DNA of 64,000 bases from Minisyncoccia bacterium (GCA_964229335.1 CAXRCZ010000007.1:62717-126716); one strand, 5' to 3'. Positions 1 through 64,000 are shown, counted from the first letter of the stretch. The notes: generated from the sequence alone by a model not told the origin. Numbers and translations are program-made.

Positions 1-199
1 GACCAATCAAAGTAACTTTTAGACCTGATTCTTCCCAAGCTTCTCGTACCGCAGCTTCGTTTGCATCTTCGCCGGGATCAATATGCCCTCCTGGCGTACC
101 CCAATAGTTGTACTTTTCATGCAACCTCAGTAGTACAGCATCTCCATTTACTATGAAGGTATCTACGCAGAGGTCTAGGTAGTAATTTATATGTGCCAT
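1..199 (-). CDS. NUDIX hydrolase, 5' part (mirror copy of 1086-1565, truncated by window edge)
   Basis: Reverse complement of 1086-1284. Confidence 0.85.
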
Positions 200-391
200 A
201 CATGAAAGTATAGCAAATTACTGGACAGGGACTCGGTCAGGAGTCGATTATTTTCATGAATGAAAATATATCGCTCACGACCCTGGCTCGAAACTCCAGT
301 CCCCCAGACTGGTTTTCTCCGCCTTTCTCGTCCCAGTGCTCGGTATCCATAACGATAAATTGCGATAGCAAATGCTATCGCAGTTTAATCG

Positions 392-465
392 TGGCTACCG
401 GACAGGGACTCGAACCCCGATCGCTTGGACCAAAACCAAGTGTCCTACCATTAGACGATCCGGTA
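392..465 (-). tRNA. tRNA-Gln(TTG), mirror copy
   Basis: Reverse complement of 820-893. Confidence 0.93.
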
Positions 466-674
466 AAATATTTCATTACCAACGATTTACTAACGGGAGG
501 ACGCGCAGTGTCCATACTGTCGAGCTAAGTGAGGGTCTAAAGAAAATATGTTTTCTTTAGACCGAACGTGCGCTGACAGCAAGCTTTGCTTACCATTAGA
601 CGATCCGGTAATTTTGTAAAATATAGGTACGTACTTTGGTACGTACCAAAGTACGTACCTATATTTTACAAAAT

Positions 675-808
675 TACCGGATCGTCTAATGGTAAGCAAA
701 GCTTGCTGTCAGCGCACGTTCGGTCTAAAGAAAACATATTTTCTTTAGACCCTCACTTAGCTCGACAGTATGGACACTGCGCGTCCTCCCGTTAGTAAAT
801 CGTTGGTA
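675..808 (+). repeat. tRNA-Gln 5'-side element: direct copy of tRNA 5' end (675-694), hairpin core, degenerate inverted copy (781-808)
   Basis: taccggatcgtctaatggta identical at 675-694 and 820-839; gcgtcctcccgttagtaaatcgttggta resembles revcomp gtgtcctaccattagacgatccggta. Confidence 0.8.
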
Positions 809-819
809 ATGAAATATTT

Positions 820-893
820 TACCGGATCGTCTAATGGTAGGACACTTGGTTTTGGTCCAAGCGATCGGGGTTCGAGTCCCTGTCCGGTAGCCA
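820..893 (+). tRNA. tRNA-Gln(TTG)
   Basis: Acceptor taccgga/tccggta, anticodon arm cttgg-ttTTGgt-ccaag, T-loop GGTTCGAGTCC, encoded CCA. Confidence 0.95.
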
Positions 894-1066
894 CGATTAA
901 ACTGCGATAGCATTTGCTATCGCAATTTATCGTTATGGATACCGAGCACTGGGACGAGAAAGGCGGAGAAAACCAGTCTGGGGGACTGGAGTTTCGAGCC
1001 AGGGTCGTGAGCGATATATTTTCATTCATGAAAATAATCGACTCCTGACCGAGTCCCTGTCCAGTA
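894..1066 (+). repeat. tRNA-3'-associated element (Gln copy)
   Basis: Hairpin, degenerate inverted copy of tRNA 3' end (936-960), core aggcggag...cgagccagggtcgtgag...tgacc, direct copy cgagtccctgtccagta (1050-1066). Confidence 0.8.
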
Positions 1067-1085
1067 ATTTGCTATACTTTCATGT

Positions 1086-1565
1086 ATGGCACATATAAAT
1101 TACTACCTAGACCTCTGCGTAGATACCTTCATAGTAAATGGAGATGCTGTACTACTGAGGTTGCATGAAAAGTACAACTATTGGGGTACGCCAGGAGGGC
1201 ATATTGATCCCGGCGAAGATGCAAACGAAGCTGCGGTACGAGAAGCTTGGGAAGAATCAGGTCTAAAAGTTACTTTGATTGGTCCTAAAAATTGGACTCA
1301 AACAGATACTGAAACAAATAAAGACCTTGTCCCACCATTGTTTATGAATCGTCATAAAATAAACGAGGTACACGACCACTCCTCTTTAGTATTTGCAGCA
1401 CGGTCTGATTCTAGAGAAATCAATCCACAAGAAGAAGACAGTATGGATACAGAATACAGATGGTGCACCAGAGTAGACCTAGATGATTTGTTAGAAAAAG
1501 ATGAGAGAATGCGACCAGAAACTCAACGATATGCACTTGCTGCTCTAGAAGCGGCTGGCCAATAA
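1086..1565 (+). CDS. NUDIX hydrolase
   Basis: Nudix box [23 protein letters not shown]. Confidence 0.93.
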   Translation: MAHINYYLDLCVDTFIVNGDAVLLRLHEKYNYWGTPGGHIDPGEDANEAAVREAWEESGLKVTLIGPKNWTQTDTETNKDLVPPLFMNRHKINEVHDHSSLVFAARSDSREINPQEEDSMDTEYRWCTRVDLDDLLEKDERMRPETQRYALAALEAAGQ

Positions 1566-1593
1566 AGTTCCAACATCGTCCCTGTCCGGTAGC
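1564..1593 (+). repeat. att-like repeat 1, ending in the tRNA-Gln 3' sequence gtccctgtccggtagc
   Basis: aaagttccaacatcgtccctgtccggtagc; last 16 nt match 876-891. Confidence 0.8.
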
Positions 1594-1632
1594 TCGTAAA
1601 AAAGCCACCTCCTGTTAAAGAGGTGACGCAAA

Positions 1633-1806
1633 TTAATCTTCATAAGTCAGTAGACCAATTTTCTTTCGCTCTTCAGCGAGTTCAGAAAATGTCATCCCTG
1701 ACAATTTATTGTAGAGAGATGAACGCTCATGAGCGTCCGAGTCCTTGAACCGAGGATGGTTGAGAATCTGTTAACACATTGCGTAAGAGCTTGATTGTTC
1801 GTGCAT
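1633..1806 (-). pseudogene. Small ORF (58 codons including terminal stop) with in-frame TAA at codon 12
   Basis: Strong SD (aggagga) before ATG; MHEQSSSYAMC*QILNHPRFKDSD...LLTYED*; terminator-like hairpin downstream. Confidence 0.45.
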
Positions 1807-1841
1807 GGTGTCCTCCTGTGAGTAAGTTATCATAACCCCAG

Positions 1842-1871
1842 AAAAGTTCCAACATTGTCCCAGACGGCTAG
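1842..1871 (+). repeat. att-like repeat 2
   Basis: aaaagttccaacattgtcccagacggctag, identical to 2459-2488. Confidence 0.9.
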
Positions 1872-1926
1872 CACCGATATTTCAGCTATATTTAGTTCGA
1901 CTTCTTGATCAAGGTATACTCTTCAT

Positions 1927-2454
1927 ATGAACAAAAAAGACAGAGAGGAACTCACAGAACTAATTGAAGAGGAAGAAGGAAGAAAGTGGTGGGTACCGGA
2001 TGAATTTGAAGCATATATTCGATCTCGTCTTCCTTTGGAGTTAACAATAGTAGCCCCACCACCAGCATACTTAATAAACTATAATTGTTTCGTATTCGCT
2101 TTTGGACTTGAGCAAGATCCAGAGTTCCTTGGAGGAAACAATCCTGTACAGCAAGAATTTATAAAACATCTATTTAGTAAGAATATTCTTGTAGCAACAA
2201 ATAATCCAGAACCTGGAGATCTGGTGTTCTATAAAGACGGAGGAGAAAATATTACTCATGGGGGAATAATGAAATCTGATGACATCGTTCTCTCTAAGTG
2301 GATGTGGGGAGCTGTTATTAAACATAAGCTGTGGGATGTACCGTCTTCTTTTGGTGACGAAGTGTTTTATTGTAAGTCAGTAGATTCGAGAGAAACCAAG
2401 GAAGAATACCGGGAGTATAAAGATAGTGGAGTAGAAATTAAGCCGATTTCTTAG
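1927..2454 (+). CDS. Hypothetical protein, possible papain-like/NlpC-P60-type fold
   Basis: 175 aa ORF; YNC motif, PGDLVFY and downstream His (ITHGG). Confidence 0.7.
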   Translation: MNKKDREELTELIEEEEGRKWWVPDEFEAYIRSRLPLELTIVAPPPAYLINYNCFVFAFGLEQDPEFLGGNNPVQQEFIKHLFSKNILVATNNPEPGDLVFYKDGGENITHGGIMKSDDIVLSKWMWGAVIKHKLWDVPSSFGDEVFYCKSVDSRETKEEYREYKDSGVEIKPIS

Positions 2455-2458
2455 CTAA

Positions 2459-2488
2459 AAAAGTTCCAACATTGTCCCAGACGGCTAG
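2459..2488 (+). repeat. att-like repeat 3
   Basis: 30/30 identical to 1842-1871; lies between two convergent stop codons. Confidence 0.9.
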
Positions 2489-3022
2489 TTATTGAATTAA
2501 ATGTTTATCTCTTACGTTGGCTGTAATTTCACTATCTATTTTTCTGTCGGATGTACTGTGTAATACAGAAATATCACCAGTAGTTTCAAAAACTACAGCC
2601 CTTACTTCTGAGAGTTGAAGCACGTTAGCTTTGCGTAGTTTATCTCTGACTTCATCTTTAGTAACTCGGGCTTTTTTTAAATTGTCTTCTAAAAAACCTT
2701 GATTATTCATTAGTAAAATCGGTTCATTATCAATCAAGGTAGCAAACCATTTATTCCTCACTTTTATAAATGACAGTACGTATTGAAACAAATATAAACC
2801 ACCCATAGCTACTGCAGCTTGGAATATCTTAGGTTCTTTTGCGATTACCACAGAAGCTAGTATAGAACCAAACGCTACTGTGATGGCAAAATCAAAGCTA
2901 GACATTTTAGAAAAACTTCGAAGACCAACGATTCTTGTATAAAGTACTACTATCGAAGTAAATACTATTACTGAGAACAGTATTTGTGGCACATCTGAAT
3001 ATGACTGATAGATCCAATCCAT
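2489..3022 (-). CDS. DUF421/YetF family membrane protein (start uncertain, ORF open to 3097)
   Basis: RSFSKMSSFDFAITVAFGS, NLKKARVT, AVVFETTGDISV. Confidence 0.88.
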   Translation of the reverse strand: MDWIYQSYSDVPQILFSVIVFTSIVVLYTRIVGLRSFSKMSSFDFAITVAFGSILASVVIAKEPKIFQAAVAMGGLYLFQYVLSFIKVRNKWFATLIDNEPILLMNNQGFLEDNLKKARVTKDEVRDKLRKANVLQLSEVRAVVFETTGDISVLHSTSDRKIDSEITANVRDKHLIQ

Positions 3023-3139
3023 TAAGAAACCATACCATTTTAAAAAACCAGACGCAGCTATCGTAAGCGAAAAAAAGAAAAATAAGATACTATACATACA
3101 TATTGTAGTAATCGTTACACGTATTAATTAGAAAATTTC

Positions 3140-3712
3140 ATGGATCCGGTAGTTACATTTGATCTAACACAAACAATTTTTGGTGAAAGTGAATGGGTAT
3201 TCTTGTTAGAAATTACTTTTAGAGTTCTGGTTATTTATATCTTTGCCTTAGTGTTTCTGAGAGCAGGAGGAAAAAAAGCGCGTAAACAAATGACTCCAGT
3301 TGAGATGTTACTAATTGTAGCGCTCGGTTCAGCGGTGGGAGATGTAATGTTTTATCCATCTGTAGCAATAATTTATGCAGCACTAATTATTATGACAGTG
3401 ATTACGTTGCAGTTTGGTACTTCGAGATTAAAACTCAAGTGGTCACCTTTCGAAAAATTTATTAATAGTAGGCCAAATTTGTTAGTAAAAAATGGGCAAA
3501 TAATTCAGCATGCGTTGGAAACTGAAAACTTTACTGAAGCTGAACTAGAATCCGAACTAAGAAAGAATGGAGTGAGAAATATTGGAGAGGTCGAATATGC
3601 CTATCTAGAATTAGATGGAAGTATAAGTGTATTTCCGTTTGAGGAAGGTAAGGTAAAGAATGGTAAAGAAATTATGCCGCTCCCAGAAGTTGACGAGTTT
3701 ATTCGTGTCTAA
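3140..3712 (+). CDS. DUF421/YetF family membrane protein
   Basis: KQMTPVEMLLIVALGS, LRKNGV, AYLELDGSISV. Confidence 0.9.
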   Translation: MDPVVTFDLTQTIFGESEWVFLLEITFRVLVIYIFALVFLRAGGKKARKQMTPVEMLLIVALGSAVGDVMFYPSVAIIYAALIIMTVITLQFGTSRLKLKWSPFEKFINSRPNLLVKNGQIIQHALETENFTEAELESELRKNGVRNIGEVEYAYLELDGSISVFPFEEGKVKNGKEIMPLPEVDEFIRV

Positions 3713-3738
3713 TATTTAAGTTTGATAATTTACGAGTA

Positions 3739-4869
3739 ATGTCTACAGCACTTCCGCGTTACGAATACAGTCGATTAATAATACAGCGACGACTACAAGA
3801 ACTAACTAGTCTAGAAGCTCCATTTGGCTTGACGACTCGCTACGCCGTTAAAGCCAATCCACATCCAGAAATAATAAAACTCATTGATACTGCAGGTGTT
3901 GAGTTTGATGCCAGTTCAAGTTATGAAGCAGATGAGTTATTAGAAATGGGTATCGAGGGTAATAAGATTTCGCTATCTTCACAGCAGTCAACTCCTAATC
4001 TTGCTGAATTACTTGAGCAAGGAGTGCTCTATGTGGCCACCTCGATGCGACAACTGAGAGATTTTATTGCCGCCGCCAATCATCCTGATACTGTTGGGAT
4101 ACGGATTAATATTGATATGGGGGTGGGGCATAACAAGCGCACCAGTACCGGGGGAGCAACCTCAGCGTTTGGACTTTGGTACGAATATATTCCCGAAGCT
4201 CTAGCACTAGCCAAAGAAAATGATGTGATCATTGATCGCCTACATATCCATGTTGGGTCAGGTTCAGATCCCAAAGTGTGGGGAGAGGTGATGGATCGGT
4301 CGCTTTCGATTGCCACGCAATTACCCGATGTCATCGCGCTCGATATCGGAGGTGGTTTCAAAGTGCATCGATATGATACTGAGAAAGAGGCTGATATGTC
4401 GGTAATAATGGAGCTCTTTTCTAGCAAGTTAGAGAACTTTGCAGCTGAAACTGGCAGAGAGTTACGGCTTGAAATTGAACCTGGTACGTACCTGATTGCG
4501 CATGCCGGCACCTTGGTAGCAACTGTCGACGATATTGTCGATACTGGAGCCGACGGCTTCACTTTTCTGCGAATCAATACTGGTATGAATGATTTTTTGC
4601 GTACAGCTATGTACGGCGCTCAACATAAAATCGAGGTGATAAATAATGATGATGAAACTAAAGAATACATTGTGGTAGGACACAACTGCGAGTCGGGTGA
4701 TATTTTCACCCCTACTCCCGGTGACCCAGAAGAAATCGAACCGAGAATGTTAAATAAAGCAGAGATTGGCGACGAGATACGTATTTATGATGTTGGTGCG
4801 TATGGCGCAAGTATGCGAGCCAAGGGCTACAACTCGTTTCCAGACGCTGTTGAGGTGATAGTCGATTAG
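3739..4869 (+). CDS. lysA: Diaminopimelate decarboxylase
   Basis: YAVKAN (PLP Lys), HIHVGS, DIGGG, EPG, GHNCESGD, GAYG. Confidence 0.85.
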   Translation: MSTALPRYEYSRLIIQRRLQELTSLEAPFGLTTRYAVKANPHPEIIKLIDTAGVEFDASSSYEADELLEMGIEGNKISLSSQQSTPNLAELLEQGVLYVATSMRQLRDFIAAANHPDTVGIRINIDMGVGHNKRTSTGGATSAFGLWYEYIPEALALAKENDVIIDRLHIHVGSGSDPKVWGEVMDRSLSIATQLPDVIALDIGGGFKVHRYDTEKEADMSVIMELFSSKLENFAAETGRELRLEIEPGTYLIAHAGTLVATVDDIVDTGADGFTFLRINTGMNDFLRTAMYGAQHKIEVINNDDETKEYIVVGHNCESGDIFTPTPGDPEEIEPRMLNKAEIGDEIRIYDVGAYGASMRAKGYNSFPDAVEVIVD

Positions 4870-4902
4870 ATATATTGTACTATAATAGGTATTATAGGTA
4901 GT

Positions 4903-5169
4903 ATGAAAAAAAGTCATTATATTGCTGGAATCTTGCTTGGCTTACTCACTCCAGTTGCCGGAATATTTATTGGATTACAAATCTCTACGACATTCGGAAC
5001 AATTTTAGCCTGGCCGCTGGTGCTGATGAGTTTCTTGACCGGGATTCCATTTGGTATGTGGTCACCACTGCTGTGGTTGGTGGCGATGATTCTCTCGGTT
5101 ATTGTGTGGACGCTAGTGGTGTATGCTCTTAGTCAACTTGGTAAAACACGTGCCAAAGACAAGTCTTAG
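4903..5169 (+). CDS. Small membrane protein
   Basis: 88 aa, about 3 hydrophobic segments. Confidence 0.75.
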   Translation: MKKSHYIAGILLGLLTPVAGIFIGLQISTTFGTILAWPLVLMSFLTGIPFGMWSPLLWLVAMILSVIVWTLVVYALSQLGKTRAKDKS

Positions 5170-5244
5170 TAATTGACCAAATAGACTTTTACGCGTACTC
5201 TTCAGACATCAACCACGCCTACCAGGCGTATTTATTTTTTACTT

Positions 5245-7035
5245 ATGCAACAATCAGAAATTCGCAATATCGCTATTATCGCTCACGTAGACCACGGTAA
5301 AACTACACTTACCGATGGTTTGATGGAGTTTACTGGTGCCAGAGAAGGGGATGCGTCGATGGACAACAACGCGTTAGAGCAAGAACGAGGTATTACCATC
5401 TATGCCAAAAACACTTCTGTTGACTATAAAGATACAAAAATCAACATTATTGATACACCCGGCCACGCGGACTTTGGGTCTGAGGTTGAGCGTATTTTGC
5501 GTAGTATTGACTGCGTTTTGCTGGTGGTAGACGCGCAGGAAGGGCCAATGCCGCAAACTAGATTTGTATTAAAAAAATCTCTTGAACTCGGACACAAACC
5601 GATTGTGATTATCAACAAGATTGATAAGCCAGCAGCCAATCCTGATCAGTGCGAAGAGCAGGTACTAGAACTCTTCTGGGAGCTTGGCGCCAGCGATGAA
5701 CAAAGCGAATTCCCAGTAGTGTACGCTGTCGGTAGAGACAAGGTGGCTAAGCGAAATCTGACTGACGAAATGACAGACCTCTCTCCAGTACTCGATACAA
5801 TTCTCGAACATGTTCCAGCCGCCAAAGGATATACCGAAAACGACCCACTCCGAGCTCAAGTATTCAACCTCGGGTACGATAACTTTTTAGGACGACTAGC
5901 GGTAGCGAGAATTTACGAGGGTAAGGTGAGTAAAGGTCAATCAGTGATTGTAAAGCATAAAGGCGAGGAGTCCTACAAAGGAAAAATCGTCAAACTATCT
6001 GGCTACAAAGGAGTGCAACAAGTAGAGGTTGAAGAAGCGTTTGCTGGCGATATCGTTTTGATAGCGGGGCTCGAAAAAATAAATATCGGTGACACTATTA
6101 CCGATACTGATGAAGCAGAACCACTACCAGCAATTGAGGTTGATGAACCAACCGTAAGTATGACCTTCTTAGTCAACTCTTCGCCTTTTGCTGGAAGAGA
6201 AGGTAAGTATGTTACTAGTCGACAGATTGGTGAGCGGTTAGAAAAGGAGTTAGAAATCAATGTTGGTTTGCAAGTAGAGCAGGCAACAGGTGACGCGTAT
6301 GTCGTAAAAGGTCGGGGTGAAATGCACATTGCAATTTTGCTTGAAAATATGCGGCGTGAGGGATATGAACTGTCAGTTTCTCAACCAAAAGTTATTTTCC
6401 GGGAAGAGAATGGTCAGACTCTTGAGCCATTTGAAGAAGCGATTATTGATATCCCGAGCGAATACCAAGGATCAGTGATTGAACGTCTTAGCAATCGTGG
6501 TTTTATTATGCAAAACATGGTTCCGCATGAGAACCAAGTTCGACTTATATTCGAAGGTCCTACCCGCGGTCTATTGGGATATAAAAACCAATTTATTATT
6601 GATACGAAAGGAGAGGGAATTCTATCTTCACGGTTCATTGAATTCCGTCCACATGCCGGAGAAATCAAAAAACGCCAAGTTGGCTCAATGACATCGATGA
6701 CTACAGGAAAAGCTCTCGGCTTTGCATTGGCTGGTTTGCAGGACCGTGGCGAGCTCTATATTGGCGCGGGTACCGAAGTGTATGAAGGGATGGTTATCGG
6801 CAACACCAACAAAGGTGAAGAAATGGCGGTAAACCCGACTAAAGGCAAACAGCTCACCAACATGCGTGCCTCAGGTAGTGACGACAACGTTTCACTTACT
6901 CCGCACCGACCACTGAAGATTGAGACAGGTTTGGAAATTATGCAGGAAGATGAGTATCTAGAAGTCTGTCCAGAAAGTATTCGCTTGCGTAAGCAACTAC
7001 TCAAAGAAAACGAACGATCACGCCTGCGCCGCTAG
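5245..7035 (+). CDS. typA: Translational GTPase TypA/BipA
   Basis: [37 protein letters not shown]. Confidence 0.97.
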
Positions 7036-8279
7036 TTAGTGGCCGGAATAAACGTTAGAGCCTTTCCGCGCTCTTTACCTCGACCAGTTCGTCCAATACG
7101 GTGTACGTAGTCCTCGAAAGTATTAGGTAGGTCGTAGTTGATGACGTGACTAACACTGTCGACATGGATTCCACGAGCAGCTACATCGGTAGCTACTAGT
7201 ACTTTGGCTTGACCACTCTTAAAGCGCTTGAGAGCACGCTGTCTCTGACTATGACTTTTGTTACCGTGGATTGATTCGGCAGTGATTCCGTTTTGGTTAA
7301 TCTGGGAGCCGATTCTTTCCACTTGGTGTTTCATTGCGCCAAAGATAATTACTCTGCGCAGCTCGTCTTTTTTCAAAAGCTCAAGCAAAGTATCAAACTT
7401 TTGATCACCGATATACGACACAACATCTTGTTCGATGCTGTCAGTCACGGCCTTTTTCTTTACCGAGACAGTCACAGGATTGTCCATAAAATCCTTTATC
7501 AGACCAGCGGTCTTATCATCCATAGTGGCGGAGAAGAAAAGAGTCTGTCGTTTGGGTGGAAGTAAATCCAAGATATAGCGCATATCATGAATAAATCCCA
7601 TATCCAACATACGATCAGCTTCATCAAGTATTACTGAATCAATAGTCTTTAGCGGCATCAACCGACGATCTATTAAATCTTTGACTCTGCCTGGCGTACC
7701 AATAATGAATTGATTTTTTCGCTTAAGACCACGGATTTGCGGCGCAATACTGGTACCACCGACGCATACTGTTGAGTACATCGGGAAACCTTTGCTGAGT
7801 AATCTAAGCTCATTTTCAATTTGGATTGCTAATTCTCGAGTCGGAGTGAGAATGAGAGTAGTTTTTTGATTGTCTGATAGCTTGCGTTCAATCATAGGAA
7901 TCAGAAACGCAGCTGTTTTTCCAGTACCAGTTTCGGCTAGACCCACCACGTCCTTTCCTTGCAAGATTTCTGGTATTACTTGGTCTTGAATAGGGGTTGG
8001 ATCAATTAATCCCATTGTTTTGATGGCTTTTTTCAGAGTTGCGGTAAGGGGTAGGGCAGAAAATTGTGATTTTGGTACGTATACTTCCTCTGCTACCTCT
8101 ACAGGATTGCGGTTGATAAACTGAGTCGGGTCAAAAGACGGCATTTGACGGCGTTTTGAGGTTCGGGTCCGAGTACGAGAAGAAGAGCTCGAGTAACGTC
8201 TTCGATTGTTTTGGCTAGCATTATTTTTACGACGTCGAAATTGGCTACCGCCACTTCGACGGGGTCGAGTGTTTGTCAT
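7032..8279 (-). CDS. DEAD-box RNA helicase
   Basis: PTPIQ, AETGTGKT, PTRELA, DEAD, SAT, HRIGRTGR. Confidence 0.96.
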   Translation of the reverse strand: MTNTRPRRSGGSQFRRRKNNASQNNRRRYSSSSSRTRTRTSKRRQMPSFDPTQFINRNPVEVAEEVYVPKSQFSALPLTATLKKAIKTMGLIDPTPIQDQVIPEILQGKDVVGLAETGTGKTAAFLIPMIERKLSDNQKTTLILTPTRELAIQIENELRLLSKGFPMYSTVCVGGTSIAPQIRGLKRKNQFIIGTPGRVKDLIDRRLMPLKTIDSVILDEADRMLDMGFIHDMRYILDLLPPKRQTLFFSATMDDKTAGLIKDFMDNPVTVSVKKKAVTDSIEQDVVSYIGDQKFDTLLELLKKDELRRVIIFGAMKHQVERIGSQINQNGITAESIHGNKSHSQRQRALKRFKSGQAKVLVATDVAARGIHVDSVSHVINYDLPNTFEDYVHRIGRTGRGKERGKALTFIPATN

Positions 8280-8493
8280 ATTAGTGAGTATGGTGATTTA
8301 TACACCAAAGGTGTAAGGGCGGTGCAGGTAATAAATGGAGAAACTAAACAGTATCTGCAGCTTGAGAGCCCTACACAGATTTCAAAAGCGTCTGTACTCT
8401 AACACATTTAAATAATATGTAAATATCAGCTAATCACAGTTTGCTGCAAAAGCTGACAGCTGCTGAACGGTAGGTAGGGTATGATGAAATAGT

Positions 8494-8691
8494 ATGAGAC
8501 AACAGCTTCTCTACAGTGAAAACGAATACGCTCGTGTGAAATGGTATCTCGTCAATAGTGGCAAGGAAGGTACTATCGAAGATATCATGCGGGTCACTCG
8601 TCATGGATATCTGAAAGCTGGTCAGATACAGGAACAGTTGCATCGTGAAGGCATTCTCGACCTCAACGAAATTAGGGAATTTGATGAGTAG
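8494..8691 (+). CDS. Small hypothetical protein
   Basis: 65 aa ORF in an otherwise empty gap. Confidence 0.5.
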   Translation: MRQQLLYSENEYARVKWYLVNSGKEGTIEDIMRVTRHGYLKAGQIQEQLHREGILDLNEIREFDE

Positions 8692-8863
8692 CTTTTTGTT
8701 CCGGTGTTTGCTATGCGAAAGTAGTCATTCTTATGTATAAGAAAGCCGTACTAGCTGGAGGACGCTTTCGTAAGACCTTGCCAGCTACTTTGCAAAGCAT
8801 GAAGTAAAGTAGCGACAAGGTATACGGCTCCTGTAAGGAGTAAGAGATGCTATATTTCTATAT

Positions 8864-9352
8864 ATGATAAAAAAAGCTGTAGTGGCGGGAGGATGCTTCT
8901 GGGGACTCGAAGACCTCATCCACACCCAAAAAGGAGTGGTTGATACTGAAGTTGGCTATACAGGCGGAACAAATACCAATCCGACCTACCAAAATCACCC
9001 CGGCCACGCTGAGGCAGTAGAGATTACATATAATCCTGAAGAACTCTCTTACAAGGAGTTGTTAGATTTTTTCTTTCAAATTCATAATCCCACCACATTA
9101 AATCAGCAAGGTAATGATAAAGGTACTTCTTACCGTTCAGCCATTTTTTACCAAAACCAAGAAGAAAAGGCTATAGCTCAAGAAATGATTGCTATTGTAA
9201 ACCAGTCTGAACGCTGGTCCGATCCAGTTGTTACTAGCCTTGAGCCCTTCACGGCATTTTATCCAGCTGAGGACTATCACCAAGACTATTTGATAAAAAA
9301 TCCAGGTGGCTATACCTGCCACGCCATTTATTTTGATAGCTATTTGAAATAA
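8864..9352 (+). CDS. msrA: Peptide methionine sulfoxide reductase A
   Basis: [26 protein letters not shown]. Confidence 0.96.
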
Positions 9353-9420
9353 CTTATTTTGTCTCGCTACTCATGTAGTGTAGAATTAGCAGGTAACTAA
9401 CCAATAATTTACCTATTACT

Positions 9421-10212
9421 ATGAATCCTTCTGATAATTCAGACCAAAAAGAAACCACTACCACAGCTACTGAACCAGTAGCTACTCCAGTTGAGTCCGG
9501 TACCAAAAAACCGGCTTGGATGTATTATGCTATAGCGGCGATTGTACTAATTATCCTAGCGTTGGGGTTGTTGTATGTGATGGAAAAGCAAGGTAAAACC
9601 GACACCGGCCTATTTGATTCAATTTTGACCATGCAGTCACAGCAAGTCACTGTCGCATTGGTTAATGGACAAAGTATTTCTCAATATGAGTTAGACACTA
9701 GTATCGAACAGTTGTCTGCCGGAGCTGCTTCACAGGGAATTGATCAAAATGATCCTCAAGTGCAACAAGGTCTTCGCGATCAAGCGCTTGAAGTCTTGAT
9801 TAACACAGAGTTGCTTCGACAAGAAGCTGAACGTCGAGGAGTGACAGTTACAGATGAAGAGGTGCAAGCACGCTTAGACGCACTAGTACAACAGGTTGGT
9901 GGCGAAGAAGTTTTGGCTGAAAGAATGGAAGAGTTCGGAGTGAGTATGGAGACCTTGGAGTCAGATATTCGCAGTGAGCTCGCTATCCAAAAAGTACTCG
10001 ACGCAGTCTTTGCTGAAAGAGAAATCACAGTAACTGAAGAAGAAATAAATGAGTACTACACAGCCGCTGGTGGAGAAGAAGCTGGCCTACCTCCACTTCA
10101 GGAAGTGCGGGACCAAGTTGAACTAGAAGTTCAAAATACCAAACAACAAGAAATCATAAACGAACTCATCACTGAATTACGCGCCTCAGCCACTATCGAA
10201 ATAATTGAATAG
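9421..10212 (+). CDS. SurA/PrsA N-terminal-domain chaperone-like membrane-anchored protein
   Basis: One TM; VALVNGQSIS, LINTELLRQEAERRGVTVTDEEV. Confidence 0.85.
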   Translation: MNPSDNSDQKETTTTATEPVATPVESGTKKPAWMYYAIAAIVLIILALGLLYVMEKQGKTDTGLFDSILTMQSQQVTVALVNGQSISQYELDTSIEQLSAGAASQGIDQNDPQVQQGLRDQALEVLINTELLRQEAERRGVTVTDEEVQARLDALVQQVGGEEVLAERMEEFGVSMETLESDIRSELAIQKVLDAVFAEREITVTEEEINEYYTAAGGEEAGLPPLQEVRDQVELEVQNTKQQEIINELITELRASATIEIIE

Positions 10213-10280
10213 ATTGCTTTGCACACGTCTAGCGCGTTTTCTTCATATACTCCAATAAGGACTTGGTATACTTATTGGTA

Positions 10281-11534
10281 ATGTCCGAGTCCCTTCAAGC
10301 AATCGCTCACGCTATTACATACCACCCACAGGAACGGATAAAGATGCTGCAGAATCTACCGCAGTCTCAGCGCAGCGCGGTATTTGAATTACTCTCACCG
10401 TATGTGCAGCAGTCTATCTTGCGACATCTTCATGATCACGAAATAGTCGAATTACTTGATAATCTTGACTTACGTCACGCCGAACAAGCTCTGGCTCGTC
10501 TGAAGAATGTTAAAAGAAGGGTTCGTATTGTACGAAAATTAAAAGGAGAGGTGAGAGAAAAAGCCGAATATTTTTTGCGGTTTCATCCACAAGCTACGCT
10601 GTCCCTGATTAATTTCGATTACTTGTTTGTGTCTGGTGACAAAACACTGGCCCAAGCGGCTGACTTAATTGAGAGTCATTACGAAGAAACAGGAAAGTAT
10701 CCGGAACTACTGGTGCATGAGCACGGCGATTTGATTGGGGAGGTGACGTTTGCGACGTTAGTGCGAGAAAGAAATAATGCTAAGTTAAAAAATTTTGTAC
10801 ATCCGATAAGTACTATTTCTTATCAAACCGAACCGGCCAAAATCGTCGATCATTTGGTCACCACTAAAAATAAAAAGGTAGTGGTACAAGACCACGACAA
10901 CAGCATTATCGGCATCATATACGCTGATACGATGAAGTCACTATTTGGAGAATTACCAGCTGAAGCACTCTATGATTTCGCTGGAGTTGATGATAGCGAG
11001 CGACCGTTTGATTCAGTGGGTAAAAAAGTCTCACACCGCTATCGGTGGTTGATACTCAACTTACTAACTGCTTTTGGGGCCGGGGCAGTAGTTTTGCTGT
11101 TCCAAGATACGCTCGACACCCTGACCATTTTGTCAGTGTACATTCCAATTATGGCTGGTATGGGCGGTAATGCTGCAACTCAGTCTTTTGCCATTATGGT
11201 TCGAGGCTTAACTCTTGGCACGGTGTCATTGCAATCTGCTGGACCAGCTATTGTAAGAGAGTTTATCGCTGGCGGATTTAATGGTGTGATTATCGGGGCT
11301 ATAGTCGCCGTTATTTCGTGGTTGTGGAACGGAGAACCATTATTAGGAATAGTAGTAGGATTAGCTTTGATAATTGCTCATGCTATAGCAGCAGTAGCCG
11401 GTGCAATTGTGCCACTACTAATGAAGAATTTGGGGTATGACCCAGCTGCAACATCGACTATATTTATCACCACTATCACTGATGTGTGCGGACTCTTATT
11501 GTTGTTTGGACTAGCAACGTTAATTCTGTTGTAA
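10281..11534 (+). CDS. mgtE: Magnesium transporter MgtE
   Basis: WLILNL, GMGGNAATQS, DPAATSTIFITTITD. Confidence 0.92.
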   Translation: MSESLQAIAHAITYHPQERIKMLQNLPQSQRSAVFELLSPYVQQSILRHLHDHEIVELLDNLDLRHAEQALARLKNVKRRVRIVRKLKGEVREKAEYFLRFHPQATLSLINFDYLFVSGDKTLAQAADLIESHYEETGKYPELLVHEHGDLIGEVTFATLVRERNNAKLKNFVHPISTISYQTEPAKIVDHLVTTKNKKVVVQDHDNSIIGIIYADTMKSLFGELPAEALYDFAGVDDSERPFDSVGKKVSHRYRWLILNLLTAFGAGAVVLLFQDTLDTLTILSVYIPIMAGMGGNAATQSFAIMVRGLTLGTVSLQSAGPAIVREFIAGGFNGVIIGAIVAVISWLWNGEPLLGIVVGLALIIAHAIAAVAGAIVPLLMKNLGYDPAATSTIFITTITDVCGLLLLFGLATLILL

Positions 11535-11557
11535 GGACATAGTGGTATACTAGTGAC

Positions 11558-12115
11558 ATGAAGATTGCCGAGAGAGTGGTAATGGTAGCTTTGCTCCTAG
11601 CTATTTTGGGTGGGGGAGGAGCGCTGTATTACGCAGTCACAAAGGAGAGCGCTGCAGTACGCGATGCTGTTGCTCGAGGTGAGTATGAACAACCACTGCC
11701 GTCAGAAGAAACGGACACTACCGATCAATCTAACTGGCGGGTTTACTATCCTACTACAGTTCCAATAGTTATCGGGCCAACTACCGTTGCAGCATCCGTA
11801 GCCGATTCGTTACCAGAACGAATAAAAGGCCTCTCTGATACACCATATTTACCTGAGGGCTTGGTAAAATTATTTGCTTTTGGTGCTGCTGGCAGCCATT
11901 CGATATGGATGAAAGACATGCAATACCCACTTGATATCATATGGGTAGACAAAGAAGGGAGCATTACCCATATAGAAGAAAATATTTCACCAGAGACCTT
12001 TCCAGAATCTTTTTCTTCGCCAACACCAGCTTGGTATGTAATTGAAGCGAATGCAGGGTTTGTGGCAAGTAATAATATTACAAAGACTGACCAAGTAACT
12101 ATTGTCTTGGAATGA
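11558..12115 (+). CDS. DUF192 domain protein
   Basis: GLS, WMKDMQYPLDIIW, YVIEANAG. Confidence 0.9.
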   Translation: MKIAERVVMVALLLAILGGGGALYYAVTKESAAVRDAVARGEYEQPLPSEETDTTDQSNWRVYYPTTVPIVIGPTTVAASVADSLPERIKGLSDTPYLPEGLVKLFAFGAAGSHSIWMKDMQYPLDIIWVDKEGSITHIEENISPETFPESFSSPTPAWYVIEANAGFVASNNITKTDQVTIVLE

Positions 12116-12196
12116 TGATGTTATCCCATATTGTGCCGAAGGGTATGTTTTTGCTAAAAACTTGCATAATAGTATAAAACGTTGCATACTATGCAG

Positions 12197-12585
12197 GCAC
12201 GATGGTCGCCTAAGCTAGTAAATTGTGAACCACAATTGGATAGTTTGGGAGGAAAGTCCGAACACGCACTAGATTATCTAGTAGCCGGGTAGCGGGTAAC
12301 ACCCGTCATTTAGTCTTTGACTAAAAGAGGTGCGAGCAGAGACGTCACAATCGAAAGAAAGTGAGTTCCTTCGGGAATAGCTCTATAAGAAATTATAGAG
12401 GTGAAACGGCTAAATCCTTACCTGCGTGCAAGGCCGTGCTTTTGTCTCATGGCAAAAGAGAGCCGCATGAAATATCGAGTAATTGATATTCAAGATATAT
12501 GACCATCCTAGCCTCACTTTTTGTGTGTGTTTAGACACTAAATACGTACAAAAAGTGAGGCTACGACAGAATTCGGCTTATGTGC
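12197..12585 (+). ncRNA. rnpB: RNase P RNA
   Basis: Conserved gaggaaagtccg, gggtaacaccc, gtgaaacggc, acagaattcggctta; ends approximate. Confidence 0.93.
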
Positions 12586-12613
12586 AAAAAAGCAGCTCGC
12601 AAGAGCTGCTTTT
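12586..12613 (+). terminator. Intrinsic terminator after rnpB
   Basis: aaaaaagcagctc-gcaa-gagctgctttt. Confidence 0.8.
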
Positions 12614-12670
12614 ACTATATGATAGACTGAGTCTATAGGAGGCAACAATAGTGTTTTAAATAATTTTTAT

Positions 12671-15184
12671 ATGGCAAACCAAAATGTTTTTATCCCGCGT
12701 TCGTTTCAAAGCGAAGCACCGAAAGAACCAGAGAAACCAGTTCAAAGTGAACCGAAAAAGGACGATAAGTTGGGAAAAACGTTACATAGAATCACTCAGT
12801 ATCTAGTGGTGGCACTGGCTTTCTTATTGCCATTGTTTTTTGTGCCAGGGCTGTATGCGTCGCTTGGTTTTGACAAAGTAATTCTAGCAACTGGTCTGTC
12901 ACTAACTATTGTTGTTATTGCTAGTTTGTCTGCTTTACGTTACTCACAAGTGAGACCGGTATTGCCATTACCGTACTTTATTTTTTGGGGAATTGCGGGT
13001 ATTGCGCTCGTGAGTGCTCTTTTGTCCGGTGACATACAAGATTCTTTAGTTGGGTCATATTTCGAAATCCATACCACTGGCTTCTTGCTATTGTTAGCGT
13101 TAGTTATTACGACAACTTTGGTATTGCAACGCTCAAAAATAATGAGCCTACAAGCTTTATTGGCGCTACTAATTGGCGCAGGAGTGTTGATAATTTACAA
13201 TCTCGTTCGGTTTTTTGCCGGGCCAGTCTTGCCACTTAATAGCTTTGGTGACGTCACTGTCTCACCGCTTGGAGGACTAAATGACTTGGCGGTGTTTGCT
13301 GGTGTGACCATTATTTTGTCTCTAGTTGCTCTGTTGCAACTACCACTTAAAATGTGGACTAAAAGTCTATTAGCGTGTCTTTGTGTGGCTAGCTTGCTGG
13401 TACTCGCAGTGGTGAACTTCTTCTATATTTGGTTGGGTGTAGGTTTCTTTTCTTTATTACTACTTATCTATCTATTGTCACGAGACACATTGTTTGGTCA
13501 TGAGGACGAAACTCCGTCGACTACTACTCGTTCGCTTTTGTTAATCATATTGTCACTAGTTATTGGTGTAGTTAGTGCTGTGTTTGTGATAGCAGGAAAT
13601 TATGCTGGCAGTGTGGTATCCCAAGCCACCAATATTGATTACATTGAAGTTCGCCCTTCGCTCTCTGCTACAGCGGATATTGCGCGAGCTACCTATCAAG
13701 ACAACCTCCTATTAGGAAGCGGTCCGAATCGCTTTGCTGATATGTGGCGTCTCCATAAGGATCGTAGTATCAATGACACAAACTTCTGGAATGTTGACTT
13801 TACAGCTGGCTTTGGTTTCGTTCCAACCTACTTTATCACACTTGGTGCACTAGGCGGCGTAGCCTTTATTACGTTTCATCTAGCGTATCTATTGATGGGG
13901 TATCAAATGTTAATTAAAACTCAAATTCGTGACCAGTTCTGGTATTTTTTCGGAACAGTCACTTTTGTGGCATCGCTGCTGCTGTGGGGAGTGACGTATG
14001 TATATGTGCCAGGAGCAGCTATCTTATTGCTAACCGCTTTGTTTACTGGACTATCCTTCGTTGCGTACGGGGCACTCATGCCGGCTACCGCAATAACTAT
14101 TCCGCTTATAGGCAGTCGGCGACAAGGATTCTTATTGATGGCAATTACTGTCATTTTGGTGGTTGGTTCAGTCGTACTATTGTTCTTTGTTGGTCAACAA
14201 TATGCAGCCCAATACGAATTTACTCGCGGCCAAGTGGTCTCAGAATCAGTTGAAGAATTCGAAGGCAGTGTGGAACGTGCCTATATGCTATTCAATGACA
14301 ATCAATTTTTAGCTGGTCTGGCACAGCTAAAGCTATCAGTGATGCAAAGCCTGACGGCTATTGAAGAACCAACCGAGGCTGATCAAAACAACTTTGCAGA
14401 AACTGCACAAGAAGCAATTGTCTTGGCCGAACAAATAATCACCAACGATCCGACTGACCCTACTGGCTACGCATTGTTGGCTGATGTGTACTATCTTCTT
14501 GATCAGGCTGGCCTAGAAGGCGCCAAAGAACGCGCCGATGCTGCTTTGGCGTCAGCACAAGAGCGAGATCCAAAAGATCCAGGGTACGATCTAGCCTCTG
14601 CGGTGGTTGCATCTCGAGCCGGCAATACTGAGTTGGCTCGTGAAGAAATCGCCAATGCGCTGACTCTAAAGAGAAATTATGTCGATGCACTGTTCTTGCT
14701 CGCACAGTTAGATATTGAAGAAGGTAATATTGAATCTGCTATTGCTGCCACTACCCAAGTAGTAACACTTGAACCAAACAATCCGACTCGTTACTACCAA
14801 TTAGGAATTCTCTTGGCAGCTAACGAACAATATGATCAAGCTATTGCCGCGTATCAAGAAGCCCTACTTCGTGACAACAGCTTTGCGAATGCTCGCTATA
14901 TGTTAGCGATGGCATATGTGGCAGCAGAACAAGTTGAAGCAGCACTCGAAGAGCTAAGAATCGTCCAGTCTACGAATGAAGAAAACGAAGAACTAGCTGC
15001 TCTTATAGTTCAACTAGAGACTACCGGTACTCTACCGGCTGCAACCCAAGGATTAGAATCTCCCATTAATGAAAATGACAGCGCTGCGACTGCTGATGGG
15101 GTGGTGACTGATGAGGTTCCAGAATCAAACGTTATTTCTCCTATCAACACTAACGCAAGTTCGGGTGAAGCAGGTGCTCAGTAG
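12671..15184 (+). CDS. Polytopic membrane protein with C-terminal TPR repeats (O-antigen-ligase-like N-terminus)
   Basis: Many TMs, LLGSGPNRF motif, TPR-like helices (YYQLGILLAANEQYDQAIAAYQEAL). Confidence 0.85.
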   Translation: MANQNVFIPRSFQSEAPKEPEKPVQSEPKKDDKLGKTLHRITQYLVVALAFLLPLFFVPGLYASLGFDKVILATGLSLTIVVIASLSALRYSQVRPVLPLPYFIFWGIAGIALVSALLSGDIQDSLVGSYFEIHTTGFLLLLALVITTTLVLQRSKIMSLQALLALLIGAGVLIIYNLVRFFAGPVLPLNSFGDVTVSPLGGLNDLAVFAGVTIILSLVALLQLPLKMWTKSLLACLCVASLLVLAVVNFFYIWLGVGFFSLLLLIYLLSRDTLFGHEDETPSTTTRSLLLIILSLVIGVVSAVFVIAGNYAGSVVSQATNIDYIEVRPSLSATADIARATYQDNLLLGSGPNRFADMWRLHKDRSINDTNFWNVDFTAGFGFVPTYFITLGALGGVAFITFHLAYLLMGYQMLIKTQIRDQFWYFFGTVTFVASLLLWGVTYVYVPGAAILLLTALFTGLSFVAYGALMPATAITIPLIGSRRQGFLLMAITVILVVGSVVLLFFVGQQYAAQYEFTRGQVVSESVEEFEGSVERAYMLFNDNQFLAGLAQLKLSVMQSLTAIEEPTEADQNNFAETAQEAIVLAEQIITNDPTDPTGYALLADVYYLLDQAGLEGAKERADAALASAQERDPKDPGYDLASAVVASRAGNTELAREEIANALTLKRNYVDALFLLAQLDIEEGNIESAIAATTQVVTLEPNNPTRYYQLGILLAANEQYDQAIAAYQEALLRDNSFANARYMLAMAYVAAEQVEAALEELRIVQSTNEENEELAALIVQLETTGTLPAATQGLESPINENDSAATADGVVTDEVPESNVISPINTNASSGEAGAQ

Positions 15185-15192
15185 GAAGCGGT

Positions 15193-16869
15193 ATGGTACG
15201 CAGAGTTTTTGATCTCATGTATAAAGAAATACGCGGCTTACATCAAGCCGCGTATATCCTGGCCCTGTTTGCTATTGGTTCACAGCTACTCGCGATAGTA
15301 AGAGATAGGTTGTTAGCGCATATATTCGGCGCTGGTCCTGAACTTGATATATATTACGCTGCCTTTCGTATACCAGATTTATTGTACGTATTATTTGCCT
15401 CGATACTGTCTGTATATGTTTTGCTACCGTTTGTTAATCGAGCCGAAGAAAAGAACGGTATCGCGGCTGGTGTTGCTGTTATCAGTCAAGTATTCTCGTT
15501 ATTCTTGATTGGTTTCAGCGTTGTGGCTGGGGTATTGGCAATCACTGCGCCATGGTATGTACCATACATATTTCCCGGTTTGGCCACTGAGGCGGGTACA
15601 CTGACAGTTTTACTACAAATATTACTCTTGCAGGCCTTCTTCTTGGGACTATCCAGTCTGTGTGGGGTGGTTACCCAAATCGGACATCGGTTCGTCTTGT
15701 ATGCTATCAGTCCGTTATTTTATAACCTAGGAATTATTATCGGTATCACAGTGTTTTACCAATTCTTTGGGTTGGCTGGACTAGCGCTCGGTGTTGTTAT
15801 TGGTGCTTTGGGGCATTTGGCAATACAGATTCCATTTGTGGTTACAAGCCAGTATCGATTTACCTGGCAGCATAAAATTGAATGGAAGTTAATCAAAGAA
15901 ATTCTAGTCGTAGCGATACCACGCGGACTTACTTTATCCGTAAATCAATTGGTTTTATTGCTTTTAATTGGTATCGCAACCACCATGGCAGCGGGGTCTG
16001 TGTCGGTATTCCAGTTCGCTTTTAATTTGCAATCCGTGCCACTGGCGGTTATTGGTATGAGTTATTCAGTAGCAGCATTTCCCACACTGTCCCGTATGTT
16101 GGCAAAAGGGAAGACTAAAGAGTTTAACTTACATCTTTTGACTGCACTGCGGCACATAATATTTTGGTCAATTCCTATCATGGTCTTGATTGTGGTGTTA
16201 CGAGCGCAGATTGTACGTGTATTACTCGGTAGTGGCGCGTTTGATTGGGCAGACACAAGATTGACAGCTGCAGTGTTAGCAGTGTTCGTTATATCGTTAT
16301 TTGCACAAGCTATCTTGTTACTTTTGTTTCGAGCGTTTTATGCTGGCGGACGCACACTTGTGCCATTTTTAGTGGCTAGTATTTCTTCAGGATTAGCAAT
16401 TATCACAGCTTTCTTGTTAGTTGATTTTTATGTGACTCAGCCGGCTTGGCAAATAGCACTTAGAGATATGTTCCGTTTGCAAGATGTTATTGGAGCAGAG
16501 GTACTCATCCTTGCTTTTGCCTTTACAGTGAGTCAACTACTACAGCTAGTGATGTTAGTATTCTTGTCTCGAAAAACTTTTGGGATTAGTTATCGTCCGC
16601 TATATAAGCTTACCTTAAAGGCAATTCTAGCCAGTATGGTGGGTGGTATCATCGCCTACGCCAGTCTGACGTTTGTGGTAGACGGTATCAATCAAAACAC
16701 CTTTATTGGTATTTCACTACAAGGGCTGGTAGCTGGGGTCGCCGGAATCGTCGGTTCTGCACTAACATACTATGTACTTAGAGCACCAGAACTACAGGAA
16801 ATCTACTATTCATTTAAGTCAAAGATTCTAAAAACAGACGTCATCGCTCCTGAACCAGAACGACTCTAG
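15193..16869 (+). CDS. murJ: Lipid II flippase MurJ (MviN)
   Basis: RDRLLA, YYAAFRIPD, SVAAFPTLS, RAFYA. Confidence 0.9.
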   Translation: MVRRVFDLMYKEIRGLHQAAYILALFAIGSQLLAIVRDRLLAHIFGAGPELDIYYAAFRIPDLLYVLFASILSVYVLLPFVNRAEEKNGIAAGVAVISQVFSLFLIGFSVVAGVLAITAPWYVPYIFPGLATEAGTLTVLLQILLLQAFFLGLSSLCGVVTQIGHRFVLYAISPLFYNLGIIIGITVFYQFFGLAGLALGVVIGALGHLAIQIPFVVTSQYRFTWQHKIEWKLIKEILVVAIPRGLTLSVNQLVLLLLIGIATTMAAGSVSVFQFAFNLQSVPLAVIGMSYSVAAFPTLSRMLAKGKTKEFNLHLLTALRHIIFWSIPIMVLIVVLRAQIVRVLLGSGAFDWADTRLTAAVLAVFVISLFAQAILLLLFRAFYAGGRTLVPFLVASISSGLAIITAFLLVDFYVTQPAWQIALRDMFRLQDVIGAEVLILAFAFTVSQLLQLVMLVFLSRKTFGISYRPLYKLTLKAILASMVGGIIAYASLTFVVDGINQNTFIGISLQGLVAGVAGIVGSALTYYVLRAPELQEIYYSFKSKILKTDVIAPEPERL

Positions 16870-16930
16870 TAATTTTTATATTCTCAGGTAGAGTAAAGCC
16901 ACTGTCATCGGCTAGGATGTCACTCTTGTT

Positions 16931-18715
16931 ATGAAAAATATCAGAAATTTCAGCATTATTGCTCACATAGATCACGGAAAAAGTACTCTCGCAGATAGAA
17001 TGCTAGAGGCGACAAAAACGGTAGAAGACCGAAAAATGAAAGCCCAGGTTTTGGATTCAATGGAGCTGGAGCGTGAGCGTGGCATTACTATCAAAATGCA
17101 GCCCGTTTCTATGCAGTATCAAAATGATTCGGGAGAATTTGAATTGAATCTAATTGATACACCCGGACACATCGATTTTTCCTATGAAGTTTCTCGAGCA
17201 CTAAAAGCAGTCGAGGGTGTTTTACTGTTGGTAGACAGTACCCAAGGTATACAAGCCCAAACTCTGACCACGCTGCAAATGGCCAAGGAGCTTGGATTAG
17301 TTATCATCCCAGTTCTCACTAAGACCGACATGCCACACGCTCGCCCTGATGAAGTAGGGGAAGAAGTGACAAAATTGTTGGATTGTAATAAAGAGGACAT
17401 ACTACTAGTATCGGGAAAGACTGGTGAAGGTGTGCCAGAGCTACTCGAGGCTATATGCGCAACTATTCCAGCCCCACGGGAACCGCTAATGTCGGAATAT
17501 AGAGGATTAATTTTTGATTTTCAATACTCCAACCATCGCGGCATCATCGTGTTTATGCGAGTGTTTGATGGTTCGGTCAAAAAAGGCGATGTACTGCAAT
17601 TTGCTGCCAGTAAACGATCTTTCACGGCTTTGGATGTGGGTGTGGTCAAGCCCGAAGAAGCTCCACAATCAGAACTGACAGCCGGACAAATCGGCTATAT
17701 AGTCACCGGTATTAAAGAGCCCGGTGTGGCAAGTGTGGGGGACACCTTGATTCCTAATAAATCAGAAGTAGCACCTTTGTCTGGTCATCAGCTAGCAAGA
17801 CCAGTGGTCTGGGCGTCTATTTTTCCAGAAAACCAAGATGAGTTTACAAGTTTGAGACAAGCTCTAGAGCGCCTTAAATTATCCGACTCATCGCTTTCTT
17901 TTGAGGAAGAGTCGTCGGGTATATTAGGTCGAGGTTTCAGATGTGGATTCTTGGGGATGCTTCACCTGGAGATAATTACCGAGCGCTTGAAACGCGAGTT
18001 TGCGATTGAGATTATTATTACCGCACCATCTATTTCCTACGAGGTGACTTGGCCTGATGGGCAAACCGAAGAAATCTATGCTGCTACTCGGTTTCCTGAA
18101 CATGGAGAAAAAGCCAGTATTAAAGAACCCTGGGTACTGGGCCAGATACTGATGCCAAGTGATTATATGGGTAACATTCTTACTTTGTTATATGAGCACG
18201 AAGGGTCCGTGATAGATACTGAGGTATTTAGTGATGGCCGCACCCTCTTGTCGATTGAAATGCCACTTCGCGAACTTATGAGAGGATTCTTTGATAGATT
18301 GAAGAATGCTAGCAGCGGATACGCCTCTTTTTCTTATGAGATTGCAGAAATACGGCCAGCCAGCGTTACTAAGTTGGACGTGTTGGTAGCAGAAGAAATA
18401 GTACCAGCGTTCTCTCGAGTAGTCGGCATGTCTCGAGCTGATACTGAAGCTAAAGCGATTGTCGACAAGTTGTACAAAGCTCTGCCGCAACAGCAGTTTG
18501 TGACCAAAATTCAGGCTAAGGTCATGGGTAAAATTATTGCCACTAAAAAGCTCTCAGCCCTACGAAAGGACGTGACAGCCGGTCTCTACGGTGGTGATAT
18601 TACTCGAAAAATGAAGCTTCGAGAAAAGCAAAAGAAAGGTAAACAAAAAGCTCTAGCCCGTGGTAAAGTCCACATCCCACCATCTGTGTTTATGGGTATG
18701 TTGAAGGATGATTAG
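16931..18715 (+). CDS. lepA: Elongation factor 4
   Basis: IRNFSIIAHIDHGKSTLADR, GFRCGFLGMLH, RKDVTAGLYGGDITRK. Confidence 0.97.
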   Translation: MKNIRNFSIIAHIDHGKSTLADRMLEATKTVEDRKMKAQVLDSMELERERGITIKMQPVSMQYQNDSGEFELNLIDTPGHIDFSYEVSRALKAVEGVLLLVDSTQGIQAQTLTTLQMAKELGLVIIPVLTKTDMPHARPDEVGEEVTKLLDCNKEDILLVSGKTGEGVPELLEAICATIPAPREPLMSEYRGLIFDFQYSNHRGIIVFMRVFDGSVKKGDVLQFAASKRSFTALDVGVVKPEEAPQSELTAGQIGYIVTGIKEPGVASVGDTLIPNKSEVAPLSGHQLARPVVWASIFPENQDEFTSLRQALERLKLSDSSLSFEEESSGILGRGFRCGFLGMLHLEIITERLKREFAIEIIITAPSISYEVTWPDGQTEEIYAATRFPEHGEKASIKEPWVLGQILMPSDYMGNILTLLYEHEGSVIDTEVFSDGRTLLSIEMPLRELMRGFFDRLKNASSGYASFSYEIAEIRPASVTKLDVLVAEEIVPAFSRVVGMSRADTEAKAIVDKLYKALPQQQFVTKIQAKVMGKIIATKKLSALRKDVTAGLYGGDITRKMKLREKQKKGKQKALARGKVHIPPSVFMGMLKDD

Positions 18716-18717
18716 AT

Positions 18718-18837
18718 TTACACCGCTCCTACACCACCAGAATAGGCAAAAATCATGCTGATTGCGATAATGGCTGCAAACACAATCCAAACCCACTTCA
18801 CCGCTTTCTTGCCACGTTTATGAAATAGTATACTCAT
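18718..18837 (-). CDS. Small membrane protein (39 aa)
   Basis: Basic N-terminus plus one TM. Confidence 0.55.
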   Translation of the reverse strand: MSILFHKRGKKAVKWVWIVFAAIIAISMIFAYSGGVGAV

Positions 18838-18940
18838 ACGCTCTATTCTACCTGAAGATACTAATAATTTTAAGGGTTGATGGTAGTATAGTAGTGGTGT
18901 GTCTTTCCACACAGATTTATGTCTGCGAAAGATTATATTG

Positions 18941-19000
18941 GCCGCTCGTTACAGCCATAATCTCCCTTGATAGGTCGATTCTGGCTAAACGCCGGCATAA
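18941..19000 (+). repeat. 60-nt hairpin motif, copy A
   Basis: 55/60 identical to revcomp of 40878-40937. Confidence 0.85.
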
Positions 19001-19039
19001 ATTCGCAATATTCGTGTTATCACACTCATTTGCTCATTC

Positions 19040-19423
19040 ATGTTTGATTTTTACCAAAAACGGAAAATCAGAGCTGTTCTAACTTCTGTCTATACCAGAA
19101 TATTTTTGCTGATACTGGCCGTTCTGGTGGCTATGAGTGCCTATACGAGGTACAACATTGCTGATCAAATGTCAGACCGCAGAGCTGAAGCTGAACGAGA
19201 AGTAGAGGAACTACAAACCCGCAAGGTAGAACTAGAAGAAAAAGTAAAATACCTCAAAGATGACCGCGGAATGGAGGCGGAAATGAGAAGACAGTTTGAT
19301 GTGGCCCTACCTGAAGAAGAAGTAGTGGTGATAGTAGACGCTGAAAATGACCAGGGAGCAAATGTAATACTGCCCCTAGAGGCTCAAACCGAAGAGAGAA
19401 AATGGTACGAATTCTGGCGATAA
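19040..19423 (+). CDS. Septum formation initiator (FtsB/DivIC-like)
   Basis: TM, coiled coil, then EAEMRRQFDVALPEEEVV. Confidence 0.8.
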   Translation: MFDFYQKRKIRAVLTSVYTRIFLLILAVLVAMSAYTRYNIADQMSDRRAEAEREVEELQTRKVELEEKVKYLKDDRGMEAEMRRQFDVALPEEEVVVIVDAENDQGANVILPLEAQTEERKWYEFWR

Positions 19424-19485
19424 GTCGCTTACGGCGTCTCGGTAAATTTGGTATACTATAGCAGTTAAGATATAAACTCATATTT

Positions 19486-19719
19486 ATGGAAGTAGCAATT
19501 TACACCACCCCAGTTTGTCATTTTTGTCAGTCAGCGAAAGAATTTTTCAAGGATCACAATATTGAGTATACCGAACACGATGTAGCCGCTGATGCTGAAA
19601 AACGTGAAGAAATGATTGAAATGACTGGTCAAATGGGAGTGCCAGTGATACGAATAGGGGATGATGTTCTTATCGGGTTTGATGAACCAAAGCTAAAAGA
19701 ACTACTGGAGATAGAATAA
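19486..19719 (+). CDS. Glutaredoxin (NrdH/YruB-like)
   Basis: CHFC, GQMGVPVI, IGFD. Confidence 0.93.
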   Translation: MEVAIYTTPVCHFCQSAKEFFKDHNIEYTEHDVAADAEKREEMIEMTGQMGVPVIRIGDDVLIGFDEPKLKELLEIE

Positions 19720-19733
19720 TTTATAGAGATAAT

Positions 19734-19773
19734 AAAATCACCGCGTTAATGCATGCATTAACGCGGTGATTTT
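19734..19773. terminator. 40-bp perfect palindrome, probable bidirectional terminator
   Basis: aaaatcaccgcgttaatgca|tgcattaacgcggtgatttt between convergent genes. Confidence 0.7.
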
Positions 19774-19842
19774 TTGTTACAGTGAAAAATAAGAGAAAAC
19801 ACCCACCGAAGCGGATGAGTCTCCCGCTTGCGCGTAGGTGTT

Positions 19843-20271
19843 TTAGTTTGGGCTATATTCGCGCCAAGGTACGACAGCTCCGTTGAGAGCAATATAGACA
19901 CCTTTAGGAAGGTGCCGGATCGACCCTACCGCCATACCGAAGTTGAAGTCGACATCGGAACCAGGCTCACCTTCAGGCACACGACATCCAACAAGGACGA
20001 TGGTACGAGCCCTGATTTCAGCAAGATGAGCAGCAGCTCGTTGTATTTTGTCGATATCGTGAATGACGATGTGGTTCGAGAAGTTCGCCTTGATGATGTA
20101 GTGTTCTGCAGTATCATAGCTGGCTTGCTTTCCGGTACAGGCTGGACAGAACATCACAGCCTCATCTTTAATGTGAGCTCGATCCAAAAGTGACTGGAGC
20201 GAGCGGCAGAAATTCTTGTATTCTCCATAAGGCATAATGCCAATCATTTCAAGACCCATCTGCGCCTCCAA
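19843..20271 (-). CDS. Hypothetical protein resembling short asparaginase-domain proteins
   Basis: TIVLVG...SDVDFNFGMA...LPKGVYIALNG; start uncertain. Confidence 0.55.
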   Translation of the reverse strand: MEAQMGLEMIGIMPYGEYKNFCRSLQSLLDRAHIKDEAVMFCPACTGKQASYDTAEHYIIKANFSNHIVIHDIDKIQRAAAHLAEIRARTIVLVGCRVPEGEPGSDVDFNFGMAVGSIRHLPKGVYIALNGAVVPWREYSPN

Positions 20272-20365
20272 TTTTTAGGGTGCTATAAACTATCTAAATA
20301 ATACACTAAAATAACGAACTGTCAAGTAATATTGCTAAATCACATTAGTTTCTTATCTAAAAGAA

Positions 20366-20600
20366 GGAGCAGACTCGGTCACGAGTTACTAAGTATATTT
20401 GTTCGTGATGCTCAAAATATTGCTTAGGGACATTGACTCGTCCTGGCGGTCACAAGGCTGAATTGAGTATCAAGATACTCAATTCAGCAAGTGCCGCGGG
20501 ACACGCCTCGCTCGTTTTCAGCTCCAGGTAATGAGCTGAAAACATCGTTCCGGCGTTCGAGTCTGCACGCAAGCAAAGCAGTTTGCTTGCTCCCTGAGCA
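20366..20600 (-). repeat. tRNA-Phe-type element(s), tandem/nested, displaced about 1.1 kb from the tRNA
   Basis: Inverted copy of Phe 3' end (20555-20566 and 20592-20600) split by a hairpin; core cgccggaac...agcgaggcg...gtgacc; direct copies at 20421-20440 and 20369-20377. Confidence 0.75.
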
Positions 20601-20643
20601 GTCAAAACCCCGCCAAGGGCGGGGTTTCTTTGTGCAGATGCAC

Positions 20644-20663
20644 GGGACAATTCTCGAACTTTT
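20644..20663 (-). repeat. att-like repeat 4
   Basis: AAAAGTTCGAGAATTGTCCC, 17/20 identical to the first 20 nt of repeats 2 and 3. Confidence 0.6.
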
Positions 20664-20835
20664 GATCTGAGAGTCCTTCACTCTATCAAGCAACTCGAAC
20701 CACTCCAAAACGCAAACGACGACTCTGTTGAGCCGCCGATTGCTGATGTCGCGTAAGAGCGACTCTCTCAGCGCGACCGTACATAAAAACCCTCGATGCA
20801 CGAATGCATCGAGGGTCTGCGGTAGCTAGCAATAG

Positions 20836-21330
20836 CTACTTGGGATTACGAACGAACATCCAAGAAACGTTGCTGTCCCACCTGCGGTCGGGGTGACCGT
20901 TACGAGCGTAGATCCAGCGCCCGAAGTCGTCGCATACCACGCGGAACACGTTACGATCGCCTCCCGAGTCCACGATGGTTTCCATTGCCACAAGCGACCA
21001 TTCGCCACGGGGCAACAGATCGTGGTCATGTAGCCAAAGCTGCGGGGCCGCTTCGGCAGGGCAGAGCGAGAGGTTGTGACTTTCGGCAGCAGCGTAAATC
21101 TGCGCTGTGGTCGCACCGTCTTCCAGTCCCAGCTCTTTGACCAACACCCGAACCAGGTCGAGCGGAGTTTCCGTATCCTCGAAGGTAGCCCGTTCGAGAA
21201 TATCGTCACCCCAGTCGCCGATCCTGATGCCAGCATCTTCGAGGCGTTTGCGAGCTTCTTGAGCGCTTCCGAGATTCCCGACCGTGACTGTTTTCCAGGT
21301 CGGGAAGGTCGATTGTGTTGCAGTCTTCAT
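20836..21330 (-). CDS. Hypothetical protein (GC-richer accessory gene)
   Basis: 164 aa, SD ggag, LSLCPAEAAPQL motif, downstream terminator hairpin. Confidence 0.8.
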   Translation of the reverse strand: MKTATQSTFPTWKTVTVGNLGSAQEARKRLEDAGIRIGDWGDDILERATFEDTETPLDLVRVLVKELGLEDGATTAQIYAAAESHNLSLCPAEAAPQLWLHDHDLLPRGEWSLVAMETIVDSGGDRNVFRVVCDDFGRWIYARNGHPDRRWDSNVSWMFVRNPK

Positions 21331-21467
21331 TGAACATCTCCCGAGCCAGCTTCCGCCAGCTCATTTTGAGTGGCGGGTGGTTAACCCAGGAAAAACCTAC
21401 CTGAATTCAATCACATATCGTGAATCTGTCAACTTGTGCCGTGACTCAGGAGAGCTATCTTATTCTG

Positions 21468-21617
21468 ATGACTCACGACGAATGGCTGGAAGAATACATC
21501 GATATTTGCGCCACAATCTTCATACGACTGCAGCGAGAAGGACGACTGGAAGAGGTTCTGTCGACATATGAGAAGACTCGAACTGAGAAAGTCTTAGAAA
21601 CCAACGATATTTCATGA
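21468..21617 (+). CDS. Small hypothetical protein
   Basis: 49 aa from MTHDEWLEEY. Confidence 0.5.
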   Translation: MTHDEWLEEYIDICATIFIRLQREGRLEEVLSTYEKTRTEKVLETNDIS

Positions 21618-21714
21618 CTTGAGAATCTGACTAAGATTTCTCGAAAGCTTGGAATACAAAAATACCGCTCAGGTGAGCGGTATTTTTGTGAGGCAGAAAA
21701 GCCGTCTCTTTTTG

Positions 21715-21788
21715 TGCTCAGGGGCAGACTCGAACTGCCGACACCTGGTTCTTCAGACCAGTGCTCTAACCAACTGAGCTACCTGAGC
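21715..21788 (-). tRNA. tRNA-Phe(GAA)
   Basis: gctcagg/cctgagc acceptor, ctggt-ctGAAga-accag, GTTCGAGTC; CCA not encoded. Confidence 0.95.
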
Positions 21789-21869
21789 ATTAGGTATTTA
21801 TTTTACTCCACAACTAAGGAGTGCTCGCTATTGTACCGATTTTTACAATTAATTCAATCTACTTATACG

Positions 21870-22148
21870 CTAAAACTCCAATTGATTGATATCAATACCG
21901 AATACCTCAAAAGTGTCCTGAAATGATTCGTAGTAAGGTGCTAAGAGATAGTAATACAGCAAGAAAGGTAATCCTAATACTATAGCTACCCATAGGATAC
22001 GTAACCAGAATCCCCACACCATACTCCGATGGATTTTGTTTAGTAACTGATTGTTTTTAGATAAGAGCTCTTTGTTCTCAGTTATCATTTCCTCCAATTC
22101 TTCAGTGTGCCGACACTCTACTTCGGGTATTTTATTTTTATCCGACAT
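21870..22148 (-). CDS. Small membrane protein
   Basis: Coiled N-terminus plus TM. Confidence 0.75.
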   Translation of the reverse strand: MSDKNKIPEVECRHTEELEEMITENKELLSKNNQLLNKIHRSMVWGFWLRILWVAIVLGLPFLLYYYLLAPYYESFQDTFEVFGIDINQLEF

Positions 22149-22213
22149 AGTTACCAGTATAGCAAAAGAGTAGTTGATTATAGTGACTTTGTGCTACTCT
22201 AGGAAAATTAATT

Positions 22214-22288
22214 GTCCTTATAGTTTAATGGATAAAACGGCTCCCTCCTAAGGAGCAAATCTAGGTTCGATTCCTAGTGAGGACACCA
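22214..22288 (+). tRNA. tRNA-Arg(CCT)
   Basis: gctcc-ctCCTaa-ggagc, GGTTCGATTCC, CCA. Confidence 0.95.
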
Positions 22289-22470
22289 ATCAGCCGCCCT
22301 GAACACGAACGCGTTCAGGGCGTTGCTGTTGGTAGTACACTACTAGGAATCGAAAGACGGAGCTGGTACACAAGACGAGCGTAGCGAGGGCTTGTCAGCG
22401 AGTCCGGGGAGGAAGTTCTTAACGAACGAAGTGAGTTTAGAAACTTGACCCCGATTCCTAGTAAGGATAC
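22289..22470 (+). repeat. tRNA-3'-associated element (Arg copy)
   Basis: Hairpin; inverted copy actaggaatcgaa (22342-22354); agacggagc...agcgagtccgggg...ttgacc; direct copy cgattcctagtaaggatac (22452-22470). Confidence 0.85.
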
Positions 22471-22473
22471 TGG

Positions 22474-22989
22474 TTATTTACTACCCGCTTTCACTTTGAG
22501 TTGCGTGGTGCGGTGCTTATCGAGTTTTGGTAGCTTTATTTCTAAGAGACCGTGTTTTTCTTGGGCGTCAGCTTCATCAATAGCCACTTCTTCAGGTAGG
22601 AGTAGGGTACGAGAAAAACTACCCCAAAATAATTCTCTGTGGAAATAACTATCGTCGTGAGCCTCTTGGAACTCTTCTCTTGAGCCACGGATAGTAACCA
22701 TATCGCGGGTGATTGAGATATCTAAGTCAGAAGGACTAACACCAGCTACTAGAGCTCGAATTACAATATCGTCGTCTGTTTGATACATATCTACCGGCAA
22801 CTCACCCTCACGCGGTTCGTTGCTTGAAACAGAGTCCTCCCATTCTTCATCAGCATCATCAGAAAAAGAGACATTTAAATCCATGTCGGCATCATCGTCG
22901 CCAAAGTGATGAGAATCATCCAAGACACGATCATAGTCGTCTGATTGGCTGCTGCCAGTTATTCTTTCTAAAAATGAGGGTTTTTTCAT
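22474..22989 (-). CDS. Hsp20/alpha-crystallin family protein
   Basis: LPVDMYQT, ELFWGSFSRTLLLP, HGLLEIKLPK. Confidence 0.93.
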   Translation of the reverse strand: MKKPSFLERITGSSQSDDYDRVLDDSHHFGDDDADMDLNVSFSDDADEEWEDSVSSNEPREGELPVDMYQTDDDIVIRALVAGVSPSDLDISITRDMVTIRGSREEFQEAHDDSYFHRELFWGSFSRTLLLPEEVAIDEADAQEKHGLLEIKLPKLDKHRTTQLKVKAGSK

Positions 22990-22995
22990 AGGTAC

Positions 22996-23691
22996 TTATC
23001 GTAATCGACGGGCTGGTCGTCGGATGCGTTTTATTTTTTCAAATAGGAAAAAGAGAAGTATTACTCCCATCCACACGACGAGAAAAACTCCTAAAATAGT
23101 TTCTCCGCTTGCATTCATTATAAAAAAGTTAAATAAGGCATGCAATACGATAGCAATGAATAACCCAACCATTCCAAACAACATCTGAGTCCATCGACTC
23201 TTGTAATATGCAAAAGCTAAGAATACACCTACAGTAGCTGAAGCTAGCACATGTAAGAGGGTAGCGCCGACAAATCGGAAGCTACCAGTAAGGGCAGAGT
23301 CAAGGTACGCACCGCTAATCAGCGGATTAAAGATGAACAAGGCGTTTTCAAGCGCTGCAAAGCCAAGTGCGATGGTTATCATGTAAATGACCATATCTAT
23401 TGGTTCATCCACTTCTTTGTTCCATAATATGACTATCAAAGCGGCGGCATATTTGAGAAGTTCTTCCAGTATGACCCAGACGAGCACCACTGTTTTTCCG
23501 TCATATATATCAATAGCGTATTTTTGCAAGGGTAGTGCAATTGGTACCACTAGCATTCCTGCCAAAAAACTTAGTGCTACCAATAAATATGGTTCCGGAT
23601 GCTCTTTATCTTCACGCAACCAAAACCATAGCCAGAAAAGAGCAGGGACAAGTCCAGCCAATAGCGCGATGGCAACGTACGAAGGATCCAT
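22996..23691 (-). CDS. PrsW-family intramembrane metalloprotease
   Basis: EELLK, GFAALEN, LH and LHALFN. Confidence 0.9.
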   Translation of the reverse strand: MDPSYVAIALLAGLVPALFWLWFWLREDKEHPEPYLLVALSFLAGMLVVPIALPLQKYAIDIYDGKTVVLVWVILEELLKYAAALIVILWNKEVDEPIDMVIYMITIALGFAALENALFIFNPLISGAYLDSALTGSFRFVGATLLHVLASATVGVFLAFAYYKSRWTQMLFGMVGLFIAIVLHALFNFFIMNASGETILGVFLVVWMGVILLFFLFEKIKRIRRPARRLR

Positions 23692-23755
23692 TGTTTGTTT
23701 ATTGTAACAAACAGCACGGCACCATTTGGACGCCGTGCTGTTTATATGGTTCTAC

Positions 23756-25969
23756 TTAGTTAGTCGGCCAGCTTTCTATCATCAGAAATTCTCTCTGCTT
23801 CATTTCTTCGGGTGCATTTTGCCAGATTGTCTCTGTGACATACGGCATAAATGGGTGGAGCATTTTGAGTGATTTGGTCAAACATTCTTTGAGTACCTCC
23901 TGACGAGCGCGTTTAGCTTCATTATCCTCGCCATTAAGTATCGGCTTTGATTCTTCAAGAATATTGTCAGCTAATTCGTGCCAGACATAGTGATAGGCTT
24001 TATCAGCTGCAAGGTATAAGTTGAATGACTCGATATCGTTGGCTACTTCATCAACCGTGTTTTGTAAGTCAGTAAGAATTTCATTATCACGTTCACTTAG
24101 GTTTGGAGATTGTGCCCAGTCGGTATCAGCAATTGAGGTCAGCACAAAGCGACTAATATTCCATACTTTATTAGCAAATTTCTTATAACCACGAACTTTG
24201 TCTTCATTAAGTGGCATGTCATTGCCTGGGGCAGCACCAATGATGAGTGATAGGCGAGTGGCGTCAGCGCCATATTTATCAATCATCTCAATTGGGTTAA
24301 TGATATTTCCGAGTGACTTGCTCATCTTTTGCCCTTTTTCGTCTCGGACTAATCCGTGCAAGTATACGTTCCTAAATGGTACTTCTCCTAATAGATACGT
24401 GCTCATCAATACCATTCTGGCAACCCAGAAGAAAATGATGTCGTAACCGGTCTCAAGTACAGTGGTGGGATGATAGCGTTTCAAATCTTCGGTTTGTTCT
24501 GGCCAGCCTAAGGTTGAGAAGGTCCATAATCCCGATGAAAACCACGTGTCTAGCGTATCTGGGTCTTGTGTCCAGCCCTCGCCGGGGGAAGATTTTGATA
24601 CCGTTTTCTCGTCACCCTTGTACCAAACGGGAATCCGGTGGCCATACCAGATTTGCCGTGAGATACACCAATCACGCAGATTGTGAATCCAGTGGAAATA
24701 GATTTTTTTGAATCTATCTGGAAAGATATCGATTCCGCCGTTCTCAACTGCAGCCAGCATGAGTTGTTTGAGTGATACCTGATCACCTTGGTTGATACCA
24801 GGAATACTCGATTCACCCATGGTGAACGTCTTGTTCACATCAATAAACCATTGTTCTTTGATTTGTGGTTCAATCACGCCACCTCCACGTTCATTGGTAG
24901 CAATGCTATGAACATACTGCTCATCAATTTTTTCAACTAGTCCTTTTTCTTGCATCTTCTCCACCAAGAGAGGGCGAGCTTTCTTAATATGCATGCCAGC
25001 AAAGTCTCCGGCAATATCTAACAAACAACCTCGCTCATCAATGATTGGTTCGTAGTCAAGACTATGCCGCTCAGCAATTTCAAAATCGACTAGAGAGTGC
25101 GCCGGGGTGATTGTCATCACACCTGAACCCATTTCAGGGTCTGCAGCCTCATCTTTTATGATAGTGGCGGTAATTGGTCCATTAATCCATTCCACTTCAA
25201 TTTCTTGTTTGTGTTTGTATTGTGAATAGCGTTTGTCATCCGGGTGCATCACCACGTATTTGTCGCCAAATTTGGTTTCTGGACGAACTGTACCGATAGT
25301 GAAAGGGCCATACTTGAAATAGTAGAACGGATCAGTTTGCTCCACGTACGCCACTTCATCATCTGACACTGTCGTGTGCATGGCCGGATCCCAATTAACT
25401 ATTCTGGCCCCGCGATAAATCAATCCATCGTTGTACATTCGGATAAAAGCCTCAGTAACTGCGTTGTATCGTTTTTCGTCTAGGGTGTAAGCGTAACGAC
25501 TCCAATCCATGCTGGCGCCCATGCGCTTGGTTTGGTCGATAATAGTTTCCTTACTCTCTTCGGCAAAAGCAGCAACTTGTTTTAGAAGTTCTTCGCGTCC
25601 AATTTCATCTCGACGCTTCTTTTCTTTTTTGTAGATAATGCTTTCAACCTTACTCTGCGTAGCCAGAGCTGCAGAGTCGGTGCCTGGTACCCAAAGAGTT
25701 GGTCGTCCTTGCATGCGGTTATATCGAACAAGAATATCTTCGATGGCAAGCATAGCCGCGTGCCCCATGTGAAGCGTCCCGGTTACATTTGGTGGGGGGA
25801 GAACAATAGAAAAAGGATCCTTTTTTTCATCAGACACAGTTTTCTCGATGCAGGTGTCAGGATTAAAATAGCCAGATGTTTCCCAAGCGTCATACAGCGC
25901 ACTTTCGTGTTCATCTGGATTGTAAGGAGATAAAAATATCTCCGGTATTTGAGGCTTGTTTTCACTCAT
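23756..25969 (-). CDS. valS: Valine--tRNA ligase
   Basis: PPPNVTGTLHMGH, DWCISRQIWYGH, KMSKS. Confidence 0.96.
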   Translation of the reverse strand: MSENKPQIPEIFLSPYNPDEHESALYDAWETSGYFNPDTCIEKTVSDEKKDPFSIVLPPPNVTGTLHMGHAAMLAIEDILVRYNRMQGRPTLWVPGTDSAALATQSKVESIIYKKEKKRRDEIGREELLKQVAAFAEESKETIIDQTKRMGASMDWSRYAYTLDEKRYNAVTEAFIRMYNDGLIYRGARIVNWDPAMHTTVSDDEVAYVEQTDPFYYFKYGPFTIGTVRPETKFGDKYVVMHPDDKRYSQYKHKQEIEVEWINGPITATIIKDEAADPEMGSGVMTITPAHSLVDFEIAERHSLDYEPIIDERGCLLDIAGDFAGMHIKKARPLLVEKMQEKGLVEKIDEQYVHSIATNERGGGVIEPQIKEQWFIDVNKTFTMGESSIPGINQGDQVSLKQLMLAAVENGGIDIFPDRFKKIYFHWIHNLRDWCISRQIWYGHRIPVWYKGDEKTVSKSSPGEGWTQDPDTLDTWFSSGLWTFSTLGWPEQTEDLKRYHPTTVLETGYDIIFFWVARMVLMSTYLLGEVPFRNVYLHGLVRDEKGQKMSKSLGNIINPIEMIDKYGADATRLSLIIGAAPGNDMPLNEDKVRGYKKFANKVWNISRFVLTSIADTDWAQSPNLSERDNEILTDLQNTVDEVANDIESFNLYLAADKAYHYVWHELADNILEESKPILNGEDNEAKRARQEVLKECLTKSLKMLHPFMPYVTETIWQNAPEEMKQREFLMIESWPTN

Positions 25970-26016
25970 ATATTAAGCGATGGTAGCATGAAAAGAAGCT
26001 AGATTGAAGTTATTCA

Positions 26017-27189
26017 TTACGCCAATGATTTATTTCCATCAGCGCGGATAACATCCGATGCGTCCGGTGCAATCGCACTGCCGGCTCTCGCGTGGCCAGC
26101 TAAAGCAATCATTATACTGTTATCAGTAGATAGGGAAGGCGCTGGAAAGTACACAGTGACATCGGGTAAATGCTCTAAGAAATATTTTTCAAATTCGTGC
26201 TTGATGTGTTGATTGGCACTCACTCCACCGCCAACAATCAGAGTTTTGGCTTGAGTTTGTTTACTTGCGGCAGCAGTTTTCTTTATGAGCACTTCTGTCA
26301 CCACATCTTCAAAATCTCTAGCGATTGCTTGTATGTCAGTCTCGCTCAATTCTTTCTCCTGCACTGCATAGCGCACGGCCGTCTTTAAGCCTGAAAACGA
26401 AAAATCCAAGTCACCAGACTGCAACATTGGCTTCGGTAAGTCAGCAAAAGCTGGTAAGTTGTTTACTCTGGCAACCTTGGCTTGTTTGCCAATTTCAGGT
26501 CCACCGGGATAGGGAAGTCCGAGTAAACGAGCGACTTTATCAAACGCTTCGCCAACCGCATCGTCTCTCGTTTGGCCAACTTTTTTGTAGCTTTGCCAAT
26601 CATCCATGGCTATGAGCTCGGTATGTCCACCAGAAATAAGCAGACTGATAGCAGGGAAGGTGATGTCTGAGAGCTGGTCATCACGATCGCTATCGTACAC
26701 ACTAGCTAATACGTGTCCTTCCATGTGATTGGTTGGAACTACCGGAATATTCCACAAGAGTGCCAGTGCGCGAGCAAAGTTCACTCCCACCCACAACGCA
26801 GGCTCCAAGCCAGGACCATTGGTGACAGCAATAATGTCTATTTCGACAAGTGAATGATTACGTGCAAATTCAAGTAGTGAATCAGCCAGTCCAGGCTCAC
26901 GCTCCAGAATCTTCCTCACCGCTTGTTCTTTAGTACTTTCTATGTCGATTGAATCGGTGTGTAGCTCATCAGCTTCTTCTAGGGTGTTTTTTAGAATTGG
27001 GACGATAGTGGCAACATGCTCTCGTTTAGCCAGACGAGGGAACACGCCACCGTATTCACGGTGAATATCCACCTGGCTCCATAAGCAATTTCCTAGTATT
27101 TCGTAGGTAGCGTGCGGAAACTCACCAGTTGCTTCTATCAAACTAATAGCAGTTTCGTCACATGATGTCTCAATCGAAAGGATTCGCAT
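26017..27189 (-). CDS. tsaD: t6A tRNA threonylcarbamoyltransferase TsaD
   Basis: IETSCDET, HMEGH, SGGHT, DDAVGEAFDK, FSFSGLK, TDN. Confidence 0.96.
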   Translation of the reverse strand: MRILSIETSCDETAISLIEATGEFPHATYEILGNCLWSQVDIHREYGGVFPRLAKREHVATIVPILKNTLEEADELHTDSIDIESTKEQAVRKILEREPGLADSLLEFARNHSLVEIDIIAVTNGPGLEPALWVGVNFARALALLWNIPVVPTNHMEGHVLASVYDSDRDDQLSDITFPAISLLISGGHTELIAMDDWQSYKKVGQTRDDAVGEAFDKVARLLGLPYPGGPEIGKQAKVARVNNLPAFADLPKPMLQSGDLDFSFSGLKTAVRYAVQEKELSETDIQAIARDFEDVVTEVLIKKTAAASKQTQAKTLIVGGGVSANQHIKHEFEKYFLEHLPDVTVYFPAPSLSTDNSIMIALAGHARAGSAIAPDASDVIRADGNKSLA

Positions 27190-27241
27190 TTTAGTACTAT
27201 ATATAATGCTTACTGGCTTGGCAAAACTATGGTATCGTCAA

Positions 27242-28129
27242 ATGCAAATGAAAACTGTAGTAACTCATAACGGAAGCTTCCACAGCGATGAAGTGTTTGC
27301 CATTGCAACACTCCAATTAGTGTACGGCAAAGAAGAGATAGAAATTATTCGCACCAGAGAAGAATCCATCATTACTAGTGCAGACATTGTAGTGGATGTA
27401 GGTGGAGTATATGATCCACAATCAAATAGGTTTGATCACCATCAAACAGATGGCCCAGTTCGACCTAACAGTATTCCTTATGCCGCTTTCGGTTTGGTAT
27501 GGAAAGAATATTCGCAACAATTGGTTGATGAGTCTATCGCCAGTCATATAGAAGAGACATTGGTGCAACCAATTGACGCTGGAGATAACGGTTTAGAGTT
27601 GTATAAAGTCAACGAAATTGGAGTAAAACCAACTGAGTTGTATGCAGTCGTGTCATCGTATCACCCAATCGGTATTGCAACAGACGTTGAATATTATGAA
27701 GCATTTCTACAAGCGGTTGATTTTGCTCGGTGTTATGTGGAAAGAATAATAAAGCATGGAGAACACATTGAAGAAGAAAAAAAGAAAGCTGAGGAATTGT
27801 ATATAGCCGCAACTGATAAAAGTATCATAGTCTCACCACAATCGATCAGCAGAGGATTATTTAATGAATACGAAGAGCCTTTAGTGGTGGTCTCACCTTC
27901 TCCTAATGATTCAACAAAATGGAGGGCTAGCACTGTACCTGTAAGAGGTGAATCATTTGAAACCAGGGTCAAATTTCCTTCTTCTTGGGCAGGTCTCAGC
28001 AATCAAGAATTAATTAATGTCAGTGGAATTGAAGGGGCCCAATTTTGTCATAAGGGTGGATTCTTGTTTGTGTGTGATTCAAAAGAAGGTGCAATTACAG
28101 CGGCTAAAATAGCTACTAAAAATATTTAA
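27242..28129 (+). CDS. MYG1 (UPF0160) family protein
   Basis: THNGSFHSDE, DVGG, FDHHQ, FCHKGGF. Confidence 0.92.
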   Translation: MQMKTVVTHNGSFHSDEVFAIATLQLVYGKEEIEIIRTREESIITSADIVVDVGGVYDPQSNRFDHHQTDGPVRPNSIPYAAFGLVWKEYSQQLVDESIASHIEETLVQPIDAGDNGLELYKVNEIGVKPTELYAVVSSYHPIGIATDVEYYEAFLQAVDFARCYVERIIKHGEHIEEEKKKAEELYIAATDKSIIVSPQSISRGLFNEYEEPLVVVSPSPNDSTKWRASTVPVRGESFETRVKFPSSWAGLSNQELINVSGIEGAQFCHKGGFLFVCDSKEGAITAAKIATKNI

Positions 28130-28136
28130 AATTTTG

Positions 28137-28209
28137 TGTCCGGTACAAGACTTGAACTTGTGACCTCTACAATGTCAATGTAGCGCTCTACCAGCTGAGC
28201 TAACCGGAC
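28137..28209 (-). tRNA. tRNA-Val(GAC)
   Basis: gtccggt/accggac, ctaca-ttGACat-tgtag. Confidence 0.95.
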
Positions 28210-28234
28210 AAATAGGTGGCTATTAGTATACTTA

Positions 28235-29137
28235 TTATCTGAACAAAGCCAAACCTTCTTCGATTGCCTCGTCAGCACGACGATTTTTTAAATATTCTGA
28301 TTGTTCAACCTTTCTTTCAGAGTCCAGTTTATCCGCGATACTCCTCACGAAATCTAATGAACGCTGAAGATGCTTTGCAGCAGCTGGATTTTTCTCGTTG
28401 GCATACTCGATGAAAGTAGTCAGCTGCTCTACAATTTCTAAAATTGTGACGTGCTTAGATATGTGGTCATGTAGAGCATCAGCGTCTTTCAGTCTGGTCA
28501 TGTCACGCAACATTGGCAAATCAACAGCCACTACTGCACGAGCCATACTGTGCAGCTCACCTCTAACACCCGTGTTTTCGGAAGAAAAGTATTTAACCAC
28601 TGCCAATCTATTGTCCTTGCCGTCGTAGGCATCTATCTCATCTTTAATTCGTCTAAATTTAGCAAGCACATCTTTTGAGAAGGTTACATCAACACCTAGT
28701 CCAAGGTGACCATATGAGTTTCCTTCTAGTGTTTCAAGAACGATATCAACGCCATTTTTGATATCGTCATACTCAGACGTCTTGTGTGCTCCCATACCTT
28801 CAAACCAGTGTCCGGCATTAATCCCTCGAATCACTTCATATTCTACTCGCTCAGCTAGTTTCCTGATGTCGCCGCGTGTTAAATCTTCTGTAACAGCTAC
28901 TCGATCACTGTCCCGGAAATCTTCATGACGGTTTCTTACATACCTAAGGTCATCTTTGATACTGTCGGCGCCATAGAGGTTAGAAAAATCTTCTGGTTGA
29001 AATGCTAATTCATTGAGTATCTGATGAACATGTTCCGAATTTCTCAATAGTTTATCGGCTGCTTCTTGTATATCATCAGTTCGCTTTCTTCTATCTAGAT
29101 TTCTTATAGCCGCTTGTTCTGGGTTCATATTTATCAA
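28235..29137 (-). CDS. Hypothetical protein
   Basis: 300 aa ORF; TSEYDDIKNGVDIV...LGVDVT motif. Confidence 0.8.
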   Translation of the reverse strand: MINMNPEQAAIRNLDRRKRTDDIQEAADKLLRNSEHVHQILNELAFQPEDFSNLYGADSIKDDLRYVRNRHEDFRDSDRVAVTEDLTRGDIRKLAERVEYEVIRGINAGHWFEGMGAHKTSEYDDIKNGVDIVLETLEGNSYGHLGLGVDVTFSKDVLAKFRRIKDEIDAYDGKDNRLAVVKYFSSENTGVRGELHSMARAVVAVDLPMLRDMTRLKDADALHDHISKHVTILEIVEQLTTFIEYANEKNPAAAKHLQRSLDFVRSIADKLDSERKVEQSEYLKNRRADEAIEEGLALFR

Positions 29138-29192
29138 GATACATCAATTAGCATCAAATGTCGTGTAATAATGTTAAAATCATCAAATTATT

Positions 29193-30971
29193 ATGGCTCA
29201 AATCAAGCAACAACGAGACATTCCAAAAACCCCACTAAGCTATGGCTTATACATCCTTAGGCCATTTCGATATATCGCCTTACTTTCGCTGGCCTGGGTT
29301 GTAATTGCTCAACTGTTGGGATTGGCTGTGCCATACACTTTAAAACTTATTGTAGACAATGCGCTTATAGCCGAAACTTCCGAGCAACAACAATTGGTAT
29401 TTTGGCTAGTCATGGCAGTGCCGGTTTTAATCGGATTTGAGTCAATGTTTTGGCGTTTGAGTGGATTCACCGGGATGCGTTGGATTACCAGGTTACAAGC
29501 CAGATCCTACCGAGTTTTATACCGCCATGTAGTGCAACATAGCCACACATATTTTGCCAATCGTTTTGCAGGTTCGGTTTCGAGTAAAGTCTCAAACGCC
29601 TCTGATGGGATTACTGATCTTTCAGACCAGATTCTTTGGCGTCATGTACCAACACTTCTTAGTTTTGTTTTTTCTGGTTTTTTGATTTTTACAACCCACG
29701 TGATAGCCGGGAGTGTCTTCACTGTTATGCTGTTGATTCTGGTACCACTGAATGTATATTTGGCTCGAATACGTAGACCTCACGTAGTCTCCTGGGCAGA
29801 GAAAAAGACTAAGCTCAAAGGTTATACCGTTGACCTATTAACTAATATTGCTGCCACACGACAATACACTCGCAGTACAAGTGAGCTAGAAGATGTGTCA
29901 GCTCATGCCGACGACGTAAGAAGTGCAGATTTGAAACAGTGGAGTATTAGTGAATGGATTCTTGTTGCTAATGGGGTTGTCATCACGGTTGGTATATTTC
30001 TCATGATGCTTGTTTTAGTATTGAACTGGCAAGCCGGTAATGTTACTACCGGAGATTTTGTCTTAGTTTCAGCTCTGGTTTTTAATCTTGTTGGTACCCT
30101 TACTTTTATCGGAGGCTCTATCAATCAATTTGTAAGATTATACGGAGAAATTCAAGAAGGTTTGGAGCAAACATTATTACCAATCGAAATAGAAGATGAT
30201 CCAAGAGCCCGGTCTCTTAAAATTGATAGGGCAGATATCTCATGGGACTATGTTTCGTTTGATTATGAAGGCGTGCCGGTCTTTAAAGATTTTAATCTTA
30301 AGATACCAGCGGGCCAGAGACTAGGTTTAGTGGGGCATTCGGGAGCTGGAAAGACGACTTTTGTTTCGCTCCTATTACGTCAGCACGATGTCAGCGCAGG
30401 TTCAATCAATATCGACAGTCATAACATAGCTATAGTGACTCAAGATTCACTCCGAGAGCATATTGCGGTAGTACCACAGGAGCCACTTCTGTTCCATCGC
30501 TCTATTAGAGACAACATTGCGTATGGCAAGCCTGGTGCTACTGAGGTAGAAATCATCGCAGTTGCGAAAAAAGCTCAAGCTCACAACTTCATTACTACTT
30601 TGCCGAATGGCTATGAGACATTGGTTGGGGAGAGAGGAGTGAAGCTTTCGGGTGGTCAAAAACAGCGTGTTGCCATTGCTAGAGCTATGTTAAAAGATGC
30701 ACCGATATTAGTTCTTGATGAAGCGACTTCAGCCCTCGATAGTGAAAGTGAAGTGGCAATTCAAAAGGCATTAGAAGAATTGATGGAAGGAAAAACTGTA
30801 ATTGCAGTAGCTCACCGACTTTCTACTTTGCGTAAAATGGATCGAATCATTGTGCTCGAAGAAGGGCAGATTGTTGAAGATGGTACGCATGAAGAACTCT
30901 CACAGCAGGGTGGTATCTACCAAAGACTCTGGGAGCATCAGGCCGGAGGATTTCTCACCGATGAAGAGTAG
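29193..30971 (+). CDS. ABC exporter, fused TMD plus NBD
   Basis: GHSGAGKT, LSGGQKQR, LVLDEATSALD. Confidence 0.95.
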   Translation: MAQIKQQRDIPKTPLSYGLYILRPFRYIALLSLAWVVIAQLLGLAVPYTLKLIVDNALIAETSEQQQLVFWLVMAVPVLIGFESMFWRLSGFTGMRWITRLQARSYRVLYRHVVQHSHTYFANRFAGSVSSKVSNASDGITDLSDQILWRHVPTLLSFVFSGFLIFTTHVIAGSVFTVMLLILVPLNVYLARIRRPHVVSWAEKKTKLKGYTVDLLTNIAATRQYTRSTSELEDVSAHADDVRSADLKQWSISEWILVANGVVITVGIFLMMLVLVLNWQAGNVTTGDFVLVSALVFNLVGTLTFIGGSINQFVRLYGEIQEGLEQTLLPIEIEDDPRARSLKIDRADISWDYVSFDYEGVPVFKDFNLKIPAGQRLGLVGHSGAGKTTFVSLLLRQHDVSAGSINIDSHNIAIVTQDSLREHIAVVPQEPLLFHRSIRDNIAYGKPGATEVEIIAVAKKAQAHNFITTLPNGYETLVGERGVKLSGGQKQRVAIARAMLKDAPILVLDEATSALDSESEVAIQKALEELMEGKTVIAVAHRLSTLRKMDRIIVLEEGQIVEDGTHEELSQQGGIYQRLWEHQAGGFLTDEE

Positions 30972-31117
30972 TTAGAGAGGCGACCAATTGGTCGCCTCTA
31001 TCTGTACAGCCTTAAATTTAGGTGTTATTGTAGCGCCTTCACCGGATGTGAATGAAGAAGTATCCGGACGGATGCCTGTTCTTTCACATTCACACACTAT
31101 CTACAAAGGAGGCTTAA

Positions 31118-32299
31118 TTGTCTGCTCAAATAAATGAAAATGTTCCGCTGCCGATTCAGTGGCTCACCAACCACCTTCCGTGGATGATTACGTGGGGTCC
31201 TGCAGGATTCATTCTGGCAAACATCGGCGTAGTCGTGCTCGGCTGGTCGCACTTGTACCACGACATTGTTCATGGGGTGCTGAATTTCGGTCTGACGATG
31301 GGGTCAGTCACTATATCGGGTCAACCGGATGTGCACTTTTTCGTCAATGACTTTCTCATGATGTTCTTCTTCCTCGTCGTGGGGACAGAAGTCAGACGTG
31401 AGCTCAGTCAGTTTCCGAGTGTGTCGAGTGCATCAGTGCCGTTCATCGCAGCTGCTGGTGGCGTCTGCTTGCCAGCAATTCTGTCGGCGGTGATCGCTCC
31501 CGACTACGCCTCGACTATCTTCGGCATTCCGATGGCGACTGATATTGCGTTTGCGCTTCTCTTCGCCGAGGTGTTGAAAGTCGACAAGACGCAACGAACT
31601 ATCCTGCTGCTCTTGGCGGTGGTGGATGATGTTTTCGGCATTCTCGTCATCGCGGTGTTCTACACCGACCAGATCGACCTGACCTTTTTGCTGTACGGCA
31701 TACTGGTTTCGGTCGTTCTGCTCTGGCTCGGCTTCGGACCGAAAACTCCCTACAAAGGCATTTACCTCATTGGGGCACTACTCCTCTGGTATCTGTTTTA
31801 TAAGGCGGGTATTCATCCGACCTTGGCGGGTGTCGTCGCTGGGGTAGCGGCTCCGTTTGATGAATCTGGAGAATCAACTTCAGAGCGCATCGAACGGGTG
31901 TTTGCAACCTGGTTTCTGCCAACCATCCTCGGCTTGTTTGCGTTCGTTAATCTCGGTATAAACGTACGCGAGTTGGTCGAGTCAGGCATCCAAGCTGACG
32001 TGGCCAGCGGTGTTGCAATCGGTCTTTTTGTCGGCAAGATTGCAGGCGTGGCTGGTGCACTCTGGCTCATCCAACGTCGCAACCCAGACGCAATCCCGTT
32101 CGGCAAACTGGCTATGGCCAGACTTGGAGCTTTGGCTGGGATTGGACTAACAGTCGCTCTGTTCATCAACAATCTGGCTTTCAACGATGAAAAATTGATT
32201 GCCAGTGCCAAGGTGGGTATTTTGACTGGGAGTTTCCTAGCAGTGCTAGCAGCCTGGGTCTTGACGATTGTTATCAATAGGCAAGAAGCGAAAGTGTGA
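31118..32299 (+). CDS. nhaA: Na+/H+ antiporter NhaA
   Basis: VNDFLM, GIPMATDIAFA, LAVVDD, GKIAG, AKVGIL. Confidence 0.92.
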   Translation: MSAQINENVPLPIQWLTNHLPWMITWGPAGFILANIGVVVLGWSHLYHDIVHGVLNFGLTMGSVTISGQPDVHFFVNDFLMMFFFLVVGTEVRRELSQFPSVSSASVPFIAAAGGVCLPAILSAVIAPDYASTIFGIPMATDIAFALLFAEVLKVDKTQRTILLLLAVVDDVFGILVIAVFYTDQIDLTFLLYGILVSVVLLWLGFGPKTPYKGIYLIGALLLWYLFYKAGIHPTLAGVVAGVAAPFDESGESTSERIERVFATWFLPTILGLFAFVNLGINVRELVESGIQADVASGVAIGLFVGKIAGVAGALWLIQRRNPDAIPFGKLAMARLGALAGIGLTVALFINNLAFNDEKLIASAKVGILTGSFLAVLAAWVLTIVINRQEAKV

Positions 32300-32388
32300 A
32301 TGAAAGGGCGGGGGACTGAATATCCTCCGCCTTTTTGTATAAAATTAGTATAATTTGTACAATAATATATATTTGTTATAATTAGAGC

Positions 32389-32934
32389 ATGTCTACAAAA
32401 ATCAATCATTCAAACTTAAACAACACCTTGGTAGCAGTGTCTGCCAAGGAACACGGAAAATTATTTCAAATTAAAGATAATCAGCTACATCTTCTTGATT
32501 ATGTAGCTGAACATCCGCCGACTCACAGTGATGACGAAGGGTTCTTTTGGAGCTCAAGTGATGGTGAAAACCTTGGTTCCGGTTATCCTAAAGAAACTGA
32601 CGACAAACGAAACCTGGACCGCTACCTCAACGCTATTGGTGGGGAGCTGAGTGAAGCGGTCAAGAAGATTAATCCGGACAAGATACTGGTCTTAGAACCA
32701 GAACACTACAAAGGATTAATCGAAGAAAACTTAATCAATCCAGACCATATTCCAGTAGAAATCATTGAATACGGAAATTTTGTCGAACACTCAGTCGATG
32801 ATATTGCTGAATTAATTAACGAACATTATCAAGAAGATCTTGACCCAGCTGATCCAGCTTCAGTGGCTGGAGAAGAAAATGCTGAAGAGAAACGCAAGAT
32901 ATTAGAGACAGCTCAATTACGATATTCTAACTAA
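32389..32934 (+). CDS. Hypothetical protein
   Basis: 181 aa acidic ORF. Confidence 0.8.
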   Translation: MSTKINHSNLNNTLVAVSAKEHGKLFQIKDNQLHLLDYVAEHPPTHSDDEGFFWSSSDGENLGSGYPKETDDKRNLDRYLNAIGGELSEAVKKINPDKILVLEPEHYKGLIEENLINPDHIPVEIIEYGNFVEHSVDDIAELINEHYQEDLDPADPASVAGEENAEEKRKILETAQLRYSN

Positions 32935-32949
32935 TCAAATAAATAATAT

Positions 32950-33456
32950 ATGTCAAAAATTGCTATTGTTGCTACCAACGGGTTTGAGTACTCAGAACTT
33001 ACAAAACCAAAAGAATCATTAGAAGAAGCCGGACACGAAGTAACAGTATTATCGATTGAAGAAGGAGAAATTCAAGCAGCTCATGATGCCGGCTCAGTCA
33101 CTGTGAATCAGTTGATTGAGGGTAGTGATGCCAATGACTACGATGGCGTGGTGTTGCCAGGGGGAGTGGCCAACCCTGATATACTGCGCACTCACAGCCA
33201 CGCAGTTGCGTTTATTCGTCATTTTATTGACGCCAATAAGCCAGTCGCTGCCATTTGTCATGGTCCCTGGACATTAATCGAAGCTGATGCGGTAGCAGGC
33301 AAGAGAGTTACTTCATGGCCATAACTCCGCACAGACTTAGAAAACGCTGGAGCTAACTGGGTAGACGAAGAAGTTGTTACTGACGGTATGTTGGTTACTA
33401 GCCGCAAGCCAGACGATATTCCAGCTTTTGTTGAGGCTTTTAAGGAGTTACTTTAA
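32950..33456 (+). pseudogene. PfpI/DJ-1 family protease/glyoxalase with in-frame TAA at 33322-33324
   Basis: GFEYSE, LPGGVANPD, AICHGPW; frame continues after stop as [35 protein letters not shown]. Confidence 0.85.
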
Positions 33457-33520
33457 GAGAATAAAAACTCGATATAGAAAATACGTGAGGGTGTTTCCTC
33501 ACGTATTTTCTATATATGTG

Positions 33521-33592
33521 TGATCCCACGGAGAATCGAACTCCGATTTCCAGGATGAAAACCTGGCGTCCTAGCCGTTAGACGATGGGACC
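33521..33592 (-). tRNA. tRNA-Glu(TTC)
   Basis: ggtccca/tgggatc, ccagg-ttTTCat-cctgg. Confidence 0.95.
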
Positions 33593-33899
33593 ATGGACTA
33601 CGTTGTGAAAACGTGCGCAGCATAATAACAAATCTGGCAAAAAATGCTAGCTTTCTCGAATTCTCACAGTGCTAAAAATGGCATTTATACGCAGGGTTAA
33701 TGACAGGGTTATACAAAAGTTTTGTACATAGTTGCTCACAGTTTTTCCACAGCGAACTATATTTATAGCTATTTCGGTAGCTTATTGACTCATGAACCCT
33801 GTGTGCGATGCTAGGTATAGGTTTGCGCGGTGGTGAAGTATTTAATACTTTGTTCCGAGGCTACGGACAATGCGTGCAGGCCAAAGCTCTACGTTGTAC

Positions 33900-33927
33900 A
33901 GCAAAAGCGCCCTTTGGGCGCTTTTGC
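33900..33927. terminator. Bidirectional terminator hairpin
   Basis: gcaaaagcgcc-tttg-ggcgcttttgc. Confidence 0.7.
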
Positions 33928-34554
33928 TTATGGTAGTTTTACGATATACCAATTCCATATACTTTTCACTGAATATCCATCTTGTATTCCGGAATGAATA
34001 ATCTGCCAGCCTCGGTCCGCTATATATTGCTTTTGCTGAGTAGGGTTAAGGATAGTGAATTGTCGAGGATCTTCATTTTCTTTGTCTCCAGAGGGGTGCT
34101 GGGATGGAAACGAAAGATATCCTACCGCTCCAGACCGCATCATTTTTTCAATGTTACTAAACATCTGATTCCATTGCTCAAGTGGCACATGCATAAGTAC
34201 TGCGGTAGCAAGAAAACCATCAAAGGTCTTGTTTGGTAGAGAAGCAATATCAGCAATGTTTCCCAATTCGAAACAAAGTTGAGGATATCTTCTTCTAGCA
34301 ATATTTAAAAATGATTCACTGATGTCAATACCGTGGTATTCCAGATGTCGGCCGATACCAAAGAAAAGTGGTACGAGACTACCGTTAGCGCATCCTATAT
34401 CTAGAATTTCAGACTTTTCCGGGAGTAGACTCGCGAATTTAGAGAATTCTTTTTCATGGTAAAAACTATTAGTCTTTACACGAGCCCAATCTTCAGCACG
34501 CTCATTGTAATAGTTTTTGGTTTCTTCAATCTTATTTAGCTTTGAGGTTGACAT
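33928..34554 (-). CDS. Class I SAM-dependent methyltransferase
   Basis: ILDIGCANG, GIDIS, AVLMHVP; start overlaps the upstream stop. Confidence 0.88.
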   Translation of the reverse strand: MSTSKLNKIEETKNYYNERAEDWARVKTNSFYHEKEFSKFASLLPEKSEILDIGCANGSLVPLFFGIGRHLEYHGIDISESFLNIARRRYPQLCFELGNIADIASLPNKTFDGFLATAVLMHVPLEQWNQMFSNIEKMMRSGAVGYLSFPSQHPSGDKENEDPRQFTILNPTQQKQYIADRGWQIIHSGIQDGYSVKSIWNWYIVKLP

Positions 34555-35458
34555 AGATGTCTTCGAGGGCGCGGACGGCGTCGCCGGCAGAGATGTTGTT
34601 TTGGTGGTAGTGGATATTAGTACAATCACCAGCTGCCCAAATATTTTTCACATTGGTTTGCTGTGTCCATGGGTCAATCTTGATGCGTTGGTACTCATCC
34701 AGTTCTACTGTGTCACCAACAAAGTCAGTATTGGGAATCATCCCAATCTCCACAAACACACCAGCTACTGGTAAGGTTTCTTTTTCGCCTGTCGAAGTGT
34801 CTTCGTAGGTGAGTGAAGTGACAAATTTGTCTCCTTCAATAGAAAGAGTGTTGGCGTTGGTGATGCCACGCATGTTTTCATGAGCTAGTACCTTTTCGAT
34901 AGTAACTGGATCGGCTTTAAACTCGTCGCTATGGTGCAATAGCGTCACGCTCTTAGTATAGGCTAGAAGCTGAGCGGCGGTCTCAAATCCAGCGTTACCG
35001 CCGCCTATCACTGCTACGTCTTGACCAGCGAAGAGAGGACCGTCACAGCTGGCACAGTATGTCACACCCTTGTGCTCAAATTTGTCAGCTCCAGGTACAT
35101 CAAGTCGACGTCGATTTGAGCCGGTAGCAATAAGAACTGCAGAGGCAGAGTGCTCTGTACCGTCTGATAGAGTCGCTGTCGCAGTATCGCCATCAGAAGT
35201 CAGGTCGGTGACTAGTTGGTCAGAAACAATGTCTACAATGCCTTCTGCGTAGGTTTCGACATGTTTCTTAAGGGAGTCGGCCAATTCGCTACCACTAATA
35301 GAAGGACTACCAATCCAGTTTTGGATATCAGGAGAGACGATACTCTGTCCACCCCATTCCTTTGTAACCATAAGGGTGCGTAGTTGTTTGCGGGAAGCGT
35401 ATACGGCGGCTGCAGAACCCGCTGGTCCACCACCGATAATTATCAAATCGTACATCAT
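34532..35458 (-). CDS. trxB: Thioredoxin reductase/AhpF-like FAD oxidoreductase
   Basis: GGGPAG, CASCDG, GGGNAG, AAGD. Confidence 0.88.
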   Translation of the reverse strand: MMYDLIIIGGGPAGSAAAVYASRKQLRTLMVTKEWGGQSIVSPDIQNWIGSPSISGSELADSLKKHVETYAEGIVDIVSDQLVTDLTSDGDTATATLSDGTEHSASAVLIATGSNRRRLDVPGADKFEHKGVTYCASCDGPLFAGQDVAVIGGGNAGFETAAQLLAYTKSVTLLHHSDEFKADPVTIEKVLAHENMRGITNANTLSIEGDKFVTSLTYEDTSTGEKETLPVAGVFVEIGMIPNTDFVGDTVELDEYQRIKIDPWTQQTNVKNIWAAGDCTNIHYHQNNISAGDAVRALEDIYVNLKAK

Positions 35459-35569
35459 TAATTTCTTACTCGTAAGGTGTCCACCATCATACCAGAGTAG
35501 GGCAATCTAATGAAGAAACCACCTAGTAGTCTAGATGGTTTCTGTTGGGAAGATAAATTGTAGTTTTTA

Positions 35570-35709
35570 GAACGCTGGTACCGGTCACAAGTTACTAAGT
35601 GTTTTCACTAACTTCGTTAGTTGCGAGCACTAAGTACTCGCGACCCCAGCTCGCTTCTCGTCGCTGCGGGATAGAGCCGCTCCTCACATCGCTGCGCTTG
35701 GCGGTACCC
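35570..35709 (-). repeat. Same element family at the 3' end of ftsZ
   Basis: 35630-35655 is 25/26 identical (revcomp) to 55790-55815; inverted copy of ftsZ 35740-35749 at 35700-35709; degenerate direct copy at 35570-35583. Confidence 0.85.
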
Positions 35710-36939
35710 TTATTTCAGCTTACTTCGTCGCAGAAATGCGGGTACCGCCCCCCAATCGTCCTCTTCATCAGAGTCTTCACTCGCGTCGACTGGTTTTGGT
35801 TCACGTTTGGGAATTTCTGGACGTGAAGACTGATTAGTGTTTGCTGCTGGAGCTGGTGTTTCCTCAGCTTTCTTTGGTAGAGAGTTAAATATCTTTCCTT
35901 TGGTTGGTGTAATCTCTATATCTTCATCATCCTCTTGAATCGGAGCTCGGCGAGAGATATGCATGCCACCGGTGTTGAGAGTTTCGTCAGGGAAACCAGT
36001 AGCGATAACGGTGACTTTGATTTCATTCTTCTTCAACTTCTCGTCACGAATTGCTCCGAAGATAACTTTTGCTTGAGAATCAATTGATTCAGTGATTACC
36101 CGTGCCGCGTCTTGGATTTCGAGCATACCAAGATCATCTCCACCAGCGATGGCGAATAGAACACCTTTCGCTCCAGTAATCGAAACTTCCAATAGGGGAG
36201 AGTTAATAGCGTCTCGAGAAGCTTCCTCAGCACGCTTGTCGCCAGAAGAAATACCTACACCCATCAAGGCTGAGCCGGCATTTTCCATTACGCTGCGGAT
36301 GTCAGCGAAGTCGACATTGATGATACCTGGCATGGTAATCAGGTCAGAGATACCTTCTACCGCTTGACGTAGAACGTTGTCACACTGCTCAAACGCGTTT
36401 TTAACAGTGGTCTCCTTGTCTACAATTGCTAGCAAGCGATCGTTAGGGATGGTGATGAGTGCATCAACCTCTTTCTTCAGTTCTTCGATTCCTTGCAAAG
36501 CAAGACGCATACGCTCTTGGCCTTCAAATAAGAATGGTTTAGTCACTACACCAACAGTGAGAGCACCACTTTCACGAGCGATTTTAGCTACGACGGGAGC
36601 AGATCCGGTACCGGTACCTCCACCCATTCCTCCAGTGATGAAGATCATATCTGATCCTTTGATGGCGTTGGCGATTTCTTCTCGAGTTTCTTCAGCAGCG
36701 CGGCGACCCATGTCAGGGTTACCACCAGCTCCTAGACCGCGGGTGAGGTTCTTACCGATGTGAATTTTTTTCTTAGCTAGCGAGTGATGTAAGTCTTGGG
36801 CGTCACTGTTTACTGCAATAAATTCCACTCCTTTAACTTTTGAGTTCACCATGTGGTTCACGGCGTTCTTTCCAGAGCCGCCGACACCAACGACTCTTAT
36901 ACGTGCAAATGACTCTACGTCTGATTTAATTTGTTCCAT
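35710..36939 (-). CDS. ftsZ: Cell division protein FtsZ
   Basis: [16 protein letters not shown]-terminal VPAFLRR. Confidence 0.98.
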
Positions 36940-37085
36940 ACTGAAGATTATTTTTCACCTACTCACCACCCATCAGTCGTGTTCGTAGCTAGTAACATCA
37001 TCTATCATACACAAACAAAAAAGACCTGTCATCCTATTGACATATCTCACATTCGTGTAATTGACTTTTACTATCTAAAGTTAGT

Positions 37086-38261
37086 TTATGGTAGGAATTG
37101 ACTAAGCCAAGCTAACAGATTGTGTCTGGTTTTTTTAACTACTCCGATAGCTGAGGTATCGGCAGTGTCACTGGCACCCCACATACACAATCCGTATGCT
37201 ACCGCCCATGACACATCGCGTCCTTTGACATTTTTTCCTTTACCTATTTCTAAATTCGCTGTCCTTGCTGGTAGAGATAGGGTCTCTTTAGCGACATCAA
37301 CCGTTTGAGGTAGAGAGGCACCACCGCCTGTCATAATAATTCCTGCTGGCAACAGACCGTCACGTTTGATATGTTTGAGATGATTTTCTACCAGGTCAAA
37401 TATTCCTTTCAATCGTTCGGTAATAATTTCATCTACTTTCTTTTTGGAAAACGTTGCGCTCGTCATAGCACCGCGTTTTATCTTCTCAGCTTCTTCTAGT
37501 GGTACTCGCAAGCCAAGCGCTAGGTCGTTGGTAACGTCAGCGCTCCCGACTGGAAAAATTTTGAGAGAGATGGGGGTGGATTCTTCAAATACTACCACTG
37601 AGGTTGTTTCAGCCCCTATGTTAGCTAGTACACACCCGGCTCTCTTTTGGGCTTTGGAGAGCAGTACAAAGCTGGCAGCAAGCGGGGATGCGATGACATC
37701 TTCTACGTATACACCGGTGTTTTCGATGGTGCTAATTAAATCATTCACATGCTGTTCGTAGGTAGTAATGAACAAACTATCAACCTCGAGCTTGGTACCC
37801 TTGAGACCTTGCGGTCGACCCAAGACTTCAGTGCCGTCGATGGTGTATCGAAGCGGAATTCCATGCAGGATGCGGCGATTAGGAATATGGTCAAGGACGC
37901 GTTCCTCGCTATCCTGCATTAACTTTTCAGTGTCAGTGGATGTCACTTCGGAATCTGCTCGGGTCGGAATGATTTCGCCGTGAGAGTAAATTTCTTCAAG
38001 ACCAATACTACCAATTGCTACATGAGCCTTTTTAATGCTAATTCCAGCTGTTCTTTCGGCTTGAGTGAGGGCAGCTTTGAGACTACGTGATACCTCGCCT
38101 GGTTGTAGTATGTAGCCATTTTTTAGACCACGGCTTTCTGATAGGCCAGTGGCAATGATTTCAGGTTTTTGTGACCCTGACTGATTTTTAACCACACGAG
38201 CCACTGCCACTTTAATGTGGTAGGTTCCAATATCGATACCAGTGATGATTTGATCAGCCAT
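37086..38261 (-). CDS. ftsA: Cell division protein FtsA
   Basis: GIDIGT, AEKIK, TGGGA; adjacent to ftsZ. Confidence 0.95.
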   Translation of the reverse strand: MADQIITGIDIGTYHIKVAVARVVKNQSGSQKPEIIATGLSESRGLKNGYILQPGEVSRSLKAALTQAERTAGISIKKAHVAIGSIGLEEIYSHGEIIPTRADSEVTSTDTEKLMQDSEERVLDHIPNRRILHGIPLRYTIDGTEVLGRPQGLKGTKLEVDSLFITTYEQHVNDLISTIENTGVYVEDVIASPLAASFVLLSKAQKRAGCVLANIGAETTSVVVFEESTPISLKIFPVGSADVTNDLALGLRVPLEEAEKIKRGAMTSATFSKKKVDEIITERLKGIFDLVENHLKHIKRDGLLPAGIIMTGGGASLPQTVDVAKETLSLPARTANLEIGKGKNVKGRDVSWAVAYGLCMWGASDTADTSAIGVVKKTRHNLLAWLSQFLP

Positions 38262-38264
38262 AGA

Positions 38265-38648
38265 TTATGTAATTTTGAACTTACGCAAATACGCTTGCTC
38301 TTGTTTTTCCATTGTATCCCCGTGGTCATGTCCTTTCAAATGCAGACAACCGTGGATAAATAAGAAAGCGACATGTCCTCTGGGAGTGAGGGAAAACTTA
38401 GTAGCCTCTCTCTTGGCAATGTCTGGACAAATATATATTTCGCCCACTTTTTCATCTAGAGGGAAAGAGAGTATATTTGGAATGTAGTCTTTGTTCCGGT
38501 ATTTTTTATTTAAAGTGGCGGCACGGTCGCGGCCAATGAAGGTAAGAGATAGCTCGTAACGCTGGCCAAGGATTTCGTTTTTGATTGCTTCATACGGCCA
38601 CACCGGATAGTCGGAGACGGTAGCTGAGACGGTGACAGAATTAGACAT
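38265..38648 (-). CDS. ybeY: Endoribonuclease YbeY
   Basis: LNKKYRNKD, HGCLHLKGHDH. Confidence 0.93.
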   Translation of the reverse strand: MSNSVTVSATVSDYPVWPYEAIKNEILGQRYELSLTFIGRDRAATLNKKYRNKDYIPNILSFPLDEKVGEIYICPDIAKREATKFSLTPRGHVAFLFIHGCLHLKGHDHGDTMEKQEQAYLRKFKIT

Positions 38649-38716
38649 AGCAAATGTTATTATACACTACTAAAAAACCGCGCCGTGAGCAGATGCTAAC
38701 GGCGCGGTTTTTGGTT

Positions 38717-38959
38717 TTACCGGCGAGAACGAAAATCTTGAATCTTGCCTAGCTTTACGAGTTTTTCGTATCGATCACGTTTCTCCAGTTTTTTGAGTTT
38801 AGCAGTGCGTTGTACATTGCGACTCTTGTTGCGAGAGTGGTAGCGATTATTTCGCACTTTAGGAATGATCCCGGCGCCTTGTACACGCTTTGTAAAGCGA
38901 CGAATTACGTTCGCGCTACTCTCATTATTGTTTTTTGTTACTTCAACATTGGTTGCCAT
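38717..38959 (-). CDS. rpsU: 30S ribosomal protein bS21
   Basis: NESSANVIRRFTKRVQGAGI, basic C-terminus. Confidence 0.75.
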   Translation of the reverse strand: MATNVEVTKNNNESSANVIRRFTKRVQGAGIIPKVRNNRYHSRNKSRNVQRTAKLKKLEKRDRYEKLVKLGKIQDFRSRR

Positions 38960-39004
38960 AGGTCGCAAGAGCATAGCATCACTCGCCGAGATTAGCAAGA
39001 CTAT

Positions 39005-40165
39005 TTAGAGCGTCACACTACTTTTTCGGCGCAGGCGTTTGACAGCTTCGTGCATATTAACAAATTCCTGGTTTCGAGCGTCCATATCGCGCAGTATCAC
39101 TGTATCTTCGACAAATTCTTTTTGCCCGATAATGATGGAGTACTTCACCCCTTTGTTTTCCGCATCGCGCAGCTGCGCTGATAATGAATCAGACGTTAGG
39201 TCGTGAAAGACAGGCACACCAGCTTGTTTAAGAGCGTCTATCAGCAGCAAACTGCGGATTTTTGGTCCAAAGCCGAGGTGAACTACATATACCGCTGGGG
39301 TGATACTTTTTATACGAGGTAGTCGAGCAGGGGTCTTGGAATTTTTAAGGGTCACCACTACACCAGCGGCAGGTGTGCGAGCGTGCGTGTTGCGGTGAAC
39401 AAATTCGTCAAATCGACCGCCTTGGATAGTTAGCGGCGGCTCGTCTTCGCCTAGCAAGTCGATAGAGAAAATAGCGTCTGAGTAGCATTCATGGTGAGCC
39501 ATCATCTTTGGGTCTATCTCATATGGAGTGTCACTCATATCGAGAAATTCAATGATCTCTCGAAAGTGCTTGCGGCTCGGATCGCTCAAGTATTCTAGAG
39601 GGTTAGGTGAACGCTGGGCCAGTTCATGATTTTCCTTAATGAGTTGACTCAGGGCACGCAGAGGGTGTTCTTTCATTAACTCACGAGCCTCAGACGACAT
39701 AGTGTCCATTCGTTTCTTAAGGAAATTAGTCAACTCGCGCGTATATCGCGCGACTGAATCTCGGTCTCCAAGTGAATTAATTCGCACTGAGTGTTCAGTG
39801 TGGCCGAGGTCAGTAGCTAAAGCACGGGCAGTTTGAATGAGTAAGGCTTCAGCAATGCTTTTTTCAGCATTGAAGACATGAAAGATTACCGCCGCTTCAC
39901 CGGTTCGTGGGGTTTGGGCAATAGAGTAAAAGAGAACCGGTCGATCAAACGCATGAAGCTGGTCTTCACAGTAGGTAACTAGTCCCGAACTCAACAAACC
40001 ATTTTGTTCATCAACACGCTTATTAAGACCAGTGACTGAATGGGGAAGGGTGACAGTGCACTCTTTGCACTCAGTTTCTTTTTTGAGTTGCTCAGCCTCC
40101 CGAAATCCAAAGTGTTCAGCCACTTGGCGAGCAGTTTTAAGGAAATCTGTTGGAGAGTAAGACAT
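39005..40165 (-). CDS. HisRS-like protein with degenerate catalytic motifs and intact anticodon-binding domain
   Basis: RINSLG, GGRFD, SLSAQLRDA..GVKYSIIIGQKE. Confidence 0.8.
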   Translation of the reverse strand: MSYSPTDFLKTARQVAEHFGFREAEQLKKETECKECTVTLPHSVTGLNKRVDEQNGLLSSGLVTYCEDQLHAFDRPVLFYSIAQTPRTGEAAVIFHVFNAEKSIAEALLIQTARALATDLGHTEHSVRINSLGDRDSVARYTRELTNFLKKRMDTMSSEARELMKEHPLRALSQLIKENHELAQRSPNPLEYLSDPSRKHFREIIEFLDMSDTPYEIDPKMMAHHECYSDAIFSIDLLGEDEPPLTIQGGRFDEFVHRNTHARTPAAGVVVTLKNSKTPARLPRIKSITPAVYVVHLGFGPKIRSLLLIDALKQAGVPVFHDLTSDSLSAQLRDAENKGVKYSIIIGQKEFVEDTVILRDMDARNQEFVNMHEAVKRLRRKSSVTL

Positions 40166-40166
40166 A

Positions 40167-40787
40167 TTAGTTAGAGGTATTAGTTACGCTAGTAATGGCG
40201 CCTGGAAAAAACTCAAATGACTGAGGCGGAAACAGTCGTACCCACGCTCTGCCAATAATCTTATCCTCTTCCAGTGGTCCCCAGGTGCGAGAGTCAGAGC
40301 TTTTATCACGATTATCACCCATCACAAAATATTCATCTTCACTGAGGGTGGTAGTGAATGGAGCGGTCGGTGTCATTTGAGCGATGTATGGTTCGTCTAG
40401 TACAAAGCCATTGGGTGAATTTTGATTAGATATTGTCACTTCGTTATCAATGATTGAAATGGTTTCTCCTGGTAAGCCAATCACTCGCTTAATAAAGAAT
40501 TTTGATGGATCACGGGGGTAGCGGAATATGATTACTTCACCGCGAGCAGGCTCATCAAAGTGGTAAGTTACTTGATCAATTATCAAATACTCACCGGTAT
40601 AAAATGTCTCTTCCATAGATGCGCCAGAGACAATAAATGGTTGAGCAATAAATAACCGAATCGGGACTACGATAATAATGGCGATGATAGAAAAGCGGAC
40701 AATTTCTGCGAGAGGATGCTCCTTCTTCTCCGGTTTGGTGGTGTCGGTAGAAAGATCAGTGGAGGGTTGTTGAGAAAATAACGCCAT
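40167..40787 (-). CDS. lepB: Signal peptidase I
   Basis: SGASM, IKRVIGLPGE, MGDNRDKSSDSR. Confidence 0.95.
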   Translation of the reverse strand: MALFSQQPSTDLSTDTTKPEKKEHPLAEIVRFSIIAIIIVVPIRLFIAQPFIVSGASMEETFYTGEYLIIDQVTYHFDEPARGEVIIFRYPRDPSKFFIKRVIGLPGETISIIDNEVTISNQNSPNGFVLDEPYIAQMTPTAPFTTTLSEDEYFVMGDNRDKSSDSRTWGPLEEDKIIGRAWVRLFPPQSFEFFPGAITSVTNTSN

Positions 40788-40877
40788 GAGAAGATGATTT
40801 TTATTATTATACGAAATTTTAGAAGGTAAAACAAATTAAGCAAAATCACGAGCAACAAAGTTGCGACTAAATTTTGC

Positions 40878-40937
40878 TTATGCCGGCGCTTAGCCAGAAT
40901 CGACCTCTCAAGGGATATTTTGGCTGTAGCGAGCGGC
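40878..40937 (-). repeat. 60-nt hairpin motif, copy B
   Basis: 55/60 identical to copy A. Confidence 0.85.
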
Positions 40938-40977
40938 AAAGGAAGTCTGTTCCGTTGCCGACAGTTAAAGCAAGTAC

Positions 40978-41037
40978 TTATACAGGCACTTAATCAGATT
41001 CGACTTCTCTAGGAAGAATATGATTGTAGTGAGCTGT
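40978..41037 (-). repeat. 60-nt hairpin motif, diverged copy C
   Basis: About 43/60 to copy B, offset 100 bp, compensatory stem changes. Confidence 0.75.
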
Positions 41038-41220
41038 AAAGAAAGTACAACATCAACTACTATTAGTTAAATTACTCTGAAGTGATTGGGTCGGCACTGT
41101 GCTTAGAACACGAATCGAGTTCTCCGCTCACAATCTTAGATTGCTCCGCGAGATTCCAATCACAGCGCCGACCCAACACCGCCCTCCGAAAACACTAAAC
41201 AACATGCTATTGTTTTAAGA

Positions 41221-41808
41221 ATGCATTACATCGTAGGACTAGGGAATCCAGGTACAAAGTATGAAGAAACCCGTCACAATGTTGGCTGGATGCTGCTGGA
41301 TTACATGAGAGAACAGGCCTCACTACCGGCTTTGGTGCACGAGAAGAAAAATAGTGCCCACCTGACTGAAGGTAGTATTAGCGGAGTATCAGTGAAGCTC
41401 ATATACCCTGACACATATATGAATAACTCTGGCTCAGCGGTGGCAAAATTTGTCTCGAAGGATGAGATTCAGAATTTAATTGTTGTTCACGATGATGTGG
41501 ACTTGCCATTTGGTACGATTAAAATTGGTAAGGGTAGGGGTGATGGTGGTAACAACGGCATCAAATCCATCATTTCAAAGCTTGGCAGCAAAGATTTTAT
41601 TAGAATTCGTATCGGCATAGCTCCCACTAGTTTTTGGACTGGCGAAGTCAAGCGACCGCGAGGGGGAAGGGTGCTCGAAAGTTTCGTACTCAAGCCATTT
41701 AGCAAGAAAGAGGAAAAGCAGCTCAATGAAGTGTTGGAAAAGACTTATAAAGCACTTCAGGAGATACTAAAAAACGGCCCCGAAGTCGCGATGAACAGAT
41801 TCAATTAA
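41221..41808 (+). CDS. pth: Peptidyl-tRNA hydrolase
   Basis: VGLGNPG, TRHNVG, YMNNSG, VVHDDVD, RIRIGI. Confidence 0.96.
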   Translation: MHYIVGLGNPGTKYEETRHNVGWMLLDYMREQASLPALVHEKKNSAHLTEGSISGVSVKLIYPDTYMNNSGSAVAKFVSKDEIQNLIVVHDDVDLPFGTIKIGKGRGDGGNNGIKSIISKLGSKDFIRIRIGIAPTSFWTGEVKRPRGGRVLESFVLKPFSKKEEKQLNEVLEKTYKALQEILKNGPEVAMNRFN

Positions 41809-41812
41809 TCAT

Positions 41813-42397
41813 ATGGAGAGATTTGAAACATACCCCAACAATAGACAAGAAAATTGGATTACTTATCGAGAGTCTCCAGAATTTTTGAGTGGTATAAAAA
41901 AACTTGAGAAGTTATATGAAATTACACATCAAGCTAAAGTAATTATTTTAGCCGTTGCATTAAATATAAAAAAAGCTGGAGAATTTGAGGTATCAGAATC
42001 AGAGGCTAACTACACAGAAGAAATGTTGTCTGAATTAGGGGTCTTTTTCAATCGTCACAGTACTCATGAGGAGCACGGTTTAATTGAAACGCGCTTTTTT
42101 ATTGGTGCTACAATGGAAGATTTACATGAAGCTCTTGATGCTACTGGAAAAGGAGATCATGCTAGTTTTGGAAAAGCAATGGATTTTCCAGTGACCGCAG
42201 TCGAAGCGTATGCTAATGAGAGTAAGTTAGTGCAATGGGGCGATTGGTCACGCTTGACCGAAGAAGAGAAAGCTTTCCTCTTCTTTCGTTTTTCAGAAGA
42301 GCATTTTGACGAAGAGGTTAAGTGGCTTGAACAAATCATAGCAGCAGTTAAACGGTATTCTCCAACTATATACGAAGAAGTCATGAAAATGAGATAG
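41813..42397 (+). CDS. Hypothetical protein
   Basis: 194 aa ORF. Confidence 0.75.
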   Translation: MERFETYPNNRQENWITYRESPEFLSGIKKLEKLYEITHQAKVIILAVALNIKKAGEFEVSESEANYTEEMLSELGVFFNRHSTHEEHGLIETRFFIGATMEDLHEALDATGKGDHASFGKAMDFPVTAVEAYANESKLVQWGDWSRLTEEEKAFLFFRFSEEHFDEEVKWLEQIIAAVKRYSPTIYEEVMKMR

Positions 42398-42553
42398 TGG
42401 ACCACAAAAAAATCCGCCGAGGCGGATTTTTGTGTCTTGAGAGCGTTTCAAAATCAGACAAGTGCTTAGGAGGCCAGCTGAAATTTTTCGAGTCGTACTA
42501 GGTTGTACGGTGAGAAAGATTACAGTGCCAGCCAACAACTCAATTGTCGATTT

Positions 42554-43681
42554 TTAAGAGTTCGCCTGGGCTTCTTTGTAAGATAGCGTCATCTTCTGTT
42601 CGTTTGGTTCGAACAAAGTAATTTTGAATTTGTACACTCCGCCAAGCGACAAGGTCTCTTTGAGTTGTTCTTCTGATTCAAATTCAGAAACATGTACCAA
42701 TCCAGCTACGCCTTCTTCGATAGAAGCCAGTGCACCATGTTTGTTGTACTTGATAACAACCGCGTCCACTACTTCATCCTTGGTGTACTTCTTAGAAGCA
42801 GACACCCAAGGGTTTTCTTTCAGTTGCTTGATTGAGAGTGAGATTTTGTCATCTTTCACTTCAATCACTTTCACTTCAATCTGATCACCTACTTTGTAGA
42901 GAGACTTGGTGTCTTCTACTAGACCCCAATCAATTTCAGAGATATGTACCAGTCCTTCGAGGCCTGGTTCAAGTTTTACAAAGATACCAAAGTCCACTGC
43001 ACCGGTGACTTCACCTTTGACCACTTCACCAACATCGTACTTGTTCACTTTTTCACCTTTTTCTTCTTTTTCTTGCTGGCTCTTTTCAGAGAAGATAAGT
43101 TTGTGTTCTTTTTGGTCAGCGGTGATGATAGCGACTGACAGGTGCTGTCCAACCAGCTCGTTAAGAGCGACTAGGATTTTGTCCTTGTCACCATCAGCTA
43201 CCCGAGGATAATTCTCAGATGATAGCTGTGAGGCCGGTAAGAATCCTTGAATTCCTTGCCATTCGATAATAAGTCCGCCTTTGTTAGCTTCTTTAACCTC
43301 AAGGCTCATTACTGTGCCACGGTTGGCAGCTTCTTCAGCTTCACCCCAAATGAGGGCTTGGCGAGCTTCCTTGAGTGATAATTCGATGTATCCGTCTTCG
43401 TTTTCTGGTTCGACCACTTTTGAGGCAATGGTGTCACCAACTGAAACTTTGCGAAGAATATCACGAGCGTTCATGTACTCACGACCATAGATAATACCGG
43501 TTCCGTAGGGAAGGATATCGATATATACCTTAGCTCGTCCAACAGCTGATACAGTTCCTTCGACAATTTGTCCAGCTTCAAGTGGGGCTGGTGTGTCAGC
43601 TAGGAAATGCTGCATGATGTTGGCTGAATCGCCTCCGGTGATGGTGGCGTTTGAAGACGCAACGGTAGTTGCTTCTGACAT
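42554..43681 (-). CDS. rpsA: 30S ribosomal protein S1 (four S1 domains)
   Basis: NKGGL, GFLPASQ, DFGIFV, GLVHISE. Confidence 0.9.
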   Translation of the reverse strand: MSEATTVASSNATITGGDSANIMQHFLADTPAPLEAGQIVEGTVSAVGRAKVYIDILPYGTGIIYGREYMNARDILRKVSVGDTIASKVVEPENEDGYIELSLKEARQALIWGEAEEAANRGTVMSLEVKEANKGGLIIEWQGIQGFLPASQLSSENYPRVADGDKDKILVALNELVGQHLSVAIITADQKEHKLIFSEKSQQEKEEKGEKVNKYDVGEVVKGEVTGAVDFGIFVKLEPGLEGLVHISEIDWGLVEDTKSLYKVGDQIEVKVIEVKDDKISLSIKQLKENPWVSASKKYTKDEVVDAVVIKYNKHGALASIEEGVAGLVHVSEFESEEQLKETLSLGGVYKFKITLFEPNEQKMTLSYKEAQANS

Positions 43682-43882
43682 ACTATATATTTGCTTTACT
43701 TCCGACGACACGCGTCCGCGCAACTGTCGCTCGTGGCCATTGTCCGTGAGCGCGGGGTTAAACGTGTGCCGCTAGAAACTATTAATACCTAAAAGGTGCT
43801 AGCAAATATACCAAAAAATATTTTTTTGTCTATATAAACATGAAGGCCGCACGAATCTAAGATCCGTGCGGCCGTAACCTCT

Positions 43883-44389
43883 TCAGAGGTAGTAGTACCG
43901 TTGGCGGTGCATCCGGCGCGTGCGTCCGGTCCATCCACGTTGCCACTTGGGAGCCCGCTGAGCTCCATAGCCGCGCTGATTGCGAAACGCAGGACGGCAT
44001 TCGCGCCTGAAGACTTCTTCCTCAGGAAGAATGCCGACATTGGTGCGGTTCCGACCGTAGAACGCGGGTGGCGTCTGGGTCTGGTAACCGAACTCGTCAT
44101 TGAGACGGATTACGTCGCCGTAGCGCTTGTGAAGCCAGTCTTTGATGTCGACCTGCAAGCCGTCATCCCAGTCATAATCGCTGCCGAGGAGCAGCGAAGA
44201 CATGACGGTCTGCTCCAGTTCTTCGTCGAACGTGTGGTCGAAATCTTCCTCGTCGTCATTCGATGGTGCCAGCTCGTAGATGCTGACTTGATCCGTCGAA
44301 AGTTCGTACTCGGAGCTTTCGTCGTCTTCACTGAGACCGAAGTTGGTATCGATGAATTGACCATTCACAGCGTCTCTCAAAGCAGGCAT
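43883..44389 (-). CDS. Hypothetical protein, acidic N-terminus and Arg-rich C-terminus
   Basis: SD ggagg, own promoter, GC-richer codons. Confidence 0.7.
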   Translation of the reverse strand: MPALRDAVNGQFIDTNFGLSEDDESSEYELSTDQVSIYELAPSNDDEEDFDHTFDEELEQTVMSSLLLGSDYDWDDGLQVDIKDWLHKRYGDVIRLNDEFGYQTQTPPAFYGRNRTNVGILPEEEVFRRECRPAFRNQRGYGAQRAPKWQRGWTGRTRRMHRQRYYYL

Positions 44390-44434
44390 TTCAAACCTCC
44401 ATACTGTAGTTGATAGGGAACGAATTCAAACTTT

Positions 44435-44463
44435 ACTATATCATAGTATATATAATAAGTCAA
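44435..44463 (-). promoter_or_regulatory. sigma70-type promoter
   Basis: TTGACT-17 nt-TATAGT upstream of the 44389 ORF. Confidence 0.6.
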
Positions 44464-44567
44464 ATAAATATTAAAAATAATTTTGTGGATAAATGACATG
44501 TATATGCAACACCAGACGCCGCTGAAAACTTCGTTTTCCGCCTGCACTGCTTTATACTAGTGACACT

Positions 44568-45188
44568 ATGGTTATTACATATCACGGAGGACAGTGTTTT
44601 AAAGTATCGTTTGGTGATACCACGTTAGCGTTTAACCCTGTTTCAAAAAAATCAAAATTACCAGAAAGCAAATTTGGCTCAGATATCGTGTTCGTATCGT
44701 TGTGGCACCCAGACTATAACGGAGTTGAGCAGGTGACTCACGGTTCTAAACAACCGTTTGTAGTTGATAATCCCGGCGAATACGAAATCGGCACCGTAAC
44801 CGCTCGCGGGTACGGGGTAAAAACCACCTACGACAAACAAGAGACCTTCAACACCATTTATCAGGTAAGACTGGAAGAAATGAATATTGTATTTCTTGGT
44901 GCACTTGGAGAGCCTGATATTGACCCAAAGATTCTTAGTGAACTCGGAGATATCGACATCCTATTCTTACCAATTGGTGGAGGAGACTTATTAGAAGTAC
45001 CTCAAGCCAGTAAACTAGCAGTCAAACTAGAAGCCAAGGCAGTCATTCCAATGCAGTATGATGCCGCTGCGTTGCAATCATTTCTTAAAGAAGAAGGGGA
45101 AGAAAAATTAAAGTCTGTAGAAAAACTCACCATCAAGCGAAAAGATCTCGCCACCATGAGTGGAGATGTGGTGGTACTAAAAAGTTAA
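44568..45188 (+). CDS. MBL-fold metallo-hydrolase-like protein
   Basis: ITYHGGQCF, PGEYEI, DILFLPIGG, VIPMQY. Confidence 0.85.
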   Translation: MVITYHGGQCFKVSFGDTTLAFNPVSKKSKLPESKFGSDIVFVSLWHPDYNGVEQVTHGSKQPFVVDNPGEYEIGTVTARGYGVKTTYDKQETFNTIYQVRLEEMNIVFLGALGEPDIDPKILSELGDIDILFLPIGGGDLLEVPQASKLAVKLEAKAVIPMQYDAAALQSFLKEEGEEKLKSVEKLTIKRKDLATMSGDVVVLKS

Positions 45189-45203
45189 TTATAGAGATAC
45201 GAC

Positions 45204-45569
45204 ATGCGTGATCTTATCGAAAAGGCGAGACAAAAACCCAAAGAGGCACGTGATCGTATTGCATTTGCGAGTGCTGCCGGAGTGACAGCTGTCATTTTTG
45301 CTGGCTGGTTGGCGGTATCCCATACTCAGTTTTCAATGCTGGCAGAAGTCAGTAACGATATCCAGCCAGCCGGTGCTTTCTCAGGTCTCATCAATCAAAT
45401 TAAAGAACGAACCAGCGATTTACCAATGATGAATCAGGAAAGTGAACCTGCGCCAACACCAAATGCTTCTTCAACTATCTATAATCGTTCGACTACCTCG
45501 CCAAGTAGCGTTTCACTGGAGCAAAGACGAGAGGTTCGAATTGCCACCAGCACAGCAACTAGTTCATAA
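45204..45569 (+). CDS. Hypothetical membrane protein
   Basis: One TM, Ser/Thr-rich tail. Confidence 0.75.
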   Translation: MRDLIEKARQKPKEARDRIAFASAAGVTAVIFAGWLAVSHTQFSMLAEVSNDIQPAGAFSGLINQIKERTSDLPMMNQESEPAPTPNASSTIYNRSTTSPSSVSLEQRREVRIATSTATSS

Positions 45570-45627
45570 AACTAGTATGAATGTGCTATACTAGCCTAGT
45601 TATTTTCACCCAAAACGACGATCTGTT

Positions 45628-48096
45628 ATGCCGAAAAAAACCGTAGTGAACGACACTCCACCAGAAGAAGATCGGATTATCGATCAAAGTATTACCACCG
45701 AAATGGAAACGGCGTATTTGGACTACGCGATGTCGGTGATTACCTCGCGCGCCCTGCCAGATGTACGTGACGGTCTCAAGCCAGTGCACCGTAGAATCCT
45801 CTACTCAATGCGTCTAAATGGCCTGACTTCAGGCGCGAAGTTTAAGAAATCTGCGACGGTTGTGGGAGATGTACTCGGTAGTTTTCACCCACATGGAGAT
45901 AGCGCTGTATATGAAGCGATGGTGAAGTTGGCACAAAATTTCTCTACTCGCTATCCATTGGTACTTGGTCAAGGAAACTTCGGTTCGATTGATGGTGACT
46001 CAGCTGCGGCCTATCGATATACCGAGGCCAAGATGTCTAAGGTAGCGGAAGAGTTGTTGCGGGATTTAGAAAAAGACACCGTTAATTGGCGACCTAACTT
46101 TGATGGTACAAAGAAAGAACCAGAGGTCCTGCCAGCTGCAGTGCCCAACCTATTACTCCTAGGCTCGCTTGGTATTGCAGTCGGGATGGCTACTAACATA
46201 CCGCCACACAACCTGCGAGAGGTAGTTAACGCCACTGCCCACCTCATCGATGATCCTGACGCGAGTACCGACGATTTGCTTCAACATGTCAAAGGGCCAG
46301 ATTTTCCAACCGGAGCGATTGCCTTTAACCAAAAAGACATCAAGCACGCCTACGCCAACGGTCGGGGTGGGGTAGTGGTGCGTGGTGAAACCGAGATTGT
46401 CGAAGACAAGCGTGGTTCGTTTTCAATCATCATCACGTCACTACCGTATCGAGTCAATAAGGCGGACATGCAAGAAAAGATTGCCAACCTAGTCCGTGAG
46501 AAAAAAATTGAAGGCATCAAAGAAATGCGCGATGAATCAACTAGCGATATTCGTGTCGTGATTGACCTGAAGTCCGGTTCACAACCACAAACAGTACTCA
46601 ACAAACTCTACAAACACACTCAACTCGAAGACACGTTCCATTACAACATGGTGGCACTGGTGGATGGTATTCCGCAAACTCTATCTCTTAAAGTAATTCT
46701 CCAAGAGTACATTAAACACCGAGCTGAGGTGATTCGGCGCCGTACCGAATACGATTTAAATAAAGCCAAAGACCGCGAGCATATTTTGCTCGGACTCAAA
46801 AAGGCCCTCGACCATATCGATAAAATCATCAAGCTAATTCGAGCTGCCAAAGATGTGCCGACCGCACATGCGCAGTTGATGAAAGAGTTTAAATTCTCAG
46901 ACATTCAAGCTCAAGCTATTCTTGACATGCGGCTCCAGAAACTTGCTGGATTAGAACGCAAAAAGATTGAAGACGAGCTGGCTGAAGTACAAAAACTCAT
47001 CAAATCACTTGAAGCTATCCTCAAGAGTAAGGCCAAGATGATGACCATCGTCAAAGACGAGCTGATGGAAGTGGCTGATAAATTTGGCGATGATCGTCGA
47101 ACCAAAATTGTCAAAGGCGGCGTCAAGCAACTCAACCCAGAAGACTTGGTTCCTGATGAAGAGAGCGTGTTGGTGCTCACCAAAGGAGGGTATGTAAAGC
47201 GTACTAATCCGTCAGAATACAAAACCCAACGAAGGGGAGGGGTCGGTGTAGTTGATCTCAACACCAAGGAAGAAGACATGGTGACCACCCTCCTTACTAC
47301 CTCTACCCATAGTGACTTACTCTTCTTCACCAATGCTGGGAAGGTCTATCAGAGTAAAATGTACGAAATCCCAGAAGGAAGACGAGCTACCAAGGGCAAG
47401 TCAATTATGAACTTCTTGCCACTACAGTCTGAAGAACAAGTAACTTCAGTATTGGCAGTCCGTAAAGAAGAATGGGATGGCGAGTGGAGTCTGATGATGG
47501 TGACCAAAAATGGGGTGGCGAAAAAGAGCGACGCAGCTGCCTTTAAGGACGTGCGTCGAAGTGGACTCATCGCTATCAAGCTCAAGCCAGAAGACTCTCT
47601 AATTGCTGCCAAATTTGTTGGTAAGGGAGATGAGGTGTCACTCATTAGTAAAAATGGTCAGTCAATCCGCTTTACCGAAGCCGATGTGCGCCAAATGGGC
47701 CGTACTGCTGCCGGAGTAGGGGCTATGAAACTGTCTAAAGGCGATACGATTGTGTCAGCCGACGTATTTAAGAAAACCGAAAAAGACCGCGAAATATTAG
47801 TGGTCACTGAAAATGGTTTTGGGAAATCAACGCCAGCTAAAGAATACAAAACTCAAAAACGCGGTGGCTCAGGGGTCAAAACCGTCAAAGTAACCGAAAA
47901 GACCGGTAAGGTAGTTGGAGCTATCGTCCTCAGTCAGGAAGAGCGAGCCGAAGGCGAATTAGTCATCATGAGTCAGAAAGGACAGGTAATTAAACTACCA
48001 CTCAAACAAGTCCCAACCCTCGGTCGTGATACGCAAGGAGTCAAAGTGATGAAGATGCGGGCCGGAGACTCAATTGCTTCAATTGTGTTTGTGTAG
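45628..48096 (+). CDS. gyrA: DNA gyrase subunit A
   Basis: [26 protein letters not shown], GyrA-box QRRGGVG. Confidence 0.97.
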
Positions 48097-48169
48097 TCAA
48101 ATCTCTATCAGTACTGGCTTTACACAGCGCCGGAGTCCAGTACCACGTCTGTACTATATAATGTAAGGG

Positions 48170-48712
48170 ATGAATACTAGCGGCAGATTTGTAGCGCCGG
48201 AGGCGGTGGCATCTCATTTTCATATTAAACCTGGAGACCAGGTGGCTGATTTTGGTGCTGGTTCCGGATTTTTCTTACCGGCCCTCTCAGCTCGAGCTGG
48301 TAAGAGTGGTCGAGTCTACGCCTGCGAAATCCAACGACCACTGGTAGATGCTATTGCTGAGAAATCCAGAACCGAAAACTGGTTCAATGTACAAGTATTG
48401 TGGTGTGACCTAGAACATGCCGAAGGGGTGGCAATACCCGAAGGGTCGCTGGATGTGGGGGTGTTAGTTAATACCTTGTTTTTACTAGAAGACAAAAAAA
48501 CAGCAGTGAGCGAAATAGCTCGGGTACTGCGTACTGGCGGCAATTTGTTTGTAATTGACTGGACCGAATCCTTCAAGGGACTGGGGCCGCGACCGGATGA
48601 TGTGGTTGATGCGGCTATTGCGACAGCTCTGTTTGAACAAAATGGTTTTGTCTTAGAGCGAGAATTTGACGCTGGTGAGCATCATTATGGCTTAGCCTTT
48701 AAAAAGATATGA
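48170..48712 (+). CDS. Class I SAM-dependent methyltransferase
   Basis: VADFGAGSG, RVLRTGG, VIDW. Confidence 0.88.
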   Translation: MNTSGRFVAPEAVASHFHIKPGDQVADFGAGSGFFLPALSARAGKSGRVYACEIQRPLVDAIAEKSRTENWFNVQVLWCDLEHAEGVAIPEGSLDVGVLVNTLFLLEDKKTAVSEIARVLRTGGNLFVIDWTESFKGLGPRPDDVVDAAIATALFEQNGFVLEREFDAGEHHYGLAFKKI

Positions 48713-50007
48713 AACTCCGTCCATTTGAATTAGCTTTAATACTAGGATTTGCGCTATTGGCCGCAGTGGCTCTGCTTCTCTTGGCAAACTTTCAAAACAG
48801 TAACCGTGGGGAGGTGACAGTAGGTACAGTAGTCATCTGGGGAACTCTAGATGGCGAGAGAATGTATGAATTATTGCAAGAATTAGCTGATGCTCAAGAC
48901 GAATACAGTGATGTAAGTTATCGGCAAATAGCTGCTGAAGAATTAGAAAATCAACTTGTCAATGCTCTCGCTGATGGTCGAGGACCGGACTTGTTACTAG
49001 TGCCGCACGAACAATTGGTCAGCATGCGCAGTCGTTTGCGTCCAATTACCTACGATTCATTCCCAAGACGCGACATTATCGATACTTATATCGACGGTGC
49101 GCAAATATTTGCTCTTAACGATGGGTTGTACGCCTATCCAATCGCTGTCGATCCCTTACTGCTGTATTGGAACCGAGCTCTGCTAGCGAACGCTGGATTT
49201 CTCAATGCGCCTGCCACTTGGGAGCAGCTTGTAAATGAATATGTACCAGCTCTAATCGAGCGTGATGCCAATCGACAGATTATGCGCAGTGTAGTAGCTA
49301 TGGGTGAATATGAGAATATTCGCAACGCGCATGGTATTGTATCGACGCTGCTACTCCAAGGTGGGAGTGAAATGGTGCTCGAAGATGGTCGACAGTATTC
49401 AGTGCTATTAGACACATCTGTGTCAGGCTCTGGTCGACCATTGCAATCAGCGGCTGATTTCTATACTCGATTTAGCCGGCCTTCTAACACACTATATTCA
49501 TGGAACCGGTCTCTGCCAGAAGATCGGCAACATTTCCTGGCCGAAGATCTCTTGCTTTACTTTGGCTACGCTAGCGAAGGGGTAGAAATTGAGCAGCTCA
49601 ACCCAAATCTCAGCTTTGGAGTGGCCGAAGTGCCACAAGGCGCTTCAGCCACTGTACGCCGCACCTACGGAACCTTTTACGGACTAGGACTACTACGGGC
49701 CTCAGATAATATTGCAGGCGCAGCCGCGGTAATGAACATCCTCTCGAGTCCAGCTGTAGCAGCTAGAATTGCGATTGATAACGACATTGTGCCGGCGCAT
49801 CGTAGTTCGGTAGCTACCGGTAGCAATGATACGTACGGGCGTACTGCTTACTCAGTTGCCCCTGTGACTTACGGTTGGCTCAATCCCGAGATTGAAGCCA
49901 GTCGAGATATTTTCTCTACCATGGTTAGGGATATTGTTGAAAACCGTTTTGATGTTAGTGATGCAGTGAGGGATGCCATTGACCGTTTACAAGTGCAGTA
50001 TAATTAA
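48709..50007 (+). CDS. Extracellular solute-binding protein (family 1-like)
   Basis: N-terminal anchor, GPDL, YAYPIAVDPLLLYWNR, PATWE. Confidence 0.85.
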   Translation: MKLRPFELALILGFALLAAVALLLLANFQNSNRGEVTVGTVVIWGTLDGERMYELLQELADAQDEYSDVSYRQIAAEELENQLVNALADGRGPDLLLVPHEQLVSMRSRLRPITYDSFPRRDIIDTYIDGAQIFALNDGLYAYPIAVDPLLLYWNRALLANAGFLNAPATWEQLVNEYVPALIERDANRQIMRSVVAMGEYENIRNAHGIVSTLLLQGGSEMVLEDGRQYSVLLDTSVSGSGRPLQSAADFYTRFSRPSNTLYSWNRSLPEDRQHFLAEDLLLYFGYASEGVEIEQLNPNLSFGVAEVPQGASATVRRTYGTFYGLGLLRASDNIAGAAAVMNILSSPAVAARIAIDNDIVPAHRSSVATGSNDTYGRTAYSVAPVTYGWLNPEIEASRDIFSTMVRDIVENRFDVSDAVRDAIDRLQVQYN

Positions 50008-50010
50008 CCT

Positions 50011-50466
50011 ATGAAATTCATTTCTCAACTACACGTTTGCTTGATGAGTCTGGCCGGATTGTTACTTTTTCCGAATAGTCTTTTGGCTCAGACTAACCCC
50101 ACTAGCCCCAGTCGACCACCAGAAGACCCAGGAGCTAATCCCACCAGTCCTAGTCGACCGCCAGCTAGTGGTTCGGAAGGGGATAGTGGAGCTGGTTCGC
50201 AAACGTTGACTAACCCACTTGCCTTCGATTCCATTCAAGATTTATTAGTGGCACTACTCAATGTGTTGATAGTTATTGCTACTCCAATAGTTGTCTTCTT
50301 TATTATTTTTGCTGGTTTCAAGTATGTAACCGCTCAAGGTAATGCCGAGAAGGTAAAAGAAGCTACTCGCGCCCTTACGTATGCCGTTATTGGAGGAGTG
50401 CTTATTATCGGCGCTGTAGCCATAGCCGAAATTATTGGAAATGTGGTTGACCAATTTAGCGCCTAA
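50011..50466 (+). CDS. VirB2/TrbC-like pilin
   Basis: Signal peptide, NPTSPSRPP x2, LTNPL, GFKYVTAQGNAEKVKEA, YAVIG. Confidence 0.85.
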   Translation: MKFISQLHVCLMSLAGLLLFPNSLLAQTNPTSPSRPPEDPGANPTSPSRPPASGSEGDSGAGSQTLTNPLAFDSIQDLLVALLNVLIVIATPIVVFFIIFAGFKYVTAQGNAEKVKEATRALTYAVIGGVLIIGAVAIAEIIGNVVDQFSA

Positions 50467-50468
50467 GC

Positions 50469-50723
50469 ATGGAAACTCCGACAGACATAAAATCATTAGC
50501 AGCTTTCATTCTTAGATTTATAGAGATTCTTATCCCAGCGTTATTTGCTGTCGTCTTTGTGTATGTGATTTGGAAGATTATTAATGCTTGGGTGATTCAC
50601 GGTGGTGACGAAACTAAGCGTGCTGAAGGCCGGCGGCTAGTAGTTATCGCAGTACTGGTATTTGTGGTGATGATCAGTACGTGGGGAATTGTCGCGTTGA
50701 TCAAAAATTCTTTATTTGGATAA
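50469..50723 (+). CDS. Pilin-like membrane protein
   Basis: TM-GGDETKRAEGR-TM-WGIV. Confidence 0.8.
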   Translation: METPTDIKSLAAFILRFIEILIPALFAVVFVYVIWKIINAWVIHGGDETKRAEGRRLVVIAVLVFVVMISTWGIVALIKNSLFG

Positions 50724-50740
50724 AGTATAATTAATTTACT

Positions 50741-51112
50741 ATGAAAAAAGTAATAACCATTGCTAGTCTAGTCCTTATGACACCATTGATTACCTTTGCC
50801 CAGTCTCGGGATGGTGTTGGCGGGCCACTGAGTAACACCCTCCAAGAAATTTTGATTTTTATCAATGATGTACTCATTCCGTTTATTATTGGCATCGGCT
50901 TTTTAGCCTTTGTGTGGGGAATGTTTCAGTACTTTATCGCTGGAGGCGCTAATGATGAGTCAAGAGAGAAAGGTAAGAAGTTGATGGTCAATGCTACTAT
51001 TGGCTTTGTGGTGATTATCATTTTCTTTGGCTTCATTAATATGCTCACTAGTAGTTCTGGTCTTGAAGGCGAGCGGCTGAAGAATATTCCACAGGTCAAC
51101 GTACCGAGATAG
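50741..51112 (+). CDS. Pilin-like membrane protein
   Basis: FINDVLIPF...WGMFQYFIAGGANDESREKGK. Confidence 0.85.
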   Translation: MKKVITIASLVLMTPLITFAQSRDGVGGPLSNTLQEILIFINDVLIPFIIGIGFLAFVWGMFQYFIAGGANDESREKGKKLMVNATIGFVVIIIFFGFINMLTSSSGLEGERLKNIPQVNVPR

Positions 51113-51213
51113 GTTTTGTTATACACATTGGTTTTTTAGTAGACTGAAAAACCACCAGTTTTAGTATATAATTGATAAAACGTTACCACGTTGTTAGAAA
51201 TATTTACAAATTT

Positions 51214-51609
51214 ATGAAAAAAATTACCTCAACATTACTAGCGCTTGCGCTACTAGTTACACCATCATTGTCTCTTGCTCAACAAGGATTTGATGCGGAC
51301 AACAGTCAGCTCACAGACTTCTTTACCGAAGTATTGATATTTATCAACGATGTTCTAATTCCATTTATTCTTGGAGTAGCCTTCCTGTTCTTTGTCTGGG
51401 GAGTCTTCAGATACTTCATTGCTGGCGGAGCCGACGAAGAAAAGCGTGAACAAGGCAAAAAGATTATAATTTACTCTCTCCTTGGATTTGTAATCATTAT
51501 CATCTTCTGGGGATTGGTAAACTTGCTGGCTGAAAGTACTGGATTTGAAGGAGATCGGTTAGACGACATTCCACAAGTTGATAATTTGATTAGGGGAGGT
51601 GGTAACTAA
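51214..51609 (+). CDS. Pilin-like membrane protein, paralog of 50741
   Basis: FINDVLIPF...WGVFRYFIAGGADEEKREQGK. Confidence 0.85.
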   Translation: MKKITSTLLALALLVTPSLSLAQQGFDADNSQLTDFFTEVLIFINDVLIPFILGVAFLFFVWGVFRYFIAGGADEEKREQGKKIIIYSLLGFVIIIIFWGLVNLLAESTGFEGDRLDDIPQVDNLIRGGGN

Positions 51610-51681
51610 CAACTACTCAATTTATACTCAAAAAAGCCCCGTACGGGCTTTTTTATTACTTGTTCATGCTAAAATTTTATT

Positions 51682-52011
51682 ATGACTCCTCAACAAAAAG
51701 CCAGTACTGAAGCGGCTACTTTTGTCGCTAAGCTGAACGACATAATCCTGTTTCCCATTATCGCTATCTTGGCTGGAGTAGCTTTCCTGGTTTTTCTCTG
51801 GGGATGTGCGCAGTACATCTTCAAGGCTAACAATGATCAAGCTCGGTCAGATGGTATTCGGCACATTACCTTCGGTATTATTGGTTTAGTAGTAATGCTG
51901 AGCGCTTGGGGAATACTTTCTATAGCCACAGCTACATTTGGTTTAGACGATGAGCTTAATTGTGCGCAAGACCCGACACAATCAGGCTGCGATAACGCAT
52001 TTCGTCCATAA
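51682..52011 (+). CDS. Pilin-like membrane protein
   Basis: FLWGCAQYI...RSDGIRHITFGIIG...WGI. Confidence 0.8.
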   Translation: MTPQQKASTEAATFVAKLNDIILFPIIAILAGVAFLVFLWGCAQYIFKANNDQARSDGIRHITFGIIGLVVMLSAWGILSIATATFGLDDELNCAQDPTQSGCDNAFRP

Positions 52012-52066
52012 GAAAAGCCCCTGCCGCAATAAAGCAGCAGGGGCGTTTAGTAAAGAACTCTGGAAC

Positions 52067-53419
52067 TCAGGAACAGGGATTCGGGCGGTCGGTGTTGAGA
52101 CGAACTCGAAAGTTCATCTCATCCTGATCGCCAAAACCATCCGGACGGGGCACCAAGAGTGCCGACCAGAATTCTTGGGCCGGGTACTCTGCGTCGGTTG
52201 CCCAACGCGTGGCCTCGCAAAAGTCCACTTCAGGGGTTAGGTTTTCCAGATATACCCCCTCAGGAACTTCATTCTGGTTGAACATCAGCATGCAGTCCTT
52301 ACCGAAGTTGACCTGCATTCCCTCAGCGATTTTGTCAGTGGTAACCACCACGACATCATCGCAGATTTCGAGAGCTGCCGATCCGGTCCGGTCAACAGAT
52401 ACCGATGCTGCACTGACTGCAGCTGGGCCTCCGAAAATGGAGAACACCAGCAGCGCAACCAGCAAGATGCCGGCCCCACCCCCTATCTGCGCGGTCGCCT
52501 TGCGGGTGCTACGCATATAGGAACGCGAGTACACCACAAACGCACCGATGGTGATGGCCAGGAGGATTGCTCCCAACCAAAACCACGGCGAGCCGGTCAG
52601 TTCGAGGAGTTTGACCACCCCCACTTTCGGATTTCGCCAGTTGGCTTCTTCTGTGGTAAGCGGTTCGAGTTTCACTCCTACTCCATCCTTGGCATAACAC
52701 GGCTTTGTTTCCGTGCAGTCGGCCGGCGAGAGATCGGGTACGATTTCCTTGGTTACCGGGTTGTACATAACCACCGCGGCACCATTCTCATCGCTGACTT
52801 CTTCCGGCAGGTTGTAATTCAGGCTAATGCCAAAAGTGCTCCAGAGCAGTGCCAGAAACGCTCCTGTGAGGTATAGAAGCTGAAGTCGTCGCGACCAGTT
52901 TCCCCGCTTGCCATAGACAAGTCCGAGAGTGGTAAACGCCACGATCACCAGTAGCAAACCCCAGAAAGCAAACGGCGCTTCACCGAACGAATAAGTGGCA
53001 AGCACCACACTGCTCATCGAGAAGACGTGCAGATAGATGAGTCCAACCTTCGCCAGGTTGCCAGGCGTGTTTGCGATTCCTTGGCTTACATCCCGATCCT
53101 TCAGGAACGTAAATATCGCCCCAATTGGAATCGAGTGTGCGAGCACTGTCGACGATGTGAGCACACCCGCGATGGCTAGTAGGCCAATTATCGCCGGGAT
53201 GAAGTTGAGCGGGTGGTACACCAGATTGATGAGCCACATGATCAACAGCATACCGACAAGTGTCAGCAAGCTACCACGTGCGATAAAAGAAATCGGCTGC
53301 AACAACCATTTCAGGTGCTCCACTATCCATTCAATGATGTTGGACTGTGTTGGAGTGTGTGGAGCCGGCAGTTCGTTGGGATTATGTACCCGAACCGGCA
53401 AGTTACGTGGATCGTACAT
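52067..53419 (-). CDS. Hypothetical multi-pass membrane protein
   Basis: SD aaagga before MYDPRN; many TMs. Confidence 0.75.
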   Translation of the reverse strand: MYDPRNLPVRVHNPNELPAPHTPTQSNIIEWIVEHLKWLLQPISFIARGSLLTLVGMLLIMWLINLVYHPLNFIPAIIGLLAIAGVLTSSTVLAHSIPIGAIFTFLKDRDVSQGIANTPGNLAKVGLIYLHVFSMSSVVLATYSFGEAPFAFWGLLLVIVAFTTLGLVYGKRGNWSRRLQLLYLTGAFLALLWSTFGISLNYNLPEEVSDENGAAVVMYNPVTKEIVPDLSPADCTETKPCYAKDGVGVKLEPLTTEEANWRNPKVGVVKLLELTGSPWFWLGAILLAITIGAFVVYSRSYMRSTRKATAQIGGGAGILLVALLVFSIFGGPAAVSAASVSVDRTGSAALEICDDVVVVTTDKIAEGMQVNFGKDCMLMFNQNEVPEGVYLENLTPEVDFCEATRWATDAEYPAQEFWSALLVPRPDGFGDQDEMNFRVRLNTDRPNPCS

Positions 53420-53435
53420 GATTAAATTCCTTTCA

Positions 53436-54191
53436 TTACCAACTAAGCCAGCGGTACCACCACGGTTGAGCGGCTCGGCGTTGTTTGAGTTGTTGAACCG
53501 ATTCGTGCATCGAGCGACTCCAGCTTCCATTGTTTTCACCAAAGTTGGCTGGGACTCTTTTCAGACGACCATCAGCTTCGCGTATTTTCTCCACAAAGCT
53601 TGGCGTCGGCATACTTTTTTGCCTGAGCCACGAGATACCGGCTGCAAAACCTGTACGATCACCTGATCGATCATTGCTGTTTTCTTGAATCACAGCAGCA
53701 AACCGCTTAAGAAAGTCAACCGAATGAGAATCATCAGGAGGGTTTTTAATCTCCTCGGTTTTCTTACCACCCTTCTTATCAGTGGTCGATACTAATTTGG
53801 TTACTTTCTCAGGCGTCCGCATTCTTACCACTAGGGCACGAAATTGGTTAAGGTAAAACTTACTGGCAAAATAGCCAAGGAAGCCATTACCGTAACCAGT
53901 TACAATCCATTCGCGAAATTTACGCAGGGTGGTACGTTCGTGCTCGTCGAGCTTAGCTTCGATACCATCCATGGCAATCTCATCTTTGAAACTAAAGAGA
54001 CCGCCATGAGCCAGTTTCGCAGCACGCGATGATTTTTCAGAAGGCTCAGATCCACCCCAGACTGTCGATATAAAATCGTAAGCAATCCAGAGATTTCCGC
54101 CGGCCTGAAAAATCTCTTTGAAAATCTCAGAGATTTTTTCTAACCCACGTGTTTTCTCTTCAACTTCGTCGAGCTTTTTTTTGTCAGGCAT
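53436..54191 (-). CDS. Hypothetical protein
   Basis: 251 aa, SD aaagga. Confidence 0.75.
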   Translation of the reverse strand: MPDKKKLDEVEEKTRGLEKISEIFKEIFQAGGNLWIAYDFISTVWGGSEPSEKSSRAAKLAHGGLFSFKDEIAMDGIEAKLDEHERTTLRKFREWIVTGYGNGFLGYFASKFYLNQFRALVVRMRTPEKVTKLVSTTDKKGGKKTEEIKNPPDDSHSVDFLKRFAAVIQENSNDRSGDRTGFAAGISWLRQKSMPTPSFVEKIREADGRLKRVPANFGENNGSWSRSMHESVQQLKQRRAAQPWWYRWLSW

Positions 54192-54368
54192 TACTATATT
54201 CCTTTTTCAATACGCTAGTATTTTGCCAGATTGGGCAATCAAGCGGTTAAACACAAGCGGGGAAGCAGAGCCTCCCCATTCCACCTAAAATAATAGCATA
54301 TTTATCAAATAAGTCAATATATAGCAATTTTTCTTGCCAGTCACTATATCTTTGCTACTATTTGCCAC

Positions 54369-55400
54369 GTGAACAAAAAATCTCGAGATTTGCGTAGCCG
54401 TGAAGACAAAAGAAAGGCGGCTGCAGAAGATACCCGACCTAGACGAACGATTTCGTTCTACCGTTATGTGCAGATTGATAATCCGGAAGCTTTTCGAGAG
54501 CGATTATTAGACAAATGGCAGGAGCTTGAATGTCTAGGACGAATATATGTAGCCAAAGAGGGAATCAACGCCCAAATGAACGTACTAGAAAAGAAGTGGG
54601 ATGAGTTCAATACTTGGACACAAACCCAGCCAGAACTAGCTGGTGTACCGTACAAAGTTGCGGTGGAAGAAGGCCAAGCGCCATCGTTCTATAAATTGGC
54701 TATCAAGCTGCGTGACAAAATTGTGGCTGATGGACTAGATGATAGTAGTTTCGATGTGACTGATACTGGCGACTATCTGACTGCTGAGGAGATGAATCAA
54801 TATCTTGATGATCCAGATGCGGTAGTGGTAGATATGCGAAATAGCTACGAGAGCGAAGTAGGGCATTTTGATGGGGCGATTACTCCGAAGGTAGAAACCT
54901 TTCGCGAAGAATTAAAGAAAACACCAGAATTATTAAAGGAACACAAAGATAAAAAAATTGCTTTGTACTGTACTGGGGGTATTCGTTGTGAAAAAGCCAG
55001 TGCATGGCTCAAGCATAGTGGCTACAAAGATGTGCGACACCTCAAAGGCGGGATTATTGACTATGCGCACCAGGTAAAAGAGAAGCAATTACCGAATAAG
55101 TTTAAAGGTAAGAACTTTGTATTTGATGAGCGGCTTGGGGAACGAGTCGGCGAGGAAATCATTGCCACTTGTCACCTGTGTCGCAAAGTCAAGAGTGACA
55201 CTCACTACCACTGCCGAAACCAAATTTGCCACACATTATTTATTGGTTGTGATGAGTGTGTTGAGAATAAGCGTGGGTACTGCGGCAAAGTGTGTGAACT
55301 GATTGACAAACTACCCAAGCCTCTAAAAAAGAAAGCAGCGCGGTTTTACAATACTGTCGTCCGGGGACGTAAACAGTTTAAGAAAACTCGGCTGGTGTAA
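54369..55400 (+). CDS. trhO: Rhodanese-domain tRNA uridine(34) hydroxylase TrhO (YceA/UPF0176)
   Basis: SFYRY, GRIYVAKEGINAQ, DMRNSYE, YCTGGIRCEKA, NFVFDER. Confidence 0.92.
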   Translation: MNKKSRDLRSREDKRKAAAEDTRPRRTISFYRYVQIDNPEAFRERLLDKWQELECLGRIYVAKEGINAQMNVLEKKWDEFNTWTQTQPELAGVPYKVAVEEGQAPSFYKLAIKLRDKIVADGLDDSSFDVTDTGDYLTAEEMNQYLDDPDAVVVDMRNSYESEVGHFDGAITPKVETFREELKKTPELLKEHKDKKIALYCTGGIRCEKASAWLKHSGYKDVRHLKGGIIDYAHQVKEKQLPNKFKGKNFVFDERLGERVGEEIIATCHLCRKVKSDTHYHCRNQICHTLFIGCDECVENKRGYCGKVCELIDKLPKPLKKKAARFYNTVVRGRKQFKKTRLV

Positions 55401-55402
55401 AC

Positions 55403-55442
55403 AAAATCCCTGCTTTAATACTAGTATTAAAGCAGGGATTTT
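55403..55442. terminator. 40-bp perfect palindrome, probable bidirectional terminator
   Basis: aaaatccctgctttaatact|agtattaaagcagggatttt. Confidence 0.7.
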
Positions 55443-55445
55443 TTG

Positions 55446-55526
55446 TGCGTGAGAGAGGACTCGAACCTCCACGGATTGCTCCACTAGTTCCTAAGACTAG
55501 CGCGTCTACCATTTCGCCACTCACGC
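55446..55526 (-). tRNA. tRNA-Leu(TAG)
   Basis: ctagt-ctTAGga-actag, variable arm. Confidence 0.95.
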
Positions 55527-55629
55527 GTAAATGTGGCGCTGAGTATAGCAAACAATTAGTACCAGTGCCAGTTGAAAATACGCTTGAACTATCGATATCA
55601 CTGAGGTACACTCAGGCGCACCAACTATT

Positions 55630-55702
55630 CCGCCCATAGCTCAGTTGGTAGAGCAGGTGGCTCTTAACCACAAGGTCCTAGGTTCAAGTCCTAGTGGGCG
55701 GA
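55630..55702 (+). tRNA. tRNA-Lys(CTT)
   Basis: ccgccca/tgggcgg, ctCTTaa loop. Confidence 0.95.
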
Positions 55703-55878
55703 CAACGTTAAGAAAAACTGTGCCTGCGCACAGTTTTTTAGTTGTCCGAGGCGGAGCTATGTTTTTTCTCTTAACCTTGAGAAAAAGCCAGCGAGCCGGG
55801 GTCGCGAGTACTTAGCAAAATTTTTGCGAAGCGAATATTTTGGTTAGTAACTGGTGACGTCAACGTAAAGAAAAACTG
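55703..55878 (+). repeat. tRNA-3'-associated element (Lys copy)
   Basis: tgtgcctgcgcaca hairpin, short inverted ttgtccg, aggcggagc, agcgagccggggtcgcgagtacttag, gtgac, direct copy caacgtaaagaaaaactg of the 55703 flank. Confidence 0.8.
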
Positions 55879-55898
55879 CCCAACGGCAGTTTTTCTAT

Positions 55899-55986
55899 TG
55901 GTGCCGGGAGCGGGACTCGAACCCGCACGCCCTGTAAGAGGCAAGGGATTTTAAGTCCCTCGTGTCTACCATTCCACCATCCCGGC
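55899..55986 (-). tRNA. tRNA-Leu(TAA)
   Basis: aggga-ctTAAaa-tccct, variable arm, CCA. Confidence 0.95.
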
Positions 55987-56009
55987 ATGCACTATCGAAC
56001 AATGTTTTG

Positions 56010-56194
56010 TTCGTGAGTCCTGGGCGGGAATCTTCCCACAGTTACTAATTCGTTACACTCATAAGTACTGCTAGACGCGGCTCAACCGTTTCAATTTCTA
56101 GGAATGGAAATTGAACCATGTCTCCGCCGTTCGATTCCAGAAAGATTGTGCGCAGGCACAATCTACCCATGCCTACGAAAACTTAGTTTTCGTG
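56010..56194 (-). repeat. tRNA-3'-associated element (Cys copy)
   Basis: 23-bp perfect direct repeat 56010-56032 = 56189-56211; inverted T-arm copy 56129-56138; core 56034-56083 is 45/50 identical to 63178-63227. Confidence 0.9.
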
Positions 56195-56266
56195 AGTCCT
56201 GGGCGGGAATCGAACCCGCGCATGGAGGTTTTGCAGACCTCAGCGTTACCACTTCGCCACCAGGAC
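56195..56266 (-). tRNA. tRNA-Cys(GCA)
   Basis: gtcctgg/ccaggac, gaggt-ctGCAaa-acctc, U discriminator. Confidence 0.95.
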
Positions 56267-56325
56267 AGTAATAATTCGCTCCGTACTTTAGCATTTATAT
56301 AATGCGGTGACAAAGCACAAACTAA

Positions 56326-56661
56326 CTAATCCTCACTCTCAAGTTGGCGAAAGACATCATCTATATGTTGACGGTGCCGTTCACCAGCATCAATCATGAA
56401 GTCGAAGTGAGGAATTCTTTTTATCTTAGTGTGGCTTTTTAGATATTGCCGCATATCTCCACCCGAACGCTTCAAAAAAATAAGCGCTTCATTCTCCTTA
56501 CCGTCAGGCAAGGTTGTGAAGAAAACTATTGCACGTTTCAAGTCAGGCGAAATATCAATCCGTGTAATAGTAATTAACGGATCAGCATTGGCTTCTTGCT
56601 GTACAAACTTGGCTACGTTCTCCTGTAGCAAATGTGCTACTTTAGCTTGTCTTTCAGACAT
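56326..56661 (-). CDS. rbfA: Ribosome-binding factor A
   Basis: ITITRIDISPDLKRA, KRIPHFDF; downstream of infB. Confidence 0.9.
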   Translation of the reverse strand: MSERQAKVAHLLQENVAKFVQQEANADPLITITRIDISPDLKRAIVFFTTLPDGKENEALIFLKRSGGDMRQYLKSHTKIKRIPHFDFMIDAGERHRQHIDDVFRQLESED

Positions 56662-56664
56662 AGG

Positions 56665-58173
56665 TTAGGTGATTACTGTATCGTATGGCTTGAGATAGTC
56701 TCCAGCTGCGATTTCGCTACGGGTTTCAAGTTGCATACCAAATTCACCCTCTTCGACTTGGTTCACATCAGACTTACCTTGCTGCAGGTTTTTGATTACT
56801 CCGGTACCGATTTCTATGTCACGACGAGTAATTTTGACTGGTTGATTCATTTTGATTACTCCTTCGTCCATTCGTCCACCAAGAACGTGAGTGTATTTTT
56901 GGGTACTAAAGTGTTTTAAGATTTTTACTGAACCTGTAGTTATCTTTTCTTCTTTTTTTGGAGTGCGGTTTTTAAGAGCCGTGTTAAGCCATTCTGATAG
57001 TTCGTAAATAATTGAGAAAGTATTAATCTCTACCCCTAATCGTTCTGCCAGGTCTTTGGCCGGCCGCTCTACTTTTACATTAAATCCGACGATAATCGCG
57101 TCAGGAGTTGCACTGACATTTTGGACGTCATTGGCAGTCACGTCACCGACACTACTATCAATAACCTTTACTATAATTCGATCTGATTCAAACTTATCTA
57201 ATTCGTGGCGAATGGCCTCAATGGTTCCGTACACATCTGCTTTGATTGCTATTGGCACCACCGGCAGGCTACTAGCCTCATATGCTTGTTGCGGGTTATC
57301 CTTAGCGGTTTGGTTCTCCTCGACCAGTGCTTCAGCTTCCTTTTTACTACTCACTGCTTGAAAGTTGGTACCGACTTCAGGAACTTCATTAAAACCAATG
57401 ACTTTCACTGGGATTGATAGACCAGCTTCTTTCACCGTTTTTCCTTGGAAGTCTTCCATGATGCGTATTGGTGAGTAAGCAGTGCCCGACACGACAAATT
57501 GACCGCTAGCAAGCGTACCGTTGGTTACTAGTAGCGTAGCGGTATTTCCCCGACGAGGATCAAGATTACTCTCAATTACCTTTCCGCTAGCGGCGGCGTT
57601 GGTGTCACCAGTAAGTTCGGCAAGGTCAGCTGTTAGACTAACGAGGTCTAGCAACTCCTCAATTCCTTCTCCGGTCTTGGCAGAAATTCCTGCCCAAGGA
57701 ATATCACCTCCCATTCCCTCAATATAAATTTCGTTTTCAATCAGGCTGGTCTGAGTTTGAGAAATATTAGCCCCAGGCTTATCGATTTTATTGATGGCTA
57801 CAATATAAGGAATATCTGCTTGTTTGATTGATTCGAGCGCCTCTAATGTCTGTGGCTTCACTCCATCTTCAGCCGATATGATTAAGATAGCAATATCTGC
57901 CACATCGGCTCCTCGCAAGCGCATCTTTTGAAACGCTTCATGGCCTGGAGTATCGAGGAAGGTCAGAGTCTCATCGCTCCCTTCTTTGGTCGTATGCTCC
58001 ACTACATACGCTGAAAGGTGCTGGGTAATACCGCCCGATTCGGTATCTACCACGTTACTCTTGCGAATGTAGTCGAGGAGAGTCGATTTTCCGTGGTCGA
58101 TATGACCCATTACTACCACGATGGGGTGGCGCTTGATTACATTGGGAGCTGCTGTTTTTGTTTTTTTTGCCAT
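56665..58173 (-). CDS. infB: Translation initiation factor IF-2 (short form)
   Basis: MGHIDHGKST, GGITQH, DTPGHEAF, NKID. Confidence 0.96.
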   Translation of the reverse strand: MAKKTKTAAPNVIKRHPIVVVMGHIDHGKSTLLDYIRKSNVVDTESGGITQHLSAYVVEHTTKEGSDETLTFLDTPGHEAFQKMRLRGADVADIAILIISAEDGVKPQTLEALESIKQADIPYIVAINKIDKPGANISQTQTSLIENEIYIEGMGGDIPWAGISAKTGEGIEELLDLVSLTADLAELTGDTNAAASGKVIESNLDPRRGNTATLLVTNGTLASGQFVVSGTAYSPIRIMEDFQGKTVKEAGLSIPVKVIGFNEVPEVGTNFQAVSSKKEAEALVEENQTAKDNPQQAYEASSLPVVPIAIKADVYGTIEAIRHELDKFESDRIIVKVIDSSVGDVTANDVQNVSATPDAIIVGFNVKVERPAKDLAERLGVEINTFSIIYELSEWLNTALKNRTPKKEEKITTGSVKILKHFSTQKYTHVLGGRMDEGVIKMNQPVKITRRDIEIGTGVIKNLQQGKSDVNQVEEGEFGMQLETRSEIAAGDYLKPYDTVIT

Positions 58174-58271
58174 AATTTCTCGAACTAAAAAAGCCTGTAA
58201 CTAAGGCAGACTCTAGCGTGTAAGTGGCGGCAGTATAGCAGATATTTACTAGTTATTCTAGGTGTGTCATT

Positions 58272-59486
58272 ATGCGAACATATATGTTTTGGAAAACTGC
58301 ACCAAAAAGGATATATCTGGATTACGCGGCAGCTACACCACTCTTGCCTGAAGTTGTGGCGGCTATGCAGCCGTATCTAGATAATTTGTATGCAAATCCC
58401 AGTTCGATTCATAGCGAAGGACAATTAGCCAGTGCTGCTGTTGAAGAAGCACGAAAGAATATTGCTAGGACGTTTGAGGTGCGACCAGAGTTTATCACGT
58501 TTACCTCTGGCGGGACTGAGGCAAACAACCTTGCAATTAGAGGGTCTGTGATGGCGGCGCGCAAAGAGGGGCAAGATTTGTCTGAACTAGAAGTGATAAC
58601 TACTAGAATTGAACATCCAGCCACTCTGAAAACAGTTGAAGCGCTAGCTCAGCGTGGAGTAACCGTACAGTATGTCAGTGTCGACGAGCGCGGTTTAATA
58701 GATATAGAAGAGCTGGAAAAGAAAATTTCAGCCAACACGGTTCTTATGACCACAACGTATGCCAATAGTGAAATTGGCAGTATCCAAAAGTTACACACCA
58801 TTAAAAAGACACTACGAAAAAAAGAACAGCAGTTTGGAAATAAAATACTTTTTCATGTTGATGCTGCCCAGGCTCCTCTATGGCTCAATTGTCAATTCGA
58901 CGCTATGAAAGCTGATTTAGTTACATTTGATGCAGGGAAGTGTAATGGACCAAAAGGAGTAGGGTTACTACTCCGGTCACCTCGTGTTGCGCTAAAACCA
59001 GTTATCTATGGCGGCGGACAAGAAGATGGATTGCGGCCCGGAACCGAGAATGTGGCCGGTATTGTCGGTGCAGCAGTGGCGTTTCTCGAGGCTCAATCCA
59101 ACTGGCGTAAAAATCAGGAGGCTATCAGTAAAACTAGAGATGAAGCGATTGCTTACATCCAAAAAGAAATTCCTAATGCAATAGTAAACGGTGCTGTCGG
59201 AGAGTTGCGCCAAGCCAATAATATAAACATCTCTATCCCTGGACATGATACAGAGTTTGCCACCATAGTGCTCGATAAGCACGGCTTTGCCGTATCAACC
59301 AAGTCAGCCTGTGCTGGCGCGGGCGGGGGAGAAAGTGTAGTAGTGCGCGAGATTTCTGATGAACCAGCTCGCGCCAGCTCGACCTTACGTATTTCACTTG
59401 CTCCAGACACCAAACTATCAGACCTTAAACGCCTTACAGCTGTTCTTACATCTCATATTGAGAAAATGTCCAATTACACACCATAA
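58272..59486 (+). CDS. iscS: Cysteine desulfurase (IscS/NifS family)
   Basis: YLDYAAATP, ANPSS, TSGGTE, GPKG, GTEN, SAC. Confidence 0.88.
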   Translation: MRTYMFWKTAPKRIYLDYAAATPLLPEVVAAMQPYLDNLYANPSSIHSEGQLASAAVEEARKNIARTFEVRPEFITFTSGGTEANNLAIRGSVMAARKEGQDLSELEVITTRIEHPATLKTVEALAQRGVTVQYVSVDERGLIDIEELEKKISANTVLMTTTYANSEIGSIQKLHTIKKTLRKKEQQFGNKILFHVDAAQAPLWLNCQFDAMKADLVTFDAGKCNGPKGVGLLLRSPRVALKPVIYGGGQEDGLRPGTENVAGIVGAAVAFLEAQSNWRKNQEAISKTRDEAIAYIQKEIPNAIVNGAVGELRQANNINISIPGHDTEFATIVLDKHGFAVSTKSACAGAGGGESVVVREISDEPARASSTLRISLAPDTKLSDLKRLTAVLTSHIEKMSNYTP

Positions 59487-59556
59487 GTTTTGACTTATTT
59501 TGCCAATTGGCGCAATATGCTGAGCGAACAGTTATTTATAGGACGGAGGTCAAACT

Positions 59557-59832
59557 ATGTGTATCTTTTTGCCTCTGGCCATGTGCTTTTTAGCTCCCCA
59601 ACCAGCTGAAGCAATTCCTGAGGAAGTCCGCTCGATTCGGCTGCCAGAATGGTGTTTGGAAGTGACCGAAGAAGAGTTTGAGTCGATACCGTTAGGTAAA
59701 TTCACTAGAACCAGTTGGTGGTGGATGTACGTGTTTCGATATAATAATAAAATCTATTCAATCACTTACTACAACAATCCAGTTTTTACCGCTGAGGTAA
59801 CTTCTGGACGCTGTTATCAATTGGTTGGTTGA
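59557..59832 (+). CDS. Small secreted hypothetical protein
   Basis: SD ggagg, signal-like N-terminus, terminator after. Confidence 0.6.
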   Translation: MCIFLPLAMCFLAPQPAEAIPEEVRSIRLPEWCLEVTEEEFESIPLGKFTRTSWWWMYVFRYNNKIYSITYYNNPVFTAEVTSGRCYQLVG

Positions 59833-59986
59833 AGAAGCAACAATTACGAAAGCCCGCGCAGAATTCGCGGGCTTTTCTTTTGACTTGCGTAGTCATCTAT
59901 TGCAATATAGAGAGACGACTGCGTGGAGGAAAGACTGTTTTGACTGATAAGCTGAAAGAACTTATACAACGAACATATTTTTTGTT

Positions 59987-62701
59987 ATGCCGAATTTTCA
60001 CAACTTTACCTCAAAGGCCAAAGAGGCTATTCGAAAGGCTCACGAGCTAGCTATTGAACGTGGCCAAAATCACGTCAGCACTCTCCATTTACTGACAGCT
60101 TTGTCGATGCAAGATGATAGCGCGGTGATTGTGATGCTTGATCGCTTGGATATCGATATTATTGCCTTTACCGATTTGCTCCTTGAGGCCTTGGAGACAC
60201 CCGAAACCCAAAATACTATTTCTCAATCATACCAACTATATCTCACACCAGAGCTGGCCAAGGCGCTAGAGTTTTCTACTGTGTACGCAGAGCAACTAGG
60301 AGATACATACGTAGGAGTAGAGCATTTATTTGTCGCAATTCTTGAGAATCCTGGTCCTGCTGCTGAGATTATTCAGCGAAGCAATATTCAGAAAAAACAA
60401 GTACAAGACACTATTAAAGAGCTACGCGAAAACAATATTAGTGACGCAGAGATGCCAAAGAAGTTTCGTACGCTTACTAAATACACTCGCAATCTTACTA
60501 AGCTTGCTCAAGAGAACAAAGTTGATCCAGTTATTGGTCGCGACATAGAAATCCAACGAGTAATTCAAATCTTGTCTCGACGTACCAAAAACAATCCAGT
60601 ATTGATTGGTGAAGCAGGGGTGGGAAAGACGGCTATCGCTGAAGGATTAGCCCAACAAATCGCCCTTGGCCAAGTACCAGAGTCAGTTAAAGAAAAAGAA
60701 ATTCTCTCACTTGATTTAGGACTCTTAGTAGCAGGGACTAAATTCCGCGGTGAGTTCGAAGAGCGACTGAAAGCAGTTATGAAAGAAGTAGAAAGTGCTG
60801 CAGGCAAAATCATCTTATTTATTGACGAGCTACATACCATCGTGGGTGCTGGTCAAGCGGATGGCTCGATGGATGCCAGTAATATGTTGAAGCCAGCTCT
60901 GGCTCGTGGCGAAATCAGAGTGATTGGCGCCACCACACTAAAAGAGTATCAAAAACATATTGAGCGAGACCCAGCGCTAACCCGACGCTTTCAGCCAGTC
61001 TATGTCAATGAGCCAAACCAAGAAGACGCCGTTGCGATTTTGCGTGGTCTGGCTGAGAAATATGAGCTGTATCACGGCGTCCGTATTACCGACGACGCTA
61101 TTCTCGCAGCAGTTAACCTCTCTTCTCGCTATATCACCGATAGATTTCTGCCTGACAAAGCAGTCGATTTGATTGACGAAGCTGCTTCAGCACTTCGTAT
61201 ATCGTTAGAAAACAAGCCAGAAGAGCTGGTAGTAGCCGACAGGGAGGTGCGGCGGCTAGAGATAGAGCGCGAAGCTCTCAACAAAGAGCTAGAACTCGCT
61301 GAGAATACGCAGAAAATTAAAAAAAGACTCAAGGAGATTGATGCAGAGATTGGAGAATTACGAGAAAAAACTGCGACCCTTGAAACTAAGTGGAACAACG
61401 AGCGTGAAGCACTGAATGAAATTGGTGACTTTAAAAAAGAGTTGGAAGAACTTCGCTTAGAAGCTGATGCGGCGGAAGCCCGTGCAGACCTAACTCAAGC
61501 AGCCGAAATTCGCTACGACACAATTCCAGGAGTGGAAAAAGAACTGGAAGCAAAAATGAAGCGATTGAAGAAACTCCAACACAGTCGGCGACTATTAAAG
61601 GAGGAGGTTACCGAAGAAGAAATTGCCGGCGTGGTGTCTCGCTGGACTGGTATTCCAGTCTCACGCATGCTTGAAGCCGAAGTGCAAAAATTAGCGCGAA
61701 TGGAAGAAGAGTTAAAAGAGAAAGTGGTTGGTCAAGATGATGCCGTACAGCGCATCAGCGACGCCATTAAACGTTCACGCGCCGGTATTGCTGATCCCAA
61801 TCGGCCAATTGGTTCATTCCTATTTCTCGGACCGACAGGGGTGGGGAAGACAGAATTATCTCGAGCTTTGGCAGAGTTTATGTTCAATGACCCTGAGTCA
61901 CTGATTCGGGTAGACATGTCTGAGTTTATGGAGAAGCATTCAGTCTCTAAATTAGTCGGTTCTCCGCCCGGATATGTTGGCCACGATGAAGGTGGTAGTT
62001 TTACGGAAAAAATTCGTCACCGACCATACTCTGTTGTATTGCTTGATGAGGTAGAAAAAGCTCATCCAGAAGTCTTCAACATTCTCTTGCAAGTGCTCGA
62101 TTCTGGACATCTGACAGACGCGAAAGGTAGAAAAGTGAACTTCAAAAATACAGTCATTATCATGACTTCAAATATCGGCGCCGAGCACATCGACCGCATG
62201 TCTAACTTTGGCTTTACAGCTGATAAAGGCGAGTCAGCCCAATACTCACAGGCCAAAGACAAGGTAATGGATAGTCTGAAAACATTCTTCCGACCCGAGT
62301 TCCTCAACCGACTCGATGAGATAGTAGTATTTGATTTGCTATCTACTGAAGCTATACGTGACATCGTCGACCTACAAGTCGCAGAAGTCGTTAAGCGTCT
62401 CGAGAAGAAAGAAATCAAACTCTCAATCAGTAATGATGTGCTCGAGTATTTGGCTAAAGAAGGGTACGATCCAAAGTTCGGGGCTCGACCACTACGAAGA
62501 GTAATTCAGAGTAAAATCCTTACGCCTGTTGCGAATATGATGGTGGGCGAAGGAGTGCTGCAAGGTGGTACTGTCAAAGTTGCTATTAAGGGAGACGAGC
62601 TAGACTTTGATATCAAAAAGGCCGCCAAAGCCAAGACATCCACCAAGAAAAAAACCAAAGCGAAGAAAATAACTAAGAAGAAAGAAAAAGTAGCTGCGTA
62701 G
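59987..62701 (+). CDS. clpB: ClpB-type AAA+ chaperone
   Basis: Two Walker A motifs ([16 protein letters not shown]), long middle coiled coil, GARPLRR. Confidence 0.9.
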
Positions 62702-62764
62702 ACAGAAAAGCAGAAAGGCCGGCCCAGTCATGGGCCGGCCTTTTGTGTGTGATTCGCAAGAATC

Positions 62765-63052
62765 TTACTCCGTGACGCAGGTCTCGGCGCCGTCGCGGAG
62801 TTTCTGTTGGCAAGCCCTCGCTTCGGCTTTGAGTTCGGGGTTGGGGGCACTCATTACGAGTGGACCGATATCCTTCCATTGAGCTGCTTCGATTTGTTGA
62901 CGATAGGCTTCAGCCACCTCATCAGTGACTTCACGCTCTACAGGTGAAGCTTCCAGTTCCGGCTCAGTTTCCGAAGTAGATTCGCTACATTGCTTAGGTA
63001 ACGAGATGTTGGACAGTGCCACAGCGGCAGCCATCAAAAGATACATTTTCAT
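62765..63052 (-). CDS. Small secreted hypothetical protein
   Basis: SD ggag, signal-like N-terminus, Cys residues. Confidence 0.65.
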   Translation of the reverse strand: MKMYLLMAAAVALSNISLPKQCSESTSETEPELEASPVEREVTDEVAEAYRQQIEAAQWKDIGPLVMSAPNPELKAEARACQQKLRDGAETCVTE

Positions 63053-63159
63053 AGGAACTTCTCCAAATTGACCTCACCAGAATGGTGGTTTGTGTTCCGT
63101 ATACTAAATTAGCAGGTTGGGGTAGGGAGTCAAGATGGTTTTGTATATCTGTGTAAATA

Positions 63160-63359
63160 TGCGTCAGGAGGGATTGATCCCACAGTTTCTAATTCGTTAC
63201 ACTCACAAGAACTGCTGGACGCAGCTCGCCAATTTTCTCACTAGGACAGGCGAGAAAATTATGGCTCCGCTGGTTCAAATCCCATGAAATGTGCGCAGAC
63301 ACATTTCTTCTCACTACATAAACAAAAATAGCACCAAAAGGTGCTTGTTTTTGTGCTTG
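63160..63359 (-). repeat. tRNA-3'-associated element (Tyr copy)
   Basis: Direct copy tgcgtcaggagggatt (63160-63175) 200 bp from the tRNA end; inverted ggttcaaatccc (63272-63283); core shared with Cys copy. Confidence 0.9.
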
Positions 63360-63442
63360 TGCGCCGGGAGGGATTTGAACCCCCGTAGGAATACTCCGTC
63401 AGATTTACAGTCTGATGCAATTGACCACTCTGCCACCGACGC
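63360..63442 (-). tRNA. tRNA-Tyr(GTA)
   Basis: tcaga-ctGTAaa-tctga, variable arm. Confidence 0.95.
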
Positions 63443-63445
63443 AAA

Positions 63446-63603
63446 AATAATCGTCATGAGGACAATTAATTTTGCACGGTAGCTCCATGGTCAATTTCAT
63501 TGTCCTCCTATTGCCTCATAAATATCGGCAATTCTGTCGCAAGCGACAGACCAGAGAAAATATAAAGCAGTTTATATTTTCTCTGGTCTGTCACCGACGC
63601 AAA
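63446..63603 (-). repeat. tRNA-Tyr 5'-side element
   Basis: 63587-63603 matches 63429-63445 (16/17); 22-bp perfect stem 63545-63592; inverted D-arm copy tggtcaatt near 63488. Confidence 0.7.
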
Positions 63604-63684
63604 TAAATACAAGACTCGTAATCGAGTGGGATAAAAATAACATACCAAACCAATTTCGCAAAGCACGCGTGCTATGATTTTGGT

Positions 63685-64000
63685 ATGAAATACAAGGGCT
63701 TTCAATATATTCTAATCTTCAGCTTCGCATCTTTTCTCCTCCTTAATCCAGCTCCTGCCATAGCGCAAGGTTCTGGATTCTTTGTTTGTGAAGGCACCAC
63801 CTGCTCCGCCTGTAACTTCGTCCAACTCGCTAATCTCCTCATCGATTGGCTCATCGGTATCATAACGCTACTCTTTGCAGTTCTAATGGTGGTGGCGGGT
63901 TTCCGTCTCGTCACCTCTGGCGGCAATCCAAGTGCTAAAGAAGCGGCTAAAAAAAGCTTCACTAATGCCATCATCGGCTTTATCATCGTTCTGGCTGCCT
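63685..64000 (+). CDS. VirB2/TrbC-like pilin, partial (runs off window)
   Basis: Own translation MKYKGFQY...CEGTTCSAC...AGFRLVTSGGNPSAKEAAKKSFTNAIIGF; not listed in the ORF track. Confidence 0.85.
   Translation, partial: MKYKGFQYILIFSFASFLLLNPAPAIAQGSGFFVCEGTTCSACNFVQLANLLIDWLIGIITLLFAVLMVVAGFRLVTSGGNPSAKEAAKKSFTNAIIGFIIVLAA

What the first reader, a model, noticed from the sequence alone, without database searches (positions are those of the whole stretch)
894..63359. Family of target-templated structured elements: target, inverted copy, conserved core, direct copy, at six tRNAs and ftsZ
Seen: elements of ~140-240 bp lie 3' of tRNA-Gln (894-1066), -Phe (20366-20600), -Arg (22289-22470), -Lys (55703-55878), -Cys (56010-56194), -Tyr (63160-63359) and ftsZ (35570-35709). 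They share a core: a CGGAG(C)-like start, a variable hairpin, a GCGAG-like block, a second hairpin and (G)TGACC or GTGGGA. Cys and Tyr cores are 45/50 identical; Lys and ftsZ blocks are 25/26. The arms around the core are not shared between loci. Each carries an inverted and a direct copy of its own neighbouring target (e.g. Arg actaggaatcgaa / cgattcctagtaaggatac; Tyr gggatttgaacc / aatccctcctgacgca). An ordinary target-site duplication or integrase attR explains the direct copy but not the inverted one. Inference: a non-coding mobile or guide-like element whose arms are matched to each target. The inverted arm could pair either with the tRNA 3' end or with the downstream copy, acting as a switch, guide or decoy att site. 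No cognate enzyme gene was recognised in the window, and I do not know a named family with this layout.
Basis: partly seen in the sequence, partly recalled or inferred. Interest (0 to 1): 0.9.

Follow-up and report, generated by a model that had tools for sequence, protein, structure and literature searches.

The report
Mobile gene-end cassettes of CPR bacteria
Behind many tRNA genes and behind ftsZ in this tiny bacterium sits a 140-250-base protein-free element that shares a folded core and carries an inverted and a direct copy of the end of the gene in front of it; at ftsZ the two gene-end copies are different alleles, so the element likely travels between species and swaps in its own gene end, probably as folded single-stranded DNA and with an enzyme not yet identified.

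Summary
All seven copies are real; Phe lies 1.1 kb behind its tRNA and Lys is a short-armed variant. Layout: gene end (T1), hairpin, inverted arm, covarying core, second gene end (T2). The arm reaches exactly 2 nt further upstream than T2 in 36 of 36 and 22 of 22 readable copies. A covariance model hits 51 of 141 genomes of the class; the core has no Rfam family. The scan has noted this family before in other genomes. Tested here: at ftsZ, T2 is not a target-site duplication. Eleven full-length T2 copies differ from T1 by 67 synonymous and 0 nonsynonymous codons, T1 relationships disagree with the host gene, and new elements push older ones downstream. The element therefore imports a gene end, island-like, while the first arm bases track the local target. 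No cognate enzyme was found in cis; serine recombinases, reverse transcriptases and Y1 transposases do not co-occur with it. Best reading: horizontally circulating, enzyme-less cassettes acting as folded ssDNA, CTXphi/attC-like. The enzyme step is inferred.

The parts
871..893 (+). tRNA-Gln T-loop to 3' end (T1)
894..932 (+). Gln spacer hairpin (H)
933..960 (+). Gln inverted arm, imperfect (tandem G.A variant)
961..1049 (+). Gln core, type I
   Evidence: CM E 1.6e-8
1050..1066 (+). Gln second gene end (T2)
20368..20377 (-). Phe T2 (10 nt)
20378..20555 (-). Phe core, divergent, with two 3' hairpin modules
   Evidence: not hit by the CM
20556..20601 (-). Phe inverted arm split by an internal hairpin (M module)
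20602..20634 (-). Phe spacer/terminator-like hairpin
20635..21713 (-). about 1.1 kb cargo between tRNA-Phe and its element (164-aa ORF without Pfam match)
21714..21734 (-). tRNA-Phe T-loop to 3' end (T1)
22266..22288 (+). tRNA-Arg(CCT) T1
22289..22331 (+). Arg spacer hairpin; both outer ends resemble those at tRNA-Val(TAC) of the same genome
22332..22354 (+). Arg inverted arm (13 core-proximal nt perfect, distal part mismatched)
22355..22451 (+). Arg core
   Evidence: CM E 1.4e-3; 92.7% over 55 nt to the Ser(GGA) copy
22452..22469 (+). Arg T2
35569..35583 (-). ftsZ T2: three synonymous codon differences in five codons, then broken
35584..35699 (-). ftsZ core
   Evidence: CM E 1.1e-6
35700..35709 (-). 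ftsZ inverted arm (10 nt, follows T1)
35710..35749 (-). ftsZ 3' end (T1, last 13 codons); lineage shared with hosts of about 78% upstream identity
55699..55748 (+). tRNA-Lys acceptor end, hairpin and 8-nt inverted arm (short-armed variant)
55749..55858 (+). Lys core
   Evidence: CM E 3.2e-7
55859..55878 (+). Lys T2, overlapping the hairpin shared with the convergent tRNA-Leu
56010..56033 (-). Cys T2
56034..56129 (-). Cys core
   Evidence: 45/50 to Tyr; CM E 0.1
56130..56214 (-). tRNA-Cys T1, spacer hairpin and inverted arm with M hairpin
63160..63177 (-). Tyr T2 (worn)
63178..63272 (-). Tyr core
   Evidence: CM E 2e-5
63273..63380 (-). tRNA-Tyr T1, spacer hairpin, M hairpin and inverted arm

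Best explanation
These are protein-free elements made of a gene end, a hairpin, an inverted arm and a conserved folded core, and at ftsZ the gene end in front of the core is a different allele from the one behind it, so they are likely mobile gene-end cassettes that move between species and replace the resident gene end, probably as folded single-stranded DNA acted on by a host enzyme. Shown: the layout, the 2-nt register between arm and second copy, presence and absence at one site, stacked arrays, allele differences, and a fold confined to the gene-sense strand. Inferred mechanism: the sense strand folds into a dumbbell (gene end paired with the inverted arm, capped by the hairpin at one end and the core at the other). 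It enters a new cell, likely by natural competence. The arm's 2-nt overhang and first bases register on a homologous gene end. One strand exchange near that point, finished by replication or by short homology within the duplicated end, puts the donor gene end in place and pushes the old end behind the core. The arm's first bases are then made to match the new host by heteroduplex repair or hairpin template switching. At tRNAs only matched ends would be viable, which would explain why both copies are usually identical there. The enzyme is unidentified; the near-universal Xer-type tyrosine recombinase is my candidate by elimination only.
For: Register: offset 2 in 36 of 36 readable copies among 73 and 22 of 22 readable among 29 independently found copies. 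Alleles: among 26 parsed ftsZ elements, 11 have a full-length T2; codons 4-13 show 67 synonymous, 0 nonsynonymous and 43 identical codons, where random base changes would be 25% synonymous. Likewise topA (L082, L102, L348) and rplE of this genome, whose T2 encodes a different C-terminus with its own stop. Incongruence: T1 97% identical between hosts 79% identical upstream (L174/L180), but 73-77% identical between hosts 97-98% identical upstream (L304/L312, L195/L199); correlation 0.10 over 1596 pairs. In L174/L180 the arm is only about 10 nt, so the shared middle of T1 cannot have been copied from the arm. Arrays: L312 carries a new element in front of the one that L304 carries alone; older whole elements lie downstream in L177, L180, L297. 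The arm follows T1, not T2: 12 vs 1 (2 neither) at +1 and 9 vs 2 (4 neither) at +4; its first base matches the host in 24 of 26. Fold: 328 two-sided changes vs 99 in shuffles; G.U/T pairs 170 on the sense strand vs 28 on the other; GNA triloops 50 vs 2 (12 shuffled); GNRA tetraloops 23 (22.6 shuffled). Genome has ComEC, no MutS match. A tyrosine recombinase is present in 38 of 41 relatives and in 5 of 5 element-rich genomes that lack serine recombinase, RT and Y1 matches.
Against: No enzyme, circle or single-stranded form was observed. The Xer candidates look like ordinary chromosomal Xer proteins in two paralogous classes, and no core lies near 29 Xer loci or nine further recombinase regions. 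Targets share no Xer-like binding sequence that I could see. One precise crossover does not explain everything: in L312 the first 14 or more nt of T2 are shared with the donor lineage (L283, L291), so the right junction lies inside T2; in L282, L189 and topA L354 T1 and T2 are identical for the first 23-48 nt; and the first two codons of T1 are not lineage-linked (38% and 31% vs 27% and 25%, 13 non-independent pairs). At tRNAs T1 equals T2 over 17 nt in 30 of 47 copies and the differences look like decay of T2, which a templated duplication explains equally well. That GNA triloops mark DNA rather than RNA folds is recalled knowledge, not tested. The ftsZ loci were partly picked by similarity to the element, and the T2 pattern fixed codons 1-3 (hence counting from codon 4); in codons 4-5 of all 26 there are 26 synonymous and 8 nonsynonymous differences.
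Confidence: 0.55

Rival explanations
1. Guide-directed homing: the arm and core direct a nick or break at the target, and the gap is repaired by copying an incoming donor strand (synthesis-dependent strand annealing), with T1 and T2 as the two homology arms. The unit still moves between species with its gene end, but by cut-and-copy rather than strand exchange.
For: Right junction inside T2 (L312); left junction within about 25 nt of the register point in two near-identical host pairs; the first base changed with the incoming element in L177, L180, L297; no MutS match; a 2-nt stagger fits GIY-YIG cutting (recalled); small GIY-YIG genes are common in relatives.
Against: No nuclease linked: 1 of 31 GIY-YIG loci has a core nearby, and only 2 of 5 element-rich genomes show a small GIY-YIG. 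An upstream co-conversion signal seen in 19 loci (11 of 13 pairs at codon -1) vanished in 57 loci (9 of 15 vs 49%). The occupied allele keeps an intact target.
Confidence: 0.22
2. Target-templated insertion within the genome: a core is inserted and both arms are synthesised from the local target, T2 being a duplication.
For: T1 equals T2 in 30 of 47 tRNA copies; near-identical cores and spacer ends on different tRNAs of one genome; first arm bases track the host within a lineage (4 of 4 pairs at the first base, 7 of 8 at +1). Some such step must create new target specificities.
Against: Cannot give 67 synonymous against 0 nonsynonymous differences, or T1 alleles shared between distant hosts.
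Confidence: 0.1
3. RNA-level element: a 3' trailer or retro-element transcribed with the host gene, acting as a switch or copied back by target-primed reverse transcription.
For: Always on the sense strand behind strongly used genes; fixed 3' junction and variable 5' side; G.U-type asymmetry fits RNA as well as DNA.
Against: No RT match in this genome; RT in 15 of 50 element-positive vs 39 of 90 other genomes; no enrichment of GNRA or UNCG loops; a terminator-like hairpin usually precedes the arm at tRNAs. No RNA run could be tested.
Confidence: 0.08
4. Relics of integrase islands: att scars whose islands were lost, with chance hairpins.
For: T-loop crossovers with a restored gene and a displaced fragment are the island signature (PMC4383910); the Phe copy encloses cargo.
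Against: A covarying core, a fixed inverted arm, dozens of targets including protein genes, and no integrase next to any examined copy.
Confidence: 0.05

Closest known systems
tRNA/tmRNA-targeting genomic islands of tyrosine integrases (Islander; PMC4383910, abstract and passages read)
   Same: Crossover in the T-stem region, gene restored by the element's own copy, displaced fragment at the far end, tandem arrays.
   Different: 140-250 bp instead of 2 kb or more, no integrase, an inverted arm and a shared folded core, one core family on many tRNAs and on protein genes.
CTXphi attP(+) and other elements exploiting Xer (PMC4246890, passages read)
   Same: Two inverted site copies that would pair in ssDNA to form a target-like stem; the prophage layout of site, inverted site, site; a host enzyme; short homology next to the exchange point.
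   Different: Targets are gene ends, not dif; no Xer binding boxes seen; no phage genes; no copy found in viral, phage or plasmid searches.
Integron attC sites and cassette arrays (PMC4792948, passages read)
   Same: Structure conserved more than sequence, one strand favoured, bulged bases or branches in the stem, newest unit inserted first.
   Different: No integron integrase or attI; the folding strand is the gene-sense strand; the site stem is built from the host gene end; usually no cargo gene.
REP/RAYT, IS200/IS605 and Ssn/NTS hairpin repeats (PMC11893778, abstract and passages read; IS608 guide pairing recalled)
   Same: Short non-autonomous hairpin repeats, likely ssDNA chemistry, base-pairing guide concept.
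   Different: Those repeats flank their enzyme gene; here none does. This genome's Y1 and one GIY-YIG gene have their own different flanking repeats. They do not replace gene ends.

Membership tests
Integrase-borne tDNA island | Restored gene plus displaced fragment | tested here: met
Integrase-borne tDNA island | Integrase gene within the island, length 2 kb or more | tested here: not met
   elements 140-250 bp; none among 129 neighbours scanned; one Xer-type gene per genome here
IMEX (CTXphi-type) | Inverted site copies able to fold into a target-like stem | tested here: met
   (predicted pairing only)
IMEX (CTXphi-type) | Integration at dif with XerC/XerD boxes | tested here: not met
   targets are tRNA, tmRNA, ftsZ, topA, rplE ends
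IMEX (CTXphi-type) | Catalysis by host Xer | not testable with these tools
   presence only
Integron attC cassette | Integron integrase and attI platform | tested here: inconclusive
   the eight tyrosine recombinases aligned look Xer-like; no integron-specific profile was run
Integron attC cassette | Site conserved in structure, one strand folds | tested here: met
REP/RAYT or IS200/IS605 | Repeats flank a Y1 HUH gene and co-occur with it | tested here: not met
   0 of 29 Y1 loci near a core; Y1 in 30 of 50 element-positive vs 51 of 90 other genomes, p 0.72
Ssn/NTS (GIY-YIG) | Repeats flank the nuclease gene | tested here: not met
   1 of 31 loci, and there behind an intervening tRNA
Serine-recombinase element | Crossover dinucleotide kept on both sides; enzyme co-occurs | tested here: not met
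   T2 lacks the two bases; enzyme in 22 of 50 vs 53 of 90 genomes, p 0.11
Classical MITE | Terminal inverted repeats and an identical target-site duplication | tested here: not met
   arms are target-specific; T2 is another allele at ftsZ
IS110 bridge/seek RNA | IS110 recombinase present | tested here: not met
   no match in this genome; relatives not tested
Retro-element or DGR | Reverse transcriptase present or co-occurring | tested here: not met
Any Rfam family | Score at the gathering threshold | tested here: not met
   window: only tRNAs; 16 further loci of this genome: only tRNAs reach threshold

The most novel reading that the evidence does not exclude
A self-reprogramming single-stranded DNA guide: one folded core recruits a still unrecognised enzyme, the inverted arm specifies the target with a fixed 2-nt register, and the arm is rewritten from each new target, so one scaffold has been retargeted to most tRNAs, tmRNA, ftsZ, topA and rplE and shuttles ends of essential genes between CPR species.
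Probability: 0.25. Interest if true: 0.93.

Novelty: categorically new. Interest (0 to 1): 0.8.

Why it matters
It would be a class of mobile DNA without a gene of its own that is common in a large bacterial class (51 of 141 genomes sampled), exchanges the 3' ends of essential genes between species, and leaves dated arrays at fixed sites, which gives a direct handle on gene flow in uncultured CPR bacteria. Its parts have precedents (island-type gene restoration, folded ssDNA sites), so it may turn out to be a variant of those once the enzyme is known; what has no precedent I could find is one core serving dozens of unrelated targets through a matched arm. If the arm programs the site, the enzyme would be a DNA-guided integration tool.

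Tried and rejected
Enzyme in cis: 206 ORFs near 125 core hits in 104 loci gave 161 cluster representatives of 700 aa or less; 129 were scanned with Pfam, the rest were judged by eye or left; none was a recombinase, HUH, GIY-YIG or RT, one was an rve-domain transposase. Neighbours of the 29 class-level loci were read by eye only. No core near 29 Y1 or 29 Xer loci. Co-occurrence with serine recombinase, RT and Y1 was null; 10 of 50 element-positive genomes match none of the three (kin not independent, the CM filter loses weak copies). This genome has no Pfam match for RT, IS110, MutS or HNH. A required C at the junction: an artefact of my search pattern; Lys has G there. Upstream co-conversion: seen, lost. 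Viruses and plasmids: two exact patterns gave 0; a looser one gave 120 loci from 7 of 64 parts of the collection, none with CM E below 0.01; blastn against phages and plasmids gave nothing. No skip of the Lys or Cys element attributable to this strain was seen in four DNA runs; contigs drop rare variants. The exact type I pattern is rare outside the class (6 of 301 phylum genomes). In one search, 49 of 122 pattern matches were dropped (GC 60% or more, no core start, or too little flank).


Full report
Setting. The window is one end of contig C7 of a 741-kb genome. Records with the same element are mostly titled Paceibacteria, Kaiserbacteria, Nomurabacteria and similar CPR names, so the host is most likely a Paceibacteria (Parcubacteria) member; this is inferred. 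C7 is a perfect 126,716-bp palindrome centred at window 642/643. A 19.6-kb contig of run X1 passes through the local hairpin there into other sequence, so the mirror is an assembly artefact and tRNA-Gln is counted once.

Observation. All seven copies are present. On the gene-sense strand each reads: gene end (T1), spacer hairpin, inverted arm, core, second gene end (T2). The core starts with an RGRCGGAG-like block, has two variable hairpins around a GAGYCGGGGTCG-like block and usually ends in TGAC. Phe is 1.1 kb from its tRNA, Lys sits at the acceptor end with an 8-nt arm, Gln has an imperfect arm. By eye about 21 of the genome's 38 t(m)RNA genes carry an element, 16 of this type and 5 of a second core type, plus ftsZ and rplE. 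Arms match their own tRNA best in 17 of 23 flagged genes and 0 of 15 others.

Family. A pattern scan gave 121 loci from 7 of 64 parts of the genome collection; 73 of 122 matches were kept as true copies. The inverted arm extends exactly 2 nt further upstream on the target than T2 in 36 of 36 copies with both arms readable and in 22 of 22 readable among 29 copies found later by the covariance model. A script found a further hairpin inside the arm, 11-17 nt from the core, in 29 of 53 T-loop-type copies; about four of these are the spacer hairpin itself. On 53 cores, 90% of cells pair and 328 show two-sided changes against 99 in shuffles, with slid controls at 34-48% paired; the search pattern fixed several columns, and relatedness inflates such counts. 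In 89 cores the fold is strand-specific: wobble pairs 170 vs 28, GNA triloops 50 vs 2 (12 shuffled), tandem-GA apical motifs 48 vs 3, while GNRA (23 vs 22.6 shuffled) and UNCG loops are not enriched. That GNA triloops are a DNA-hairpin trait is recalled. The model hits 51 of 141 genomes of the class. Rfam has nothing for the core.

What the direct copy is. tRNA targets are uninformative: T1 equals T2 over 17 nt in 30 of 47 copies and the rest looks like decay. Protein targets are informative. I collected 57 distinct ftsZ ends from the family: 26 had a parsed element with T2, 7 a core-like match without parsed T2, 24 were scored empty, some of which carry second-type or unparsed elements; part of the set was picked by similarity to the element. 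In the 11 with a full-length T2, codons 4-13 differ from T1 by 67 synonymous and 0 nonsynonymous changes (43 identical); random changes would be 25% synonymous. These 11 were chosen for peptide identity, but copies with 4-9 synonymous and no other changes cannot arise by neutral decay. Over all 26, codons 4-5 give 26 synonymous and 8 nonsynonymous differences. topA and rplE show the same. T1 is 97% identical between hosts 79% identical upstream, and 73-77% identical between hosts 97-98% identical upstream. L312 has a new element, of the lineage found in L283 and L291, in front of the one L304 carries. The element therefore brings a gene end from another species and displaces the resident one.

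What the arm does. Where T1 and T2 differ, the arm follows T1 (12 vs 1 at +1; 9 vs 2 at +4), and its first base matches the host in 24 of 26, the two misses being parsing errors. Within one lineage the first two codons of T1 vary almost as much as between lineages, yet the arm keeps matching (4 of 4, 7 of 8 and 5 of 9 pairs at the three variable positions; 13 non-independent pairs). So the junction-proximal bases are kept matched locally, by rewriting or strong selection. Template switching between imperfect inverted repeats is a known way to do this (PMC8604942, search listing only). Shared cores and spacer ends on different tRNAs of this genome show that retargeting or module exchange happens.

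Results against a single clean crossover. T2 of L312 begins with 14 or more nt shared with the donor lineage; L282, L189 and topA L354 have T1 equal to T2 for 23-48 nt; the first base changed with the newcomer in L177, L180 and L297. Junctions therefore vary within the duplicated end, which is why homing by break repair remains a strong rival.

Enzyme. None in cis. Serine recombinase, RT and Y1 do not co-occur with the element, and 10 of 50 positive genomes match none. A tyrosine recombinase is present in 38 of 41 relatives and in five such genomes; those aligned look like ordinary Xer. ComEC is present, MutS not matched. Xer is a candidate by elimination only.

Known systems. It works like an island in restoring the gene (PMC4383910, abstract and passages), like CTXphi attP(+) in layout (PMC4246890, passages) and like attC in structure-over-sequence conservation (PMC4792948, passages), but fails the defining tests of each, and of REP/RAYT and Ssn/NTS (PMC11893778, abstract and passages; no mention of tRNA or CPR in its text). 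Six searches aimed at the element found no description; the library lacks most subscription papers, and no supplements were read.

Earlier scan notes describe the same family in other genomes, some already naming a spare gene end or attC/CTXphi as closest; a word search found none on the ftsZ allele test. They are not independent support.

Verdict. Real, widespread, undescribed in what I could search. Mobility with an imported gene end is well supported (about 0.9); the folded-ssDNA, host-recombinase mechanism is inferred (about 0.55). Interest 0.8.

Noticed in passing
window 1-1284 (centre 642/643); contig C7: The whole 126.7-kb contig is a perfect palindrome; a read-derived contig continues into other sequence at the central hairpin, so it is an assembly artefact.
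   Followed up: yes
G000 loci L019-L023; ftsZ loci L281, L297, L302, L310: A second, unrelated-looking core (long hairpin, GTACTG-like block, short TGTAAG hairpin) uses the same tRNA and ftsZ sites with the same arm geometry.
   Followed up: partly
L180, L201, L206, L312; G000 C4 about 97360, C6 about 43550: The second core also occurs without visible arms, preceded by a small hairpin, nested inside first-type hairpins or alone.
   Followed up: no
window 1568-1597, 1846-1875, 2463-2490: Three att-like repeats resembling the tRNA-Gln 3' end delimit a NUDIX gene, a short stretch and a DUF7689 gene behind the Gln element.
   Followed up: no
window 20635-21713: Cargo between tRNA-Phe and its element, with two worn T-loop-like sites and a 164-aa ORF without Pfam match.
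   Followed up: partly
L005 (G000 C12:471-2063): A large serine recombinase gene runs into tRNA-His from the opposite strand.
   Followed up: no
L007 (G000 C10) and L002 (G000 C4): The Y1 HUH gene and one small GIY-YIG gene each have their own short flanking inverted repeats, unrelated to the core.
   Followed up: partly
L012 (G000 C6:42922-43260): A tRNA with a group I-like intron (48 bits, threshold 50) carries a first-type element followed by an inverted second-type one.
   Followed up: no
L173, L175, L190 (ftsZ ends): Synonymous codons of the element-borne ftsZ end themselves form an internal hairpin, in the place of the M hairpin of tRNA copies (by eye).
   Followed up: no
L053, L103-L105, L070, L107: Pattern matches in records titled Elusimicrobia, Bdellovibrionales or Planctomycetaceae, some with the full core; host range or mis-binning not checked.
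   Followed up: no
L326, L328, L338, L377: Small GIY-YIG genes inserted in 23S or 16S rRNA genes or at tRNA 5' ends in relatives.
   Followed up: no
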